41,232 nucleotides of DNA, taken from positions 1 to 41,232 of the IMG/VR virus record IMGVR_UViG_3300045988_082369. One strand, written 5' to 3'. Source of the stretch: a virus. A program made the position numbers and the translations under genes. This document shows positions 1-41,232 of this stretch, one piece after another (within the stretch, counting starts at the first letter, position 1; every line of letters begins with the position of its first letter). The notes beneath the pieces are model-generated. The model ran no database searches. It was given only the letters and a program-made list of their open reading frames with translations, and was not told the origin of the DNA.

Positions 1-55
1 GGTAGCAGATGAAGGCGGTGAAGATGATGAAGGCACAGGAGAGTAGGCACTCTTG
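1..55. repeat. 55-bp terminal direct repeat, identical to 41178-41232 (overlap of a circular contig)
   Basis: Bases 1-55 equal bases 41178-41232 (55/55). The portal stop codon lies inside the copy. Confidence 0.9.
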
Positions 56-425
56 CGAGTGTGATAAGTGCAAGTACACTTGGGTTATCTCAGAACTATC
101 AGAGGACACAGTTGCCTTGGGTATCAACCTAGTTAAAGTTGTTGGATTCACTTGCCCAAGATGCCAGCAGTTCTACCTCGTTACAATAAGAAATGACGAG
201 ACGGAAGAGATTGTGAGGAATCTTGAGAGGTGTAAGACCCTAGGCAAGTCAAGATTCCCAGTTCACGCACCTGAGCACGAGCAGCAGGAGTACCTCAGAA
301 GGGTCAACAAAGAAGTTGCCTATTGGCAGAGGAAGTATAAGACTGCTCAGTCAAGGTTGAAAAAGGCATACTTGAAAGAGGTGAAGAGACAGCATGGCAC
401 GAGCAGGAACATCACCGTATGCTAG
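9..425 (+). CDS. Small zinc-ribbon protein with a basic C-terminal helix. Paralogue of 2350-2688. Start uncertain (ATG at 9, 24 or 27).
   Basis: Contains CECDKC...CPRC Cys pairs and shares the EDTxALGINL motif with ORF 2350-2688. It overlaps the portal 3' end and the MuF 5' end in other frames. The SD is weak. Confidence 0.5.
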   Translation: MKAVKMMKAQESRHSCECDKCKYTWVISELSEDTVALGINLVKVVGFTCPRCQQFYLVTIRNDETEEIVRNLERCKTLGKSRFPVHAPEHEQQEYLRRVNKEVAYWQRKYKTAQSRLKKAYLKEVKRQHGTSRNITVC

Positions 426-2145
426 AGCTTATATAGACAAGATAAGACTTGCAACGGAACAAGAAAAAAGGCTCAAGGCAATCTACGAATCAGCTGCTAA
501 GGAGGTAGATGACCTACTCAACAACTTCCAACTGCGAGTACCTTCAGATGCCATGAAAAAGGTGTACTATGAACATCTACAAGCTCAGATTGCTGATGTA
601 TATAGAGAAGTCGGGGGTAAGGTTCAGCAGACAGCTATTGACAGCGGTTTGAAATCTGCTCAGCTTGCTATAAATTGCCACAGCAACCAATGGTGTCTTG
701 GAGATGGTGGGGTGTTTGTAGCCTACGGAGGAGCATTCAACCACGTACCTAAGCAAGCAGTGCTTGGGATTGTAACGGGTAAGATATATGATAAGCCTTG
801 GAGTCTTAGCTCATCTATATGGAAAGCTGGGGCTAAGACACAACGAGATGTCGAGACAATCATTTCTCAGGGTCTTATACAGAATAAATCTGTTGAGGAT
901 ATATCCAAGGCAGTGTCTAAGTATGTGAGACCCTCCAAGATTAAGGACTGGGATTGGAATAAGGTGTACCCAGGTGTCAGCAGGTCAGTTGAGTATAATT
1001 CACAACGGCTTGTGCGAACCTTAATACAACATTCGTTCCAAGCAGCGATGGTATCTGTGGAAAAGTCTAACCCATTCTGTCAAGCTATTCAGTGGAATAG
1101 TGCAGCGATTGAGGGTAGAACCTGTGAAATCTGCTTAGATAGAGATGGTCAGAAGTTTTTGCCAAAAGATTTACCGTTTGACCACCCTAACGGGTTATGT
1201 TGGTTCGAGCCTGTAATTGATGACCTAGATGAGGTGGCAAACAAGTTAGCAAGGTGGGTAAACGGGGAACAATTCCCTGAGATAGACAACTACTTAGCAG
1301 ATGCGTTTGGTGTTGACGTTAGCAAGTTCGCAGTTCCTGCAACTAAGAAGTCTATACCGCAAGTGTCATCTCAGGCTACTAAAACAGCTGTAAAGAATCG
1401 CAAGAGCATGCTGAAGGCTGCTCAACCTATTGAAGATAAAGCAGCTTATGTTGATAAGCACTTCAATACCCTCAAGAAAAGGGTTATAAGCAGTGCTCAG
1501 CATAAAGCTACAGGACAAGCAATATGGGATGAGTTGAGATACGAGATGACCAAGTTGGATTCTGATTATCTTAGGTGGATTCAGCAGGGTCAAGATAAAC
1601 TGAAAGCTGTTGTGAATGTCAAGGACGGAGGATGTTATATACAGCATCTGAAGACAATAGAGTTGAATTTTAATCAAGACATTAGAAGTACTGAAGGTAA
1701 GTTTGCCACCTTCTTTCATGAATACGGTCACCACATGGATGAAGTATTTAAAGACGGCAGGAAGGCTCTGTTCAGTAAAGATGCTGAATTTAAGCAAGAT
1801 GTGTGGAAATTGTTGAAAGAGGACGCAGAAAAGAACGTGTTTGAGGCTGGAACTCAGAAGGTACAAAAGAGTGTGAGAGTAGAACTGTGGGCAGATGACC
1901 GCTCATCTCTAGTTCAAGACCTTATATCGGGTCTAACTAAAGATAAAGAGCGAATCAAGTGGGGTCATTCCGCAGAGTATTGGGAGGACAACCAAAAGAA
2001 ACTTCTTTGTCAAGAGTTTATTGCTCACTGTAGCGAGGCTTGGTCGAATCCTGAACGAGCGAAATATATGGAAAAGTATTTTCCACAAGCTTATAAACGA
2101 TTTAAAGATAAAGCAATGGAGTATCTTATCAAGAAGGGGGTATAA
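394..2145 (+). CDS. Head morphogenesis protein (SPP1 gp7 / Mu F-like) with a C-terminal extension of about 250 aa carrying an HExxH motif
   Basis: MuF-type motif WNSAAIEGRTCEICLDRDGQKF...FDHPNG, positioned just after the portal gene. HEYGH is encoded at 1717-1731. GAGGTG SD lies 9 nt upstream of the ATG. Confidence 0.85.
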   Translation: MARAGTSPYARAYIDKIRLATEQEKRLKAIYESAAKEVDDLLNNFQLRVPSDAMKKVYYEHLQAQIADVYREVGGKVQQTAIDSGLKSAQLAINCHSNQWCLGDGGVFVAYGGAFNHVPKQAVLGIVTGKIYDKPWSLSSSIWKAGAKTQRDVETIISQGLIQNKSVEDISKAVSKYVRPSKIKDWDWNKVYPGVSRSVEYNSQRLVRTLIQHSFQAAMVSVEKSNPFCQAIQWNSAAIEGRTCEICLDRDGQKFLPKDLPFDHPNGLCWFEPVIDDLDEVANKLARWVNGEQFPEIDNYLADAFGVDVSKFAVPATKKSIPQVSSQATKTAVKNRKSMLKAAQPIEDKAAYVDKHFNTLKKRVISSAQHKATGQAIWDELRYEMTKLDSDYLRWIQQGQDKLKAVVNVKDGGCYIQHLKTIELNFNQDIRSTEGKFATFFHEYGHHMDEVFKDGRKALFSKDAEFKQDVWKLLKEDAEKNVFEAGTQKVQKSVRVELWADDRSSLVQDLISGLTKDKERIKWGHSAEYWEDNQKKLLCQEFIAHCSEAWSNPERAKYMEKYFPQAYKRFKDKAMEYLIKKGV

Positions 2146-2146
2146 G

Positions 2147-2326
2147 ATGGATAAACTTATAGCAGCAATGGACAGCTATCATGACAAGTTCAATAAGTAT
2201 TTTCCCACAATGTGCTTTATGGGGTCTACGGACGATGAGTTTGTTGACATGATTGATAAGTGCTTGAAGGCTGGTAAGTCCGCAGAAGATTTATATAAGC
2301 TCGATTATAAACACAACCTATATTAA
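2147..2326 (+). CDS. 59-aa hypothetical protein coupled to the MuF gene (candidate immunity or partner protein)
   Basis: The ATG is 1 nt after the MuF stop (TAAGATG), with a G-rich SD at 2134-2140. No recognisable motif. Confidence 0.5.
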   Translation: MDKLIAAMDSYHDKFNKYFPTMCFMGSTDDEFVDMIDKCLKAGKSAEDLYKLDYKHNLY

Positions 2327-2349
2327 TGCGTACGAGCGAGGAGGAATTT

Positions 2350-2688
2350 ATGAAGAAGGCAACAAAACTTTGTGAAAATTGCAAGCACGTAATACAAGTA
2401 ACAAAGTCCAATATACAGCTAAAGTCAGTTGATGTTGGTCTTGATGAGCCTATATTGGCTACTTATATGGAGTGCCCTGTATGTGGAGACATCACACTTT
2501 GCCAGCTAGATACAGAAGACACCTACGCACTAGGAATCAATCTAGCCAAGAAGGAACGACTGAGGAATCAGGGCAAGCTGACTAAAGGTCAGAAACAGAG
2601 ATTACAACAGCTAAACAAACAGCTGTGTAATAAAAGAGGCAGCCTCAAGCCTTATCGAGGTCAGGTTTACCAGCTTATCTGTGACTAA
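2350..2688 (+). CDS. Zinc-ribbon protein, paralogue of 9-425
   Basis: CENC...CPVC Cys pairs, EDTYALGINL motif, and a K/Q/R-rich C-terminal helix. GAGGAGGA SD at 2338-2345 favours the ATG at 2350 over 2326. Confidence 0.6.
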   Translation: MKKATKLCENCKHVIQVTKSNIQLKSVDVGLDEPILATYMECPVCGDITLCQLDTEDTYALGINLAKKERLRNQGKLTKGQKQRLQQLNKQLCNKRGSLKPYRGQVYQLICD

Positions 2689-2776
2689 AGTTGGGAAATA
2701 TTGCTAACCAAGGGCAACTAGAACAAGTCTTGGGATTTACCCGGTACTTGCACCGTTAAGCAAGGAGGAGGATATT

Positions 2777-3451
2777 ATGAACAAATTTCTGTCAAACAAG
2801 TGGTTTATACCAATGCTAGCACCAGACCCAGCAGGAGGTTCTGGAGGTGGAGACCCTAGTGGCGGAGACCTAGCAGGGAACGACCCTGAGGGCAAAGACC
2901 CTAAAGGGGGTGATGGTGAAGGTGGTAACGAACCTAAATTCACTCAGGAACAGCTAAACAGCTATCTGGCTGCAGAACGCAAGAAAGCTTCAGCAGGAGC
3001 ATTCAAAGAGTTTGGATTTAAGACCGCAGATGAGGCTAAGACTTTCATTGAGAAGTACAGAGCGGAAGAGGACAAGAACAAGTCAGAACTGGAGAAGGCT
3101 CAAGGGTCATTAGCTACAACTAAGGATGAGCTCAAGGCAGAACAGCTTAAAGCTCAGAATCTTGAGTACAAATTCGAGGCAATTTCACAGGGCTGTGCAG
3201 CTGCTAACGCAGATGACGTTGTGACTCTTGCTAAGGGTCGTATGTCAGACACTGTAGACTTCAAGGCAGCTTTGGAGGAAGTGAAGAAGGCATACCCTGC
3301 AATGTTCGATGATGACTCTCAATCTCCACGAGGAACAGGAAAGGGTGGCAACCCTCCTAGACAGGGTGGAGGAAAAGGTATTGACGGGATTGGTAAAAGG
3401 CTTGCAACTGGCAGTAAAAAGCCTTCATCTAACCCATATTTCAAAGGCTAA
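2777..3451 (+). CDS. Capsid scaffolding protein
   Basis: Gly/Asp/Pro-rich N-terminus followed by a long charged coiled coil (FTQEQLNSYLAAERKKA...). Sits just upstream of the capsid genes. AAGGAGGAGGA SD. Confidence 0.7.
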   Translation: MNKFLSNKWFIPMLAPDPAGGSGGGDPSGGDLAGNDPEGKDPKGGDGEGGNEPKFTQEQLNSYLAAERKKASAGAFKEFGFKTADEAKTFIEKYRAEEDKNKSELEKAQGSLATTKDELKAEQLKAQNLEYKFEAISQGCAAANADDVVTLAKGRMSDTVDFKAALEEVKKAYPAMFDDDSQSPRGTGKGGNPPRQGGGKGIDGIGKRLATGSKKPSSNPYFKG

Positions 3452-3470
3452 ATACTAAGGAGGTATTGAT

Positions 3471-3830
3471 ATGGCAATGAAAATTACAAGGGCTGTAGGA
3501 GAAACACAGATTCTATTTGCGACTGAACCTCAGCTATCAGTTGGTTGTGTAGTTCCAGCATCTCTAGGGGTTGCTGACTCTAACGGTAAGAAGGTTGTTA
3601 AGGCAGGAACACCTATCAAGGTTGATTTTGCTAACCTACAGACAGCAGTTAGCTCAGCAACAACAGGTAACAATGCTGTACTTCTACACGATGTAGATGT
3701 AACTAGCGGTAACAACAACGGAACAGCACTAATCTGTGGATACGTTAACATCAACAGGCTAGAGTCTACTGTTCAGGCTAAGGTTACAGCTGGTACTAAG
3801 ATTGGCGACGTTCAGTTCATCAAGGGCTAA
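3471..3830 (+). CDS. Putative head decoration protein (same position as lambda gpD)
   Basis: 119-aa Gly/Thr/Val-rich protein directly upstream of an E-type major capsid gene. AAGGAGG SD. The call rests on position and size only. Confidence 0.45.
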   Translation: MAMKITRAVGETQILFATEPQLSVGCVVPASLGVADSNGKKVVKAGTPIKVDFANLQTAVSSATTGNNAVLLHDVDVTSGNNNGTALICGYVNINRLESTVQAKVTAGTKIGDVQFIKG

Positions 3831-3875
3831 GTCAATCTACCACAAAAGTTAATGAACTACTAAGGAGGTAAACAT

Positions 3876-4913
3876 ATGGTAACAATTTTTGACCTAGTAA
3901 GAGCAAATGAAGTTGCATCTTATTGGAACGAAACAAATGCTAACTCTGTACCGTTTCTTGGGGAAACACTATTCCCAAACAACAAGAAACTTGGTCTCAC
4001 ACTAAGCTGGCTGAAGGGGTCTAAGGGAATTCCAGTATCTCTCAAGCTATCTGCATTCGATGCTAAGGCAGTGCCAAGAGCTAGAATGGGGCTAGACAAG
4101 GCAACAGCAGACATGCCATTCTTCAAGGAATCTATGTATGTTGATGAAAAGCTCAGACAGGAACTCAACAAGGTTATCGAGTCGGGCAATCAGGCATACA
4201 TCGATGCTGTGATGAACAGGGTCTTCAATGATGAGGTAACTCTAATTGAGGCTGCTGCTGTAGCTAGAGAGAGAATGAGAATGATGCTTCTCACAACAGG
4301 AACAATCTCAATCGCATCCAACGGTCAGGCATATGACTACAACTACGGCATTGATTCTGCTCAGAAGAAGACAGTCACAAAGGATTGGTCAGACCCAACA
4401 GCAGACATCATCGGAGATATCACAGCTTGGCAGGAGGATAGAGAGACAACTGTAGGTGTTAAGCCAACAAGAGCTATCTGTGATAGAAAAACTTGGGGCT
4501 ACATGCTCAAGAACACAGCTATCGTGAAGTCCATCTTCGCTCTATCTGACGGGTCAACTCACGTATCCAACAACAAGCTCAGAGACTTCCTCATGGACGA
4601 GCTAGAGCTTGAGGTTGTTGTTTACAGCAAGAAGTACAAGGATGAGACTGGTGCTGTTAAGCCTTACGTTCCAGCAGACACATTCGTTCTATTCCCTGAA
4701 GGAGACCTTGGCAATACTTGGTTCGGAACAACCCCTGAGGAATCAGACCTCATGGCAAGTGGTGTAGAGAACGTGGCTATTGTAGATGACGGTGTAGCTG
4801 TAACTACAATGAAGTCCTACGACCCTGTGAATGTTGAAACTAAGGTAACTCAGATTTGTCTGCCTGACTTCCCAACAGCAGACCAGATTATCATAGCAGA
4901 CCTAACTGTTTAA
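3876..4913 (+). CDS. Major capsid protein (lambda gpE-like family)
   Basis: 345 aa. N-terminal pattern ...FLGETLFPNNKKLGLTLSWLKGSKGIPVSLKLSAFDAKA... is typical of E-family capsid proteins. Position fits. AAGGAGG SD. Confidence 0.85.
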   Translation: MVTIFDLVRANEVASYWNETNANSVPFLGETLFPNNKKLGLTLSWLKGSKGIPVSLKLSAFDAKAVPRARMGLDKATADMPFFKESMYVDEKLRQELNKVIESGNQAYIDAVMNRVFNDEVTLIEAAAVARERMRMMLLTTGTISIASNGQAYDYNYGIDSAQKKTVTKDWSDPTADIIGDITAWQEDRETTVGVKPTRAICDRKTWGYMLKNTAIVKSIFALSDGSTHVSNNKLRDFLMDELELEVVVYSKKYKDETGAVKPYVPADTFVLFPEGDLGNTWFGTTPEESDLMASGVENVAIVDDGVAVTTMKSYDPVNVETKVTQICLPDFPTADQIIIADLTV

Positions 4914-4931
4914 TCTGAGAGGAGGTACAAT

Positions 4932-5303
4932 ATGATTGTTATAACAAATGGTGTAAAGTCCATCATGGTAACCACAGGTGCTTACAAAGACATCTTCAAG
5001 GGTCAGGGCTGGTCTCCAGTCGAGGGCGAAATTGGCGATTTAAGCCACGAAAATTCTCAGTCTGAGGAAAACCCTGAGGGTGGGGAAGAAAACCTCACTG
5101 AGGAGAAATTTGATGGCAAAAACGATGACCTAGACGAGGAGGGTTCAGACGATGATTCTGAGCCTGAGAGCGACGACATCGATTTTAACTCCATGACAAT
5201 TAAAGAGCTCAACACTTTTGCTGAGGAGCATGGAATTGATGTCAGCGGTGTATCGGTTAAGGCTGATATAATTGCTCTCATCTTGTCAGAATTGGAGGAC
5301 TAA
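4932..5303 (+). CDS. Acidic protein with a C-terminal HeH (Rho_N/SAP-like) motif
   Basis: Central D/E-rich tract, then MTIKELNTFAEEHGIDVSGVSVKADIIALI. GAGGAGG SD. Confidence 0.6.
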   Translation: MIVITNGVKSIMVTTGAYKDIFKGQGWSPVEGEIGDLSHENSQSEENPEGGEENLTEEKFDGKNDDLDEEGSDDDSEPESDDIDFNSMTIKELNTFAEEHGIDVSGVSVKADIIALILSELED

Positions 5304-5307
5304 GGCT

Positions 5308-5556
5308 GTGAGTGCATCTCTAATCAAGTTGAAAACCATTCTTCGTGAGGCTGAGATGCCTATGTTCACAGACGAACAGCTGACAGAGTATCTAAGCTCA
5401 TCAAGTTCGTTCGAGCAGGCAGCCTATGAATTGCTGTTAATTAAGTCTGAGAACACTGCTGTTCAGCTTTCGGGTCTATCCCTTGCAGACACGTCAGCTT
5501 ACTACAAGAGACTTGCTCAGATGTATAGACCCTTCAACTCAGGGGTCATCGGATAA
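5308..5556 (+). CDS. Head-tail connector (gp6-like) protein
   Basis: GTG start 8 nt after GGAGGA (5294-5299). Position and an FTDEQLTEYL...AAYELLL pattern support the call. The track ORF begins at 5272, inside the previous gene. Confidence 0.5.
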   Translation: MSASLIKLKTILREAEMPMFTDEQLTEYLSSSSSFEQAAYELLLIKSENTAVQLSGLSLADTSAYYKRLAQMYRPFNSGVIG

Positions 5557-5943
5557 ATGAAACGTAATCCGTTAGCAGCAAGGCATCAAATAATTCATGC
5601 GATACGTTGGTATGGTGATGATTATACATTTAAGAGGGCTGTCACTAACGAGTTCGGTGAGCCTACGGGTCAGCCCTCAACCATACAAGTTATAGCAGGG
5701 TTATATCGTGCCTCACGAAAAGAGTTTATTGAGGTTATCGGCAACGATAACGCAACCTTGAAAGTTAAGAATAACCGTGGAATACTCTGTAGGTTTGATG
5801 AGACTATTAAGGTAAAGCAAGGGGATTTGGTGATTATAGCAGACCATTGGACATTTAAGGTCACAGCAGTTGAGCCTGTGTTGATAGGAAATGTTGTAAT
5901 TGCTCAAGACATATCAATCGAGGAAGTTGTTCAGGAGGTTTAA
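5557..5943 (+). CDS. Head closure / head-tail adaptor protein
   Basis: Call rests on position and size (128 aa) within the connector cluster. Confidence 0.4.
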   Translation: MKRNPLAARHQIIHAIRWYGDDYTFKRAVTNEFGEPTGQPSTIQVIAGLYRASRKEFIEVIGNDNATLKVKNNRGILCRFDETIKVKQGDLVIIADHWTFKVTAVEPVLIGNVVIAQDISIEEVVQEV

Positions 5944-5946
5944 CCA

Positions 5947-6303
5947 ATGAAAGTCGATATATCAGATATGGCAGAAAAACTTGCTGTTGCGACTACTAAG
6001 ACAGATGCTGCTCTGCTGGTATTCGGCAAGCAAGCTGCAACTAAGCTCGAAAATTCTGCCAAGAGAAATGCTAGATGGACTGATAGGACGGGGTCAGCTA
6101 GAGGTAGGCTGAAGGCTGAACCGTCCTTGAGACCTAATGGACTAAGAATCTCACTAGCTCATGGAGTAGATTATGGCATATGGTTAGAGCTAGCCAACGA
6201 AAAGCGATATGCGATTATCGAGGAAACAATAAGAGATGTTGGCTCTCGAGAGATTATGCCAGCACTTAACAAGTTTATGGAGGAATTAGGTCGTGGAATC
6301 TAG
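5947..6303 (+). CDS. HK97 gp10-like tail-proximal component
   Basis: 118 aa with NAKRNARWTDRTGSARGRL, resembling the gp10-family core. Position fits. Confidence 0.5.
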   Translation: MKVDISDMAEKLAVATTKTDAALLVFGKQAATKLENSAKRNARWTDRTGSARGRLKAEPSLRPNGLRISLAHGVDYGIWLELANEKRYAIIEETIRDVGSREIMPALNKFMEELGRGI

Positions 6304-6649
6304 GTGGCAGGAAATTTACAAGAAACTCAAGGACGGGGGCATTGACGTGTATGCCCCTTCCCAAAAAACAGGTGAGTGTTTAAAACCGTACGTTGTTGTG
6401 AAAGATGGGGGATTGACTGATATAGCTGGTATCTCAAGTAGCCAGCACGTATATGACATTCTCTGCTACGTTCCTAAGGCTAATTACAGTACACTTGAGC
6501 CTTACGTTGAACGGGTCGAGGATATATTGCTGGGTCTATATCCTACGTTGAGACCGCTTAACAGCAAGACACCATCTTATTATGATGACACGGTAAAAGC
6601 TCACATGATAAGCGTTAGCTACACGAATTACAGGAAAAATAGGAGGTAA
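6293..6649 (+). CDS. Tail completion / tail terminator-like protein
   Basis: GTG start 8 nt after GGAGGA (6279-6284). Positional call only. Confidence 0.4.
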   Translation: MESRWQEIYKKLKDGGIDVYAPSQKTGECLKPYVVVKDGGLTDIAGISSSQHVYDILCYVPKANYSTLEPYVERVEDILLGLYPTLRPLNSKTPSYYDDTVKAHMISVSYTNYRKNRR

Positions 6650-6651
6650 CA

Positions 6652-7218
6652 ATGGCACTAAAGAAAGTTACAGAAATCCCTACAATTGATGTCAACCTTG
6701 TGACTATCAAGGCTAAGGATGATGCGACTGAGTACGCACTCGACACAGCATCTGAAATTGAAACTGACACTCAGATTGAGGAAACGGATGCTGTAAAACT
6801 TGTTGTCAAGGGTGTGCTAAAGGCACAGAAACCTAAGACCGCAACTCTTACGGGTCACAAGATTAAGCTCAAGGATAACGTGTTTACGCCTGAGCTGGTT
6901 AAGATTCTTCAGGGTGGAACTATCACAATGGACGCAGGAAATCCTAAGAAGGTTCTCAAGTACGAACCGCCAAAGGTTGGTGAAGTTGTGAAACTACCGC
7001 CATTTACTCTGTGTGCTTACTCAGCTATTTACAACGCAGCTGGGCAGGTTACAGGATATGAGAAGATTTCATACCCTAATTGCAAGGGCGAACCTATCTC
7101 ATTCAACTCTGAGGACGGCAAGTTCAGAACACCTGAGTACACAATTTACAGTGCACCTGATACGGGTCAAGCACCATACACAATAGAATTTGTGGACGCA
7201 TTACCACAGATTTCATAG
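6652..7218 (+). CDS. Major tail (tube) protein
   Basis: 188-aa ORF immediately upstream of the chaperone pair and tape measure gene. AGGAGG SD. Confidence 0.6.
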   Translation: MALKKVTEIPTIDVNLVTIKAKDDATEYALDTASEIETDTQIEETDAVKLVVKGVLKAQKPKTATLTGHKIKLKDNVFTPELVKILQGGTITMDAGNPKKVLKYEPPKVGEVVKLPPFTLCAYSAIYNAAGQVTGYEKISYPNCKGEPISFNSEDGKFRTPEYTIYSAPDTGQAPYTIEFVDALPQIS

Positions 7219-7243
7219 TAGATAACTAAACGGAGGAGACAAA

Positions 7244-7696
7244 ATGGAATTTAACAGAGTATCAACAATTGATGAGCTAAGAGCAATGGCATCTGGAGAA
7301 CTGGTGGAGCTACCGCCATTTACCAAGGGTCAGAAGTTCGTGGCTAAGCTAAAAAGACCCTCGATGCTGAAGATGGTAGAGAAGGGGTCAATCCCTAATT
7401 CGCTACTTCACGCAGCAAACAGTCTATTCGCAGGAGGGGTTAACAAAGACCTTGCAGACAATGACGATTTTCTCAAGGACATGCTGGCTGTTATTGATGT
7501 AATGGCTGAGTCGGTATTTGTAGAACCTACTTGGGGTGCAATTAAGGCTGCTGGGATAGAGCTAACCGATGAGCAGTACATGTTCATCTTCAACTATGCT
7601 CAGGAGGGGGTAAAGGCTGTTGAACCCTCTGTTGAAAAGCCAGCGAATACTACAAATTATGAATATGGCGAGGGAGTACAGAACAACGCCATCTAA
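7244..7696 (+). CDS. Tail assembly chaperone (G-like)
   Basis: 150-aa acidic ORF between the major tail and tape measure genes. GGAGGAG SD. Confidence 0.6.
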   Translation: MEFNRVSTIDELRAMASGELVELPPFTKGQKFVAKLKRPSMLKMVEKGSIPNSLLHAANSLFAGGVNKDLADNDDFLKDMLAVIDVMAESVFVEPTWGAIKAAGIELTDEQYMFIFNYAQEGVKAVEPSVEKPANTTNYEYGEGVQNNAI

Positions 7697-7862
7697 TATT
7701 ATTGGTATTCGTGAGGAGTATGCTGCCTTTTGTCTGAATGAGGCTTGCTTCTATATTCAATCTAAGATTGATGAGGGAGAGCAACCAGTTTTCCACAAGA
7801 AAAAAGCCTCATTCACCTCTATGTATAAAGATTTACAGAAAGGAGGGGTTACATGGCAGTAA
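7620..7862 (+). CDS. Tail assembly chaperone extension (T-like). Probably expressed by a +1 frameshift from 7244-7696.
   Basis: This frame is open from 7614, overlaps the upstream ORF by 83 nt, and ends by overlapping the tape measure ATG. The -1 frame is closed by stops at 7621 and 7633. CCC_U lies at 7625-7628. Confidence 0.45.
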   Translation: MNPLLKSQRILQIMNMAREYRTTPSNIIGIREEYAAFCLNEACFYIQSKIDEGEQPVFHKKKASFTSMYKDLQKGGVTWQ

Positions 7863-10800
7863 ATGTTGGTCAGGCGGTCGGGTATCTTGATTTAGACACA
7901 ACTAAGTTTAAGGCAGGGTTCTCTTCTGCACTATCAACTTTAAAAGTTTTCCAAGATAAGTCAGCCACAACATCTGATAAGATTGGTGGTGTCGGGAAAG
8001 CTGCTGGAATGGCAGGACGGTCTCTGACCAAAGGTCTAACTGTACCGCTGACCTTGTTCGGAGGGGCTGCTCTGAAGGTTACATCCAACTTTGAGTCCCA
8101 AATGAGTAAAGTTAAGGCTATCTCAGGGGCAACAGGAAGTGACATGGATAAGCTCAAGAATAAGGCTGTTGAGATGGGTGCTAAGACTAAGTTCAGTGCC
8201 ACGGAATCGGGTCAAGCCTTCGAGTATATGGCAATGGCTGGTTGGAAGACAAGTGAAATGCTTGATGGTATCGAGGGTATCATGAACCTTGCTGCTGCTT
8301 CGGGTGAAGACCTAGCAACAACATCTGATATCGTAACGGACGCATTGACCGCATTCGGATATAAAGCAAAAGATGCAGGTCATTTCGCTGATATACTTGC
8401 TAAAGCATCATCAAATTCCAACACTAACGTCAGCTTAATGGGTGAAACCTTCAAATACGTTGCACCTGTAGCTGGTGCTCTAGGGTATAAGGCTGAAGAT
8501 GTTGCTGTAGCTGTAGGACTCATGGCTAACGCAGGAATTAAGGGGTCTCAAGCAGGTACAGCCCTCAGAACGATGATGAGTAGGCTTGCTAAACCTACAA
8601 ACGAGGTTCAAGGGGCGATGGATAAGCTGGGAATCAGCATGACCGACAGCAACGGTAAGGTGAAACCATTGAGAGACTTGATGGGTGACTTGAGAGAAAA
8701 ATTCAACGGTCTGTCTAAGGCTCAGAAAGCACAATACGCATCAACCTTAGCTGGTCAGGAGGGTATGTCAGGTATGCTGGCTATTGTAAATGCCAGTGAA
8801 AAGGACTACAAGAAATTGATTAGGGCGATTGATAACTGTGACGGGGCTGCTAAAAAGATGGCTGCTGAGATGGTTAACAACTTGAAAGGTAGCTTGATTC
8901 TTGCCAAGTCCGCAATGGAGGGTCTTGGAATTAAGATAGGTATCATCCTATTGCCAAGAATGAAAGCTCTTGTTGATAAGTTCACAGCCTTTGTTGCGTG
9001 GTTGAGCACAACAAGTGACCGTACGTTAAGATTGATAGTCAACTTCGGCACATTCTTAGCTGCAATCGGTCCAGTTCTCTTGATAGTTAGCAAGCTAATT
9101 GCAGCTTATCAAAAGCTCTCCAGGGTCTACTCTGTACTGTCTAAGGTACTTAAATCTGAGGCTATTGCAGGATTTATCAAGTCCGCAGCAGCTAAGATGA
9201 AAGATGTGGCTGCAACGATTGCAAGTACAGCAGCGAACATGGCAAATGCTGTATCTCAATCAGCAGTCGGTAGGTCAGCAGGCTCAGCAGTTGGCAGGGT
9301 CTTAGCTCTAGCATCTGCTCATAAAGTAGCAGCATTAGCTGCTCTAGGTGTTGTAGGGGCTGTGGCTGGAGTCGCCTTGTACATGTACAAAACAGGTATA
9401 TCATTCAGCGAGCTAGGAAACAAACTTGGGAACTTTGTGACCTCGTTTATCAACAGACTTCCGTTGCTGGTTTCACAGATTGGTGTGTTTATATCAAACT
9501 TCGCAGCTCAGATACCTACAATGGCAAGGTCGTTAGGCTCAGCCTTGGGAGATATCATAACTAAGGCTGCTAAATGGTGGGCTAATGACATGCCTAAGCT
9601 GATTAAAGTTGGCGGTGACATGATTGTGAAACTTATCGAGGGTATAACGGGTAAGATGCCTGCTCTCGTGAACTATGCAACTACAGCAATAGTTAGATGG
9701 GCTGATGCGGTATCAAGTAAACTTCCGACAATTATCAATTCGGGGGCTAACATGATGACTAAGTTCATCACAGGACTGTCTAATAAGATGCCTGAGATAA
9801 TTAATGCTGCGGTGAAGATAATTACAACTCTTCTGCAAGGGCTAGCGAATAACTTGCCTAAGATGGCAAAAGCCTCAGTTAAGATTATTGTTGCCATAGT
9901 AACGGGTCTAATCAAGGCACTTCCGCAGATAATTGCAGCGTCAGTGAAAATAATCCTTGCTTTAGCAAAAGGTATTGTCCAATCTTTACCAACATTGCTG
10001 AAAGGGGTTGCTCAAATAGCTCTCGCAATTGTGAAGGGTCTAATTAAGGCGATTCCAGCAATTATAGGGGCTGGTGTTAAACTGTTTGTGGCTCTTGTCA
10101 AGGCAATACCTAAAGCACTGGGTGCAATAGGAGGAGGCATAGCACATTTAACATCTTATATACGCAGTAAGATAAGCAGTGGGTTACAAGGTGCTTGGGG
10201 AGGTCTGAAATCGGGTCTTCATTCAGCACTTAGCGGAGCACATCAAGTAGCGTCATCAACTCTATCGAAAATGCAAACTTCATTCCAAACTCATGGAGGA
10301 GGAATAAGAGGTGCATGGGCTGCTACGTTAACAGGGGTCAATAGTGTTGCTCATTCGTCCTTCAACGGTCTTAATGCTATAACTGGCGGAAGGCTTGGAG
10401 CGGTTGTAAATACTGCTCACGGAATGTTTGGAGCTTTAAGAGGAAAAGTTGGTGGAGCTTTCACAGCAATCAAGGGTACATTCAACTCTTTCAGACCGCA
10501 CTGGCCTTCAATCGGGGGTAACCTTGTAGGAGCAGTAACTTCTGTAAGGAACAGAGTGTCGAGTGTGTTGAGTGCTATAAGAGGATTTTTCCACAACTTA
10601 AAGTTGAGAATCCCATCACCACACCTTCCTAAGCTACCTCACTTCTCATTGAAGACTAGCACAACTTCCATAATGGGTAAGTCAATCACCTATCCAACAG
10701 GATTTGGGATAAATTGGTATGCTAAGGGTGGAATCTTTAGCAGACCGACCATATTCAATACCCCATATGGCATGAAAGGTGTCGGAGAAGCAGGTGCTGA

Positions 10801-11089
10801 GGCAGTTGTTCCGCTATCCCAACTGTGGAGTAGACTAGATAAACTCATACACCACGTTGGAGCTATGGCAGAAACGGTAAAATTTGCGGTTTTAGCCATG
10901 GAAAATTCTTTCCCATCAAATATATTAGATGAGCTGTCAAAAGCAGCGAAAACGGAAGATTTTCCAGCAAATAAGCCACATCACGGTGGAGGTGACACCT
11001 ATAACTTCTACAGCCCTAAAGCATTGACCGCAGAAGAGTCAGCCCGTCAGATGAAACGAGCTAAGCGAGATTTAATACTTGGATACTAG
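7853..11089 (+). CDS. Tail tape measure protein
   Basis: 1078 aa with an N-terminal TMP core, hydrophobic segments and a periodic (about 22 aa) Ala/Ile/Lys repeat region. Position is canonical. Confidence 0.95.
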   Translation: MAVNVGQAVGYLDLDTTKFKAGFSSALSTLKVFQDKSATTSDKIGGVGKAAGMAGRSLTKGLTVPLTLFGGAALKVTSNFESQMSKVKAISGATGSDMDKLKNKAVEMGAKTKFSATESGQAFEYMAMAGWKTSEMLDGIEGIMNLAAASGEDLATTSDIVTDALTAFGYKAKDAGHFADILAKASSNSNTNVSLMGETFKYVAPVAGALGYKAEDVAVAVGLMANAGIKGSQAGTALRTMMSRLAKPTNEVQGAMDKLGISMTDSNGKVKPLRDLMGDLREKFNGLSKAQKAQYASTLAGQEGMSGMLAIVNASEKDYKKLIRAIDNCDGAAKKMAAEMVNNLKGSLILAKSAMEGLGIKIGIILLPRMKALVDKFTAFVAWLSTTSDRTLRLIVNFGTFLAAIGPVLLIVSKLIAAYQKLSRVYSVLSKVLKSEAIAGFIKSAAAKMKDVAATIASTAANMANAVSQSAVGRSAGSAVGRVLALASAHKVAALAALGVVGAVAGVALYMYKTGISFSELGNKLGNFVTSFINRLPLLVSQIGVFISNFAAQIPTMARSLGSALGDIITKAAKWWANDMPKLIKVGGDMIVKLIEGITGKMPALVNYATTAIVRWADAVSSKLPTIINSGANMMTKFITGLSNKMPEIINAAVKIITTLLQGLANNLPKMAKASVKIIVAIVTGLIKALPQIIAASVKIILALAKGIVQSLPTLLKGVAQIALAIVKGLIKAIPAIIGAGVKLFVALVKAIPKALGAIGGGIAHLTSYIRSKISSGLQGAWGGLKSGLHSALSGAHQVASSTLSKMQTSFQTHGGGIRGAWAATLTGVNSVAHSSFNGLNAITGGRLGAVVNTAHGMFGALRGKVGGAFTAIKGTFNSFRPHWPSIGGNLVGAVTSVRNRVSSVLSAIRGFFHNLKLRIPSPHLPKLPHFSLKTSTTSIMGKSITYPTGFGINWYAKGGIFSRPTIFNTPYGMKGVGEAGAEAVVPLSQLWSRLDKLIHHVGAMAETVKFAVLAMENSFPSNILDELSKAAKTEDFPANKPHHGGGDTYNFYSPKALTAEESARQMKRAKRDLILGY

Positions 11090-11098
11090 GAGAATACA

Positions 11099-11995
11099 AT
11101 GATTGAGACTAAATTTGAGAAAATTTTACTTGTGAATACGGTAACTCAGCAAGACCTTGTGTTGTCTGAACAAAACTCTGAGTATATCCTTGACGGGAGA
11201 CCTGACTGGGGGAGTGTAAGTGCCAACGTTGGCGTAATTGGTCACGGAAACAAGATAACCAGTATGGTGACTGACATTAGGCTTGGAACTAGAGACATTA
11301 CAATTACAGGTTGGGTAGTTGCAAGTGACTTTGTGGAAATGAAGAAAAAGAAAGCATTTCTTAACAAGTTTGTGAATCCGTTTCAGGAACTAGAACTTGC
11401 TTATGAGGACTATGCAATTTACTTCACACCTAACAAGTCAATTAAATGGGCTAAAGACTACTCCCAAAACAACGAGATTATGTGTAGGTTTGAAATAGAG
11501 GGGTTGGCGAGCAACCCCTTATTCCATCAATACAAGCCCTCGATTATCCGACAATCTCCGTCCTTGTCAACTAAGGTGTTCTCAATGATTATCAAGGAAG
11601 ACCATGGAACTATTCTAGGTGTGGCTGGTCAAGGGTCTAGTCGTAAGATAACCAATGAAGGTGATGTTCCGATGGGATTCCAGTTGACCTTAGTCAACAC
11701 AGGTTCACCGTTGAATAATCTCACCTTAGACAATGATGGGTCTTTTATCAAGCTCAGAGGTAAGATAGATCATGACGACACCTTAATTATTTGCACACGA
11801 TTTGGGGAGGAACAAATAACTCTCACCAACAAGAACGGAGACAAGACCGACATCATAGCAAGGCTTGCCAGAGGGTCATCTCTATTCACACTAAAGCCTG
11901 GAGATAACACAATTACAATATCAAGTGATGAAGGTAACTTAGAGAATCTTCAATTTGAGCTTGAATACTCACCGTTATTCTTGGAGGTGCAATAG
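11099..11995 (+). CDS. Distal tail protein (Dit)
   Basis: 298-aa ORF directly after the tape measure gene. Confidence 0.7.
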   Translation: MIETKFEKILLVNTVTQQDLVLSEQNSEYILDGRPDWGSVSANVGVIGHGNKITSMVTDIRLGTRDITITGWVVASDFVEMKKKKAFLNKFVNPFQELELAYEDYAIYFTPNKSIKWAKDYSQNNEIMCRFEIEGLASNPLFHQYKPSIIRQSPSLSTKVFSMIIKEDHGTILGVAGQGSSRKITNEGDVPMGFQLTLVNTGSPLNNLTLDNDGSFIKLRGKIDHDDTLIICTRFGEEQITLTNKNGDKTDIIARLARGSSLFTLKPGDNTITISSDEGNLENLQFELEYSPLFLEVQ

Positions 11996-13077
11996 TGGAG
12001 ATTTATGTAAGAGATGAGAACTTGAAAAGGGTTGCCATCATATCCCAATTTAGTTCGATAACTTGGTTGACCAAGTATAGGCACGTTGGTAACTTCACAA
12101 TTGAGTGCTCTATGAAATACTTTAACCTGTTTAAAGCTAAAGGCGAAAAATTCATAGAGAATACCGCAGACCCATGGAATTTAGCCTACGTGGAATCGGT
12201 CGAGAAGTCAACTACAGATGCTGGTGATAAAGTTCTCAAGATTAAGGGCAAAATGGCTCTTGGTTGGTTAAAAAACAGGGTCATCTTAACTGACACCTAT
12301 TTTGAGCAAAAAGATGTTGGGTATATAGCTGAGTCGTTAATGAAGTCCAACGTGACCGAACCGTCAGACCCTAGCAGGAATATACCAATTATCCGTTGGG
12401 TAGAGGTCGGTGAATGGGGTAAACTTGACCTGAGGTTGACACGAGGGTCTACCCTCCTACAGTCGCTATATGACTTGTGTAAGCCTCAAGACTTGGGGTT
12501 GGTTATGGAGTTCTGTGAGGATGAAAAACTCAACTTGAAGATTTATCAAGGAGTAAACAGAACCACAAACCAAACTGAAGCTCTACCTGTAACTCTTGAG
12601 CAAACCCGTGGAACTGCTGGGCAGATAGAGTATTACTTAGACAATAGTACGTTAGCAACTTGGGCTGCTATTGACAAGGAAAACAAAGTTCCAACAGAAC
12701 ACGGAACAGGGTCAGGGCTAGGTCGTAAAGAGGTGTTTCTGGACTACTCATCAGTAAATCAAACGATTACACAATCAGACGGGTCAGAGGTAAAAATAGC
12801 AGACCAGTATTATCAGAATATGATAATTAATAAAGCTCAAGCTGAGCTAGAAAAAATGGTTGAGACGCAGTACCTTGATGTTCAAACAACACAATTATTG
12901 GCTATGAGATTTAGAGATTCGCTGTATTTAGGAGATTTTGTTACTGTAATAGATACAGATACGGGATTTACTCAAGACCAGCAAGTTACAGCAGCCACGG
13001 AGATATGGGATTCTAAAGGGTATACGTTATCACTACAAGTTGGAAAAAGCTCAATTGACATGAGCGAGGAGGTGTAA
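11995..13077 (+). CDS. Siphovirus Gp37-like tail tip protein (Tal position)
   Basis: N-terminus MEIYVRDENLKRVAIISQFSSITWLTKYRHVGNFTIE matches the Gp37-like pattern. The GTG start overlaps the Dit stop by 1 nt. GGAGGTG SD. Confidence 0.7.
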   Translation: MEIYVRDENLKRVAIISQFSSITWLTKYRHVGNFTIECSMKYFNLFKAKGEKFIENTADPWNLAYVESVEKSTTDAGDKVLKIKGKMALGWLKNRVILTDTYFEQKDVGYIAESLMKSNVTEPSDPSRNIPIIRWVEVGEWGKLDLRLTRGSTLLQSLYDLCKPQDLGLVMEFCEDEKLNLKIYQGVNRTTNQTEALPVTLEQTRGTAGQIEYYLDNSTLATWAAIDKENKVPTEHGTGSGLGRKEVFLDYSSVNQTITQSDGSEVKIADQYYQNMIINKAQAELEKMVETQYLDVQTTQLLAMRFRDSLYLGDFVTVIDTDTGFTQDQQVTAATEIWDSKGYTLSLQVGKSSIDMSEEV

Positions 13078-13080
13078 ATT

Positions 13081-13689
13081 ATGGCAATGCAAGGTTTACC
13101 GTTCGATGCCAAGCAAGTCACAACAACTGATGGAACTTATTGGGATAGGGAAGTGTTCAGTAAGGACTTAGCAAAATACTTCGGACATCTCACATCTAAT
13201 GGCATACTTTTAGGGCGAGGACGAACATTGACAGATGAACTTCAAGTTGTCAATCAAGGTCAAAATGCTCTCGTTTCAACGGGGTATTGCATGATAGAGG
13301 GTCGAATGGGGTGGCTTGATAAACCTGAGGTTATTACCTTTGACATTGGTGGAAATCAACCAAGAATTGATACGGTGGCTGTAGAACTTAACACATCTTC
13401 ACAGGAAAGAAGATTTAAGGTTGTTGTTATCAAGGGGGTTGAAAGTTCATATCCCGTACCTCCACAGCTAACAAGGAACGACACAGTTTATCAGTTAGGC
13501 TTAGCGGACATCAAGCGATTCGCTAATTCATCCGCACTCGGTGCAATAACAGATACAAGGCAAGACGCTAACCGTTGCGGGGTCGCATCTGTCGATATCC
13601 CAAACCAAAAATTCTCAGACATCCACCTAGACAATTCAGAGTTAGAGTCAAAACTTGTGTCGGTACTTGGAGAACGTGTCAAATTATAG
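13081..13689 (+). CDS. Tail fibre / baseplate anchor-domain protein
   Basis: Pattern GLPFDAK...YWDREVFSKDLAKYF...PRIDTVAVEL...VIKGV...P.LTRNDTVYQLGLADI resembles the conserved N-terminal domains of Firmicutes phage tail fibres. Confidence 0.5.
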   Translation: MAMQGLPFDAKQVTTTDGTYWDREVFSKDLAKYFGHLTSNGILLGRGRTLTDELQVVNQGQNALVSTGYCMIEGRMGWLDKPEVITFDIGGNQPRIDTVAVELNTSSQERRFKVVVIKGVESSYPVPPQLTRNDTVYQLGLADIKRFANSSALGAITDTRQDANRCGVASVDIPNQKFSDIHLDNSELESKLVSVLGERVKL

Positions 13690-13698
13690 GAGGTAAAG

Positions 13699-14061
13699 AT
13701 GATAAGTTTAAAAAAGACCCTAGAAGCAATTGCTGATAAGGTTGATGAAATTAGCAAGGCTAAGCCTGAAATTCAAACCAAGACAATCACTAAAACAATT
13801 GACATTGGTAAGGGAAAAAACACTCTTGGAAGTGTTGAGTCGCTTATAGGCGTTTCTGTCAGAGACATTTTGTCTATAACGGGAACTGTTCATTATAGCA
13901 ACTACGTGTTACCGCTCTCATACCCCCATTTAAATTATGGTAATGCTGCTTATATAGAATGGGCACTAGCATGCATTATTGTTTCTGGAAGTTTTCAGAT
14001 TATCGCAGCATCCTCTTGGGGGTCTTGTACAGTGAATTTAGTAGTCCAATACAAAGAATAA
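13699..14061 (+). CDS. Hypothetical tail-tip protein (possible receptor-binding head)
   Basis: 120-aa ORF with an AGGAGG SD, lying between the fibre anchor gene and the lysis cassette. No motif recognised. Confidence 0.35.
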   Translation: MISLKKTLEAIADKVDEISKAKPEIQTKTITKTIDIGKGKNTLGSVESLIGVSVRDILSITGTVHYSNYVLPLSYPHLNYGNAAYIEWALACIIVSGSFQIIAASSWGSCTVNLVVQYKE

Positions 14062-14076
14062 GGAGGCAGCAATATA

Positions 14077-14388
14077 ATGACAAATCCTGAATTTATGGGA
14101 TATTTGATTACTGGGTTAGCAGCCTTGTTGACCCTTTTAACAGGGTTAAGCACGTTTGTCAGCAAACCAGTAAATGAGTTGAACAGATTAGTAACTATGC
14201 TAAATGCTAAACTTGAAGGTATTGAAGAAGATGTGAAAGAGGTACAAAAAGCTGTTCGTGAACAAGAATCTCATGATAGAGAATCTCATACCAGAATTTG
14301 GACAAAATTCAACAGTCAGGATGAAACCTTATTTGAACACGAAAAGCGAATTGGACATCTTGAACATAGAAACAACAAGGAGGGTTAA
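14077..14388 (+). CDS. Lysis-cassette membrane protein (N-terminal TM segment plus coiled coil)
   Basis: One N-terminal TM helix (YLITGLAALLTLLTGLSTFV), then a charged coil. Sits directly upstream of the holin. Confidence 0.45.
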   Translation: MTNPEFMGYLITGLAALLTLLTGLSTFVSKPVNELNRLVTMLNAKLEGIEEDVKEVQKAVREQESHDRESHTRIWTKFNSQDETLFEHEKRIGHLEHRNNKEG

Positions 14389-14393
14389 AACCT

Positions 14394-14783
14394 ATGGATT
14401 TTACAAAGTTTATGATGGAAATTATATCACCACTAATCTTAGTGCTGTGCCTTATGATAGGCTATCTGCTTAAGAATTTCTTGCCCACAGATAACAAGAT
14501 TATACCAGTAGTCTTATTCCTAGTTGGAGGGCTGTGTGGACTGATTATTCTTGGGCTGACCCTAAAAGCCTTCATTATTGGAGCTTTTTCGGGTCTTGCA
14601 AGCACAGGATTACATCAAGCATTTAAACAGTGGATTGAAGCCCCTAAGAAACTTGAAATGATGAATTTAGCAGCCTTAGGGAAGGGGGTTCAGCAGCTGT
14701 CGGAGTATAACGAAACTGATTTCGATAAACAATTTGCAGAGGATGTAGAATCTGTTAACGAGGGGGAGAAACACAATGGCTAG
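14394..14783 (+). CDS. Holin
   Basis: Two or three TM segments, a GLASTGLHQAFKQ motif typical of Firmicutes phage holins, and an acidic C-terminus. Its end overlaps the endolysin start. Confidence 0.75.
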   Translation: MDFTKFMMEIISPLILVLCLMIGYLLKNFLPTDNKIIPVVLFLVGGLCGLIILGLTLKAFIIGAFSGLASTGLHQAFKQWIEAPKKLEMMNLAALGKGVQQLSEYNETDFDKQFAEDVESVNEGEKHNG

Positions 14784-15795
14784 CACGAATTTTAAACAAT
14801 ACGATTCTCGTTGGGGTCGTAACCCTTACGCAGGTAGAAACATGATTGTCAGCGGTTGTGCCCCAACTGCTCTCGCAGACCTTATATACAGCGTTAACAC
14901 AGCTGTGACCCCTTGGGAGGTTGCTCAGTGGTTGAGTTCTCACGGGTACGCATCCAACGGTGACGGAACTTATTGGAGTGGTATCAAAGCTGCTCTACAG
15001 GCTTACAGATTCAATGTAAATTGGCATAATTCTATAAGCCAGCTATTCAGTGACTTAGCTAACGGTCAATACGGAATCTTGCTGTTCAAGAGAGGTACTG
15101 TTGGAGGGGTCACTTGGACGCTAGGTGGTCATTTTGTAGCTGTCAGAGACTACAAAGTTGTAGGTGGAGAACATTGGTTCTATATTGGAGACCCTGGGCA
15201 GAGAAATCATGATGGTTGGTACTGCTATGAAAGACACATGAAGGGTCTGATTTTACAGTGCTGGAGTTGTGTTGCTAGTGGTTCTCAGCCTCAGGCTAGA
15301 CCGTCCGCACCTGTTCAATCTACAGGAGGAACAACTTATGTTGTTAACTCAGCTATCGGTCTCAACGTGAGAGCAGGTGCTGGTACTCAGTATGCTAGAG
15401 TTGGTGGAGTAGCTAACGGAGCATCAGTAACCATCACAGAACGTTCAGGAAACTGGGGTTATGCACCTTCTCTCGGCGGTTGGCTCTGTATGGATTGGCT
15501 AAAATCCAATTCAACAGCAGTTGCACCTCGCCAAGCTAGATATCAAGTTGGCAAAAATTACACAATTGTAGCTAACGGAGGGCTGAGAGTTAGAGCAGGT
15601 GCTGGAACTAACTACCCTGTAAAACTTGTCAGCCAGCTAACTCCAAGCGGTAGAGCTCACGCAATTCGAGGAAGCAGGCAGGCAATCCTCATGAAAGGAA
15701 CAGTTGTAACTTGTCAGGCTATCAGCAGTAACTGGATGAAGATACCTAGTGGTTGGGTGTGCATACAAGACAATAAGGGAGTATACATTGTCTAA
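14776..15795 (+). CDS. Endolysin: N-terminal C39-like cysteine peptidase domain plus two C-terminal SH3b repeats
   Basis: FKQYDSRWGRNPYAG...SGCAPTALADL (Cys peptidase pattern). Two copies of LNVRAGAGT.Y....G...V.......W......GW. Confidence 0.85.
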   Translation: MASTNFKQYDSRWGRNPYAGRNMIVSGCAPTALADLIYSVNTAVTPWEVAQWLSSHGYASNGDGTYWSGIKAALQAYRFNVNWHNSISQLFSDLANGQYGILLFKRGTVGGVTWTLGGHFVAVRDYKVVGGEHWFYIGDPGQRNHDGWYCYERHMKGLILQCWSCVASGSQPQARPSAPVQSTGGTTYVVNSAIGLNVRAGAGTQYARVGGVANGASVTITERSGNWGYAPSLGGWLCMDWLKSNSTAVAPRQARYQVGKNYTIVANGGLRVRAGAGTNYPVKLVSQLTPSGRAHAIRGSRQAILMKGTVVTCQAISSNWMKIPSGWVCIQDNKGVYIV

Positions 15796-15805
15796 GGAGG
15801 TTGAA

Positions 15806-16183
15806 GTGAACATTACTGAGCTTGCTCAAGAACATGGGATGCTGAGCCTCACAGATTACGTTGATTATTACCTTAGCGATACCACCAAGGTTATAGACAA
15901 GGAGACCTCAGACAAGTTAAAAGAGTTCAGTCAGGGTCTAACTGATGACCACGATATAGACTTCATACGCATCAGATTTTACAAGCTATTTTTGGAGAAA
16001 ACTGACAGAGAGGTGCTAGAGGTTGTCGAGAATCTAATGCGCAATTGGTCGAAGATAGATTGGATAAACTTCTTTTCAGTCATATCTGACGTTGCAGATT
16101 CTTGGGATAAGACGGGAAAACCGCTGATTGAGGCTCGAGATTACGCACGTGAACGACTTGCAGAGTTGGGCGAATCTGTGTAA
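15806..16183 (+). CDS. Acidic hypothetical protein, last gene of the late arm
   Basis: GTG start 5 nt after AAGGAGG (15794-15800). Followed by the terminator. Confidence 0.5.
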   Translation: MNITELAQEHGMLSLTDYVDYYLSDTTKVIDKETSDKLKEFSQGLTDDHDIDFIRIRFYKLFLEKTDREVLEVVENLMRNWSKIDWINFFSVISDVADSWDKTGKPLIEARDYARERLAELGESV

Positions 16184-16186
16184 ATT

Positions 16187-16218
16187 AAAAGACGAGAGCA
16201 ATTTAGCTCTCGTCTTTT
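16187..16218. terminator. Bidirectional intrinsic terminator where the two arms converge
   Basis: Perfect 13-bp stem: AAAAGACGAGAGC (16187-16199), loop AATTTA, GCTCTCGTCTTTT (16206-18). A-tract on the 5' side and T-tract on the 3' side. The loop contains the helicase stop codon. Confidence 0.75.
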
Positions 16219-17615
16219 TCATATTCTCGTACATAATCAACAAGATTTTTCTTCATTTCGTGGGCTTTGAGGATTTTCTCATCTACAGATGTCAATTTAG
16301 GCACGTGGGATATAATGTGATAATAGGTAACTCTGTGTTTTTGTCCAGGTCTGTGTGTCCTCTTCAAGCTCTGAAGGTATAAACCGTAGGAGAAGGTGTG
16401 GCTGTAGTAGATACAGTATCTGCTACGGGTCAAGTCAATAGACTCAGACCCCGACTTGTATTGAACAGCGATTAAGTCAATTTTCTCATCAACCCACTCT
16501 TGGTAGTTGTTAAGTTGACCTGAAATTTCTCCGTATCTCCTGCCCTGCTTCTCGCACACAATCTTAATCATGTCAAAATCGTGTCTATACTTAGCAAAGA
16601 CAACAATTGGTGTGGTAGGGGGTGCTTCTTCCAACAGTTCCTCTAGAGCTGCGTACTTGGTACGGTCTAAATTTACTTGAAATTTATCAGTAAAAGTCTC
16701 ATCTTCCATGGGCAAGTAACCGCTAAGCAGTTGCTGAAGTCTGGTATGTAGGGTCAAGACATTGTTAGTTTCAACAATTCCTTGTTCATCTTCATATACA
16801 CCCTCCTTAACCAATTCACGGTACACATCCACAGCCCTCTTAGACAGCTCAATGTCTTTAATGAGATGAGTTGTATCGGGCAACTCAACTGAGGATTCTG
16901 CGTAGAATGCACAGCTATACATCTTTTCGTTAAGGTCATCAAGATTCTTATAGGGATTCTTAGAATCCAACACAGGGAATCCACAATATGCGGATTTAAC
17001 TTGGTCGATATTAACATACAAATTCTTGAAATTTCCAAAGTTAGTCCCAAATATATCAGGTCTTAAGAATCTATATTGACCGTATATATCCGTTGGGGCT
17101 TCAGACACTGGTGTTCCCGTTAGGATATAGCGGTATTGCACCTTCTTACCCAACCTAGCTAAAAACCTGCTAGCCTTCCCTGAAGGGCTTTTTATCCTGT
17201 GACTTTCATCACAAATAACGCAATCCCACGGCAATTTTAAAACTAAATCGGAAAAAGGTTCAATCCATACACTATCATAGTTAACTATATATACCAAAAT
17301 TTGATGGAAAATTTTACCTCTACCAAAAGTTTCTTTCACTTTTGATATCTTATCTGTCGTGGATAAGTCCGACAGCTTAAAACGCAAATTTTTGGCGATA
17401 TTAGAATGAACATCAAACTGCTTATCCCAAACGTCACAAGATTTCTTGGTAGTTACAATCAAGACCCTCTTAAAATCTTTGTTAACTATGGTGTCTATCA
17501 TAATTTTCGTTTTCCCCGACCCCATATCAGTAAAAAGAGCTGCTTGGTCATGGGTTATCATGTAGTCCAAAGCAGCCCATTGGTGTGGCCAAGGGTTCGT
17601 TTTAAGCTCGTACAT
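16203..17615 (-). CDS. SNF2-family helicase
   Basis: Motif I DMGSGKT and motif II DESH, plus a C-terminal helicase domain. The ATG at 17615 has a GAGAGG SD. The track start at 17639 is a TTG without an SD. Confidence 0.9.
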   Translation of the reverse strand: MYELKTNPWPHQWAALDYMITHDQAALFTDMGSGKTKIMIDTIVNKDFKRVLIVTTKKSCDVWDKQFDVHSNIAKNLRFKLSDLSTTDKISKVKETFGRGKIFHQILVYIVNYDSVWIEPFSDLVLKLPWDCVICDESHRIKSPSGKASRFLARLGKKVQYRYILTGTPVSEAPTDIYGQYRFLRPDIFGTNFGNFKNLYVNIDQVKSAYCGFPVLDSKNPYKNLDDLNEKMYSCAFYAESSVELPDTTHLIKDIELSKRAVDVYRELVKEGVYEDEQGIVETNNVLTLHTRLQQLLSGYLPMEDETFTDKFQVNLDRTKYAALEELLEEAPPTTPIVVFAKYRHDFDMIKIVCEKQGRRYGEISGQLNNYQEWVDEKIDLIAVQYKSGSESIDLTRSRYCIYYSHTFSYGLYLQSLKRTHRPGQKHRVTYYHIISHVPKLTSVDEKILKAHEMKKNLVDYVREYEKDES

Positions 17616-17919
17616 CCTCAACCTCTCTGAATTTATCAAGTTTTGCTATAAAATCCTTCACTTCCTCTAAGGAATAGACAACAGCACAAGCAGCCCCTGC
17701 TGACTTCCAACGCCTTAGATTGATAAGTTGTTTCTTGCTAGCTTTATTCCCGTGGTCAGGGGTCTTAACCTCCAGCCTGATGAATCTACCCTTATAACAA
17801 GCAAATATGTCAGCTTTTCCTGAGCTCATTGCTGACCCGTGGGTCTTTTCAGCTTGACAACCGTGCAACCCATTCAAGTAAGCCAATATTGAGGCTACAA
17901 TTGTGGATTCTATTGCCAT
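17602..17919 (-). CDS. VRR-NUC nuclease
   Basis: 105 aa with D...ExK (ADIFACYKGRFIRLEVK). Pairing with SNF2 is typical. Confidence 0.8.
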   Translation of the reverse strand: MAIESTIVASILAYLNGLHGCQAEKTHGSAMSSGKADIFACYKGRFIRLEVKTPDHGNKASKKQLINLRRWKSAGAACAVVYSLEEVKDFIAKLDKFREVEDVRA

Positions 17920-18335
17920 TCTTCGATACCTCTGAGACCTCGCTCAAAATCAAACAGGTCGAATCCAAGCCTTCCCACCCAATACATGTAACCCCTATCG
18001 TGAGAAATTGCTTTATCGTCTATATATAGGTCAGCATACACCTTGCGATTGTCGTTACCTGTTAGGGTCTTAGACTCAATGACATTCTCATTAACTGCGT
18101 TAAACTCTAGTCCGTAGGACTTGCAGAATTCAACTGCTTCTTGTGCAAGGTCATTATCACGACAAGTCCACAAGATAAGTTTAACCCCCATTTTACTGAG
18201 ATTTTTCAGAACCGCTATCATTTGAAGGTTAGGTTCTCCAATCTCAGGATAGTTGTCTTTAACAATTGTGCCGTCAAAATCCACAGCTACAATCTTAGGT
18301 AGACTTGAAAAGTCTGTTGTACGTTGCTCTTGCAT
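17910..18335 (-). CDS. HAD-superfamily phosphatase-like protein
   Basis: DxDGT motif (VAVDFDGTIV) and a distal DD (YIDDKA). Confidence 0.6.
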   Translation of the reverse strand: MQEQRTTDFSSLPKIVAVDFDGTIVKDNYPEIGEPNLQMIAVLKNLSKMGVKLILWTCRDNDLAQEAVEFCKSYGLEFNAVNENVIESKTLTGNDNRKVYADLYIDDKAISHDRGYMYWVGRLGFDLFDFERGLRGIEEWQ

Positions 18336-18714
18336 TGGCTTTTAACTCCCTTCCAATCTGCTCTGTAACCCATACACCTGCCCAACCGTGACTGTCAATA
18401 ATGGCATCCGTTGTCATGTACGGGTACACTTTTTTGTATCTATCAACAATTAAGTCTTTAATTAACTTGATATCTAAAGATGTTTCGAGTTGGATGCTTA
18501 CATTAAATTCTTGTAAAGCCCAACGCTCTATGACATCTTTCATGTCTCGTTTTCTCAATCCAAACAACTTGAGATATTCCCTCAAGACCCTTGAATTGAC
18601 GTAGCAAAAATGGTGTGCCTTTGGCTTATCTCCAGGAAACTTGGAAACGGTCACATATATCTTTGTTTTACACGTCATTTCAGAGAACTCAGGCACAGGT
18701 CTTATCGTACTCAT
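18295..18714 (-). CDS. Hypothetical protein
   Basis: 139-aa ORF. Its ATG overlaps the upstream stop (ATGA). Confidence 0.5.
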   Translation of the reverse strand: MSTIRPVPEFSEMTCKTKIYVTVSKFPGDKPKAHHFCYVNSRVLREYLKLFGLRKRDMKDVIERWALQEFNVSIQLETSLDIKLIKDLIVDRYKKVYPYMTTDAIIDSHGWAGVWVTEQIGRELKANARATYNRLFKST

Positions 18715-19415
18715 TTTGCCTCCGTGTCAGGGCGGTCTAGGAACTTGTCAAGGTCTCTTTGATATAAGTGTAAAGACCCTGCTATATGAGTGTAAGACCC
18801 TATACCAACACCCAATTCCATCGCCATGCGAATCTGAAAACACGTGAAGTTAAACACATCATATGGGAATCCGAACCAAACATCATTACTTCTCATATAA
18901 GTTGTTAAAAACAGCTTGCCCTCACGGATGAAGAACTGAAGACACACAGTGCAAGGTGTATCCTTAGTTTTGTAGTCCATCGGATTTTTAATATGAATTA
19001 CAGCCTGTCTACTGTTAGGGTCAGCCTTGAGAAGATTCTTCACATACTCCCATTGGTCAAACCCATAGAATTTATGTATCTTATGACCGTAATTAGAGTT
19101 GACAACTTCCCCGTCATCACTCATTCTATCCCAAGCCTTAGTGTAATTTTGAATACCTTTAAGGGTATTGTCAGCAGCTAGATACCACATCAACTCACCA
19201 ATCATGTACTTCTTGCTGAGCTTTCTCAAGTCAGATTCAACTATATTGTTTCTAGGGTCATCAATAATTGTGACCGCATTGATAATTTCAGCTGCTACGT
19301 TCCCGTCTCTTGAGGATTGAATATCTTGACCCGTGGACATGTCAAGCAGCATGTGAAACCATGATTCCCAAGCCTCAGTTGCATTATTAACAGTAACTTG
19401 TTTATTAATCAGCAC
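18711..19415 (-). CDS. ThyA-family pyrimidine dNMP hydroxymethylase/methylase (resembles T4 gp42)
   Basis: Aligns without gaps to the ThyA core: PCTVCLQFFIREGKLFLTTYMRSNDVWFGFPYDVFNF. Catalytic Cys155 is at 18951-53. Asp186 (18858-60) sits at the Asn177-equivalent position. Also NSNYG and DPNSRQ as in T4 gp42. GTG start with an AGAGGGGG SD. Confidence 0.8.
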   Translation of the reverse strand: MLINKQVTVNNATEAWESWFHMLLDMSTGQDIQSSRDGNVAAEIINAVTIIDDPRNNIVESDLRKLSKKYMIGELMWYLAADNTLKGIQNYTKAWDRMSDDGEVVNSNYGHKIHKFYGFDQWEYVKNLLKADPNSRQAVIHIKNPMDYKTKDTPCTVCLQFFIREGKLFLTTYMRSNDVWFGFPYDVFNFTCFQIRMAMELGVGIGSYTHIAGSLHLYQRDLDKFLDRPDTEAK

Positions 19416-20298
19416 ACCAGACCCCCTCTACAAAATTCACTTCAATGTTGTTAGTTTTGGCATATTGATACTCTGCCTTAGCCCCCTTGGAACTTTCCCA
19501 GCCAGGCAGCATATAGATAGAGTCGCAAGACTTCAGCAGGTGGAGACAAATAACCATGTAGTCCTCCCAGCCACAGATTTTAGGTAACTCTACATCGGCT
19601 GGATTAACAACAATCCAATCGGGGCACTCAAGTTTAATGCGATTCTCTATTTTTTTGAACCTCTCCTTGAAATCCGTTGTTCCTGTTATTTTCCCACTAA
19701 TATACACACGTTTAGGGGACTTAGGAACGGGGTTTGGTAAATCTTCCCTCTGAGATACTGCTTTTAGCAACATATTCGCCATCATATACGCCACATCTTC
19801 GTAAATCCAATGGCTGCGTTTCCAATCATTTGGGGGCAGTTTTATTGTTAAATCGTAAGAGCACTTGCCATCATTGACCCCCCAACGGTCTATTTCGTTA
19901 GGGTCAGCCTTGAGGTCTCTTTCAACAAGAATTGTGTATATCCAAGTGTTCTTCCCATCTTCGTACTTTTCCCTGAGGTCTTTAAACCTCTTAGGGTCTC
20001 TAACATGATAAAATGTGATATTGAGCCCGTCTCTAGGTCTTAAGATGCTGTCTTCCCAAGTTTTTAAAAGACCCTTAGTCTCCATCCAATCCACAATGTC
20101 TGCCAACAACTTGCGGGTTTCTTCATCTCGGGAATTATCCCAGCCCAGTGTTTTCAAGGCTTGTTTTGCAAGGTCTGACCTGTGGTAGTTGTGAACCTCT
20201 AAATTGAATGTTATTTCATACAAATGTTTAGTCACATGTTTTACAAGAGTATCTTTGCCAACGCCAGATTCTCCGTTGATTAAAAATATTAAATTCAT
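19405..20298 (-). CDS. Fusion of a T4 gp1-like dNMP kinase (aa 1 to about 165) and DUF4406, a nucleoside 2-deoxyribosyltransferase-like domain (aa about 197-297)
   Basis: N-terminus MNLIFLINGESGVGKDT (compare T4 Dnk MKLIFLSGVKRSGKDT). C-terminus VYISGKITG...NPA...W.DYM..CL.LL..CD.IYMLPGWE.S.GA..E matches the DUF4406 pattern. Confidence 0.7.
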   Translation of the reverse strand: MNLIFLINGESGVGKDTLVKHVTKHLYEITFNLEVHNYHRSDLAKQALKTLGWDNSRDEETRKLLADIVDWMETKGLLKTWEDSILRPRDGLNITFYHVRDPKRFKDLREKYEDGKNTWIYTILVERDLKADPNEIDRWGVNDGKCSYDLTIKLPPNDWKRSHWIYEDVAYMMANMLLKAVSQREDLPNPVPKSPKRVYISGKITGTTDFKERFKKIENRIKLECPDWIVVNPADVELPKICGWEDYMVICLHLLKSCDSIYMLPGWESSKGAKAEYQYAKTNNIEVNFVEGVWCAD

Positions 20299-21879
20299 TT
20301 AGCCCTCCTTGATTATCTCTAAGAACTTTTCAACACAGTCTTTTTTCTTCCAATTGCTATTATCAACAACTTGTACATTAAATCCTGCAGTTTTGAACTT
20401 CTCAATGCCACGTTCCATCGTTCGATATTTACCCTCAACTAGGCTTTCATTTATGGCTTTACCACCATTCCGCTTGTATATTCGCTTTATACAAGTTTTT
20501 AGCGGAGGCATAAAGTACAAAATTTTGGTTTTTAAGCCACGTTTTTCTTCCAACTCAGTAAATAGGTCAGCATATGTCCTAAAAATCGTACTTACCACTA
20601 TTCCTTCAAAGATTACGGTGTACTCTGGATAAGCCTTTAGTACATACTTTAGCGACTTGCGAACCGTTGCCCCGTCTTTCAGAGAATCTACACCACCACA
20701 TTTGTTCGAGTATTTACCTAAGGCAACTATTTTGTAATTTGGATATACCGTTGCAATTATTGTGTTCTTGCCGTTTACAGGCTTTTTAACCTCAAACACA
20801 TCAGGGTCTAGTTCTCTAAGCAATATCAATGGTGTGGATTTTCCAGCCCCGTTTGTACCTCTAATGTTTATAATTTGAGTGTGTGCGCTTTTAGCAGATT
20901 TAGCAGTCTCCGCTCCAGTCAGCCCTTGTTCAATAAACATTTTCTTTCTGCCTTTCCTTACACCTGCCCAATCATTGTGCTCACCTAAGAATCTTACATC
21001 AAACAACTTTTCTCTTATGTTAAAAACTTGTTCCCAATCCTTCTGATATTGAGGGAATACTTGTTGATAATTGATAAGTTGTTCTAATTCTCTATCGTGA
21101 TGATATCCTGCATATCTTGAGGATTTAAACAGATTCCTAAAGCTACACAATTTTCCTGCAAACATATTAATGTCGTTGGGTTGCTCTGGGTAAGTTGATG
21201 CTATAACTGTTTGAACCTCTTTTAGCATAGGCTCAAGAAGTTGTCTATGCTCTTCAGAGATTTTACCTGTCTTGTCAAAAATGTTTGCTTCCCCATCTAA
21301 ATACATGAGGTTAAGTAAAGCGGATGTCAGATTACTGCAAGAGTTCCAATCTAACTCTGAAGGCTCAATGAATTTTGTGCCTAAATAGTCATTAAGATAT
21401 AGGATACTCTCCATAAACAATTCTACAGAGAATCTTCCTGTATATCTCAACTTTAACAACCGTCTAAATACTTGATTATAACCCTTCTCATTTTGCTCAA
21501 AATGCTTAAGCCACTTCAAAGGCTTATTGTGGGTTACAGCTTTAAATTGTTGTATTAATTCAACAAACCAATCCATGTTTTTTGCGTATTTTCTTGAGCT
21601 GTTAAACTCCAGAAAAGTTTTGTTATTTTCCCAATAAAACTCCGTATCATCCAATACCTGTTCATGATTATGCCCAAGTATAATACAAGTCAGTTCGTTA
21701 TATGTACACGACATATACCAACACATCCATACAGCCTTATCTTTTGACACTTGGTTTATTTTAATGTATTCGCCTAAGACCCTGAAGTGCAAACTTGGGA
21801 CGGCATGTTGATACTCTACAAACTTCTTTAATCTCCAAGGGTGACCGTAGTCACCCTTGATATTATATAAATCAGCCAT
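20299..21879 (-). CDS. Fusion protein: N-terminal helical domain of about 330 aa (possibly aGPT-Pplase-like) plus a C-terminal P-loop kinase domain (candidate DNA 5-hydroxymethylpyrimidine kinase)
   Basis: Walker A GTNGAGKST at 20833-20859 (aa 341-349). The N-domain shares G.F....LF.[DE] and LLNL motifs with ORF 31034-32035. The ATG at 21879 overlaps the upstream stop (TAATG). Function is inferred. Confidence 0.5.
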   Translation of the reverse strand: MADLYNIKGDYGHPWRLKKFVEYQHAVPSLHFRVLGEYIKINQVSKDKAVWMCWYMSCTYNELTCIILGHNHEQVLDDTEFYWENNKTFLEFNSSRKYAKNMDWFVELIQQFKAVTHNKPLKWLKHFEQNEKGYNQVFRRLLKLRYTGRFSVELFMESILYLNDYLGTKFIEPSELDWNSCSNLTSALLNLMYLDGEANIFDKTGKISEEHRQLLEPMLKEVQTVIASTYPEQPNDINMFAGKLCSFRNLFKSSRYAGYHHDRELEQLINYQQVFPQYQKDWEQVFNIREKLFDVRFLGEHNDWAGVRKGRKKMFIEQGLTGAETAKSAKSAHTQIINIRGTNGAGKSTPLILLRELDPDVFEVKKPVNGKNTIIATVYPNYKIVALGKYSNKCGGVDSLKDGATVRKSLKYVLKAYPEYTVIFEGIVVSTIFRTYADLFTELEEKRGLKTKILYFMPPLKTCIKRIYKRNGGKAINESLVEGKYRTMERGIEKFKTAGFNVQVVDNSNWKKKDCVEKFLEIIKEG

Positions 21880-22514
21880 TATTCTTCGTCCCAATCGTCC
21901 CAATCATCGTCATCATCTTCATCCTCAGGTTCAGGCTCAGCCTTCTTTTTGGACTTAGTTGACTTTTTGGATTTAGGTTCAGACTTCTTGGATTTAGTTG
22001 ACTTCTTAGACTTCTTTGGCGGTTCTTCTTCTTCCTCCTCGTCATCATCTTCATCATCCTCGTCCTCAAGCTCATCTTCATCCTCATCATCTTCGTCATC
22101 GTCATCTTCATCAATGTCGTCCTCATCGCCTGTGATAGCAGCTCCAACCTTGCGGGTCTCAGCAACTCTTGCTCTGTCCTTACCCTCATACTCCTCGTAC
22201 TTAACAGTTAGCTCAAGGGTCTTGCCTTCCATCTTGTCAAGGTCAATCTGAACTCTGCCATCAGCCTTCATTCCAATAGCCTCAAGTAGACCCTTCAGTT
22301 TCCACAAAGCAGTGTCAATTAGAGGGTAGTTCTCAATAACCTTGCAGCCCTTAGAAGCACCAGCAATAACAACAAATGTTACCTTGAACATATCGTTACC
22401 GCCCTGTGATACGGTCTCCTCAATCTTCTCAATCTTAACCTTGTGAACTCCTTCAGCAGGCATGTTAAAGGTCTCAACTCCAGTAAAATCCAACTTCATC
22501 TTTCTCTTTGCCAT
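21879..22514 (-). CDS. DUF669-type putative ssDNA-binding protein with a long charged tail
   Basis: N-terminal DUF669-like core next to a Sak4-like gene. Tail of D/E runs, a KSKKSTKSKK duplication, and terminal DDDWDDWDEE. Confidence 0.65.
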   Translation of the reverse strand: MAKRKMKLDFTGVETFNMPAEGVHKVKIEKIEETVSQGGNDMFKVTFVVIAGASKGCKVIENYPLIDTALWKLKGLLEAIGMKADGRVQIDLDKMEGKTLELTVKYEEYEGKDRARVAETRKVGAAITGDEDDIDEDDDDEDDEDEDELEDEDDEDDDEEEEEEPPKKSKKSTKSKKSEPKSKKSTKSKKKAEPEPEDEDDDDDWDDWDEE

Positions 22515-22528
22515 TGTTTTGTCTCCTC

Positions 22529-23257
22529 TTAGTTTTCTTCAATGTGCATTAACTTCTGTAACTTATCAAATGTTGGGTTAAATATCCGTCTAGGAATCTT
22601 AGTTGACTTAGTTGACTGGAATTTTGTCCAGTAGTATGGGTTAGACCCTATATCAATTGCGTGCTTAGCAACTGTTTGGACTTCTCCATCTTTTTCAACC
22701 TCCTTTTCCACAACGATTGTGTGTAACCCATAATTGACCATTCCTTCAAGGTACGTTCTCGCACCCTTAGACACCGACACACGTACATCAGGTAGCAGCT
22801 CATCCTCAAGACCCTCGATAGAGTCGATTGCCTCGTGACCGCTGAAAATTACCCACTTTTTCTTGGACAGCTTGGACATCTGCCTGATGAGTTCTTCCGT
22901 CTCGGTCAGCAGGTCTCCCCATGCTTGCTGCGTCATTTTTTTGTTTTTTGATGTAATATTCTCAGTTTTCCACTCGTTGACTATGAGTGAAAATGTGTCG
23001 AAAAATACGCTCTTATATTTCTTGTCTTTGGATAATTCCTTGAACAACTCCTTGAAGTCCTTAGTCTCTTCAACTTCCAGCACGTCAATTCCCTTGACAT
23101 CTCGAATTGCAGTGACCCCGTCATCTCCTATCTTAACATATAGCATAGGCTTAGGGAATGTAGCCCCTAGAGTTGTTTTGCCTGAGCCTGATTTACCATA
23201 TAGGCAAACCAATCTCCCGTTATCTACAGTGCTGATGTCTTTGACTTTTTCTAACAA
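22529..23257 (-). CDS. AAA_24 / Sak4-like recombination ATPase
   Basis: Walker A YGKSGSGKTT near the N-terminus. 242 aa. TTG start with a GGAGGG SD. Confidence 0.8.
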   Translation of the reverse strand: MLEKVKDISTVDNGRLVCLYGKSGSGKTTLGATFPKPMLYVKIGDDGVTAIRDVKGIDVLEVEETKDFKELFKELSKDKKYKSVFFDTFSLIVNEWKTENITSKNKKMTQQAWGDLLTETEELIRQMSKLSKKKWVIFSGHEAIDSIEGLEDELLPDVRVSVSKGARTYLEGMVNYGLHTIVVEKEVEKDGEVQTVAKHAIDIGSNPYYWTKFQSTKSTKIPRRIFNPTFDKLQKLMHIEEN

Positions 23258-23266
23258 TTAGCCCTC

Positions 23267-24214
23267 CTATTCTCGATACTCAAAATCACGTTCCTTAATG
23301 TAATCTGCATTACCTCCCGTCAGCTCAGCGTAGCATATTTGTCTATAATCACACCAAGAGCAATTTTGACCAGTATGTTTAGCCTTGTTGTGGTCACCTT
23401 GTCTTAGTATGTCTTTAGCCACATATAGCCAACTTTGCCAAATATCTTCCACCATCTCAGGTATATACTCCTCAGGTAGCCTGAAGAAAAAATTGGGTAA
23501 ATTGCCTGAATAAAGGTCTTTTTTATTCAAAATGAACTTATCCTCAATCCCCCTCTTTTTACAAGCTCTCTCCCAAGAATAAGGTGTAATACTGGCATTC
23601 TTAGCCTCACTGAACCTCCCTGAACTTTCCAACCAAACAGGCTCAGAAGCAGCTGTGGACTTGATATAATCCCAAATTACCTCTTTAGGTAACTCACCCG
23701 TCAGATATTGAGTAGCCTTGGCATACAGACACTTTTGTGTGTTCATAACAATCGTCAGTAAATCAGGTTTCCTTCCGAATGTTTTGTGCTCACCAATGAC
23801 TACTCCTTTATCCGTTTCATAGACTTCATCAATTACCCCTGTAAATATAACAGGTTCACCCTTATATTTACATATCGGGATATCAAACACCTGCTCCGTT
23901 TTATCAGGTTTAAGCTCGGACTTGTAGATTTTCATGTAATCGCTGAATACTTCCTTGAGGGTCACAAGATAGTCATCCCCCAATTCTAGTTGAGAAGATG
24001 CTGGTAAATCATAGTAGTCTTCACGAATTTGATTGAATGCTTCTTTGACTGCTTGTTTACCAGCAATTCTCAATTCTAGCAACTTGTGAAAATCTGTGCC
24101 GAAACTCAACGGTCTTGACTTGGTTTTCTTCTTGAGCCTTTCAACGTATCTAAGATAGTGAGAATAAGGACACGACAGATAGCATTGCACTCTGCTGTGA
24201 CTTATTTTTTGCAC
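23267..24214 (-). CDS. PD-(D/E)xK exonuclease with a Cas4-like Fe-S cysteine cluster
   Basis: N-terminal YLSCPY, D..(E)HK core (VIDEVY...IGEHKT) and C-terminal CSWCDYRQIC. GTG start with a GAGGAG SD. Confidence 0.8.
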   Translation of the reverse strand: MQKISHSRVQCYLSCPYSHYLRYVERLKKKTKSRPLSFGTDFHKLLELRIAGKQAVKEAFNQIREDYYDLPASSQLELGDDYLVTLKEVFSDYMKIYKSELKPDKTEQVFDIPICKYKGEPVIFTGVIDEVYETDKGVVIGEHKTFGRKPDLLTIVMNTQKCLYAKATQYLTGELPKEVIWDYIKSTAASEPVWLESSGRFSEAKNASITPYSWERACKKRGIEDKFILNKKDLYSGNLPNFFFRLPEEYIPEMVEDIWQSWLYVAKDILRQGDHNKAKHTGQNCSWCDYRQICYAELTGGNADYIKERDFEYRE

Positions 24215-24219
24215 TTTTC

Positions 24220-24615
24220 TTACTCCTCGTCAAAATCCTCGAACTCGTCCTCATCGTCAAGTTCATCAAGCTCTTCCACAGGCTCAACCTTTTTTGCTTT
24301 TTTAGCCTTCTTAGCAGCCTTACCTTCCTCAGCCTTCTTAGACTTCTTTGCCTTCTTAGCCTTCTCTAAAGGGTTCACATAGCTGCCGTCATCCTTGATG
24401 ATGGAATTAGCAAATCTCTCCTTACCCTCTTCAATATTGAGCTGCTGACCCGTCTTGCGACTGAACACTCTCAGCTCTCCGTTAGACTTCTGAACTGTGA
24501 TGTTCTTGTCAGTTGCCTTAGCGATTGTGAATACGCCAAGTGGCATTCCAGTAAACGACTTCATGATGACCTTGTCACCCTTCTTTAGATTTTTAAGACT
24601 CATGGTCTCCTCCAT
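24220..24615 (-). CDS. Protein with a conserved FTGM-type domain, a Lys-rich linker and an acidic tip. First gene after promoter P1.
   Basis: Its domain is paralogous to that of 32983-33318. Tail KKAKKSKKAEEGKAAKKAKKAKK...DEFEDFDEE. Alternative ATG at 24603. Confidence 0.6.
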   Translation of the reverse strand: MEETMSLKNLKKGDKVIMKSFTGMPLGVFTIAKATDKNITVQKSNGELRVFSRKTGQQLNIEEGKERFANSIIKDDGSYVNPLEKAKKAKKSKKAEEGKAAKKAKKAKKVEPVEELDELDDEDEFEDFDEE

Positions 24616-24657
24616 TTCTGCCCTTCTAAGGGCGGTTCAAATTATTAACGTAGCCTT

Positions 24658-24686
24658 ATCATATACTAATAGCTATGTGAAGTAAA
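24658..24686 (-). promoter_or_regulatory. SigmaA-type promoter P1 (early promoter family)
   Basis: On the minus strand: GGGGTTTACT, 17 bp, TATGAT, with A/T tracts upstream (24687-24725). Confidence 0.6.
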
Positions 24687-24783
24687 CCCCTAAATTTAAA
24701 TTTTTTACAAGTAAATTTTCACATAACTTATCAATACCTTTAAATATCCACAAAAATCTTAGATTATTGCTGTAAAAATTAAA

Positions 24784-26511
24784 TTATTTACTACCCCAAG
24801 CACCAATGCCCACATCTGCTTCTAACGGCACATTTAAGTGTATATTAAACTCATTCAGCAATTTAGGGTTAGCCATTATCCTCTTAATCTCAGGGACAAT
24901 CCAATCTTCGTCCTCAGCATCAAATTCGCCTAGAATCGAGTCATGAACAGTTCCTACCACTTTAAGACCGTAAGGTTTAAGGGTCTCACTCACTTCAATC
25001 GCTGCGGACAACAGAATATCTGACCCTGTACCTTGGACAGGAGTGTTCACTGCCCTACGAGCTGCCTCGAGGTGTTCCCATCGCTTATCACTGTAAATTT
25101 TTGGCAATTTCCTAAATCTACCGAATAGAGTTGACACTCCTCCTAGAGTCTCACACAATCTCTCCTGTTCTTCATGCCATGGAAGTAGTCTTGAATACTT
25201 CAAGAAAAACGCATCTCGATAGTGTTCAGCCTCAGCCTTGCTGAAGGTCTGACCGTAGGAATCGTAGGCATATTCGACAAACTTGTTGGCACTCATTCCA
25301 TATAAAAATCCAAAGTTTACAGCCTTCGCCTTGTTTCGCTCGTCCTTAGTTGGAGTTCTTCCACCTGTCATAAGACTAGCGGTCATAGTGTGAATATCTC
25401 CACCCTCGTTGTAGATTTTTAACATGGTTTGGTCGTTCGCATAGTGAGCAGCAATCCTCAACTCCAGCTGTGAATAGTCAGCCTCAAAGAACAGTCTACC
25501 CTTAGGTGCAGTAAATAATGACCTGACCTGCTTATTTCTTGGCACTTGCTGTAAGTTAGGGTCAGAACAGCTTGTCCTTCCCGATACCACGTTAGTCAAG
25601 TTGAAGTTAGGGTGAATTCTCCCATCGTAGCTTGAATCGTCATCCCAGCGATTCATGAACATCTTGTTAAGTGTGTTAACTTCATTGTATGCGAGAATAA
25701 GCCTTGGAAGTTCGTAACCCTTATTAGCCAGTTTTTTCATTACACTCGCATCTGCGGAGGGTGCACCTTTAGCAGTAGTTTTCAGCACAGGCAGGTTCTC
25801 ACCCTCCTCTGTAAATAAGATTTTCTGTTTCTGCTGAGGACTATTCCAATTAATCTTGTATTTGCTGTTGAGATTCCTGAGAGCTTCAGCCTCCCTATTG
25901 GTCAATTCCACTTTAACATCCCAGTATGCTTCTTGGTCAAAATAGATTCCTGTTCGTTCCACAACTCTGTACATGTTATAGGCTTTTATCAACAGCTTAG
26001 AGTACAGGCGGTATTGAGTTTCATCCAGCCGTTTCTTGAAGAATTTAAACAATCCCCATGTATATTTCAAGTCTAACTTGAGATATGGTATGACCTTCTT
26101 AGCATCTGTTGAAGTCTTATCCTTCTTGGCTATATCCCAGTCATCTACACCTAGATAGGTTTTTGCCATGGATTTAAGCCCGTGAGGGGCAGCTAAATCG
26201 TAGGCTGTGCCCATCAGCATAGTGTCATGGTGTATAGGTAGCTTAATTCCTGTCTTAATTTCAATAAATAGGGTGTCGAACTTACCATTCTGATATATTA
26301 GTTGGGTCTTATCTTTTCTCAGCTTAAAACACAATTTTTTGAACATTTCGTGGTGCTCTTCATTTTCCCACTCAAATATATAGTCCTTGCTGAATTTTTC
26401 ACCTTCTTTAGTTCCAAGACACTTAACCCCTATAAATGTAATATCGTCAGTAAATCTGTTAAGACCTGTGGTTTCTATGTCTATTGTGGCGTATTTAATC
26501 TTCACGGTCAT
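24784..26511 (-). CDS. Family A DNA polymerase with a 3'-5' exonuclease domain
   Basis: Exo I DIETTGL, motif A DYSQLELRIAAH, motif B RNKAKAVNFGFLYGMS, motif C VHDSIL. Exact start is uncertain (GTG 26514, ATG 26511 or GTG 26505). Confidence 0.95.
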   Translation of the reverse strand: MTVKIKYATIDIETTGLNRFTDDITFIGVKCLGTKEGEKFSKDYIFEWENEEHHEMFKKLCFKLRKDKTQLIYQNGKFDTLFIEIKTGIKLPIHHDTMLMGTAYDLAAPHGLKSMAKTYLGVDDWDIAKKDKTSTDAKKVIPYLKLDLKYTWGLFKFFKKRLDETQYRLYSKLLIKAYNMYRVVERTGIYFDQEAYWDVKVELTNREAEALRNLNSKYKINWNSPQQKQKILFTEEGENLPVLKTTAKGAPSADASVMKKLANKGYELPRLILAYNEVNTLNKMFMNRWDDDSSYDGRIHPNFNLTNVVSGRTSCSDPNLQQVPRNKQVRSLFTAPKGRLFFEADYSQLELRIAAHYANDQTMLKIYNEGGDIHTMTASLMTGGRTPTKDERNKAKAVNFGFLYGMSANKFVEYAYDSYGQTFSKAEAEHYRDAFFLKYSRLLPWHEEQERLCETLGGVSTLFGRFRKLPKIYSDKRWEHLEAARRAVNTPVQGTGSDILLSAAIEVSETLKPYGLKVVGTVHDSILGEFDAEDEDWIVPEIKRIMANPKLLNEFNIHLNVPLEADVGIGAWGSK

Positions 26512-26647
26512 CACCTTCCGAATTTTTTGAGCAAGACCCTTCAGATAGGTTAATTGCTGCTCTACTGAATATTTGAGCTAGTTTCTGAGTTATCGTCAAG
26601 TTAGATTTAAGCTCTTCAGCAGTAGCCTCAAAGTAAAATATTTTCAT
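26495..26647 (-). CDS. 50-aa hypothetical protein
   Basis: AAGGAGG SD. The ATG overlaps the upstream stop (ATGA). Confidence 0.4.
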   Translation of the reverse strand: MKIFYFEATAEELKSNLTITQKLAQIFSRAAINLSEGSCSKNSEGDDRED

Positions 26648-27012
26648 CTCTTTACCTCCTTCACACATTTCGTGCATCCGTCTAGCATAAACTTGTTTTT
26701 ATCACCACAGTATCCATATGTACCGCTTTCTGTCACGGAGTTGTTGAATTTTTGGCAATCTCCGCAGATTCCACCTGTAAAACAGCCCTTATCCCCAAAG
26801 TAGCTGTACAATTCAAACAACAACCCTTGAGCCTTCTTATAGCTCAGTTTTTGACCGTTGTGGAATTTTAAGCCTTTTTTACCTTGAGAAACCTGAGCTT
26901 TAATTAACCGCTCAACAGCTTTTAGCAGCAACTCCAAGTCATTCCAATCTCGATTGTCAGGGTCATGTATAAGATTGATGGGATAAGGTCTAACTTTAAC
27001 CTTTTTGTACAT
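26644..27012 (-). CDS. Cys-rich hypothetical protein
   Basis: 122 aa with CFTGGICGDCQKF...YCGDKNKFMLDGCTKC. Confidence 0.5.
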   Translation of the reverse strand: MYKKVKVRPYPINLIHDPDNRDWNDLELLLKAVERLIKAQVSQGKKGLKFHNGQKLSYKKAQGLLFELYSYFGDKGCFTGGICGDCQKFNNSVTESGTYGYCGDKNKFMLDGCTKCVKEVKR

Positions 27013-27014
27013 AG

Positions 27015-27218
27015 CTAGACCCTCAATACATTGGCCAGCTTACGCACAGCTCGTTCATACTCTCGTGGAGTTATGTCCAGCTCTTGCAGGTGTCTCTTAT
27101 AATACTCATACACCCTCAGGTCACCCTTTTTATCTCGATTAGCTGAGGCTAACACACGTTGAATCTTCTGCAGTTCCCGTTCTCTCATCTCATCCTCCGT
27201 TCTTACACTTCTACGCAA
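27015..27218 (-). CDS. Hypothetical basic helical protein
   Basis: 67-aa ORF packed tightly within the operon. Confidence 0.45.
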   Translation of the reverse strand: MRRSVRTEDEMRERELQKIQRVLASANRDKKGDLRVYEYYKRHLQELDITPREYERAVRKLANVLRV

Positions 27219-27436
27219 TCAGGAAATACTTCAGCTGTCAGGGTCGTGAGGTATTTCTCATCAACTTGGCCTTGAGCTTGCAATTTCACCTTGTAGTTGT
27301 TGTTTCCACAATCTACTTTAGCAATCATCTTCCCGTTGGCATTCTTCACATTTTGGTAGTTGGAAAACCAATAGAATCCTTCATAGTTGGGAATTGGTCT
27401 CCACACTTCTTTACCTACAAACAATTTAGTCTTCAT
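27203..27436 (-). CDS. NUMOD4-only protein (truncated homing-endonuclease N-terminal module)
   Basis: VWRPIPNYEGFYWFSNYQNVKN matches the NUMOD4 pattern. No HNH or GIY-YIG domain follows. Confidence 0.6.
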   Translation of the reverse strand: MKTKLFVGKEVWRPIPNYEGFYWFSNYQNVKNANGKMIAKVDCGNNNYKVKLQAQGQVDEKYLTTLTAEVFPDCVEV

Positions 27437-29360
27437 CTTCTTTATTTAACTCAACCCCCTCCCAGCAATATTCACGATTCTTACCCCGAACCTCTTTATA
27501 CCTAGCCCTCATTAATCTTGCAAATGAATGACTTTTATGTGCTTCTCTACCCGTATTTATACAAAATTCCACATAAGTCTGATAAAGTTTGGACTTAGAC
27601 ACCATACCCCCACTCGACTCTGTGCATCTAGTTGTTATAAATGCGTGTATAGTGTCTGAGTCCTGCCTTAATGATTCTACTAACTGATTAGATGTGTCTG
27701 TTCTTGGGATTTTCTTCAGAGGCAGCCTATTCAGCAGAGTCGGAATCAGCTGCTCAATACTCTCATCACTACACAGCCTATTCACATATTCATCATTTAA
27801 AAACAGTTCTCTATCCATTTTCAACACTCGCATCCTCTTATAGAACGCATCTGATTTTTCCTCGAGTTGTAGTGGTAGCTGATTAAAGCTGAACAACAGC
27901 TTAGCAAAACTTGTGAAGAAAAATGGCTCTTTACCTTTTTTCTCGTGCATTATTTGGTCACCGCCTGTAATTTTCTTAAGATTTTCAATACTTGTCAAAG
28001 GCAGCGACTTGTTGTCAGCACAAGAATTTAGCAACTTACCATATAGCTGTGAGGGGTAAAATCTAGCATTCAACTCGTGCATCGCTAGAGCGGAAGTGTT
28101 GACTTTCCCAACTAAGTTCTCAATAAACCTGATGAGAACAGATTTACCTGTGTTAGACCTACCAACTAATATCATGAAAGTTTTCAGCCCGTAGTTGGTT
28201 GTCATGCAATAAGCAACGTAGTCTAACAACATACCAACCTCAGATTTACTCAATTTAGCTTGATTTACCAAAAAATCATACATGTAGGTGCTCTTGAATG
28301 GCACTCTTTTCTTAACCTCGTGCGGAATCTGAATTGTTTGGAGATACTTGCTGTCGTGAGGTAACAACTTCTTCTTGTTAATATCCCACACCCCGTTCTT
28401 AAAGTTGATTAGATTCGTGTGTGAGTTGAGGTCTTGGGCTGATTTTTGAATCCTAGCATCATCCGCCAACAATCGGTAGCATTCCATCAACTTAGATTGC
28501 TGAATTAGATTATCAAACTCAACCATGTTCTTTATGGTGTTTCTAACGTGAGATGATGCCTCTACATATACCCCATCTTGGTAACGGTAGCAGTCTGACC
28601 CTAGAACAAATGCTTTGCCCTCGTTAACAAAGTAGTCGCAAACCGCTCTGCTGTTAATTTGTGAGGGTTTGCCTTTATCTGTATAGATGACATACGGATT
28701 AGTGAACCCTTCAGTAGCCTTGTATCTTTTGGTGTTATCAACAATCTTAGCGAGCTCATCCTCATCCATCGGGTCTTTAAACACGTAGGTGTTGATAAGT
28801 TCCGCCATCTCATCCAGCTCATCCTCGCTCGCACCTCGATTCTTATATGCCATGAGGTGAGTGAATAAGGTTGAATTTCTACCCTCCCCCTCACTGAGGT
28901 TTAGCAAGCTCTCCTTACACCCCATCAGAGGGGTAAACTCTCGTGGTAGCTCAGCAATTGTCTTGGTGTTATTGAAAGCTCTCTCCGAACTTCCGAACGG
29001 GAGAATGACATACCCCTTCTCAGCACACCTATAATCACATTTAAGACCGAAAGGAAGCACCATTCCAACCTTTTGTGGAAAAGTCTCATCAGTCTTAAAA
29101 TATAGATGAAGTCCTTTTGGTGTCTTACACATTAGGGTGTTGAGCTTGAGCTTACGGATAATCTTCAGCGCAACCTCTTTGCCCTCATCTATATCGACTA
29201 TGATGTATCCTTGGCGAACCCACCAGCCAATCTGACCTCCTTGGGATATGTGGTCTAAGGCTTGTTGATTATTGACTATGCTAGGGTCTATCCTCTTTTT
29301 ACCCTCACACCTGACATAGCTGTTCTGACCAATTAAACTGTCAAAATCTTTAAATTTCAA
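27426..29360 (-). CDS. Primase-polymerase / SF3 helicase (P4 alpha / D5-like)
   Basis: N-terminal prim-pol pattern (IIVDIDEG...GLHLYFK), central D5_N-like region, and Walker A GRSNTGKS. TTG start with a GGAG SD. Confidence 0.9.
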   Translation of the reverse strand: MKFKDFDSLIGQNSYVRCEGKKRIDPSIVNNQQALDHISQGGQIGWWVRQGYIIVDIDEGKEVALKIIRKLKLNTLMCKTPKGLHLYFKTDETFPQKVGMVLPFGLKCDYRCAEKGYVILPFGSSERAFNNTKTIAELPREFTPLMGCKESLLNLSEGEGRNSTLFTHLMAYKNRGASEDELDEMAELINTYVFKDPMDEDELAKIVDNTKRYKATEGFTNPYVIYTDKGKPSQINSRAVCDYFVNEGKAFVLGSDCYRYQDGVYVEASSHVRNTIKNMVEFDNLIQQSKLMECYRLLADDARIQKSAQDLNSHTNLINFKNGVWDINKKKLLPHDSKYLQTIQIPHEVKKRVPFKSTYMYDFLVNQAKLSKSEVGMLLDYVAYCMTTNYGLKTFMILVGRSNTGKSVLIRFIENLVGKVNTSALAMHELNARFYPSQLYGKLLNSCADNKSLPLTSIENLKKITGGDQIMHEKKGKEPFFFTSFAKLLFSFNQLPLQLEEKSDAFYKRMRVLKMDRELFLNDEYVNRLCSDESIEQLIPTLLNRLPLKKIPRTDTSNQLVESLRQDSDTIHAFITTRCTESSGGMVSKSKLYQTYVEFCINTGREAHKSHSFARLMRARYKEVRGKNREYCWEGVELNKEDED

Positions 29361-29364
29361 GCCT

Positions 29365-29733
29365 TTACTCCAATTCTCTAAGTTTTGTTGTTATCTCCAT
29401 GCCTTCGTCACTTGCTAGCCACTTCTTAACTCGCCCCATCTTAAGACCTAACTCAACTGATAAATCTTCATCACTTATCTGAAAAATCTCAAGGACATGG
29501 TCAAGAACGATGATAACGTCAGCAACTTCCCCAGCTACAGCTTTTCTAGTGTCAGCTACAGCCTTCTCGTGACTTCCGTATCTCATGTACTTTAGTAACT
29601 CTTTAGCTAATTCACAGCACTCTTCAGCAGCTACAGCAATTTGATTGCGTTCTCCGAACTTCTCACGAGCTATTTTGAGTGCCTCGATATCATCTGAAGA
29701 TAACAGATTTCTATGTATAATTGATTTTCTCAT
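29365..29733 (-). CDS. MazG-like nucleotide pyrophosphohydrolase
   Basis: All-alpha protein of 122 aa with AAEECCELAKEL and GEVADVIIVLD metal-binding helices. Confidence 0.75.
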   Translation of the reverse strand: MRKSIIHRNLLSSDDIEALKIAREKFGERNQIAVAAEECCELAKELLKYMRYGSHEKAVADTRKAVAGEVADVIIVLDHVLEIFQISDEDLSVELGLKMGRVKKWLASDEGMEITTKLRELE

Positions 29734-29737
29734 GCTT

Positions 29738-30229
29738 TTACCTCTCTACGTCTATATATCGCCAGTCATCAACGTGCGTGACCTTAACATTACCCTCGTC
29801 AAATATACGTTCAGTCTCCTGTGATATAACCTGACCTCTGCCATAATACACGTGCTTTATACCTGCGGTCACAATTGCTCTAGCACAGGCTTCACAAGGG
29901 TATCGGGTCACGATGATTGTTGACCTTGATATCTGAATCCCGAACTTAGCTGCGGTTGCGATAGCATCAATCTCAGCATGGACTGCCCTGCAATCGGAAG
30001 GCAATCTGTGTTCCTTGCTGTCTTCTCCATACAGCTCAACTCGATGACACCCTGAGACCTTGCAAGTTTTTGGAATAGTTCTATTTACACCATAAATCTC
30101 GTGAATTGATTGCTTAGAGCTTTTAGGCTGAACAATTACACAGCCAACAGCAACTTTTACGCAACCTGAGGTGTCATCTGCGTGAGATTGAGCACGGTCT
30201 AAAAATTCAATAACTTCATCTTTTTTCAC
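29738..30229 (-). CDS. dCMP deaminase (ComEB/T4 Cd-like)
   Basis: Zinc motifs VHAEIDAI and RYPCEACARAI. Confidence 0.9.
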   Translation of the reverse strand: MKKDEVIEFLDRAQSHADDTSGCVKVAVGCVIVQPKSSKQSIHEIYGVNRTIPKTCKVSGCHRVELYGEDSKEHRLPSDCRAVHAEIDAIATAAKFGIQISRSTIIVTRYPCEACARAIVTAGIKHVYYGRGQVISQETERIFDEGNVKVTHVDDWRYIDVER

Positions 30230-30231
30230 AA

Positions 30232-30573
30232 TTAACCTCTTTTCTTCCTCTTCACAAGCACTTTGCCCTTAGCTGGCACGGGTCTATAATAATCATCAAA
30301 ATGCTTAAGCACTTTTATTGTGCCCTTAGGAGTGTCAAGGTCTACTCCTACAGCTTGAGTATACTTGTATTTCTTCATCTCAGGGCTGTACACAACCTCT
30401 TTGTATTTCTTACCGCAGTCACAGATAAACTTGGCTTTAACCTTGTTATCTACAACGTCATCCCCAACTGACCATAGTTCAGCCCCGCATTCTAGGCACT
30501 TCCCCTTAAAACTGCGGATGAACCTTCCGCTGTTGAGGAACTTGTATAATGCTGTAACGTATCTACTTTCCAT
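30232..30573 (-). CDS. Zinc-ribbon hypothetical protein
   Basis: CLECGAEL...CDCG pairs. 113 aa. Confidence 0.5.
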   Translation of the reverse strand: MESRYVTALYKFLNSGRFIRSFKGKCLECGAELWSVGDDVVDNKVKAKFICDCGKKYKEVVYSPEMKKYKYTQAVGVDLDTPKGTIKVLKHFDDYYRPVPAKGKVLVKRKKRG

Positions 30574-30582
30574 GGATTCCTC

Positions 30583-30699
30583 CTACTTCTTAGCCTTAGA
30601 CTTGTCATCACCATCTGTGCTGTTCTTAGTGACAAACACAGTCAACGCCATTGTTGTTACGCAAAGCATTGCAACTACTGAAATTACTACAATTGACAT
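30583..30699 (-). CDS. 38-aa single-pass membrane peptide (absent from the ORF track)
   Basis: GGAGG SD (30706-30710) 6 nt before the ATG. Sequence MSIVVISVVAMLCVTTMALTVFVTKNSTDGDDKSKAKK. Fills an otherwise empty 130-nt gap. Confidence 0.45.
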   Translation of the reverse strand: MSIVVISVVAMLCVTTMALTVFVTKNSTDGDDKSKAKK

Positions 30700-30702
30700 A
30701 TC

Positions 30703-31047
30703 TTACCTCCCAAAATTCTCATCAGCTTTAACAATATACGTTCCGTTATCTGCCCTAACTTGCTCAGGGCTAGCAATTATCACAACCGTTCCAGCCTTTA
30801 TGACCCCTTTGTCGGTCACAACATCCTCTTCATAGACCACGGCAGATGGGTGTGGCTTAGCTGCCACGTAGTTATCTATCGAGGAATGGCTGTATGACCT
30901 ATACTCTTTAATCACCATTTTTTGATGGCTAATTCCCTTTTTCTGGTGTTTAATCACGCAGGTTGAGTAAAGGAGCAGCAGCTCTAAAATAATTGCCGTA
31001 ATAGCCAAAATAAAGGCTATAAGCTGTACACGTTTAATCTCTTTCAT
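30703..31047 (-). CDS. Membrane-anchored hypothetical protein
   Basis: AAGGAGG SD 6 nt before the ATG at 31047. N-terminal TM helix (LIAFILAITAIILELLLLY). Confidence 0.55.
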   Translation of the reverse strand: MKEIKRVQLIAFILAITAIILELLLLYSTCVIKHQKKGISHQKMVIKEYRSYSHSSIDNYVAAKPHPSAVVYEEDVVTDKGVIKAGTVVIIASPEQVRADNGTYIVKADENFGR

Positions 31048-32035
31048 CAGATTCCTCCTTAAATGGCTTATAAGTGTTCTTTGGTTTTCCCAGCCCGTAG
31101 TAGGCTTTGTAGTATTTTTGTAACTCACAGAAACAGTTCTCCAGCGACATCACGTTCATCTTTTGGTCGTACTCAGGAAGGTCTGTAAATATCTTGGAAA
31201 AATCAAGTTCTTTGTTAATTACATCTACCAACCAAAACAAGCACTCTTCATAGTTTAAACCTCCTTTGCTTGTAAATAACAAGTTTAACCCAGCTTTACA
31301 TCCAGGACCAGCTACAACAAAAGAGTTTTCACTTACAGGAAACTCTGGAATATAGGTAAAGTCTACAAACAATTGATACCCCATAAAAGCTCCAATGCCT
31401 TCGAATTTCTTAAGGGTTTGATATACCTGATAACCTCCACCAGTAATGTGCTTAGGAGACAACTTTTGGAGTGACCTATGCTCAATTAAGTGCTTTATAA
31501 GCCATAGCACTCTCATAGGCACGCAATCCTCTCCTTCGCAATATCGCTCTAGCCCCATTTTCAATCCTGAAGTATAAAACACATTGGTGAAGTATAGATG
31601 ATCAGAGTCACTACACAATTCTCGATACTCCTCAGGGTCGAAATTCTTAGTGAATTTAATTGGCAGCCCCAATTTCTCTGCAGTTTGGTGTCGGTTGAAT
31701 AGCCTAAACATAACTGTATTGAGCAGCTTATCTCGATAAGACAGCTCAGGGTTTGTTGAAATATGCTCTATCAACCACTTAGATTCTCTGTCGTGTTCTC
31801 TCCGTATGTTAGTGAACCTCCAATGTTGTAAGACAGGGTCATCTGTCCACGGCTGTGACTCTCCTGCCTCTTTCGCCAGTCTAATGGCGTACCTCTCCTG
31901 AATATAGTATAGAAGCATTCTGTACACGTCCATGTCTAATTGTGGACAATCAGACCTTATTTTGTCTACGTTCACCAGTCGTGAACAGAATACATCCCCA
32001 CTCTTGTTTTGCAATAGTTGTGCCCTCCTTAACAT
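31034..32035 (-). CDS. Candidate DNA base-hypermodification transferase (aGPT-Pplase-like). Start is ATG 32035 or SD-backed TTG 32014.
   Basis: Motifs ERYAIRLAKEAGESQPWTDDPVLQHWRFTNIRREHDRESKW and FEGIGAFMGYQLFVD. The family assignment is from memory of that family's pattern. AAGGAGGG (32023-32030) lies 8 nt before the TTG at 32014. Confidence 0.5.
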   Translation of the reverse strand: MLRRAQLLQNKSGDVFCSRLVNVDKIRSDCPQLDMDVYRMLLYYIQERYAIRLAKEAGESQPWTDDPVLQHWRFTNIRREHDRESKWLIEHISTNPELSYRDKLLNTVMFRLFNRHQTAEKLGLPIKFTKNFDPEEYRELCSDSDHLYFTNVFYTSGLKMGLERYCEGEDCVPMRVLWLIKHLIEHRSLQKLSPKHITGGGYQVYQTLKKFEGIGAFMGYQLFVDFTYIPEFPVSENSFVVAGPGCKAGLNLLFTSKGGLNYEECLFWLVDVINKELDFSKIFTDLPEYDQKMNVMSLENCFCELQKYYKAYYGLGKPKNTYKPFKEESDERD

Positions 32036-32132
32036 TTTAACCTAGTATATACCCACGGTCAGCCTCACGGCAAACCTTCTTCGAGGGGTCTCGCTCAACC
32101 GACCTAGTGGGTGTATCGTGAATAATCAATCG

Positions 32133-32384
32133 CTATTTAGCATTTTCGCAGTTTTTCTCCGCTATACGAGTAGCAATAGTTTGAGGTAATAGAGCGGAAG
32201 TGACAATATGACCCGTCTTCAAGACGATGACAGATTTTACACGCTTTCCGTAGTTTAACTCAACACAAGCATTAGTGTCCTTAGCATTGTTTAGTAACCT
32301 CTTAACTGGTGACGACTCTGGTGGTGAGATAGTCTCAATCTCATCTACTTTCACAAAACTGTTAGTTCCAACATTTACAAACAT
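32133..32384 (-). CDS. remA: RemA (DUF370) family DNA-binding protein
   Basis: ISPPESSPVKRLLNNAKDTNACVELNYGKRVKSVIVLKTGHIVTSALLPQTIATRI lines up with the B. subtilis RemA core SPESAPIKR...IDATYGRRTRAV...ILSAVQPETVAQR. Confidence 0.75.
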   Translation of the reverse strand: MFVNVGTNSFVKVDEIETISPPESSPVKRLLNNAKDTNACVELNYGKRVKSVIVLKTGHIVTSALLPQTIATRIAEKNCENAK

Positions 32385-32404
32385 AATTAATTCCTCCTAT
32401 ATAC

Positions 32405-32584
32405 TTACATGTAGTGAAAATCTTCAAGTTCATCGACAGCACAGATGATATATTCATCCTTCGGATTCCTACAAACCCAAAATCGGTCTGTTAACTGTTC
32501 CTCAATTATTACCTCCACACCTGTGTTGGTGTCGTATGCTCTCGTTGCATCTTCTATGCAATCTACTGGGTGTTTATAACTCAT
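32405..32584 (-). CDS. 59-aa hypothetical protein
   Basis: AAGGAGG SD before the ATG at 32584. The track start at 32620 is a TTG. Confidence 0.5.
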   Translation of the reverse strand: MSYKHPVDCIEDATRAYDTNTGVEVIIEEQLTDRFWVCRNPKDEYIICAVDELEDFHYM

Positions 32585-32594
32585 TTTAACCTCC

Positions 32595-32747
32595 TTAGAA
32601 TACCAACCACCACAACACAATTGAAGTTATTGCGATTAAGGTTAGGTCAGCCACAAGAAATAACGTGTTTGATAATTTATATTTGTGGTAAAAGTGAGCA
32701 ATTATGGCAACTACCCCTGTGCTCAATCCTACCGCAGATATAACCAT
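32595..32747 (-). CDS. 50-aa two-TM membrane peptide (absent from the ORF track)
   Basis: The ATG is 2 nt after the upstream stop. Sequence MVISAVGLSTGVVAIIAHFYHKYKLSNTLFLVADLTLIAITSIVLWWLVF. Its stop lies inside the next gene's SD. Confidence 0.4.
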   Translation of the reverse strand: MVISAVGLSTGVVAIIAHFYHKYKLSNTLFLVADLTLIAITSIVLWWLVF

Positions 32748-32749
32748 TA

Positions 32750-32974
32750 TTAGCAAAAGCATTGAAATTCCTCCTTGTCATAGTTCTCTTCGCCTATTGG
32801 TGGCAAATATTTTGGTTTTGCGGTGATTTTTACCTCATGTTGAGGGTTAGGGTGAACTGGCTTTTTTCTCCTCTTCCTGAGGGCTTTTTTCACCCTCCCC
32901 TCACCAATCATATCATCATAGTAGTGGTGGCATCTATCGTGACACCATTCTTTAATCTCCTTGTTGCTCTTCAT
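32750..32974 (-). CDS. Hypothetical His/Cys- and Lys-rich protein
   Basis: 74 aa. AGGAGG SD. Confidence 0.5.
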   Translation of the reverse strand: MKSNKEIKEWCHDRCHHYYDDMIGEGRVKKALRKRRKKPVHPNPQHEVKITAKPKYLPPIGEENYDKEEFQCFC

Positions 32975-32982
32975 GTGACCTC

Positions 32983-33318
32983 CTAGATGAACTCGAACCT
33001 GTTAGCAAACTTAGGGTTCTTAGCATTGGTCTGAAGTCCTGTCATGCGGTTAAAGATTAGCTTGTTGCCATCCTTAGTAACTACACCTATCTTGGTTTTA
33101 GTCTGTTTAACAACCTCAAACTCTCCAATAACCATTCCTGTGAATGCCTTGACAAGAACTACATCTTCAACAATCTTCTCTCCTTCACCATTCTTAGTGA
33201 ATTCTTCCATTGTAGCTTTTGCCTGTGCAATAACGTCCTCTAGCTCAGCCTTCTTCATCTTGCCTGTTCCCTTGATACCTAGCTTAGCTGCCTCTAATCT
33301 CATCTCTTTTAGTGTCAT
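32983..33318 (-). CDS. HeH (Rho_N-like) plus FTGM-type domain protein. First gene after promoter P2.
   Basis: MTLKEMRLEAAKLGIKGTGKMKKAELEDVI, then KAFTGMVIGEFEVVKQTKTKIGVV...LIFNRMTGLQTN...KFANRF. AGGAGG SD. Confidence 0.65.
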   Translation of the reverse strand: MTLKEMRLEAAKLGIKGTGKMKKAELEDVIAQAKATMEEFTKNGEGEKIVEDVVLVKAFTGMVIGEFEVVKQTKTKIGVVTKDGNKLIFNRMTGLQTNAKNPKFANRFEFI

Positions 33319-33368
33319 CGTTATATCCTCCTGTGTATTAATTAGTGTTATTGTTCTTTACGATTCCT

Positions 33369-33397
33369 ATTATAGACTTATCATTGTGGGAAGTAAA
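33369..33397 (-). promoter_or_regulatory. SigmaA-type promoter P2
   Basis: On the minus strand: GGGGTTTACT, 17 bp, TATAAT, with an upstream A/T-tract UP-like region (33398-33435). Confidence 0.65.
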
Positions 33398-33484
33398 CCC
33401 CTTTTTACAAAAAACTTTGAAAAAATTTTTACAATCCTGCAAGACCTTGTCCGTTGTGGGGCTTTGCAAGAAAAATTTTTTGGT

Positions 33485-33516
33485 AGAGGGTCGAGGCTTA
33501 AAGCCCCAACCCCTCT
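33485..33516 (-). terminator. Hairpin at the 3' end of gene 33498-33782
   Basis: GC-rich stem of about 13 bp with one bulge, with the stop codon in the loop. The downstream U-run is separated from the stem by ACCAAAAAA, so this is atypical. Confidence 0.35.
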
Positions 33517-33782
33517 TTAATCATTTCCAATGGATTATCCCAAAATCCTTCAGACACATCGTCTAGTAAGAAGTAGTCATCATCCATATCACCTACTTGG
33601 ATGTACTCTGCATAGAAGTAGTGATTGTCTATCTCTCCAGCCACTATCAGGCTGTATTCACCCTTAGTGTAAGGGGTCAATGAGATGTTGAAGTTCTGTA
33701 GAGTTTCAATGCCTGTTCTCTCAGGTAACCCTAGACTCTTAGCAAATTTCATCTTTCTCTCGTCCAGTCTTAATTCTTTCAT
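33498..33782 (-). CDS. Acidic early protein, paralogue of 33973-34263
   Basis: 94 aa. Shares K.A..L..P..T....L.N......PY...L(I)VAG...Y.V with its neighbour. Has its own promoter. Confidence 0.6.
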   Translation of the reverse strand: MKELRLDERKMKFAKSLGLPERTGIETLQNFNISLTPYTKGEYSLIVAGEIDNHYFYAEYIQVGDMDDDYFLLDDVSEGFWDNPLEMIKEGLGL

Positions 33783-33825
33783 GGTTTACCTCCTTGTGTA
33801 TCTTGTTAAGTACCTTACATTGACT

Positions 33826-33854
33826 ATCATAGCTCCATTTACAATAAAAGTAAA
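33826..33854 (-). promoter_or_regulatory. SigmaA-type promoter P3
   Basis: On the minus strand: GGGGTTTACT, 17 bp, TATGAT, with upstream A/T tracts. Confidence 0.6.
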
Positions 33855-33945
33855 CCCCTTTTTTGAAAAAAGTTTAAAATTTTTTGGAAAAACTTTTCGT
33901 GTTATTGGCTACTGTGTAAATTTACAAGTTATTGTGAAAATGAGT

Positions 33946-33964
33946 AGGGGGTTATTCACCCCCT
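33946..33964. terminator. Terminator-like hairpin after gene 33973-34263
   Basis: AGGGGG, 7-nt loop, CCCCCT. A-tract on one side and T-tract on the other. Confidence 0.45.
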
Positions 33965-33972
33965 TTTTCAAT

Positions 33973-34263
33973 TTATCTGTAGATGTTCTCAAATGCCCAT
34001 CTAATTGCATGACCCTCGTCCTCAAATAGCTGTGGTGAGATTTTCTCCATCACTACCGTCTCATAATCCAACACTTGGTATACCGCTACAAATACGTTGT
34101 TTCCTGACATCTCTCCAGCATATCCTGCAACTATTAGCAAGTCACCATACGGTATAACCTTATCCCAATTGTTTTCTAAGTAAGACATTGAAGTCTCAAC
34201 TGGCATCTTAAGTTCTCTAGCTCTTTTCTCAGTTGTTAGATTAGTAGTGTAATTATTTTCCAT
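33973..34263 (-). CDS. Acidic early protein, paralogue of 33498-33782
   Basis: GAGGAGG SD 5 nt before the ATG at 34263. The track start at 34281 is a TTG. Confidence 0.6.
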   Translation of the reverse strand: MENNYTTNLTTEKRARELKMPVETSMSYLENNWDKVIPYGDLLIVAGYAGEMSGNNVFVAVYQVLDYETVVMEKISPQLFEDEGHAIRWAFENIYR

Positions 34264-34306
34264 GTCGTCCTCCTCAAGCAATCTTGTTAAGTGTCTTATG
34301 GTTAGT

Positions 34307-34335
34307 ATTGTACTACATCTTGTAGGAAAAGTAAA
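34307..34335 (-). promoter_or_regulatory. SigmaA-type promoter P4
   Basis: On the minus strand: TTTACT, 17 bp, TACAAT. Confidence 0.55.
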
Positions 34336-34336
34336 G

Positions 34337-34383
34337 GGGTATTGTGAAAGTTTTTTAGAAAATTTTTCAAGTTCACAATACCC
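34337..34383 (-). terminator. 12-bp perfect inverted repeat after gene 34397-34870, enclosing the A/T tract upstream of P4
   Basis: GGGTATTGTGAA (34337-48) pairs with TTCACAATACCC (34372-83) across a 23-nt A/T loop. On the minus strand it is followed by CTTTACTTTTCC. Confidence 0.4.
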
Positions 34384-34396
34384 TTGTAGTTTTGTG

Positions 34397-34870
34397 TTAC
34401 TTTAAGTTTTTAATTCTTTTCAGGCTGTTCTTAATTGCTGTGAGATTAGTCTTGTTACTGTTCTTGGTGTAGTAGCCTTTAGCGTATACGTGTGACCCTG
34501 TGCATTCTACTTTGAACTCTGCTGTGTACTCGTCACCGTTTTCTTCCCAAGTTACCTCGTCCCAGCTGTGCTTTTCTTCATAGGCTCTTTTAGCAGCAGC
34601 ATTTCTAGGTGGTGTAAAGAAGTAAGCCCCTCTGAACTTTTCTGCCTCTTCAATGATGTCCTCTAATCTTACAATTGTCTCGTAGTAAGGGTGACTTGTA
34701 GTTAGATTTAAGATATCAGCAATCTCTACTGTAAGACCTTCTTTGCTAGCACCTATCTTATGTGCTGTAGCCTTGATGTGTGCTTCTTCTCTGTTCGCAG
34801 CCTTGAATACCTCCTGCATTGACCCTCTTAGGTTGCCGTTGTTAATTGTGTATGTTACTCTGAACTCCAT
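34397..34870 (-). CDS. Early hypothetical protein (157 aa)
   Basis: AAGGAGG SD and its own promoter. No motif recognised. Confidence 0.6.
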   Translation of the reverse strand: MEFRVTYTINNGNLRGSMQEVFKAANREEAHIKATAHKIGASKEGLTVEIADILNLTTSHPYYETIVRLEDIIEEAEKFRGAYFFTPPRNAAAKRAYEEKHSWDEVTWEENGDEYTAEFKVECTGSHVYAKGYYTKNSNKTNLTAIKNSLKRIKNLK

Positions 34871-34917
34871 CTCGTGACCTCCTTGTGTCGTGGTTGTTAT
34901 GTTGTATCGTTGTACTA

Positions 34918-34946
34918 AGTATATACCTGTCTTGTAAGGAAGTCAA
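34918..34946 (-). promoter_or_regulatory. SigmaA-type promoter P5
   Basis: On the minus strand: TTGACT, 17 bp, TATACT, with upstream A/T tracts (34951-34978). Confidence 0.6.
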
Positions 34947-35049
34947 GCGGAATTTTGAAAAAATTTTAAAAAGTTTTTGTGGAGTGTTGTGAGCTTGTAT
35001 TTTGTGTAGGTTGCATATGCGTTAAATTATTAACGAATGGTGGACTTGC

Positions 35050-36285
35050 TTATTGAAATAGTTCCGCAATGTCCTCTCGGAGGGTAGCTGAACGAGATTC
35101 CGCAGCTGCTTTGTCCTCTTTTCTCATCTTCCGCTCTCGAGTTCGGGCTGCTTTTTGTTTCTGCTTGTGTTTTCTGTCAGCTAGGACTGACTTGTGAGGT
35201 TTCCCCCGTCGGCTATTTCCCACAACAGTTGTGAGGTTGTTAGGGTCGTAACCATTGAGGTGGGCTGGATTCGATATCACAGAATCACACACAGTTTCCT
35301 GCGGGTCGTAGCTCTTATAGGCTGCTTCTTTCCACAGCAACTTGGCAGTTCTTGGGTTTTTACAATTAAGTTGTCGCCCCGTCTCTCGGTCAAACACCAA
35401 TATATGTGACTTGTGCGTGGAAGTTTTGTGTAATAGCACAAGTTTGTCGCTCGTAGATTGAATGACCTTACAATCCGCCATTTTCGTTCCTACTGAATAA
35501 TACACAGGCATTGTGCTCGTGACCCCCTCCTCATTGTAGGTGAAGTATCGAGCTGCGACCTGTTCTAGCTCTTTTCTCAATTGTCTTGTACTTTTGATGC
35601 TCCTGCCTTGGATGTTAAATTCTTTAGCATAGTATCGTAGCTGTGGTATAGTCATGTATTTCACCTCCTCGATAGGGTAAGTGTTGTAGATGTGATTGAA
35701 ATAATATCGGGCTGCTTTTTTCAGCTCCTCGATGTATGAGGATGCTGTAAAGACCGTAATATTGTGGGTCTTAAGGTCGTAATATATTACAGATTCCCCA
35801 ACTTTTTCAGACTCCTCGTAGTTTATCAGTGACTTGCGGATTCTGAGACTTTTCACAACCCCATTGTCGTAGTATTGTAGCTTTATGTCTCGCCTGAGAG
35901 CTGACGGTGCAATGTATAACCTGTCATGACCCCTAGCAGTCCATCTCCATGCCCCTCGTGTAAGCGCATAATCAATCTCTCGTGATGTGTAGACCTTGTC
36001 AAATGGGAACGATTCCCTTGTGTATGTATGTGACGGATGCAGTCGTTTAAGCTCCTCCATCTCCTCAGTTTCTTTTTCTTTGTGCTCTTTAGGAGATTTT
36101 TGTGACGAGTGTGGCGTGAGTTCTGGTATATCCAGCACGGATATTGGTGCGGAAGTTGCACATTTAGCAGCATATGCCTCGTACGGATTGTATAAATAAT
36201 ACAAGTTATTGTGAGTGTATGGTGATATACTGTGCTCGTCCTGACCGTAATTGTATAGCACGTGTGGTGAAAATGGTGAAACCAT
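35050..36285 (-). CDS. Early 411-aa protein with an internal HeH motif, a degenerate FTGM-type domain and a basic tail. First gene after P6.
   Basis: MTIPQLRYYAKEFNIQGRSIKSTRQLRKELEQV; ...LVFDRETGRQLNCKNPRTAKL; C-terminal K/R-rich region. AGGAGG SD. Confidence 0.7.
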   Translation of the reverse strand: MVSPFSPHVLYNYGQDEHSISPYTHNNLYYLYNPYEAYAAKCATSAPISVLDIPELTPHSSQKSPKEHKEKETEEMEELKRLHPSHTYTRESFPFDKVYTSREIDYALTRGAWRWTARGHDRLYIAPSALRRDIKLQYYDNGVVKSLRIRKSLINYEESEKVGESVIYYDLKTHNITVFTASSYIEELKKAARYYFNHIYNTYPIEEVKYMTIPQLRYYAKEFNIQGRSIKSTRQLRKELEQVAARYFTYNEEGVTSTMPVYYSVGTKMADCKVIQSTSDKLVLLHKTSTHKSHILVFDRETGRQLNCKNPRTAKLLWKEAAYKSYDPQETVCDSVISNPAHLNGYDPNNLTTVVGNSRRGKPHKSVLADRKHKQKQKAARTRERKMRKEDKAAAESRSATLREDIAELFQ

Positions 36286-36368
36286 GTTATCCTCCTGTGT
36301 AGTTTTATGTGTAGTTTTATGCGATATTTTGGTTAGTTAATGTTGTATTTTGTATTGGATTTATGTCT

Positions 36369-36397
36369 ATTATATACTCAGTTTTGTGAAAAGTAAA
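36369..36397 (-). promoter_or_regulatory. SigmaA-type promoter P6 (leftmost early promoter at the hub)
   Basis: On the minus strand: TTTACT, 17 bp, TATAAT. The 5' UTR contains a 12-bp tandem repeat (36297-36320). Confidence 0.6.
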
Positions 36398-36683
36398 GTG
36401 GTAAAGTGAAAAATAATAAAAATGGGAGGTGGGGTGAAAAATTTCTCGAGCGGAGGGGGTGGGGTGACTAGGTCTTTTTAGGTGCGGGAAGGTGTTGTAA
36501 AATTTTCGTGAGGCGAGGAGAAGGGGAGGTGAGCTGGGTTAGGAGGTGGGTGAGGGGTAAAAAGTGTCTTAAAACGCAAATATTTAGGTTTTATTGGGTA
36601 TATTTTAAATCTCTATTTGGTTTTAGGGGATTCTAGGCGGATTTTATGGTGAGCGAGGATAGGGTGAGGAGGAGAAAATGGGG

Positions 36684-36711
36684 TATATATAATATATATA
36701 TATTATATATA
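36684..36711. repeat. Perfect 28-bp AT palindrome flanked by G runs
   Basis: TATATATAATATATATATATTATATATA equals its own reverse complement. GGG lies on both flanks. Confidence 0.9.
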
Positions 36712-36826
36712 GGGTTGTGAGGAGAGGAGGTGTGACCTACAAGTTTTGCTCGTAAATCGGGGGTAAATCTTGGATGAATTTGCGTGTTTATTGAGTGTGG
36801 AATTCGTGAAAATTAAAAAAAGGGTT

Positions 36827-37280
36827 AAAAATAGGTAAGATTTATTGTGGCGGGGGAGGGGTTATTGGATGTGTTTACCTAATTTATTTCGTAAAAATAG
36901 GTAAATTTTTGCAAGATGAAATTTAAAATTAGGTTGTGGAAAAAAAGAATTCGGGAGAATTCTGGAGAAAATCTTGTACCTTTTTTCCTTTATTTACCTA
37001 TTTTTAAATATTTTATTATATATATATAAATATATAGTATATAGAGAATATAGGATATACAAGATATATAATAACGTAATATATATAAAAGAAGTTTTTT
37101 AAAATTAGGTAAAATCGTGGTTCGGCAATCTTGATAAAATTTGCATAGCGAAAAAATTTAACACATAGCCTAATTTTAGGATTTTGCGATTTTTATTGTG
37201 GCGAGTTACCTAATTTTACGCCTAATTTTAGGTTAAAAATAGGTCTTATTGTGCGAAATGTCCCTATTTTTACCTAATTT
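36827..37280. repeat. Array of at least 11 iterons, AAAAT(A/T)AGGTAA / TTACCTA(A/T)TTT, in both orientations
   Basis: TAGGT/ACCTA cores at about 36832, 36877, 36898, 36930, 36996, 37106, 37169, 37208, 37229, 37240 and 37272. Three copies are followed by TTATTGTG(G)CG. Confidence 0.8.
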
Positions 37281-37372
37281 CATTTCTAAAAAAGTAAAAG
37301 TGCGTAGAAGTGGACATTTTCTCGCTTTTTCGTTAATTATCGTGCGGATTCGCATGTTATTAAATTTCAGGG

Positions 37373-37401
37373 TTTACGGCAGATATTATATATAATATAA
37401 T
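37373..37401 (+). promoter_or_regulatory. Rightward sigmaA-type promoter of the same family, upstream of terS
   Basis: AGGGTTTACG, 17 bp, TATAAT on the plus strand. Spacer and -10 overlap the 37380-37406 palindrome. Confidence 0.5.
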
Positions 37402-37406
37402 ATCTG
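37380..37406. repeat. 27-bp palindrome (12-bp arms, 3-nt centre); candidate operator
   Basis: CAGATATTATAT-ATA-ATATAATATCTG. The arms are exact reverse complements. Confidence 0.85.
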
Positions 37407-37529
37407 AGATGAAATTAGTTATAGATTCTTGTGCGTACACAACGAGCCTGCAAAATCTTGGAAAATTCATCTTGTAAATTGTTGTGGACGCTTGTAAGCT
37501 CGTTGTAAACAAGTTATTGTGGAGAGGAT

Positions 37530-38150
37530 GTGAGATTATTGAGGAGAGCCAAGAGGCTTTGTGGAATACGGAACTGGGCTGTGGACTTCTCAGGGGTCAA
37601 GTCCAATCGCAAAGTTGTGTATAAGTTGAAGAGAACTGGATTATTCCAACAAGCTGAAGAGGTCAGAGTGTTATGTGAGGAATATCTGGATTCTTGTTGG
37701 ACACCCAAGGTGTATAAGGGTCGAGCAGTGACGGGAGTTGATGGGAAGATTGTGAAGACACAAACATCACCATACACTGTTGCGGGTCTAGCAAGGTACT
37801 TGGGCATGTGCACAGACACCTTCAACAAGTATTGTTCAGGGGTCATGGACAACTACGAAGATGAGGGAGAAACAATTAGCAGTGTGCTCAACTATTATAA
37901 ACAAGCAATCGAGGTCTATGCAGAAGAGCGATTGTATGACAAAGAAGGCTTCAACGGGGCTAGGTTTGTGCTTGACCATTACTTCAAGAAACTTAGTACC
38001 AAGGAGATGTATGAAATCCATCAGATACAGAAACAGCTGGAATTCAAGGAACGAGAGCTGCGAATCAAGGAGGAACTGATGGATGTAGGAGGGTCTGAAG
38101 ACACTGACATTCAGGTCACTATCCTCCGTAAGAGCAAGGAAGGTGTGTAA
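37530..38150 (+). CDS. terS: Terminase small subunit
   Basis: Pattern ...CEEYLDSC....PYTVAGLARYLGMCTDTFNKY....AIEVYAEERLYDKEGFNGARFVL is typical of small terminases. Lies upstream of terL. Start uncertain (GTG 37530 or TTG 37539). Confidence 0.7.
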   Translation: MRLLRRAKRLCGIRNWAVDFSGVKSNRKVVYKLKRTGLFQQAEEVRVLCEEYLDSCWTPKVYKGRAVTGVDGKIVKTQTSPYTVAGLARYLGMCTDTFNKYCSGVMDNYEDEGETISSVLNYYKQAIEVYAEERLYDKEGFNGARFVLDHYFKKLSTKEMYEIHQIQKQLEFKERELRIKEELMDVGGSEDTDIQVTILRKSKEGV

Positions 38151-38210
38151 TATATATTATATAATAAGGTAAGGTGGCTGAGGTCACCACTTATCACCCG
38201 AATGGTTGCA

Positions 38211-38236
38211 CTCAGGTTCGATTCCTGAGCAGGTGG
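38211..38236 (+). other. tRNA-like T-arm fragment (not a complete tRNA)
   Basis: CTCAGG-TTCGATT-CCTGAG with a canonical GGTTCGATTCC T-loop. No matching 5' acceptor strand, D arm or anticodon arm could be folded upstream. Confidence 0.3.
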
Positions 38237-38373
38237 ACACGAGAACGGGCGAGCTCAAAACCTTCTTTCATCTCATGGTTGTGATTAGCCATCAAAATTC
38301 CTTCGTTATATGTACTAAGTGTATCGTCTTTAAGCAAATGGAGCTCAGCCCGTTCAATTGTTGAGGAGGTAAG

Positions 38374-39684
38374 ATGAATATAACCAAAGAGGTGAACCCA
38401 AGGTTTGAAAATTTCATATTCAACTGGGACTATAAGCAGTACCTCTTGTTGGGAGGTTACGGAAGCAGTAAGAGCTATCATATAGGACTCAAGTTGATAT
38501 TGAAGTTACTACAAGAGAAAAGAAAAGCCCTTGTTGTACGTGAGGTCTATGACTCGATACGTGACAGCTGCTTTGACCTGCTGGAAGAGATTTTGAATGA
38601 CTTAGGGCTGCTGGCTGATGAGGGCTTAAGGTTCAGCAAGACTAAGGTTGTAAGCAGGATAAGTCCAATGCAATTCACCTTCCCTAACGGGTCTAAGATT
38701 ATATTCAAGGGCATGGATAAGCCTAAGAAGTTGAAATCTATCAACGGAGTATCCATTATATGGGTTGAAGAGGCATCAGAGGTCAAGTATGAAGGCTACA
38801 AAGAGTTGTTGGGACGATTGAGAGACCCTAACCACAGCAGGCATATCATACTGAGCTGGAATCCTGTTGGAGAGGAGAACTGGACATTCAAGCACTTCTT
38901 CATTGACAGAGAGCAGGAACGTACCGTGCTAGACCCTGAGGTGTTGTACAAGCACAAGACGTTGGTCAAGAATGGTATATACTATCATCACAGCTTGCCC
39001 AAAGACAACTTGTATCTACCTCAGGACTATCTTGATGAGTTACAAGGCATGAAGGAGTACGACCCTGACTTGTACAGAGTTGCTTGGTTGGGCAAGTACG
39101 GAATCAGTGGGCTGAAGGTTCTACCGCAAGTTGTAAGGATGCCTCACGAGATTGTAATTAAACAAGCTCAGGCGTGCAGTAACGATAACCACTACACAGG
39201 GATGGACTTTGGATTCGAGGTCTCATATAACGCAGTCCTCAGGATGGCAGTTGACCCTGTTGAGAAGATTCTGTATGTATACGATGAATACTACAAGAAT
39301 AAGATGACTGATGTTGAGACGGCAGATGAGCTGGAAGAACTCGGATACAAGGAAGATGACATAGTTGCGGACAGCGCAGAGCCTAAGGCAATAAGATACT
39401 ACCAGCTGAGAGGGTTCAACATGCGACCTTGCAAGAAATCTGCTGGGTCTAGGCTAGAGAACACGAGGAAGTGCAAGAGGTTCAAGAGGATAGTTATCAG
39501 CAGTAAGTGTAAGAATACTTGGAGAGAGCTGAAAGACTTGACGTATAAAGAAGATGCCAACGGCAATCGCAAGTATGATGAATTTAACATTGACCCTCAC
39601 ACATTCTCGGCTATGTGGTATGGCTTGGACTTGTGTGATGTAGTTGATATAAAGTATGAAAGGCACAGCAAAAGAGGAGGTTAA
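38374..39684 (+). CDS. terL: Terminase large subunit (PBSX/Terminase_3-like)
   Basis: NPRFENFIFNWDYKQYLLLGGYGSSKS (Walker A) and a C-terminal nuclease region. GAGGAGG SD. Confidence 0.95.
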   Translation: MNITKEVNPRFENFIFNWDYKQYLLLGGYGSSKSYHIGLKLILKLLQEKRKALVVREVYDSIRDSCFDLLEEILNDLGLLADEGLRFSKTKVVSRISPMQFTFPNGSKIIFKGMDKPKKLKSINGVSIIWVEEASEVKYEGYKELLGRLRDPNHSRHIILSWNPVGEENWTFKHFFIDREQERTVLDPEVLYKHKTLVKNGIYYHHSLPKDNLYLPQDYLDELQGMKEYDPDLYRVAWLGKYGISGLKVLPQVVRMPHEIVIKQAQACSNDNHYTGMDFGFEVSYNAVLRMAVDPVEKILYVYDEYYKNKMTDVETADELEELGYKEDDIVADSAEPKAIRYYQLRGFNMRPCKKSAGSRLENTRKCKRFKRIVISSKCKNTWRELKDLTYKEDANGNRKYDEFNIDPHTFSAMWYGLDLCDVVDIKYERHSKRGG

Positions 39685-39687
39685 ACC

Positions 39688-41223
39688 ATGAACAACATAA
39701 CAATTGAAGAGAGGGTGTTAACCCCTCAGTACAAGAACTTTAATGTGGCGAGGAGTCTAATTCAGACAGAGTTGGAGGGTCTATTTGGTACGAATACCTT
39801 GAGAGACCTGAAGGACATCTTGAGCTTGTACAATGTCTACGAGAACGGTGCTGATTTTACCCCTGAGACTAACGGTGATTATGTACCGTCAACTCACAAG
39901 TACAAGCACATCAAGAGTCTTATTGATAAAGAAGCAAGATTTTTGTTTTCCGTTCCGCCTGTTATAACGATTCATCCAGTCGAGGAACGGGAGGAACTAG
40001 AACCACTCACGCAGGAGACGCAATATTTGGTCGATACGGTGTTTAAATCTAATCACGTGAGTAGTAAGCTGGTGAGGACAGCTAAGGACTGTCTAATCGG
40101 TAAAAGAGTTGCATTAGCGGTGGACTTCAATGAGCAGGGTATTCAGCTATCATTTATGCCTTCCCTCGAATTTATATACGAGACAGACCCTACGAACGTA
40201 GATAAGATGACTAAGTTCATCAGGTTCTACAGCACGGTGGTGAATGACGACAAGTCGCAACAGAGAGTATATAAGAAGAAGTGGGAACTCAATGAGAAGG
40301 GTTACTGTGAAATCACAGAAGAACTTTATGACGGTAGCGGAAATCTTGTTGAGACTATCAGTGAACCGTTTGAGACGGGATTTACCTATATACCTGTATG
40401 GGTCGTAATCAATGGAGGACTTATTGGTGACCCGTTCGGAACTTCCGATGTGGAAGAACTCGCTGACGATGAGAGCTGGTATAGCAGGCTCGGAGGTAAG
40501 GATATGGACAGCTTGCGTAAGGGGGCTGACCAGATTATATGGGCAATGGATGTTCATCCTAAGTCCACAAAGAACTTGTCGAGGGCTGCGGGAGCATTTT
40601 GGGATTTATCAACAGACCCAGCTTCACCTGAGGGTACTAAAGGAGGGGTTGGAGTGCTTGATAATGACATGAGCTATTCTGCTGCTATGGACATGACCTT
40701 GAAGAGGTTAAGAGCTTCAATGTATTCCAATCTCGATATTCCTGACACGACAAGTGAGGCACTCACGGGCATTGTGTCCTCAGGAAAGACTATGGAGGCT
40801 ATTTATTGGGGGTTAATGGTACGATGTGACGAAAAGTTACTGGACTGGATACCAGCCCTAGAGGGTCTTGTAAGATGTATTGTTGAGGGTTGTCGCTTGT
40901 ACCCTGACAGCAAGAAGGTCTACACAGATGCAGAATTGTTGGAGGAGTTTAGTGTTGATATTGAAAACACGTATCCAATCTTGAAGGACGAGACTGAGCA
41001 GAAGGCTACCAACATCTCAGAGGTCAACAATAAGGTTATGAGTCGCAGAACTTACATGAAGAAGTGGAGAGGAATGACAGATGACCAGATAACTGCTGAG
41101 CTTAAGGATATAGCGGAAGAACAGCAGCTGCTTGAGGGTGACAACTATCTAGCTGATGTGAAGGGTCTATTTGGTAAGGTAGCAGATGAAGGCGGTGAAG
41201 ATGATGAAGGCACAGGAGAGTAG
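39688..41223 (+). CDS. Portal protein (SPP1 gp6-like)
   Basis: 511-aa ORF directly after terL with an acidic C-terminus. Order terL-portal-MuF. Confidence 0.9.
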   Translation: MNNITIEERVLTPQYKNFNVARSLIQTELEGLFGTNTLRDLKDILSLYNVYENGADFTPETNGDYVPSTHKYKHIKSLIDKEARFLFSVPPVITIHPVEEREELEPLTQETQYLVDTVFKSNHVSSKLVRTAKDCLIGKRVALAVDFNEQGIQLSFMPSLEFIYETDPTNVDKMTKFIRFYSTVVNDDKSQQRVYKKKWELNEKGYCEITEELYDGSGNLVETISEPFETGFTYIPVWVVINGGLIGDPFGTSDVEELADDESWYSRLGGKDMDSLRKGADQIIWAMDVHPKSTKNLSRAAGAFWDLSTDPASPEGTKGGVGVLDNDMSYSAAMDMTLKRLRASMYSNLDIPDTTSEALTGIVSSGKTMEAIYWGLMVRCDEKLLDWIPALEGLVRCIVEGCRLYPDSKKVYTDAELLEEFSVDIENTYPILKDETEQKATNISEVNNKVMSRRTYMKKWRGMTDDQITAELKDIAEEQQLLEGDNYLADVKGLFGKVADEGGEDDEGTGE

Positions 41224-41232
41224 GCACTCTTG
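41178..41232. repeat. Second copy of the 55-bp terminal repeat
   Basis: Identical to 1-55. Confidence 0.9.

What the first reader, a model, noticed from the sequence alone, without database searches (positions are those of the whole stretch)
17910..32035. Two-locus gene set predicting a replaced or hypermodified pyrimidine in virion DNA
Locus 1 (17910-21879) encodes a HAD phosphatase-like protein, an unknown 139-aa ORF, a ThyA-family hydroxymethylase-like enzyme, a T4 gp1-like dNMP kinase fused to DUF4406, and a 526-aa protein ending in a P-loop kinase. Locus 2 (29365-32035) encodes a MazG-like NTP pyrophosphohydrolase, a dCMP deaminase and a 333-aa protein whose motifs resemble alpha-glutamyl/putrescinyl-thymine pyrophosphorylase (aGPT-Pplase). 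This follows the logic of the 5-hydroxymethylpyrimidine pathways known from phages SP10, PhiW-14, M6 and ViI. Those pathways run through pool clean-up, dNMP hydroxymethylation, kinase, incorporation, and then DNA-level kinase plus pyrophosphorylase substitution. Here I see no PLP, radical-SAM, ATP-grasp or glycosyltransferase tailoring gene. There are two Pplase-like domains and two unusual fusions. The final base cannot be deduced from sequence and may be a new variant.
Basis: partly seen in the sequence, partly recalled or inferred. Interest (0 to 1): 0.8.

Follow-up and report, generated by a model that had tools for sequence, protein, structure and literature searches.

The report
Phage DNA pyrimidine hypermodification gene set
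An uncultured 41-kb phage carries the genes needed to make a hydroxymethyl-pyrimidine nucleotide, build it into its DNA and then swap the hydroxyl for another chemical group; unexpectedly, the first enzyme looks built for cytosine while the DNA-level enzymes belong to families known only from thymine modification.

Summary
The two key proteins fall in the predicted families.

- **526-aa protein, C-terminus:** a 5-hmdU DNA kinase (Pfam PF18748).
- **526-aa protein, N-terminus:** a divergent amino-acid:DNA transferase (ADDT/aGPT-Pplase2). It keeps the catalytic Cys, but Gly-Lys replaces the metal-binding Glu-Thr.
- **333-aa protein:** a clade-1 paralogue (PF18723, PUGT-like fold).
- **Whole genome:** I found no PLP, radical-SAM, ATP-grasp or glycosyltransferase gene.

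The cassette is conserved in a large group of uncultured 35-55-kb phages. The transferase and kinase are separate adjacent genes in some of them.

The new point concerns the ThyA homologue. It matches T6 dCMP hydroxymethylase at all 12 active-site positions compared. It differs from four dUMP hydroxymethylases of known or presumed hmU phages at three of them (W80, T147, D177).

- **Best reading (about 0.5):** dCMP is hydroxymethylated, and the conserved deaminase turns 5hm-dCMP into 5hm-dUMP. The hmU in DNA is then phosphorylated and substituted.
- **Main rival (about 0.3):** the kinase and transferase act on 5hmC.

This is a new variant of a known kind. The final base cannot be deduced from sequence.

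The parts
17910..18335 (-). HAD-type phosphatase, 141 aa. It is a candidate dNMP (dTMP) 5'-nucleotidase for pool clean-up; this function is inferred.
   Evidence: DFDGT motif. NF046079 scores 7.4e-33 (below cutoff) and phrog_1238 scores 8e-31. It is conserved two genes from ThyA (after the 139-aa ORF) across the clade. A 34%-identical homologue lies just downstream of the dUMP hydroxymethylase gene (one small ORF between) in Lysinibacillus phage LysYB1.
18295..18714 (-). Conserved 139-aa ORF of unknown function between ThyA and HAD.
   Evidence: No Pfam, PHROG or NCBIfam hit. Homologues of 28-35% identity sit at the same position in L002-L008.
18711..19415 (-). ThyA-family pyrimidine hydroxymethylase, 234 aa, with the dCMP-hydroxymethylase active-site signature.
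   Evidence: PF00303 scores 1.4e-27. At 12 E. coli-numbered positions it is identical to T6 gp42: W80, D143, C146, T147, D169, D177 and six others. The dUMP hydroxymethylases of PaMx11, ViI, SP8 and LysYB1 have M/A80, N147 and N177, carry a one-residue insertion, and are 346-394 aa long.
19744..20298 (-). N-terminal P-loop kinase domain of the 297-aa fusion protein; a probable dNMP kinase.
   Evidence: Walker A motif GESGVGKDT. Weak AAA_18 and guanylate-kinase hits. 28% identity to the dNMP kinase of Enterocloster phage PMBT24. Stand-alone homologues sit next to ThyA in L002 and L007.
19405..19743 (-). C-terminal part of the same protein, containing the DUF4406 domain (residues 197-287). DUF4406 belongs to the nucleoside 2-deoxyribosyltransferase-like superfamily; its function is unknown.
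   Evidence: PF14359 scores 1.3e-25 and phrog_355 scores 4e-26. The fusion is found in only three protein clusters at 63-90% identity. It is present in L001 and L036.
20905..21879 (-). N-terminal domain (residues 1-325) of the 526-aa protein: a divergent amino-acid:DNA transferase (ADDT / aGPT-Pplase2) domain of the 'G-K-x-C' subtype.
   Evidence: A profile search found 218 representatives, and 26 of 33 sampled members hit PF18724. BFVD fold matches to ADDT-domain proteins have target TM 0.50-0.76. Cys245 aligns with the catalytic Cys247 of PaMx11 gp46. The E-T of the E-T-x-x-C motif is replaced by G-K.
20299..20901 (-). C-terminal domain (residues 327-526): 5-hydroxymethylpyrimidine DNA kinase (5-HMUDK family).
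   Evidence: PF18748 scores 1.6e-28. 38% identical to the SP10 5-hmdU DNA kinase at rmsd 2.2 A; it also matches the PhiW-14 kinase. 41% identical to the Bacillus phage YungSlug homologue.
29365..29733 (-). MazG-like all-alpha NTP pyrophosphohydrolase, 122 aa. It is a candidate dTTPase/dUTPase or dCTPase.
   Evidence: phrog_2245 scores 1.4e-12. There is no Pfam hit and a weak YpjD match. It is conserved next to the deaminase in relatives.
29738..30229 (-). dCMP deaminase, 163 aa.
   Evidence: PF00383 scores 6e-15 and phrog_174 scores 3e-27. HAE and PCxxC zinc motifs are present. It was found in every relative whose stored stretch reaches that far.
30232..30573 (-). 113-aa CxxC...CxC zinc-ribbon-like ORF, conserved between the deaminase and the clade-1 gene. 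Membership of the system is uncertain.
   Evidence: No family hit. Homologues are present in L001, L002 and L007.
31034..32035 (-). Clade-1 aGPT-Pplase paralogue (Pfam HMUDK_hel), 333 aa, with an invariant E299-N-C-F-C303-E304 motif.
   Evidence: PF18723 scores 2.4e-59. The AF2 model has pLDDT 88.7. The best PDB hit is 8z2n_B, PaMx11 PUGT, with probability 0.97 and TM 0.38-0.43. The motif is invariant in 28 homologues. 35% identical to Ackermannviridae homologues.
33973..34281 (-). Nmad4 (nucleotide-modification-associated domain 4) protein, 102 aa. It may be an accessory component.
   Evidence: PF18756 scores 6.2e-12, 46 bits against a cutoff of 27. phrog_6231 scores 5.5e-13.

Best explanation
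The phage replaces a pyrimidine with a 5-hydroxymethyl derivative before replication and then converts it, on the DNA polymer, into a 5-(X-methyl) base. I rate this general claim at about 0.85.

The specific route I favour is rated at about 0.5. All enzyme activities and both the donor and the product are inferred. What is shown is family membership, motif content, gene order and conservation.

1. The MazG-like NTPase and the HAD phosphatase strip competing nucleotides from the pool.
2. The ThyA homologue, which has a dCMP-hydroxymethylase active site, makes 5hm-dCMP.
3. The conserved dCMP deaminase converts 5hm-dCMP to 5hm-dUMP. This reverses the order of the classical route, in which deamination comes before hydroxymethylation.
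4. The P-loop kinase of the 297-aa fusion and host NDP kinase give 5hm-dUTP, and possibly some 5hm-dCTP.
5. The phage family-A polymerase incorporates it into DNA.
6. The kinase domain of the 526-aa protein phosphorylates the 5-CH2OH group in DNA.
7. The fused ADDT-like domain attacks C6 with Cys245, expels phosphate, and lets an amine or hydroxyl donor (an amino acid or polyamine) add to the exocyclic methylene.

In this ADDT subfamily a Lys (Gly242-Lys243) sits where characterised enzymes hold a divalent metal through Glu-Thr. The chemistry is therefore probably metal-independent. There is no decarboxylase, radical-SAM, lyase or acetyltransferase gene. The adduct would then be the final base, as in SP10 (glutamyl-T), PhiW-14 (putrescinyl-T) and SH-Ab 15599 (diaminopropanyl-T). 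The 333-aa clade-1 paralogue keeps a Glu...Cys motif. It may be a second transferase, or the activity that returns unmodified sites to thymine.
For: Family placement:
- PF18748 and PF18723 score above their curated cutoffs.
- The N-terminal domain links to PF18724 by profile search and by fold. The catalytic Cys is conserved.

Conservation:
- The cassette is syntenic in L001-L008 and L036. The ADDT gene lies immediately upstream of the kinase gene in many unrelated contigs.

Hydroxymethylase type:
- The enzyme has D143 (a hydroxymethyl product) and D169 (not a 5-hydroxy-dCMP synthase), together with D177, T147 and W80 as in T6 gp42. The residue rules come from PMC8670742 section 11 and PMC13326640 sections 24 and 28.

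Why hmU rather than hmC is the favoured DNA substrate:
- All characterised HMUDK and ADDT enzymes act on 5-hmdU (PMC8989533; PMC13458397).
- Lysinibacillus phage LysYB1 is a Spounavirinae phage whose hydroxymethylase is 58% identical to that of hmU phage SP8 and is Asn-type. It carries an ADDT domain of the same subtype, 43% identical, with the identical GKLCSFRNLFK motif. It also has a kinase, a clade-1 paralogue and a HAD homologue just downstream of its hydroxymethylase (one small ORF between).
- The five-gene set of deaminase, NTPase, hydroxymethylase, HMUDK and Pplase2 is what PMC13458397 reports as co-expressed in E. coli to obtain dapT formation.
- The deaminase was found in every relative whose stored stretch reaches that region.
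Against: - No phage is known to make 5hm-dUMP by deaminating 5hm-dCMP.
- In experimentally cytosine-modified metagenomic contigs, Asp-type ThyA co-occurs with a MazG-like NTPase and a dCMP deaminase (PMC8670742). Locus 2 plus ThyA is therefore equally the signature of a cytosine-replacement module.
- Several sister phages carry a gene related to T-even HMC glucosyltransferase and to TET-associated glycosyltransferase right after the kinase. This hints at hmC in their DNA.
- The window's ADDT domain does not itself reach significance against PF18724.
- That domain lacks the Glu that is essential in M6 gp51, ViI gp247 and 15599 Pplase2.
- The nucleotide kinase, MazG and HAD assignments are weak.
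Confidence: 0.5

Rival explanations
1. Cytosine route. The ThyA homologue, the MazG-like dCTPase, the dNMP kinase and the deaminase work as in T4, where the deaminase only feeds dTTP synthesis. C is replaced by 5hmC. The HMUDK-family kinase and the ADDT-like domain then phosphorylate and substitute 5hmC. The result would be a 5-(X-methyl)cytosine, the first cytosine counterpart of the thymidine hypermodification pathway.
For: - The 12-of-12 match to T6 dCMP hydroxymethylase.
- Asp-type ThyA, a MazG-like NTPase and a deaminase co-occur in cytosine-modified contigs.
- Sister phages carry a homologue of HMC/TET-associated glycosyltransferases.
- Of 23 IMG/VR HMUDK loci that hold a ThyA homologue, 19 have the dCMP-type signature.
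- The Cys-C6 addition chemistry works on cytosine in other enzyme families (established knowledge).
Against: - The library search for a 5hmC DNA kinase or 5-phosphomethylcytosine found nothing relevant.
- The DNA-level enzymes are 35-43% identical to those of hmU phages. The ADDT active-site motif is identical to that of hmU-type LysYB1.
- Canonical E-[ST]-x-L-C ADDTs also occur with the dCMP-type enzyme. The metal site of that motif contacts thymine O4 in the PUGT structure.
- A dNMP phosphatase next to ThyA has no role in a T4-like scheme.
Confidence: 0.3
2. Classical order despite the Asp. The deaminase makes dUMP, and the ThyA homologue hydroxymethylates dUMP directly, as in SPO1, ViI and 15599. 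The rest follows the known thymidine pathway.
For: This is the only experimentally established route (PMC8989533, PMC13458397). Specificity rules taken from a few residues can fail in divergent enzymes.
Against: Three independent discriminating positions (80, 147, 177), the missing insertion after D169 and the short length all side with dCMP hydroxymethylase. This holds throughout the clade. N177D switches substrate preference experimentally (PMC8670742 section 11; PMC13326640 section 24).
Confidence: 0.1
3. Only the nucleotide-pool module is active, so the virion DNA carries plain 5hmC or 5hmU. The Glu-less ADDT-like domain and the clade-1 protein would then be DNA-binding or regulatory relics, not transferases.
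For: The Glu that is essential in characterised ADDTs is absent. No clade-1 activity has ever been shown.
Against: - The Cys and about 100 other positions are invariant across 33 homologues of the domain.
- Adjacency to, or fusion with, the kinase is conserved across many lineages.
- The loss of Glu/Thr is accompanied by a conserved Lys at the same spot across the subfamily, which suggests replacement rather than decay.
Confidence: 0.05

Closest known systems
Thymidine hypermodification pathways without tailoring steps: Bacillus phage SP10 (alpha-glutamyl-T), Delftia phage PhiW-14 (putrescinyl-T), Acinetobacter phage SH-Ab 15599 (diaminopropanyl-T)
   Same: - The gene logic is the same: dCMP deaminase, NTPase, ThyA-family hydroxymethylase, 5-HMUDK and an aGPT-Pplase/ADDT.
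- There is no decarboxylase or radical-SAM step after transfer.
- SP10 also fuses its kinase to a Pplase-like domain (gp186).
- The kinase domain is 38% identical to the SP10 kinase.
   Different: - The hydroxymethylase here is dCMP-type, not dUMP-type.
- The domain order of the fusion is reversed, and the fused domain is clade-2-like rather than clade-1.
- The ADDT lacks the Glu-Thr metal site.
- The phage is a 41-kb siphovirus-like phage, not a large myovirus.
- It has additional HAD, DUF4406 and Nmad4 genes.
Pseudomonas phages PaMx11 / M6 / YuA and Salmonella phage ViI (ADDT = Pplase2 = PUGT, solved structures 8Z2M/8Z2N)
   Same: - The same helix-hairpin-helix-like fold family and the same catalytic Cys.
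- The ADDT is paired with a 5-HMUDK.
- ViI also has a clade-1 paralogue about 35% identical to the 333-aa protein.
   Different: - Those enzymes have E-T-x-x-C and need a divalent metal.
- They are followed by PLP, radical-SAM, FAD or acetyltransferase tailoring enzymes, which are absent here.
- Sequence identity to the window's ADDT domain is only 12-16%.
T4/T6 pre-replicative 5hmC module (gp42 dCMP hydroxymethylase, gp56 dCTPase, cd deaminase, gp1 dNMP kinase)
   Same: The ThyA homologue shares all 12 compared active-site positions with T6 gp42 and is of similar length. An NTPase, a deaminase and a nucleotide kinase accompany it.
   Different: - Overall identity to gp42 is only 29%.
- T-even phages glucosylate 5hmC and have no DNA kinase or ADDT.
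- This phage has no glycosyltransferase, although sister phages have a candidate.
Lysinibacillus phages vB_LfM_LysYB1/YB2 (uncharacterised cluster, Herelleviridae)
   Same: This is the closest cultured homologue of the ADDT-like domain (43% identity, identical GKLCSFRNLFK motif). A kinase gene is adjacent, and a clade-1 paralogue and a HAD homologue are present.
   Different: - Its hydroxymethylase is the SP8-like dUMP type.
- Its ADDT domain is fused to a C-terminal domain with a PHROG hit to radical-SAM 'DNA repair photolyase', not to the kinase.
- It is a 144-kb myovirus.

Membership tests
[quoted passage not shown] | The HMM score is above Pfam's gathering threshold, with a P-loop kinase fold. 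| tested here: met
   100 bits against a cutoff of 27, residues 327-494. Walker A motif GTNGAGKST. Fold matches to the SP10 (38% identity, rmsd 2.2 A) and PhiW-14 kinases and to polynucleotide kinases.
[quoted passage not shown] | Transfers one phosphate from ATP to the 5-CH2OH of 5-hmdU in DNA. | not testable with these tools
   This needs the purified protein with SP8 (hmU) and T4 gt-minus (hmC) DNA, followed by LC-MS for a +80 Da nucleotide.
[quoted passage not shown] | Co-occurs with a dUMP hydroxymethylase (stated in PMC5889632, Fig. 2 legend). | tested here: not met
   The accompanying ThyA homologue has the dCMP-type signature. The same is true of 19 of 23 IMG/VR HMUDK loci that hold a ThyA homologue.
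Amino-acid:DNA transferase (ADDT / aGPT-Pplase2, PF18724) | A sequence-profile match. | tested here: inconclusive
   The window domain alone gives no PF18724 hit at E<0.01. 11 of 33 close homologues hit weakly. A profile of the family retrieves members of which 26 of 33 hit PF18724, down to 2.5e-26.
Amino-acid:DNA transferase (ADDT / aGPT-Pplase2, PF18724) | The PUGT-like two-helix-bundle (HhH-related) fold. | tested here: met
   The model has pLDDT 88. BFVD matches to ADDT-domain proteins of Mycobacterium phages Fortunato and LilMcDreamy and of Salmonella phage 38 have target TM 0.50-0.76 and rmsd 3.7-4.5 A. The PDB search of the whole model listed only kinase-type matches among its top 50, so 8Z2N was not seen for this domain.
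Amino-acid:DNA transferase (ADDT / aGPT-Pplase2, PF18724) | An invariant catalytic cysteine. | tested here: met
   Cys245 aligns with PaMx11 Cys247 and the Det7/ViI Cys. It is invariant in 33 close homologues and at least 90% conserved in diverse ones.
Amino-acid:DNA transferase (ADDT / aGPT-Pplase2, PF18724) | The essential Glu (and Thr) four residues before the Cys, which binds the divalent metal. | tested here: not met
   The window has A241-G242-K243-L244-C245. The whole subfamily has [AVI]-G-K-x-C or N/P-K-x-C. The Glu is required in M6 gp51 and ViI gp247 and in 15599 Pplase2.
Amino-acid:DNA transferase (ADDT / aGPT-Pplase2, PF18724) | Encoded next to, or fused with, a 5-HMUDK. | tested here: met
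   It is fused in the window, L001, L007, L036 and about 20 protein clusters. It is an adjacent gene in L002-L006, L008, L017-L019, L030 and others.
Clade-1 aGPT-Pplase (Pfam HMUDK_hel, PF18723) | The HMM score is above the gathering threshold. | tested here: met
   201.5 bits against a cutoff of 25, covering 3-274 of 281 profile positions. The fold is nearest to PUGT 8z2n_B.
dCMP hydroxymethylase (T4 gp42 type, within PF00303) | Active-site signature, E. coli numbering: Cys146; Asp/Glu143 (hydroxymethyl product); Asp177 (cytosine); Asp169 retained (not a 5hoC synthase). | tested here: met
   The window has D152, C155, T156, D178 and D186, which correspond to D143, C146, T147, D169 and D177. 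It is identical to T6 gp42 at 12 of 12 positions. The rules come from PMC8670742 and PMC13326640.
dCMP hydroxymethylase (T4 gp42 type, within PF00303) | Converts dCMP to 5hm-dCMP. | not testable with these tools
   This needs the in vivo incorporation assay or an in vitro assay with dCMP and dUMP.
dCMP deaminase (PF00383) | An HMM match and the HAE / PCxxC zinc motifs. | tested here: met
   55 bits against a cutoff of 25. HAEIDAI and PCEAC are in the sequence. Activity on 5hm-dCMP was not tested.
MazG-like NTP pyrophosphohydrolase | A profile match and acidic metal-binding motifs. | tested here: inconclusive
   PHROG matches only, at 1.4e-12 and 1.5e-8. There is no Pfam or NCBIfam hit. The YpjD (2gta) match has E = 0.048. 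EExxE and ExxD motifs are visible in the sequence.
T4 gp1-like dNMP kinase | A profile or sequence match to characterised dNMP kinases. | tested here: inconclusive
   Only weak P-loop hits and 26-29% identity to an annotated dNMP kinase of an Enterocloster phage. The position next to ThyA is conserved.

The most novel reading that the evidence does not exclude
The HMUDK-family kinase and the ADDT-like transferase of this large, uncultured phage group act on 5-hydroxymethylcytosine. A variant of this reading is that a single dCMP hydroxymethylase plus a 5hm-dCMP deaminase supplies both 5hmC and 5hmU, so that both pyrimidines of the virion DNA are non-canonical. Either way, the phospho-activation chemistry known only for thymidine would extend to cytosine. 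The Glu-less, Lys-containing ADDT subtype would then be a metal-independent version of the enzyme.
Probability: 0.3. Interest if true: 0.85.

Novelty: new variant of a known kind. Interest (0 to 1): 0.62.

Why it matters
Post-replicative pyrimidine hypermodification protects phage DNA from restriction, and its enzymes are being developed as DNA-labelling tools. Every characterised pathway starts from a dUMP hydroxymethylase and uses a metal-dependent Glu-Thr...Cys transferase.

This phage pairs the DNA kinase and transferase with a dCMP-type hydroxymethylase. So do 18 of 22 other IMG/VR loci that hold a ThyA homologue (19 of 23 sampled, one being this phage's near-twin contig). This subgroup also uses a transferase without the metal site. 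If so, one of two things is true:

- There is an unrecognised metabolic route, 5hm-dCMP deamination.
- The chemistry also operates on cytosine.

Both are directly testable with published assays, and either would revise how such gene clusters are annotated. The group looks common in the metagenome-derived protein and contig collections searched here. Its hosts are probably Bacillota, so its DNA chemistry also bears on sequencing bias and on phage-host studies.

Tried and rejected
- **Near-identical DNA search:** a megablast of the 14-kb region against 50,697 phage records found no match.
- **Pairwise and low-depth profile comparisons:** BLASTP of the two Pplase-like domains and hhalign of their shallow alignments showed no similarity. 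Sequence and profile searches of PDB with either family did not reach 8Z2M/8Z2N. Homology was established only through a deeper profile search plus fold comparison.
- **PDB fold search of the full 526-aa model:** the listed matches were almost all kinase-type and said nothing about the N-terminal domain. No further structure jobs were available to model the domain alone.
- **Agathobaculum phage AB434P2:** it has the closest cultured ThyA (58% identity), but none of my protein searches of the phage collection with the other system proteins listed it, so I treated it as an unrelated phage type.
- **Context look-ups for distant ADDT members:** these returned only 2-4-kb contigs. Alignment-based locus searches failed twice for lack of a conserved stretch, so I used a degenerate P-loop DNA pattern instead.
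- **Does the G-K subtype track the dCMP-type hydroxymethylase?** It does not. LysYB1 combines G-K with a dUMP-type enzyme, and many dCMP-type loci carry canonical E-[ST]-x-L-C ADDTs.
- **MetaGPA supplements:** these hold no entry for PF18748, PF18723 or PF18724.
- **The 411-aa orphan (35050-36285):** it is the only large unassigned ORF. It has no hit in Pfam, PHROG, PDB or phage genomes and shows no enzyme-like motif, so I rejected it as a tailoring enzyme.
- **5-hydroxy-dCMP synthase:** rejected because D169 is retained.

Full report
**What the window is**

The 41,232-bp window looks like a complete or nearly complete siphovirus-like phage genome.
- The rightward arm carries small and large terminase, portal, scaffold, major head protein, tail tube, tape measure, Dit, holin and endolysin genes.
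- A single leftward block at about 16.2-36.3 kb carries the replication and nucleotide-metabolism genes: an SNF2 helicase, a VRR-NUC-like nuclease, DUF669, AAA_24, a PD-(D/E)XK nuclease, a family-A polymerase and a primase-helicase.
- An independent IMG/VR contig of 41,303 bp is 93-99% identical at the protein level.
- No phage record matches at the DNA level.
- A RemA-like gene in the window points to a Bacillota host, probably a Clostridia-like one. So do Spo0A_C, sigma-70 region 4 and CW_7 genes in relatives, and the nearest cultured matches in Agathobaculum and Enterocloster phages. This host assignment is an inference.

**Check of the observation**

The Pfam, PHROG and NCBIfam results are as follows.
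- 141 aa: HAD phosphatase (DFDGT motif; BT0820-family model 7e-33, below its cutoff).
- 139 aa: no hit.
- 234 aa: Thymidylat_synt (1.4e-27).
- 297 aa: P-loop domain plus DUF4406 (1.3e-25).
- 526 aa: PF18748 5-hmdU DNA kinase at the C-terminus (1.6e-28).
- 122 aa: MazG-like by PHROG only.
- 163 aa: dCMP deaminase (6e-15).
- 333 aa: PF18723 (2.4e-59).

The two loci lie in the same leftward gene block, separated only by replication genes. Scans of nearly all ORFs of at least 80 aa found no PLP enzyme, radical-SAM enzyme, ATP-grasp, flavin lyase, acetyltransferase or glycosyltransferase. The only large unassigned ORF (411 aa, 35050-36285) is an orphan with no enzyme-like features.

**The two Pplase-like proteins**

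*The 333-aa protein.* This is the clade-1 paralogue, which Pfam now calls 'HMUDK_hel'.
- Its AlphaFold model has pLDDT 88.7.
- Its single meaningful PDB match is the PaMx11 5-PmdU glycinyltransferase (8z2n_B, probability 0.97, TM 0.38-0.43). Weak HhH-glycosylase matches appear further down the list.
- Twenty-eight homologues share an invariant E299-N-C-F-C303-E304 motif. This has the same Glu-to-Cys spacing as the E-T-x-x-C of the characterised transferases.

*The N-terminal 325 residues of the 526-aa protein.* These give no Pfam hit on their own, but three lines of evidence place them.
- They belong to a large family of about 335-aa stand-alone proteins at 50-60% identity.
- A profile of that family searched against 1.8 billion representatives retrieved 218 proteins. 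Of 33 sampled, 26 match PF18724, 'Amino acid:DNA transferase', down to 2.5e-26.
- The full-length model (pLDDT 88) matches annotated ADDT-domain proteins of Mycobacterium and Salmonella phages in BFVD (target TM 0.50-0.76). Its C-terminal domain matches the SP10 and PhiW-14 5-hmdU DNA kinases.

In the alignment with PaMx11 gp46 and a ViI gp247 homologue, Cys245 is the catalytic cysteine. The Glu-Thr pair four residues upstream is replaced by Gly-Lys in this whole subfamily. That pair is essential in M6, ViI and 15599 enzymes, and it holds the divalent metal that contacts thymine O4. I infer that the lysine takes over the role of the metal. This is untested.

**The fusions**

The ADDT-kinase fusion is real. 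It recurs in about 20 protein clusters and in three independent contigs. In L002-L006, L008 and many other contigs, however, the two domains are adjacent, overlapping genes. It is therefore a lineage-specific fusion of a conserved gene pair. SP10 gp186 is a known kinase-Pplase fusion in the opposite order (PMC5889632).

The kinase-DUF4406 fusion is confined to three clusters at 63-90% identity. At the same position, several sister phages have a separate 276-aa gene instead. That gene matches the PHROG family of T-even beta-glucosyl-HMC alpha-glucosyltransferase (2.9e-13) and, weakly, the TET-associated glycosyltransferase Pfam family.

**The unexpected result: the hydroxymethylase is dCMP-type**

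I aligned the ThyA homologue with seven reference enzymes:
- a Bacillus phage thymidylate synthase (Goe3);
- T6 gp42;
- the hydroxymethylases of PaMx11, ViI, SP8 and LysYB1.

Published work gives the diagnostic positions in E. coli numbering (PMC8670742 section 11; PMC13326640 sections 24 and 28).
- Residue 177: Asn for dUMP, Asp for dCMP.
- Residue 143: Leu for methyl transfer, Asp/Glu for hydroxymethyl transfer.
- Residue 169: Asn marks 5-hydroxy-dCMP synthases.
- Residue 147 also discriminates.

The window enzyme has D143, C146, T147, D169 and D177. It is identical to T6 dCMP hydroxymethylase at all 12 positions compared. The four dUMP hydroxymethylases have M/A80, N147 and N177, carry an extra residue after D169, and are 346-394 aa long against 220-251 aa.

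All relatives share this signature. In a scan of IMG/VR with a degenerate HMUDK P-loop pattern, 19 of the 23 loci that held a ThyA homologue were dCMP-type. The four dUMP-type loci include a 143,986-bp contig, the size I recall for the SP10 genome. The dCMP-type loci carry either canonical E-[ST]-x-L-C ADDTs or the G-K/N-K subtype. I found no paper that reports this association. The literature describes HMUDK as co-occurring with dUMP hydroxymethylase. A search for a 5hmC DNA kinase or 5-phosphomethylcytosine returned nothing relevant.

**How it most likely works**

The general scheme is well supported by family membership and conserved synteny: a 5-hydroxymethyl-pyrimidine nucleotide is made, incorporated, phosphorylated on the polymer, and substituted through a Cys-C6 adduct. 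Which pyrimidine is involved is the open point.

I favour a swapped-order thymidine route: dCMP to 5hm-dCMP to 5hm-dUMP by the phage deaminase, then hmU DNA, then 5-PmdU, then the adduct. The reasons are these.
- All characterised HMUDK and ADDT enzymes use 5-hmdU.
- LysYB1 is an SPO1/SP8-like phage with an SP8-type dUMP hydroxymethylase. It has the same G-K ADDT subtype with an identical active-site motif, together with a kinase, a clade-1 paralogue and a HAD homologue just downstream of its hydroxymethylase (one small ORF between).
- The deaminase was found in every relative whose stored stretch reaches that far.
- The five-gene set of deaminase, NTPase, hydroxymethylase, HMUDK and Pplase2 is the set PMC13458397 reports as co-expressed in E. 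coli to obtain dapT formation.

Against this reading:
- 5hm-dCMP deamination is not a known phage route.
- Asp-type ThyA, a MazG-like NTPase and a deaminase together are the signature of experimentally cytosine-modified contigs.
- The sister phages' glycosyltransferase belongs to families known from 5hmC systems.

The main rival is therefore that the kinase and transferase work on 5hmC. A hybrid, in which both 5hmC and 5hmU enter DNA, is not excluded.

The donor molecule cannot be read from the sequence. The residue after the Cys is Ser, where characterised glycine enzymes have Lys and diamine enzymes have Gly. An invariant Arg-Tyr follows ten residues later. Because there are no tailoring genes, the adduct itself is probably the final base.

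**Verdict**

The system is a new variant of a known kind, marked by four features:
- a dCMP-type hydroxymethylase feeding an HMUDK/ADDT system;
- a Glu-less, Lys-containing ADDT subtype fused to its kinase;
- a retained clade-1 paralogue;
- no tailoring enzymes.

Interest is moderate to high, because the mismatch between the hydroxymethylase and the DNA-level enzymes is widespread in metagenomes, appears to be unreported, and can be resolved with existing assays.

Noticed in passing
window 36300-37520: An AT-rich stretch with no ORF of 80 aa or more lies between the leftward early genes and the rightward packaging genes. It holds repeated TTACCTAATTT / TAAAAATAGGTAA motifs in both orientations (for example at 36826, 36875, 36892, 36992, 37206 and 37270) and long TA-rich palindromes (36684-36711, 36993-37113). 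It is probably a replication-origin or regulatory region.
   Followed up: partly
window 24220-24615, 32983-33318, and the C-terminal part of 35050-36285: Three proteins share a small motif of the form 'F.R.TG.Q.N.(K)NP..A'. The 131-aa copy has an acidic/Lys-rich tail and the 111-aa copy has a Rho_N-like N-terminus. The single homologue in relatives hits the 131-aa and 111-aa window copies. Function is unknown.
   Followed up: partly
L007 11611-12441; L008 11594-12427; also L019, L022, L028, L029, L039, L049, L052: Sister phages carry a gene of about 276 aa right after the kinase. It matches the PHROG family of T-even beta-glucosyl-HMC alpha-glucosyltransferase (2.9e-13) and, weakly, Pfam TAGT. 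The window phage lacks it. One metagenomic protein (P0272) fuses a TAGT domain to an ADDT domain.
   Followed up: partly
L009 (Lysinibacillus phage LysYB1, OP628075.1) 8995-13066: A cultured Spounavirinae phage has an unannotated hypermodification cluster: a 639-aa G-K-type ADDT fused to a domain with a PHROG hit to radical-SAM 'DNA repair photolyase', then a 5-HMUDK, then a clade-1 paralogue. All are annotated as hypothetical or 'kinase activity protein'. Its virion DNA probably carries a hypermodified thymine.
   Followed up: partly
L030 8677-11627 (IMGVR_UViG_3300031867_000193): Another phage lineage places a radical-SAM-like gene directly upstream of a G-K-type ADDT and a kinase, followed by a DNA ligase. 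No ThyA homologue lies within 10 kb.
   Followed up: partly
window 21879-22514: The DUF669 protein ends in an extreme low-complexity tail: a long Asp/Glu run followed by a Lys/Ser-rich run. Its stop codon overlaps the ATG of the 526-aa gene (ATGA).
   Followed up: no
window 32133-32384: A RemA-like protein, 83 aa (PF04025, 2e-21). RemA is a Bacillota biofilm/matrix regulator family and is unusual in a phage. It is a possible host-takeover regulator and a clue to the host.
   Followed up: no
window 30703-31128: The mechanically listed 141-aa ORF overlaps the 3' end of the 333-aa gene by 95 nt. The homologue in L001 begins at the residue corresponding to Met28. The real product is therefore probably a 114-aa protein with one hydrophobic helix.
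   Followed up: partly
window 35050-36285: A 411-aa orphan ORF at the far end of the leftward block. It has no match in Pfam, PHROG, PDB sequences or 50,697 phage genomes.
   Followed up: yes

Follow-up and report, generated by a model that had tools for sequence, protein, structure and literature searches.

The reading frame at 18711-19415 of virus record IMGVR_UViG_3300045988_082369, analysed here over a stretch of 41,232 nt (the window), very probably encodes a dCMP 5-hydroxymethylase of the T4 gp42 type, as judged from its residues, and it is surrounded by genes of the kind found in hydroxymethyl-uracil (hmU) pathways. This conflict between a cytosine-type enzyme and hmU-type neighbour genes is genuine and recurs throughout a clade of related loci. 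We conclude that the phage either subjects cytosine to a kinase-dependent hypermodification not yet described or reaches hydroxymethyl-uracil through deamination, a route equally undescribed. A sequence-only reading of the window had set out these two alternatives, deamination of hm-dCMP versus machinery acting on 5hmC, and we judge them to be the right pair. Our tentative proposal, to which we give slightly less than an even chance, is that in a large, uncultured clade of tailed phages of about 40-55 kb 5hmC is phosphorylated and substituted by way of a 5-HMUDK-family kinase and an AADT-like domain. The features under discussion are collected in Table 1.

Table 1. Features of the window, with their positions and the matches on which their naming rests.
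Feature	Position	Strand	Evidence
Small HAD-type phosphatase, BT0820 family	17910..18335	-	NF046079 7e-33 (below cut-off), PHROG 1238
orf139, conserved protein immediately after the hydroxymethylase gene	18295..18714	-	cluster c2
Thymidylate-synthase-fold enzyme, read as probable dCMP 5-hydroxymethylase (T4 gp42 type)	18711..19415	-	PF00303 and alignments
Asp186 codon GAT (= E. coli ThyA Asn177, T4 gp42 Asp179, MilA Asp186)	18858..18860	-	
Catalytic Cys155 codon	18951..18953	-	within ORF 18711-19415
P-loop dNMP-kinase-like domain (residues ~1-190) fused to DUF4406	19405..20298	-	Pfam DUF4406 1.3e-25, PHROG 355
5-HMUDK-type P-loop DNA nucleobase kinase, C-terminal domain of 534-aa protein	20299..20901	-	PF18748
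All-alpha N-terminal domain of 534-aa protein, distantly AADT/aGPT-Pplase2-like	20902..21903	-	
dCMP deaminase, nucleotide-level ComEB / T4 Cd type	29738..30229	-	Pfam dCMP_cyt_deam_1 6e-15
HMUDK_hel protein, 333 aa	31034..32035	-	PF18723 2.4e-59, 201.5 bits
Nmad4 (nucleotide modification associated domain 4) protein	33973..34281	-	PF18756 6.2e-12

The hydroxymethylase gene starts with GTG and encodes 234 aa; the JGI call for it is shorter (213 aa, P0127), and the longer reading is preferred because residues 1-21 are conserved among homologues. The product matches the Pfam family Thymidylat_synt with an E-value of 1.4e-27 (97 bits against a cut-off of 24.3) and keeps the superfamily residues E74, C155, R175, S176, D178, H216 and Y218, with the Glu58 equivalent, the catalytic Cys and the Arg/Ser phosphate-binding motif in place. 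Its best score against the NCBIfam ThyA equivalogs is 84 bits, with cut-offs of 108-576, and Asn177 is replaced, so that by score and by residue it falls outside canonical ThyA. The best PDB match is the CMP hydroxymethylase MilA (3e-31), and every ThyA entry ranks lower. A megablast search with the 6 kb surrounding the gene, run against 50,697 phage records, gave no match and thus no close cultured relative.

The 37-residue stretch PCTVCLQFFIREGKLFLTTYMRSNDVWFGFPYDVFNF aligns without gaps to residues 145-181 of E. coli ThyA in MAFFT, and the gap-free alignment was repeated in HMMER against the thymidylate synthase 6auj, whose local sequence is that of E. coli ThyA; in the E. coli reference C146 and N177 were found where expected. 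The residue opposite Asn177 is Asp186, just as the sequence-only reading had stated for the residue, for its codon, for the gapless core and for the correspondence to Asp179 of T4 dCMP hydroxymethylase. In the MAFFT alignment this column holds Asp in T4 gp42 (NMRSNDVVFGFRNDYAW) and MilA (YMRANDAFRGAVSDVFSF), and Asn in SPO1 gp29, SP10 gp188, LysYB1, CBA120 orf073 and M6 gp58; the ViI-like enzymes have Asn at this position as well. The alignment with T4 gp42, SPO1 gp29 and bacterial ThyA that had been suggested was run and gave Asp in T4 and Asn in the other two. The same reading had named dUMP hydroxymethylases with Asp at this position as the finding that would make the residue uninformative, and SPO1 gp29 and every known 5-HMUDK phage enzyme that we checked carry Asn. 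The Asn/Asp rule is stated outright for MilA, BcmA and T4 CH versus TS and SPO1 dUH (PMC5175136), and cytosine recognition has been assigned to the Asp by mutagenesis and structure (PMC5175136, PMC6400193, PMC8670742).

Further residues point in the same direction. Ser107 (Ser94 in T4) and Met174, both cytosine-class positions, co-vary with Asp186, and Ser107, Tyr109 and Asp152 are the counterparts of the T4 polar water-network residues Ser94, Tyr96 and Asp145. Ser176 and Arg136 are the deoxyribose-preferring residues (Ser169 and Arg123 in T4; MilA has Ala176 and Lys133) and indicate a putative deoxyribose substrate. The chain ends 16 residues past Tyr218, the C-terminal tail with which TS closes over folate being absent, and this together with Asp152 matches what would be expected of a hydroxymethylase. 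Also missing is the C-terminal helical extension of about 110-190 residues found in the dUMP hydroxymethylases, which have a total length of about 340-430 aa.

We collected 77 Asp-type loci (53 distinct enzymes) and 40 Asn-type loci (36 distinct); PhiW-14 was left out of the scoring because its thymidylate-synthase-like gene lies outside the 45-kb stretch examined. Ser107, Met174 and Asp186 occur together in 77 of 77 Asp-type loci, all 40 Asn-type loci show the corresponding signature (Ala or Gly, then Asn, Cys, Gln or Thr, then Asn), and a mixed signature occurs in none of the two sets. This all-or-none co-variation of three positions is an argument that Asp186 is not a chance substitution. 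Asp186 is kept in 53 of 53 distinct Asp-class sequences, T4 gp42 and the cultured-phage relatives included, and the cytosine-class positions are strictly conserved across the clade down to 53% identity. A 5-HMUDK-type kinase adjoins 37 of the 53 distinct Asp-type enzymes compared to 35 of the 36 distinct Asn-type enzymes, and about one in two of the 5-HMUDK loci that the present query sampled from IMG/VR is coupled to a cytosine-class hydroxymethylase. Glycosyltransferases (TAGT) occur in sister phages; we rejected them as a marker of 5hmC, as recent work suggests that most phage 5mYOX systems, their commonest partners, make 5hmU.

A further hint towards the fate of the nucleotide arises from the gene directly upstream, which overlaps the start of the hydroxymethylase gene by 11 nt. 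The PHROGs label for its DUF4406 domain is nucleoside 2-deoxyribosyltransferase, and a sequence search of the PDB gave no significant match for the protein; we propose it as a candidate hm-dCMP kinase. A dedicated kinase, as T4 has it in gp1, is what a route through hm-dCMP needs. The kinase family c14 is adjacent to the hydroxymethylase gene in 29 Asp-type loci and in no Asn-type locus, and the small dNMP kinase families c14 and c21 taken together stand directly upstream of it in 47 Asp-type loci and in 0 of 40 Asn-type loci. Asp-type relatives of 37-44% identity adjoin a beta-glucosyltransferase in cultured phages, namely in ATCCB (44%) and in the VPE25-like phage nattely (38%), and the c21 HMM matches the gene directly upstream of their hydroxymethylase gene, too (3e-18 and 6e-9). 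The DNA of VPE25 and VFW withstands bisulfite conversion (PMC4999554), and VPE25 DNA is cytosine-modified. An Asp-restricted kinase that takes the same position in cultured beta-glucosyltransferase phages, with VPE25 being cytosine-modified, favours 5hmC entering the DNA and being phosphorylated there. For the hm-dUMP route the host dNMP kinases are assumed to suffice (PMC13458397). The cytosine specificity that had been predicted from the Asp alone is thus supported by the published rule (PMC5175136), by the two co-varying positions, by the relatives beside beta-glucosyltransferase genes and by the bisulfite resistance of VPE25.

The 534-aa protein (20299-21903, minus strand) contains a domain of the 5-hmdU DNA kinase kind. 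Its residues 335-502 match HMUDK_HMUD1 at 1.7e-28 (99.9 bits against a cut-off of 27), and this kinase domain is approximately 40% identical to SP10 gp186 and to the LysYB1 kinase. Most of the Asp-associated DNA kinases group in a clade of their own. At least two Asp-type phages (L116 and L020) possess kinases of other 5-HMUDK lineages, a finding more readily understood if all these kinases have one and the same DNA substrate, and the DNA kinase alignment contains no polar specificity-switch column between Asp- and Asn-associated domains. The commercial 5-HMUDK, the one such kinase tried on 5hmC, fails to phosphorylate 5hmC DNA (PMC6457204), and 5hmU is the substrate in every characterised 5-HMUDK/AADT system.

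The N-terminal 334 residues of the same protein form a second, divergent and putatively AADT-like domain, which we propose to be a group transferase; Cys253 is the sole Cys kept across the wider family. The domain has no Pfam match of its own, its LysYB1 homologue reaches PF18724 (ADDT) at 8.8e-5, below the cut-off, and one ORF of a related locus (L100:7608-8444) matches both the N-domain HMM and the Pplase2 HMM. An AF2 model (pLDDT 84.5) gave the HhH glycosylases AGOG and EndoIII as best PDB folds in Foldseek, weakly, with no Pplase2 structure among the PDB matches, and BLASTP found no match to M6 gp51 or to the HMUDK_hel protein of the window. Profile comparison with hhalign resulted in weak E-values of 0.0012 to the HMUDK_hel family and 0.017 to Pplase2, a test with little power because the known Pplase1-Pplase2 relationship scores equally badly. 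The N-domain family is frequent beside Asp-type enzymes (46 of 54 loci) and rare beside Asn-type ones (2 of 40), and no Asp-type locus was found to contain canonical Pplase2. The separate kinase clade, the bias of the N-domain and the missing Pplase2 are in keeping with a change of the target base. Among cultured phages, both domains have their closest relatives (about 40% identity) in the Lysinibacillus phage LysYB1, whose hydroxymethylase is of the Asn type. The transferase cassette is exchanged between near-identical phages; the sister phage IMGVR_UViG_3300045988_074612, for example, has a different N-domain. The kinase and Pplase-like neighbours from hmU pathways described in the sequence-only reading are indeed present (PF18748, PF18723 and, with them, the deaminase); its account of the Pplase-like content is right for HMUDK_hel and incomplete in that it lacks the putative AADT-like domain of the kinase protein.

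The product of orf139, whose gene directly follows that of the hydroxymethylase in almost every clade locus, belongs to a cluster found in 48 of 54 Asp-type loci, has only two homologues in the word-indexed database, and matches nothing in Pfam, PDB or NCBIfam, for Pfam and PDB even with its 28-member family. The Nmad4 protein was found only in the window and two sister contigs. No dCTPase-like enzyme (MazG, dUTPase, HD) was found among the window genes, so that at most part of the C could be replaced. In Pfam scans no window ORF showed a TET/JBP domain, and the sole thymidylate synthase homologue in the window is of the cytosine class, leaving neither a dUMP hydroxymethylase nor a T-dioxygenase as a source of 5-hmdU, which could here arise only by way of the putative deaminase step discussed below.

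In the pathway that we favour, the enzyme encoded at 18711-19415 would transfer the methylene group of CH2-THF to C5 of dCMP, followed by hydration to 5-hm-dCMP, and the translationally coupled upstream dNMP kinase would convert this to hm-dCDP and hm-dCTP, from which the phage polymerase would incorporate 5hmC into DNA. After replication the 5-HMUDK-type domain of the 534-aa protein would place a phosphate on the hydroxymethyl group of 5hmC, and a cysteine of the AADT-like N-domain would displace the phosphate and attach a nucleophile, the outcome being a kinase-dependent cytosine hypermodification. The dCMP deaminase would have a T4-like role and provide dUMP for the host thymidylate synthase. 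What we observed is the fold, the residues typical of cytosine and deoxyribose substrates, the gene association throughout the clade and the pairing of kinase and hydroxymethylase that also exists in cultured beta-glucosyltransferase phages, one group of which has cytosine-modified DNA; we infer that the phage produces hm-dCTP and incorporates it and that 5hmC is a substrate of both DNA kinase and transferase. For the whole chain, from dCMP hydroxymethylation through 5hmC DNA to the kinase/transferase product, we remain a little on the doubtful side of an even balance. Counting against it are the 5hmU-only specificity of the characterised kinases, the Asn-type enzyme of LysYB1, the kinases of L116 and L020, the missing polar switch column, the deaminase as part of the clade core, the lack of a dCTPase-like enzyme, and HMUDK_hel, which is known only from hmU systems and is conserved in the clade.

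The sequence-only reading knew of no description of machinery acting on 5hmC. The idea itself has been floated in print, where phosphorylation of 5hmC by a 5-HMUDK-like P-loop kinase was put forward as plausible for TET-containing metavirome contigs (Burke 2021, PMC8256090), and it speaks for the favoured chain. Besides this speculation our literature search yielded no report on 5-PmdC or a 5hmC DNA kinase, and neither the 5hmC kinase route nor the hm-dCMP deamination route was found described.

Deamination offers the other way out of the conflict, which we consider unlikely. Here the deaminase would turn hm-dCMP into hm-dUMP, which is phosphorylated and replaces T, and the 5-HMUDK and AADT-like module would act on 5hmU as in M6, ViI and SP10; since such a shunt bypasses dUMP it would avoid competition with the host ThyA and represent a new pre-replicative 5-hmdU route. 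The deaminase gene belongs to the core of the clade: wherever a clade locus extends into this region it lies just upstream of the primase gene, with a single exception. The enzyme is of the nucleotide-level type, with the dCMP deaminases of S. mutans, T4 and PBCV-1 as PDB matches. HMUDK_hel, presumably the family once named aGPT-Pplase clade 1, has a conserved C-terminal E..CE..K motif and is encoded two genes upstream of it in the window and in most clade loci, kinase-less loci included. Human DCTD, a dCMP deaminase, turns hm-dCMP into hm-dUMP (PMC12386326). All kinases and transferases tested so far are hmU-specific, LysYB1 possesses the N-domain, the kinase and HMUDK_hel alongside a hydroxymethylase of Asn type, Asp-type phages have kinases of several lineages, and the kinase alignment shows no polar switch. 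Homologues of the HAD-type phosphatase, possibly a nucleotidase, occur in the hmU phages SPO1, SP8 and CP-51 and in ViI-like phages, but the family is also found in Listeria, Enterococcus and crAss-like phages, and we therefore rejected it as a marker of thymine replacement; we know of no hmU in the latter three groups. One must also keep in mind that the route is roundabout, that the deaminase lies 10 kb from the hydroxymethylase gene in the replication module like generic phage dCMP deaminases, and that T4-type and carbamoyl-hmC phages possess a dCMP deaminase, too. The coupled dNMP kinase is restricted to Asp-type loci, is common to the beta-glucosyltransferase phages and would be unnecessary if hm-dUMP were the committed intermediate, and neither a dTTPase nor a dUTPase was found in the window. 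The deaminase may either supply dUMP or shunt hm-dCMP to hm-dUMP.

If both pyrimidines were modified, hm-dCMP would be split between the kinase, leading to 5hmC, and the deaminase, leading to 5hmU, with one or both bases elaborated. The window encodes every enzyme for both branches, T4 gp1-type dNMP kinases accept hm-dCMP as well as dTMP-like substrates, and a cytosine-type nucleotide module would be reconciled with a uracil-type DNA module. This is however the least parsimonious explanation, no direct evidence for it was found, we know of no precedent for such a twofold modification, and we regard it as quite improbable.

That the Asp is not decisive, and the gene encodes an ordinary dUMP hydroxymethylase of the standard 5-hmdU hypermodification pathway, we consider very unlikely. 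The gene context is standard, the closest cultured homologue is labelled deoxyuridylate hydroxymethyltransferase, and T4 CH has a trace activity on dUMP; but three independent cytosine-class positions are strictly kept in the clade to 53% identity, all dUMP hydroxymethylases examined have Asn and the long C-terminal extension, the relatives work in cytosine-modifying phages, and the contrary annotation is automatic. Still less do we expect a dCMP methyltransferase that makes 5-methyl-dCMP, as phage XP-12 has it, an enzyme type in which Asp at the N177 position is expected as well. Thymidylate synthase mutants N229D/N177D methylate dCMP, as cited in PMC8670742, but Asp152 (T4 Asp145), Ser107 and the lost TS tail match hydroxymethylases in an alignment of ThyA, T4 gp42, MilA and dUMP hydroxymethylases, and the clade-wide link to a kinase or glycosyltransferase requires a hydroxyl group.

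Which restriction and CRISPR enzymes can cut a phage depends on the hypermodifications of its DNA, and these systems have provided reagents such as 5-HMUDK and the glucosyltransferases. If true, the favoured 5hmC pathway would be the first to reach hypermodified cytosine by way of a kinase, through 5-phosphomethyl-cytosine, and the swapped transferase cassettes would imply several different cytosine adducts. An extension of the kinase/transferase chemistry to 5hmC would mean new base adducts, new targets of type IV restriction and possibly a 5hmC-specific DNA kinase for epigenomic labelling. Should the deaminase be responsible, phages would have another way to 5-hmdUTP, one that does not pass through dUMP. 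Annotation reads "thymidylate synthase plus 5-HMUDK" as thymine hypermodification because all described kinase/AADT pathways start from 5-hmdU, and under either outcome the annotation of such clusters changes.

In comparison with known systems, the enzyme shares with T4 gp42 (PDB 1B5E family) the short TS fold without C-terminal tail, the Cys, the Glu, the Arg-Ser-x-Asp motif, the Asp at the N177 position, the equivalent of Asp145 and the Ser94-Tyr96 segment (NSNYG identical), at only about 29% identity. T4 follows the same logic in combining its hydroxymethylase with a dNMP kinase dedicated to it plus a dCMP deaminase; in T4 glucosyltransferases and a dCTPase follow, whereas the window has a nucleobase kinase, an AADT-like domain and no detectable dCTPase. 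The numbering coincides with that of MilA from mildiomycin biosynthesis (PDB 5B6D) at Cys155, Asp186, His216 and Tyr218, but Ala176 and Lys133 of MilA favour ribose whereas Ser176 and Arg136 favour deoxyribose, which places the protein outside the MilA/BcmA type, and MilA serves antibiotic biosynthesis, not DNA modification.

The dUMP hydroxymethylases SPO1 gp29, SP10 gp188, M6 gp58 and those of ViI type belong to the same superfamily, likewise have the hydroxymethylase-type Asp three residues before the catalytic Cys and share the genomic partnership with 5-HMUDK; they differ by Asn at N177, Ala or Gly at T4 Ser94, Asn, Cys, Gln or Thr in place of Met174, and the C-terminal extension. With the 5-hmdU systems of M6, ViI, PaMx11, SP10, PhiW-14 and SH-Ab 15599 the window has in common the 5-HMUDK domain, HMUDK_hel, the dCMP deaminase and the layout of a pre-replicative hydroxymethylase with post-replicative kinase and (here putative) transferase, whereas its hydroxymethylase is of the cytosine class, Pplase2 is replaced by the divergent N-domain family, and dTTPase and dUTPase were not found in it. 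The sole published suggestion of 5hmC phosphorylation by a 5-HMUDK-like kinase that we found concerns phage C5-MT/TET (5mYOX) clusters containing a P-loop kinase (Burke 2021). There 5hmC would be made after replication by methyltransferase and TET, and according to later work the product of most of these dioxygenases is 5hmU. The Firmicutes phages, Enterococcus VPE25, VFW and nattely and Lactobacillus ATCCB, share the Asp-type enzyme (37-44% identity) and the homologous upstream kinase, and use a glucosyltransferase for the later step instead of a kinase and transferase.

Thy, the 234-aa thymidylate-synthase-fold enzyme of the window, matches Pfam Thymidylat_synt with an E-value of 1.4e-27. 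In the JGI call it begins at Met22 (213 aa, P0127); P0121, from other callers, is 234 aa long. Residues 1-21 are conserved among the homologues. The sequence-only reading had claimed a gap-free core alignment with E. coli ThyA and an Asp at the position equivalent to Asn177, and both observations were reproduced: the stretch PCTVCLQFF...PYDVFNF aligns with ThyA residues 145-181 without gaps (also in the 6auj alignment), and residue 186, encoded by GAT at 18858-18860, is the Asp in the Asn177 column. T4 gp42 and MilA carry Asp in this column; SPO1 gp29, SP10 gp188, LysYB1, CBA120 orf073 (ViI-like) and M6 gp58 carry Asn. As SPO1 gp29 is the characterised dUMP hydroxymethylase among the sequences compared, the concern that such enzymes might also have Asp was not borne out. 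The pairing of Asp with cytosine and of Asn with uracil was stated as a rule for MilA, BcmA and T4 CH versus TS and SPO1 dUH (PMC5175136), and is based on mutagenesis papers from 1992 cited in PMC8670742.

Ser107, the equivalent of T4 Ser94, and Met174, just before the RS-x-D motif, vary in strict concert with residue 186. At positions 107, 174 and 186, each of the 77 Asp-type loci (53 distinct sequences) has S/M/D, and all 40 Asn-type loci possess A or G, then N, C, Q or T, then N. Ser176 and Arg136 are deoxyribose-preferring residues, the MilA equivalents being Ala and Lys. The counterpart of T4 Asp145 is Asp152, at position -3 from the catalytic Cys155; it occurs in all hydroxymethylases aligned and not in ThyA. 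Like T4 dCH, Thy lacks the C-terminal tail that closes over folate in TS. The best match among solved structures is MilA (3e-31), which outranks all ThyA entries, and the scores against the NCBIfam ThyA equivalog models lie far under the cut-offs. These features are in agreement with the cytosine specificity predicted from Asp186 and make it very probable, at the level of sequence, that Thy is a dCMP 5-hydroxymethylase.

The window appears to be a whole tailed-phage genome, or nearly so (see table). Plus-strand ORFs, mostly unscanned, reach up to about 16.2 kb; from there to 36.3 kb the replication and nucleotide-metabolism module occupies the minus strand. The ORF-poor stretch beyond it separates divergent transcription units, and GC skew shifts sharply there. 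It contains at least eight copies of the motif TTACCTAATTT / TAAAAATAGGTAA in both orientations plus AT-rich palindromes, and probably serves as an origin or operator. Megablast with 6 kb around Thy against 50,697 phage records returned no close cultured relative, and two sister contigs in IMG/VR encode proteins 94-99% identical to its own. The DUF669 protein has a long low-complexity C-terminal tail, Asp/Glu runs followed by Lys/Ser-rich repeats, which is the source of several spurious overlapping ORFs. In one comparison locus (L128) a 150-aa ORF, which may represent an intron or a homing element, splits the family A DNA polymerase gene.

Positions of features in the window and in loci fetched for comparison (L numbers)
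Feature	Position	Remarks
orf139	18295-18714	directly follows Thy in nearly all clade loci
Thy, 234 aa	18711-19415	minus strand
P-loop dNMP-kinase-like domain + DUF4406 fusion, 297 aa	19405-20298	same strand, directly upstream of Thy, 11-nt overlap
534-aa protein with 5-hmdU DNA kinase (5-HMUDK)		upstream of 297-aa protein; PF18748, residues 335-502, 99.9 bits
N-domain of 534-aa protein, 334 residues	20902-21903	
DUF669 protein	21879-22514	
ORF-poor region	36300-37500	
Small terminase subunit (GP3_package)	37530-38150	
Large terminase	38374-39684	
SPP1-type portal	39688-41223	
Alternative slot enzymes	L117:18596-20588, L122:15630-17737, L128:16787-17761, L140:17500-18375	
Extra gene between DUF669 and N-domain	L048:7417-9045, L060:6426-7457	
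Split DNA polymerase gene	L128:9956-12824	
279-aa IMG/VR ORF	L100:7608-8444	
nattely gp052	L143:6851-7267	between Thy and beta-glucosyltransferase

At 10-15 kb from Thy lie the genes for a dCMP deaminase, an Nmad4 protein and a 333-aa HMUDK_hel protein, presumably the former aGPT-Pplase clade 1. The conflict between Thy and its neighbours, also pointed out in the sequence-only reading, is real: a PF18748 kinase lies two genes upstream of Thy and HMUDK_hel is present, and the literature describes 5-HMUDK and the aGPT-Pplase2 transferases (AADTs) for 5hmU only. 5hmC DNA was not phosphorylated by commercial 5-HMUDK (PMC6457204). The fusion of kinase and DUF4406 occurs in the window subclade only. 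PHROGs labels DUF4406 as nucleoside 2-deoxyribosyltransferase, a superfamily that includes the hmCMP glycosidase MilB and DNPH1/Rcl. The fusion might destroy a canonical dNMP. For orf139, with W65, F70, W111 and W115 invariant, no Pfam, NCBIfam or PDB match was found, and the word-indexed protein database held only two homologues.

Scanning IMG/VR with the Thy protein yielded 20 loci (53-97% identity), all Asp-type, and in 15 of them the kinase or its N-domain lies within 10 kb in conserved synteny. The kinase-domain alignment retrieved 80 loci. About half contain a short Asp-type Thy, in most 0.3-2.5 kb downstream of the kinase; the remainder (SP10-like, ViI-like, M6-like) contain a long Asn-type Thy. 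5-HMUDK was present in the fetched locus of 37 of the 53 distinct Asp-type compared to 35 of the 36 distinct Asn-type enzymes. Where clade members lack the kinase, its slot between DUF669 and small kinase-Thy is filled by a TET-associated-type glycosyltransferase (39-46 bits; cut-off 27.5), in some cases accompanied by a radical SAM/SPASM enzyme, or by a SAM methyltransferase. The nucleotide core is constant and the post-replicative module on it interchangeable. Some clade members, such as L048 and L060, have an extra gene, in L048 coding for an Fe-alcohol-dehydrogenase-like/HAD fusion, which may make a small-molecule donor for the modification.

The N-domain has no Pfam assignment; it is fused to the kinase in the window and is a gene of its own in most relatives. 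Its LysYB1 homologue gives a sub-threshold match to PF18724 ("Amino acid:DNA transferase"), and the 279-aa ORF, matched by both the N-domain HMM (4e-25) and the aGPT-Pplase2 HMM (1.6e-5), is by sequence a bridge between the two families. The AF2 model is confident and all-alpha, with HhH glycosylases as best, weak PDB neighbours. The wider family shares a single conserved Cys, Cys253, in the helix GKLCSFRNLFK, and its motif is similar to the Cys-containing motifs in both Pplase1 and Pplase2. We infer that these data suggest a divergent AADT-like transferase. In the sister contig IMGVR_UViG_3300045988_074612 the kinase domain is 93% and neighbouring proteins are 94-99% identical to those of the window, and the N-domain is only about 30-49% identical (L009:7639-9117 and L029 compared). 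The N-domain thus fits a swappable specificity cassette, and the putative transferase cassette looks to have been swapped recently in the sister phage.

Among cultured phages, Lactobacillus phage ATCCB encodes an Asp-type homologue of Thy (44% identity), followed by beta-glucosyltransferase and UDP-galactopyranose mutase genes. The homologue of Enterococcus phage nattely (VPE25-like) is 38% identical, with a PYDIF motif and a beta-glucosyltransferase two genes away. VPE25 and VFW DNA resisted bisulfite conversion (PMC4999554), which indicates modified cytosines. On visual inspection the nattely protein gp052 resembles a dUTPase, and it may be a dCTPase; no equivalent was seen in the window. 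With 1,856 Thy and 272 N-domain homologues in a large protein collection, such a system is common in metagenomes.

As to the base acted on, we tentatively incline to 5hmC being incorporated and serving as substrate of the DNA kinase. The small dNMP-kinase families c14, which includes the window's kinase, and c21 lie directly upstream of an Asp-type Thy in 47 loci and in none of the 40 Asn-type loci, and the c21 HMM also matches the immediate upstream neighbour of Thy in ATCCB (3e-18) and in nattely (6e-9). Hm-dCMP needs a dedicated kinase, T4 gp1 being the precedent. In the case of hm-dUMP, the kinases of the host are assumed to suffice (PMC13458397). Furthermore, most Asp-associated DNA kinases group in a single clade, to which the SP10/LysYB1 group is sister; the N-domain family rarely occurs outside Asp-type loci, and none of these loci was found to contain canonical Pplase2. 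HAD phosphatases were rejected as a marker since the family is too widespread, and TAGT glycosyltransferases, which take the place of the kinase module in certain sister phages, were not confidently assignable as a 5hmC marker.

Deamination of hm-dCMP, with the DNA module acting on 5hmU, appears less likely and has several points in its favor. The dCMP deaminase, of nucleotide-level type, is a core clade gene, and human DCTD, a dCMP deaminase, converts hm-dCMP to hm-dUMP (PMC12386326). The closest cultured N-domain and kinase homologues are those of LysYB1, a phage with an Asn-type Thy; two Asp-type phages have kinases of other lineages, and the alignment contains no polar switch column between Asp- and Asn-associated kinase groups. 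No dCTPase, dTTPase or dUTPase was found in the window, which does not discriminate between 5hmC and 5hmU. That both bases are modified is more doubtful still. An uninformative Asp, with dUMP as substrate of Thy, is improbable given the Asn of SPO1 gp29, and the hydroxymethylase-type residues leave a dCMP methylase the least probable of all.

Our literature search found no paper on a cytosine-class Thy homologue coupled to 5-HMUDK, on a 5-phosphomethyl-cytosine intermediate or on a phage route of hm-dCMP deamination. The nearest published idea is the speculation that P-loop kinases of TET clusters might phosphorylate 5hmC (PMC8256090). Whether the DNA module acts on 5hmC or, after deamination, on 5hmU, the system is novel among the known hydroxymethyl-pyrimidine hypermodification systems.

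Follow-up and report, generated by a model that had tools for sequence, protein, structure and literature searches.

The fused gene and its neighbours

The window, which is the whole 41,232-nucleotide stretch of viral DNA analysed here (IMG/VR record IMGVR_UViG_3300045988_082369), carries an uninterrupted open reading frame whose product has an AADT-like domain at its N-terminus and a 5-hmdU DNA kinase domain at its C-terminus (Table 1). Its ATG start codon shares one base with the stop codon of the upstream DUF669 gene (TAATG), and an in-frame TTG at 21903 is unlikely to serve as an alternative start. The 526-residue protein matches PF18748 over residues 327–494 (E = 1.6e-28, 100 bits, against a gathering score of 27 bits), and the isolated C-terminal half scores 101.9 bits. 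Compared with the kinase domain of the window protein, that of SP10 gp186 is 40.9% identical (E = 3e-30), and the kinases of ViI-like phages show 37–40% identity. SP10 gp186 acts on 5-hmdU DNA as a kinase, and so does a truncated form with the kinase alone; the activity of the ViI-like phage kinases is also documented (PMC8989533). By its sequence, the C-terminal half is a member of the 5-hmdU DNA kinase family. The first-pass annotation had assigned a P-loop kinase to the C-terminal 190 or so residues; the PF18748 match and the Walker A motif GTNGAGKST bear this out, and the position given for the motif was exact.

Table 1. Positions in the window of the genes, domains and residues discussed in the text
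Feature	Position	Strand	Remark
Whole ORF	20299..21879	minus	526 aa + stop; AADT-like domain, then 5-hmdU DNA kinase
N-terminal domain, aa 1-325	20905..21879	minus	All-helical; predicted divergent Pplase2/PF18724 superfamily member
Inter-domain linker, aa 326-334	20878..20904	minus	AETAKSAKS-H region; recombination breakpoint at linker end
C-terminal 5-hmdU DNA kinase domain, aa 335-526	20302..20877	minus	PF18748
Walker A P-loop, aa 341-349	20833..20859	minus	GTNGAGKST
Gly148-Arg149-Phe150	21430..21438	minus	Aligned with gp46 G144-P145-W146 hairpin
Ala241-Gly242	21154..21159	minus	At gp46 metal-ligand positions Glu243-Thr244 (ETxLC motif)
Cys245 codon	21145..21147	minus	Aligned with catalytic Cys247 of PaMx11 gp46
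His260-His261-Asp262-Arg263-Glu264	21088..21102	minus
Cassette differing from contig L006	20880..21882	minus	blastn, protein comparisons
Thymidylate-synthase-like protein	18711..19415	minus	PF00303
P-loop NMP-kinase-like N-terminus fused to DUF4406	19405..20298	minus	DUF4406: nucleoside deoxyribosyltransferase-like
MazG-like NTP pyrophosphohydrolase	29365..29733	minus
dCMP deaminase	29738..30229	minus
Free-standing clade-1 aGPT-Pplase	31034..32035	minus	PF18723 'HMUDK_hel', M6 gp55 type; 201.5 bits

The genomic partners of a 5-hmdU kinase, a thymidylate synthase (TS)-like gene and a PF18723 gene, are both present in the window. The TS-like protein falls under every NCBIfam thymidylate-synthase equivalog cut-off and shares 35% identity (E = 7e-31) with an SP10 protein annotated as dUMP hydroxymethylase; its probable role is that of a dUMP hydroxymethylase, as a source of 5-hmdU. 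Directly downstream of the fusion ORF, in the same operon, lies the gene for the NMP-kinase-like protein, the P-loop part of which is a separate 170-residue protein in L003. The genes for the MazG-like protein and dCMP deaminase make up a nucleotide-pool module of the sort that is typical of hmU phages.

Among the 120 best matches to the protein, 20 are full-length homologues with both domains fused (488–538 residues, 43–94% identity), whereas more than 100 homologues are encoded by two translationally coupled genes instead. The gene order in L003, L007 and L008 is DUF669, N-domain, kinase and, further on, TS, and L009 has the same order with the two genes fused; in L003 there is an 8-nt overlap between the start of the kinase gene (ATG) and the stop of the N-domain gene. 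LysYB1 likewise has an N-domain gene followed by a kinase gene, in a neighbourhood different from that of L003, L007 and L008. No fused homologue was found in 50,697 cultured-phage records, where both halves are covered only in LysYB1 and LysYB2, as two genes. Because most relatives have two separate genes that share a few bases and are read in different frames, a single indel would fuse them, and the fusion could be an assembly or frameshift artefact joining two overlapping genes. This is very improbable, however, since the 20 fused homologues are independent, come from different contigs and samples and all have an in-frame linker. The single polypeptide described in the first pass therefore stands.

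Fold and superfamily of the N-terminal domain

In the AlphaFold2 model, residues 1–325 are entirely α-helical (pLDDT 84, pTM 0.82), as had been claimed for the N-terminal 330 residues. The domain has no Pfam match of its own; PF18724 is not reached even at E-values up to 10, and close relatives of the domain reach 17–25 bits against a cut-off of 26.2 bits. A Foldseek search of BFVD returned proteins named 'Amino acid:DNA transferase domain' with TM scores of 0.56–0.76 and E-values down to 2e-7. The best fold match in the PDB is 8z2m, the 5-PmdU glycinyltransferase PaMx11 gp46 (PUGT), with a probability of 0.98, TM scores of 0.53/0.59 and a weak Foldseek E-value of 0.33. The fold search matches the domain to the helical HhH-containing fold of PUGT and YuA Pplase2.

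Profile searching with the N-domain across 1.84 billion proteins matched 207 cluster representatives. PF18724 is found in 47 of the 66 remote matches (best E = 2.5e-26) and aGPT-Pplase3 in 10 of them. Neither gp46 nor gp51 was significantly matched by the subfamily HMM, by profile comparison or by local iteration over fetched proteins; PDB sequence searches, whether started from the protein or from the profile, gave only chance AcrIIC4 matches, and the NCBIfam scan gave no informative match. Since the subfamily profile misses gp46 and gp51, and the window protein misses PF18724, the link is only transitive and structural. On these grounds, the fold search and the transitive profile search place the N-domain in the amino-acid:DNA transferase superfamily (AADT, Pplase2, PF18724). 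The resemblance to aGPT-Pplase-like proteins on which the first-pass proposal hung is found in the AlphaFold2 model, by Foldseek and through the transitive profiles.

The free-standing protein encoded at 31034–32035 far exceeds the 25-bit cut-off of PF18723, a family to which M6 gp55 also belongs, as does SP10 gp186 in its C-terminal part. In the family alignment it has the invariant motif E299-N-C-F-C303, which aligns with ETxLC of the canonical transferases, and its hhalign match to the canonical family is weak but collinear. The model of this protein gave weak Ogg/EndoIII-type matches in the PDB, with 8z2m absent. With its intact E-N-x-x-C motif, the protein could in principle be the catalyst.

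Short motifs shared between this protein and the N-domain had been taken as a sign of paralogy. The N-domain motifs RYTGRFSVELFMES (residues 145–158) and ALLNLMY (residues 187–193) do exist, and the motifs of the two proteins are collinear and occupy equivalent positions once both are aligned to the canonical transferase family; the similarity itself, however, is statistically undetectable. The pairwise alignment gave a BLASTP E-value of 0.87 or worse, the N-domain has no Pfam match to PF18723, and the hhalign probability against the family of ORF 31034–32035 is 0.8%, or 1.3% with a larger set. Direct paralogy was rejected, and what remains between the sequences is collinearity at the superfamily level. 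A circular permutation (HDRE stands at residue 261 of the N-domain and at residue 81 of the ORF 31034 product) was also rejected, as the order of GRF/GIGAF, LLN/GLNLLF and LC/FC is the same in both. Clade 1 (PF18723) is a common companion of the kinase in characterized systems, and the clade-1 protein is unneeded for glycine transfer in the M6 lysate reconstitution. Since ORF 31034–32035 belongs to this usual partner clade and is not a close paralogue, the suggestion that a second free paralogue implies two different substituents becomes unnecessary.

Predicted active-site residues and cassette exchange

The residue aligned with the catalytic cysteine of gp46, Cys245, is present in all 143 close-subfamily sequences and in 76 of the 78 ungapped remote sequences. 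The residues around it differ from the canonical arrangement, in which Glu and Thr, four and three residues before the cysteine, and an N-terminal Asp are the metal ligands. Every characterized transferase depends on these ligands, gp51, gp247 and the phage 15599 enzyme among them, and activity is abolished in characterized enzymes by mutation of the ligands or by EDTA (PMC13458397). At the Glu-Thr positions, remote canonical members have Glu in 64 of 77 and Thr or Ser in 68 of 77 sequences, whereas the 143 close-subfamily sequences have Val, Ile, Thr or Ala followed by Gly, and never Glu. The equivalents of gp46 Asp24 and Glu92 are both Ser in the alignment, and the glycine-binding residues Asp24 and Lys150 align to Ser29 and Leu154; the Asp metal ligand is probably lost along with Glu-Thr. 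In the hairpin aligned with Gly148-Arg149-Phe150, gp46 Trp146 clamps the flipped base (PMC11472151).

The subfamily has also gained an invariant His-His-Asp-Arg motif and several Asn, Cys and Glu positions. Asp-Arg (262–263) is conserved across the whole superfamily branch and His-His (260–261) is specific to the subfamily, in which R248, K252, R255, N183 and N190 are likewise invariant. Because the metal ligands are replaced throughout the subfamily while these positions are gained, leaving-group handling must differ from that of M6 gp51, PaMx11 gp46 and the phage 15599 enzyme. Judging from the same alignment, donor specificity probably differs as well.

The N-domain is exchanged as a unit. 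Contig L006 and the window are 91–92% identical in DNA over 21.5 kb, and the sole stretch without DNA similarity is the N-domain cassette. Its replacement in L006 is a canonical D..D / E-S-x-L-C transferase domain fused to a 94%-identical kinase, and the swap falls exactly at the domain boundary, in frame. This exchange suggests a like-for-like function with the canonical transferase.

With the essential Glu, Thr and Asp metal ligands gone, the N-domain might instead be a non-catalytic DNA-recognition or base-flipping module that tunes or targets the kinase, transfer being performed by the product of ORF 31034–32035, which keeps E-N-C-F-C aligned with ETxLC, or being absent. The helical aGPT-Pplase-type domain of SP10 gp186 offers a parallel, as it is dispensable for kinase activity and may target or tune the kinase. 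We nevertheless regard such a role as quite unlikely. The invariance of Cys245, of the His-His-Asp-Arg motif and of the Arg, Lys and Asn residues listed above is an active-site pattern, and the domain is usually a separate protein. Moreover, a catalytic-type domain takes its place in L006, the LysYB1 copy is fused to an rSAM-like tailoring domain rather than to a kinase, and clade-1 proteins are not required for transfer in the M6 reconstitution.

Another alternative retains a Cys-dependent N-domain with a different outcome on 5-PmdU, in which the methylene is reduced or resolved to thymine, or receives a non-amine nucleophile. Hypermodifying phages turn part of their 5-hmdU into T. The pocket is remodelled in a way that would suit this alternative, with Asp24/Lys150 replaced by Ser29/Leu154, acidic residues lost and histidines gained. 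M6 gp51 gives thymidine if the methylene is trapped by borohydride; reduction is thus possible on this scaffold. In addition, no tailoring gene of the PLP, rSAM, FAD or acetyltransferase type was found by Pfam or PHROGs in the scanned replication-module ORFs of the window. On the other side, no hydride-donor binding motif was identified, the L006 swap speaks for like-for-like function and the idea is purely inferential; we rate this outcome as rather unlikely.

Relation to known systems and proposed function

The kinase and the aGPT-Pplase of the characterized thymidine-hypermodifying phages had been taken in the first pass to be separate proteins. This is wrong, as shown by SP10 gp186, flagged as a 'domain fusion' by Lee et al. 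(2018), and by the metavirome fusions of Lee et al. (2021). Like the window ORF, SP10 gp186 combines a PF18748 kinase with a helical domain of the aGPT-Pplase superfamily in one chain, the kinases being 41% identical. However, the kinase is N-terminal in SP10 gp186 and C-terminal in the window ORF, and the helical partner is clade 1 (PF18723) in SP10 gp186 but clade-2-related in the window ORF, where clade 1 is a separate protein. The metavirome fusions join 5-HMUDK to a PLP enzyme, or to both a PLP decarboxylase and an aGPT-Pplase of clade 2. The concept is common to them and the window ORF, with hypermodification enzymes, the kinase and a clade-2 transferase among them, joined in one chain. 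By their description, the window ORF is set apart in consisting of just two domains, in lacking a PLP domain and in drawing its transferase half from the subfamily without the metal ligands. Both kinase/aGPT-Pplase fusions (SP10 gp186 and the metavirome triple fusions) and the logic of the pathway have appeared in the literature before, so the window ORF introduces no new principle.

The fold and the catalytic Cys of the N-domain are common to the PF18724 transferases M6 gp51, PaMx11 gp46 (8z2m/8z2n), ViI gp247, PhiW-14 gp109 and phage 15599 DADT. The G-x-aromatic hairpin and L-C-x-[FYW]-[RK] motifs are collinear, and the genes are in both cases partnered with 5-HMUDK, a clade-1 protein and dUMP hydroxymethylase. 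In contrast to these transferases, the window N-domain has no direct HMM match, carries Ala/Val-Gly for Glu-Thr and is fused to the kinase. It also has an extra segment of ~19 residues with HHDRE, which is absent in gp46 and gp51 and reads YYxDR in other PF18724 members.

The closest relative from a cultured phage is M3_0048 of the Lysinibacillus phage LysYB1, which matches the subfamily profile at 398 bits, with the same motifs VGKLC and HHDR. It is followed by the PF18748 kinase gene M3_0049, with a PF18723 gene two genes downstream of the kinase. Unlike the window N-domain, M3_0048 is not fused to a kinase; an acidic linker leads to a C-terminal domain that also occurs in SP10 gp185, where Lee et al. 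(2018) called it 'radical SAM'. SP10 gp185 was considered as a hidden homologue of the N-domain and rejected, as it shares only this C-terminal domain with M3_0048.

With a C-terminal half from the kinase family and an N-terminal half that has the fold and homology of a transferase, a kinase plus transferase in one chain is the best reading. We therefore propose, with moderate confidence, that the ORF encodes a bifunctional thymidine-hypermodification enzyme in which the kinase is joined to a divergent transferase. The DNA of this phage would contain 5-hmdU, made via dCMP deaminase, the dUMP-hydroxymethylase-like TS homologue, the MazG-like NTPase and the NMP-kinase-like protein. The C-terminal P-loop domain would phosphorylate the hydroxymethyl group in DNA to give 5-PmdU, reported as a nominal 418 u species for known 5-hmdU DNA kinases, and the N-domain would flip the phosphorylated base out with the GRF hairpin and a K97/Y98/K100 wedge. 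Cys245 would then attack C6, the phosphate would be expelled to leave an exocyclic methylene, and a nucleophile would add. Catalysis would thus lie in the N-domain, and the fusion may channel the intermediate. The earlier idea that phosphorylation is coupled to displacement holds in so far as a kinase and a transferase-like domain are fused. An amine or amino acid as the displacing group is inferred rather than implied by family membership, since the Glu-Thr and probably the Asp metal ligands are absent.

More tentatively, the His-His subfamily, most often encoded beside the kinase gene or fused to it, could represent a DNA-base-modifying enzyme of distinct mechanism, which either needs no metal or has another metal site and which makes a novel thymidine modification, and phages of ~92% identity would switch to the canonical type by in-frame exchange of the cassette. 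Thymidine hypermodification shields phage DNA from restriction, and DNA-base kinases with amino-acid/diamine:DNA transferases are under development as writing tools for DNA chemistry. The product of the window ORF is a compact candidate for a single-chain kinase-transferase. The subfamily is large and unannotated. It retains the nucleophilic Cys although the 'essential' metal site has been replaced, which tests the generality of the published metal-dependent mechanism and may hint at a new donor or product. Near-identical genomes in which the same kinase is joined to a transferase domain of canonical type in one case and of remodelled type in the other constitute a natural experiment. Such a cassette pattern would be expected if host nucleases exert a pressure under which the exchange of modules diversifies modification chemistry.

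A transferase-like domain fused to a predicted DNA kinase

As proposed in the first-pass annotation, a helical domain and a P-loop kinase lie in one polypeptide, encoded by a single ORF with the P-loop where it had been placed. The kinase half matches the Pfam family '5-hmdU DNA kinase'. The ORF's ATG shares a base with the stop of the DUF669 gene upstream (TAATG), and the downstream gene begins directly after the ORF's own stop; the fusion thus belongs to a densely packed operon within the replication and nucleotide-metabolism module. At its C-terminus, the DUF669 protein carries an extended tail in which Asp/Glu runs alternate with Lys/Ser repeats (DEDDDDEDDEDEDE...KKSKKSTKSKK...); the long poly-Ser ORF that shows up opposite this gene as a result is an artefact.

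Table. Positions of the features discussed in the window and in related loci
Feature	Position	Strand	Description
Fusion ORF	window 20299-21879	-	526 aa
P-loop	window 20833-20859		GTNGAGKST, aa 341-349
Kinase match	fusion ORF aa 327-494		PF18748, E 1.6e-28, 100 bits (cut-off 27)
Downstream gene	window 19405-20298	-	N-terminal P-loop NMP-kinase-like part fused to DUF4406 (nucleoside 2-deoxyribosyltransferase-like)
DUF669 gene	window 21879-22514	-	
Break in L006 alignment	window 21883 to 20879		exactly the N-domain coding segment
Clade-1 gene	window 31034-32035		PF18723, 201 bits
Clade-1 motif	window 31127-31141	-	E-N-C-F-C, aa 299-303 of the clade-1 protein, within the invariant family motif S-L-E-N-C-F-C-E
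RemA-like gene	window 32133-32384	-	83 aa, PF04025, E 2e-21; adjoins clade-1 gene
Kinase gene of split relative	L003 6986-7597		ATG at 6995
Genes after kinase in split relative	L007 5602-7538		TET-associated glycosyltransferase (TAGT, PF20691), then radical SAM/SPASM protein
LysYB1 M3_0048	L001 5995-7914		
SP10 gp185	L002 3168-5858		

The N-domain (first 325 residues) has no Pfam match, even at E up to 10, and its only PHROG match is phrog_3271, a family of unknown function (E 9e-11). The AlphaFold2 model of aa 1-327, calculated with 46 homologues, is confident and entirely helical (pLDDT 84, pTM 0.82). Foldseek searches gave seven BFVD matches at E <=1e-3, including proteins named 'Amino acid:DNA transferase domain-containing' in UniProt (TM 0.56-0.76). 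The top PDB match is 8z2m/8z2n, the 5-PmdU glycinyltransferase gp46 of PaMx11 (probability 0.98, TM 0.53/0.59, but E only 0.33), followed by HhH DNA glycosylases. The N-domain family profile retrieved 207 proteins at E <=1e-3 from 1.84 billion cluster representatives. Among 66 remote matches, 47 are PF18724 ('ADDT, amino acid:DNA transferase', best E 2.5e-26), the family of the experimentally proven glycine:DNA transferase M6 gp51, and 10 are aGPT-Pplase3; the close-subfamily profile has no direct match to gp46 or gp51. Through the Foldseek and PF18724 matches, a structural and transitive link, the N-domain is placed in the clade-2 aGPT-Pplase (AADT, Pplase2) superfamily, as one of its divergent branches. 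Three remote homologues (P0374, P0375 and P0377) are canonical PF18724 domains with an N-terminal glutamine amidotransferase (GATase_6) fusion, a further multi-domain architecture in the superfamily.

Active-site residues and proposed reaction

After checking gp46 numbering against published residues, we assigned equivalent window positions by alignment through intermediate sequences and counted residue columns over 271 aligned domain rows. The cysteine of the transferases is the nucleophile attacking C6. C247 of gp46 corresponds to C245, and the cysteine is conserved in 143/143 close-subfamily sequences; of the 78 ungapped remote members, 76 have it. In M6 gp51 and ViI gp247, the Glu next to it is indispensable (PMC8989533), and Glu243 and Thr244 of gp46 coordinate a metal contacting O4 (PMC11472151). 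E243 and T244 align with A241 and G242; the Glu-Thr/Ser pair is found in ~85% of ungapped remote (canonical) members and in none of the close-subfamily sequences, which have V/I/T/A followed by G. W146, K150 and E92 align with F150, L154 and S95, D24 with S29 (H31 lies two residues off), R94/H95/R97 with K97/Y98/K100, and Y51 with Y60. Invariant residues particular to the close subfamily are H260-H261 (Tyr and a hydrophobic residue in canonical members), N183, N190 and E62, with C53, C65 and H25 mostly conserved. The invariant Cys, the absent pair and these residues together indicate that the nucleophile was kept while the rest of the pocket was rebuilt.

We moderately favour a bifunctional enzyme, in which the kinase domain would form 5-PmdU in DNA and Cys245 of the N-domain would form an exocyclic methylene that is resolved by a nucleophile. 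Phosphate and O4 would be handled by a remodelled His-, Arg- and Lys-rich pocket in place of a carboxylate-bound metal. That the same cysteine chemistry instead ends in reduction to T, in attachment of a non-amine nucleophile or in some other product appears rather unlikely, and a non-catalytic DNA-recognition module at the N-terminus is decidedly unlikely.

Split relatives and a natural domain exchange

Searching 5.8 billion clustered proteins yielded 323 relatives. The best 120 comprise 20 full-length fusions (488-538 aa, 43-94% identity) and ~100 free-standing N-domain proteins (~335 aa, 50-60% identity). Three split loci (L003, L007 and L008) and the fused relative L009 share the window's gene order, which in split form is DNA polymerase A, PD-(D/E)XK nuclease, AAA_24, DUF669, N-domain gene, PF18748 kinase gene, variable genes and TS-like gene. 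In L003, the kinase gene as called in the database begins too far downstream, so that its P-loop (IVNIRGCNGSGKST) falls into what looks like an intergenic gap; the true start (ATGAGTAG...) lies in another frame, with an 8-nt overlap at the stop of the N-domain gene ahead of it. This overlap and the shared order indicate that most relatives couple the two functions translationally and a minority fuse them, a pattern that is classical evidence of functional partnership. The coupled genes and the 20 fusions rule out an assembly artefact, and an artefactual fusion of the two halves is highly improbable. The fused form occurs in none of 50,697 cultured-phage genome records; among these, both halves are present only in the Lysinibacillus phages LysYB1 and LysYB2, where they are neighbouring genes.

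Contig L006 shares synteny with the window (91-92% DNA identity over 21.5 kb), and the alignment has a sole break, at the N-domain. In its 488-aa fusion protein, P0020, the kinase domain starts at the same QIINIRG and shares 94% identity with that of the window. The P0020 N-domain is of canonical type (DGAMDY, FNRDRRY and IESTLCAYYK motifs), scores 225 bits against a profile of remote, mostly PF18724-matching homologues and shows only low similarity to that of the window. All else, the clade-1 gene included, is unchanged. This replacement of the N-domain alone argues that the two types take up one functional slot, into which either is exchanged as a cassette.

Candidate hypermodification genes and known systems

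The TS-like protein of the window is under every NCBIfam thymidylate-synthase equivalog cut-off and 35% identical to an SP10 protein annotated as dUMP hydroxymethylase. With the dCMP deaminase, MazG-like NTPase, small HAD-like protein and P-loop-DUF4406 fusion also encoded, it represents the usual predicted equipment to replace dTTP with hmdUTP. The P-loop part of the latter fusion has weak AAA_18 and guanylate-kinase PHROG matches; its L003 counterpart is a separate 170-aa protein, and L006 has a 288-aa DUF4406 protein at this position. In the scanned replication-module ORFs of the window, Pfam and PHROGs found no tailoring enzyme of the PLP, rSAM, FAD or acetyltransferase kind. Relatives do carry tailoring genes: the TAGT and rSAM/SPASM genes of L007 suggest that this lineage tailors its modified base further, and in LysYB1 the N-domain is joined to an rSAM-like domain. 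One N-domain homologue, P0273, carries a fused TAGT domain of its own. Firmicutes use RemA-like proteins as DNA-binding regulators, and the phage-encoded one hints at a Gram-positive host.

ORF 31034-32035 had been regarded as a free paralogue of the N-domain; pairwise similarity is not significant, and the protein, 30-36% identical to proteins of ViI-like phages, belongs instead to PF18723 ('HMUDK_hel'), the family of M6 gp55 and the SP10 gp186 C-terminal domain. It is, by family assignment, the standard second aGPT-Pplase accompanying such systems; the clade-1 protein was dispensable for glycine transfer in M6 lysate reconstitution (PMC8989533). Its model has only weak Ogg/EndoIII-type PDB matches. 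A collinear, low-probability (4%) hhalign alignment of the canonical and ORF 31034 families sets GPW on GIGAF and ETILC on ENCFC (C303), so the motif pairs first noticed occupy equivalent positions of a shared ancient fold without showing close paralogy. By this weak yet collinear alignment of profiles, the invariant clade-1 motif lands on the catalytic ETxLC found in proven transferases; clade-1 proteins may thus also be Cys-dependent enzymes.

The kinase and aGPT-Pplase had been described as separate proteins in the characterised thymidine-hypermodifying phages, yet fusions are already published: SP10 gp186 joins 5-HMUDK to an aGPT-Pplase-type domain, and metavirome sequences join it to a clade-2 domain (PMC8989533). 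In LysYB1 M3_0048, an acidic/Pro-rich linker connects a His-His-type transferase-like domain to a C-terminal domain; the latter is clearly homologous to the C-terminal part of SP10 gp185, called 'radical SAM' in Lee et al. 2018, where Pplase2 in SP10 is 'none detected'. The gp185 N-terminus has no similarity to the N-domain and by eye looks thymidylate-synthase-like (...RIPCPTTWHF... motif). The pathway logic is established. What appears new is the two-domain order, with a transferase-like N-terminus and a kinase C-terminus, a sizeable Pfam-invisible subfamily without canonical metal ligands, and an in-frame cassette exchange between near-identical genomes.
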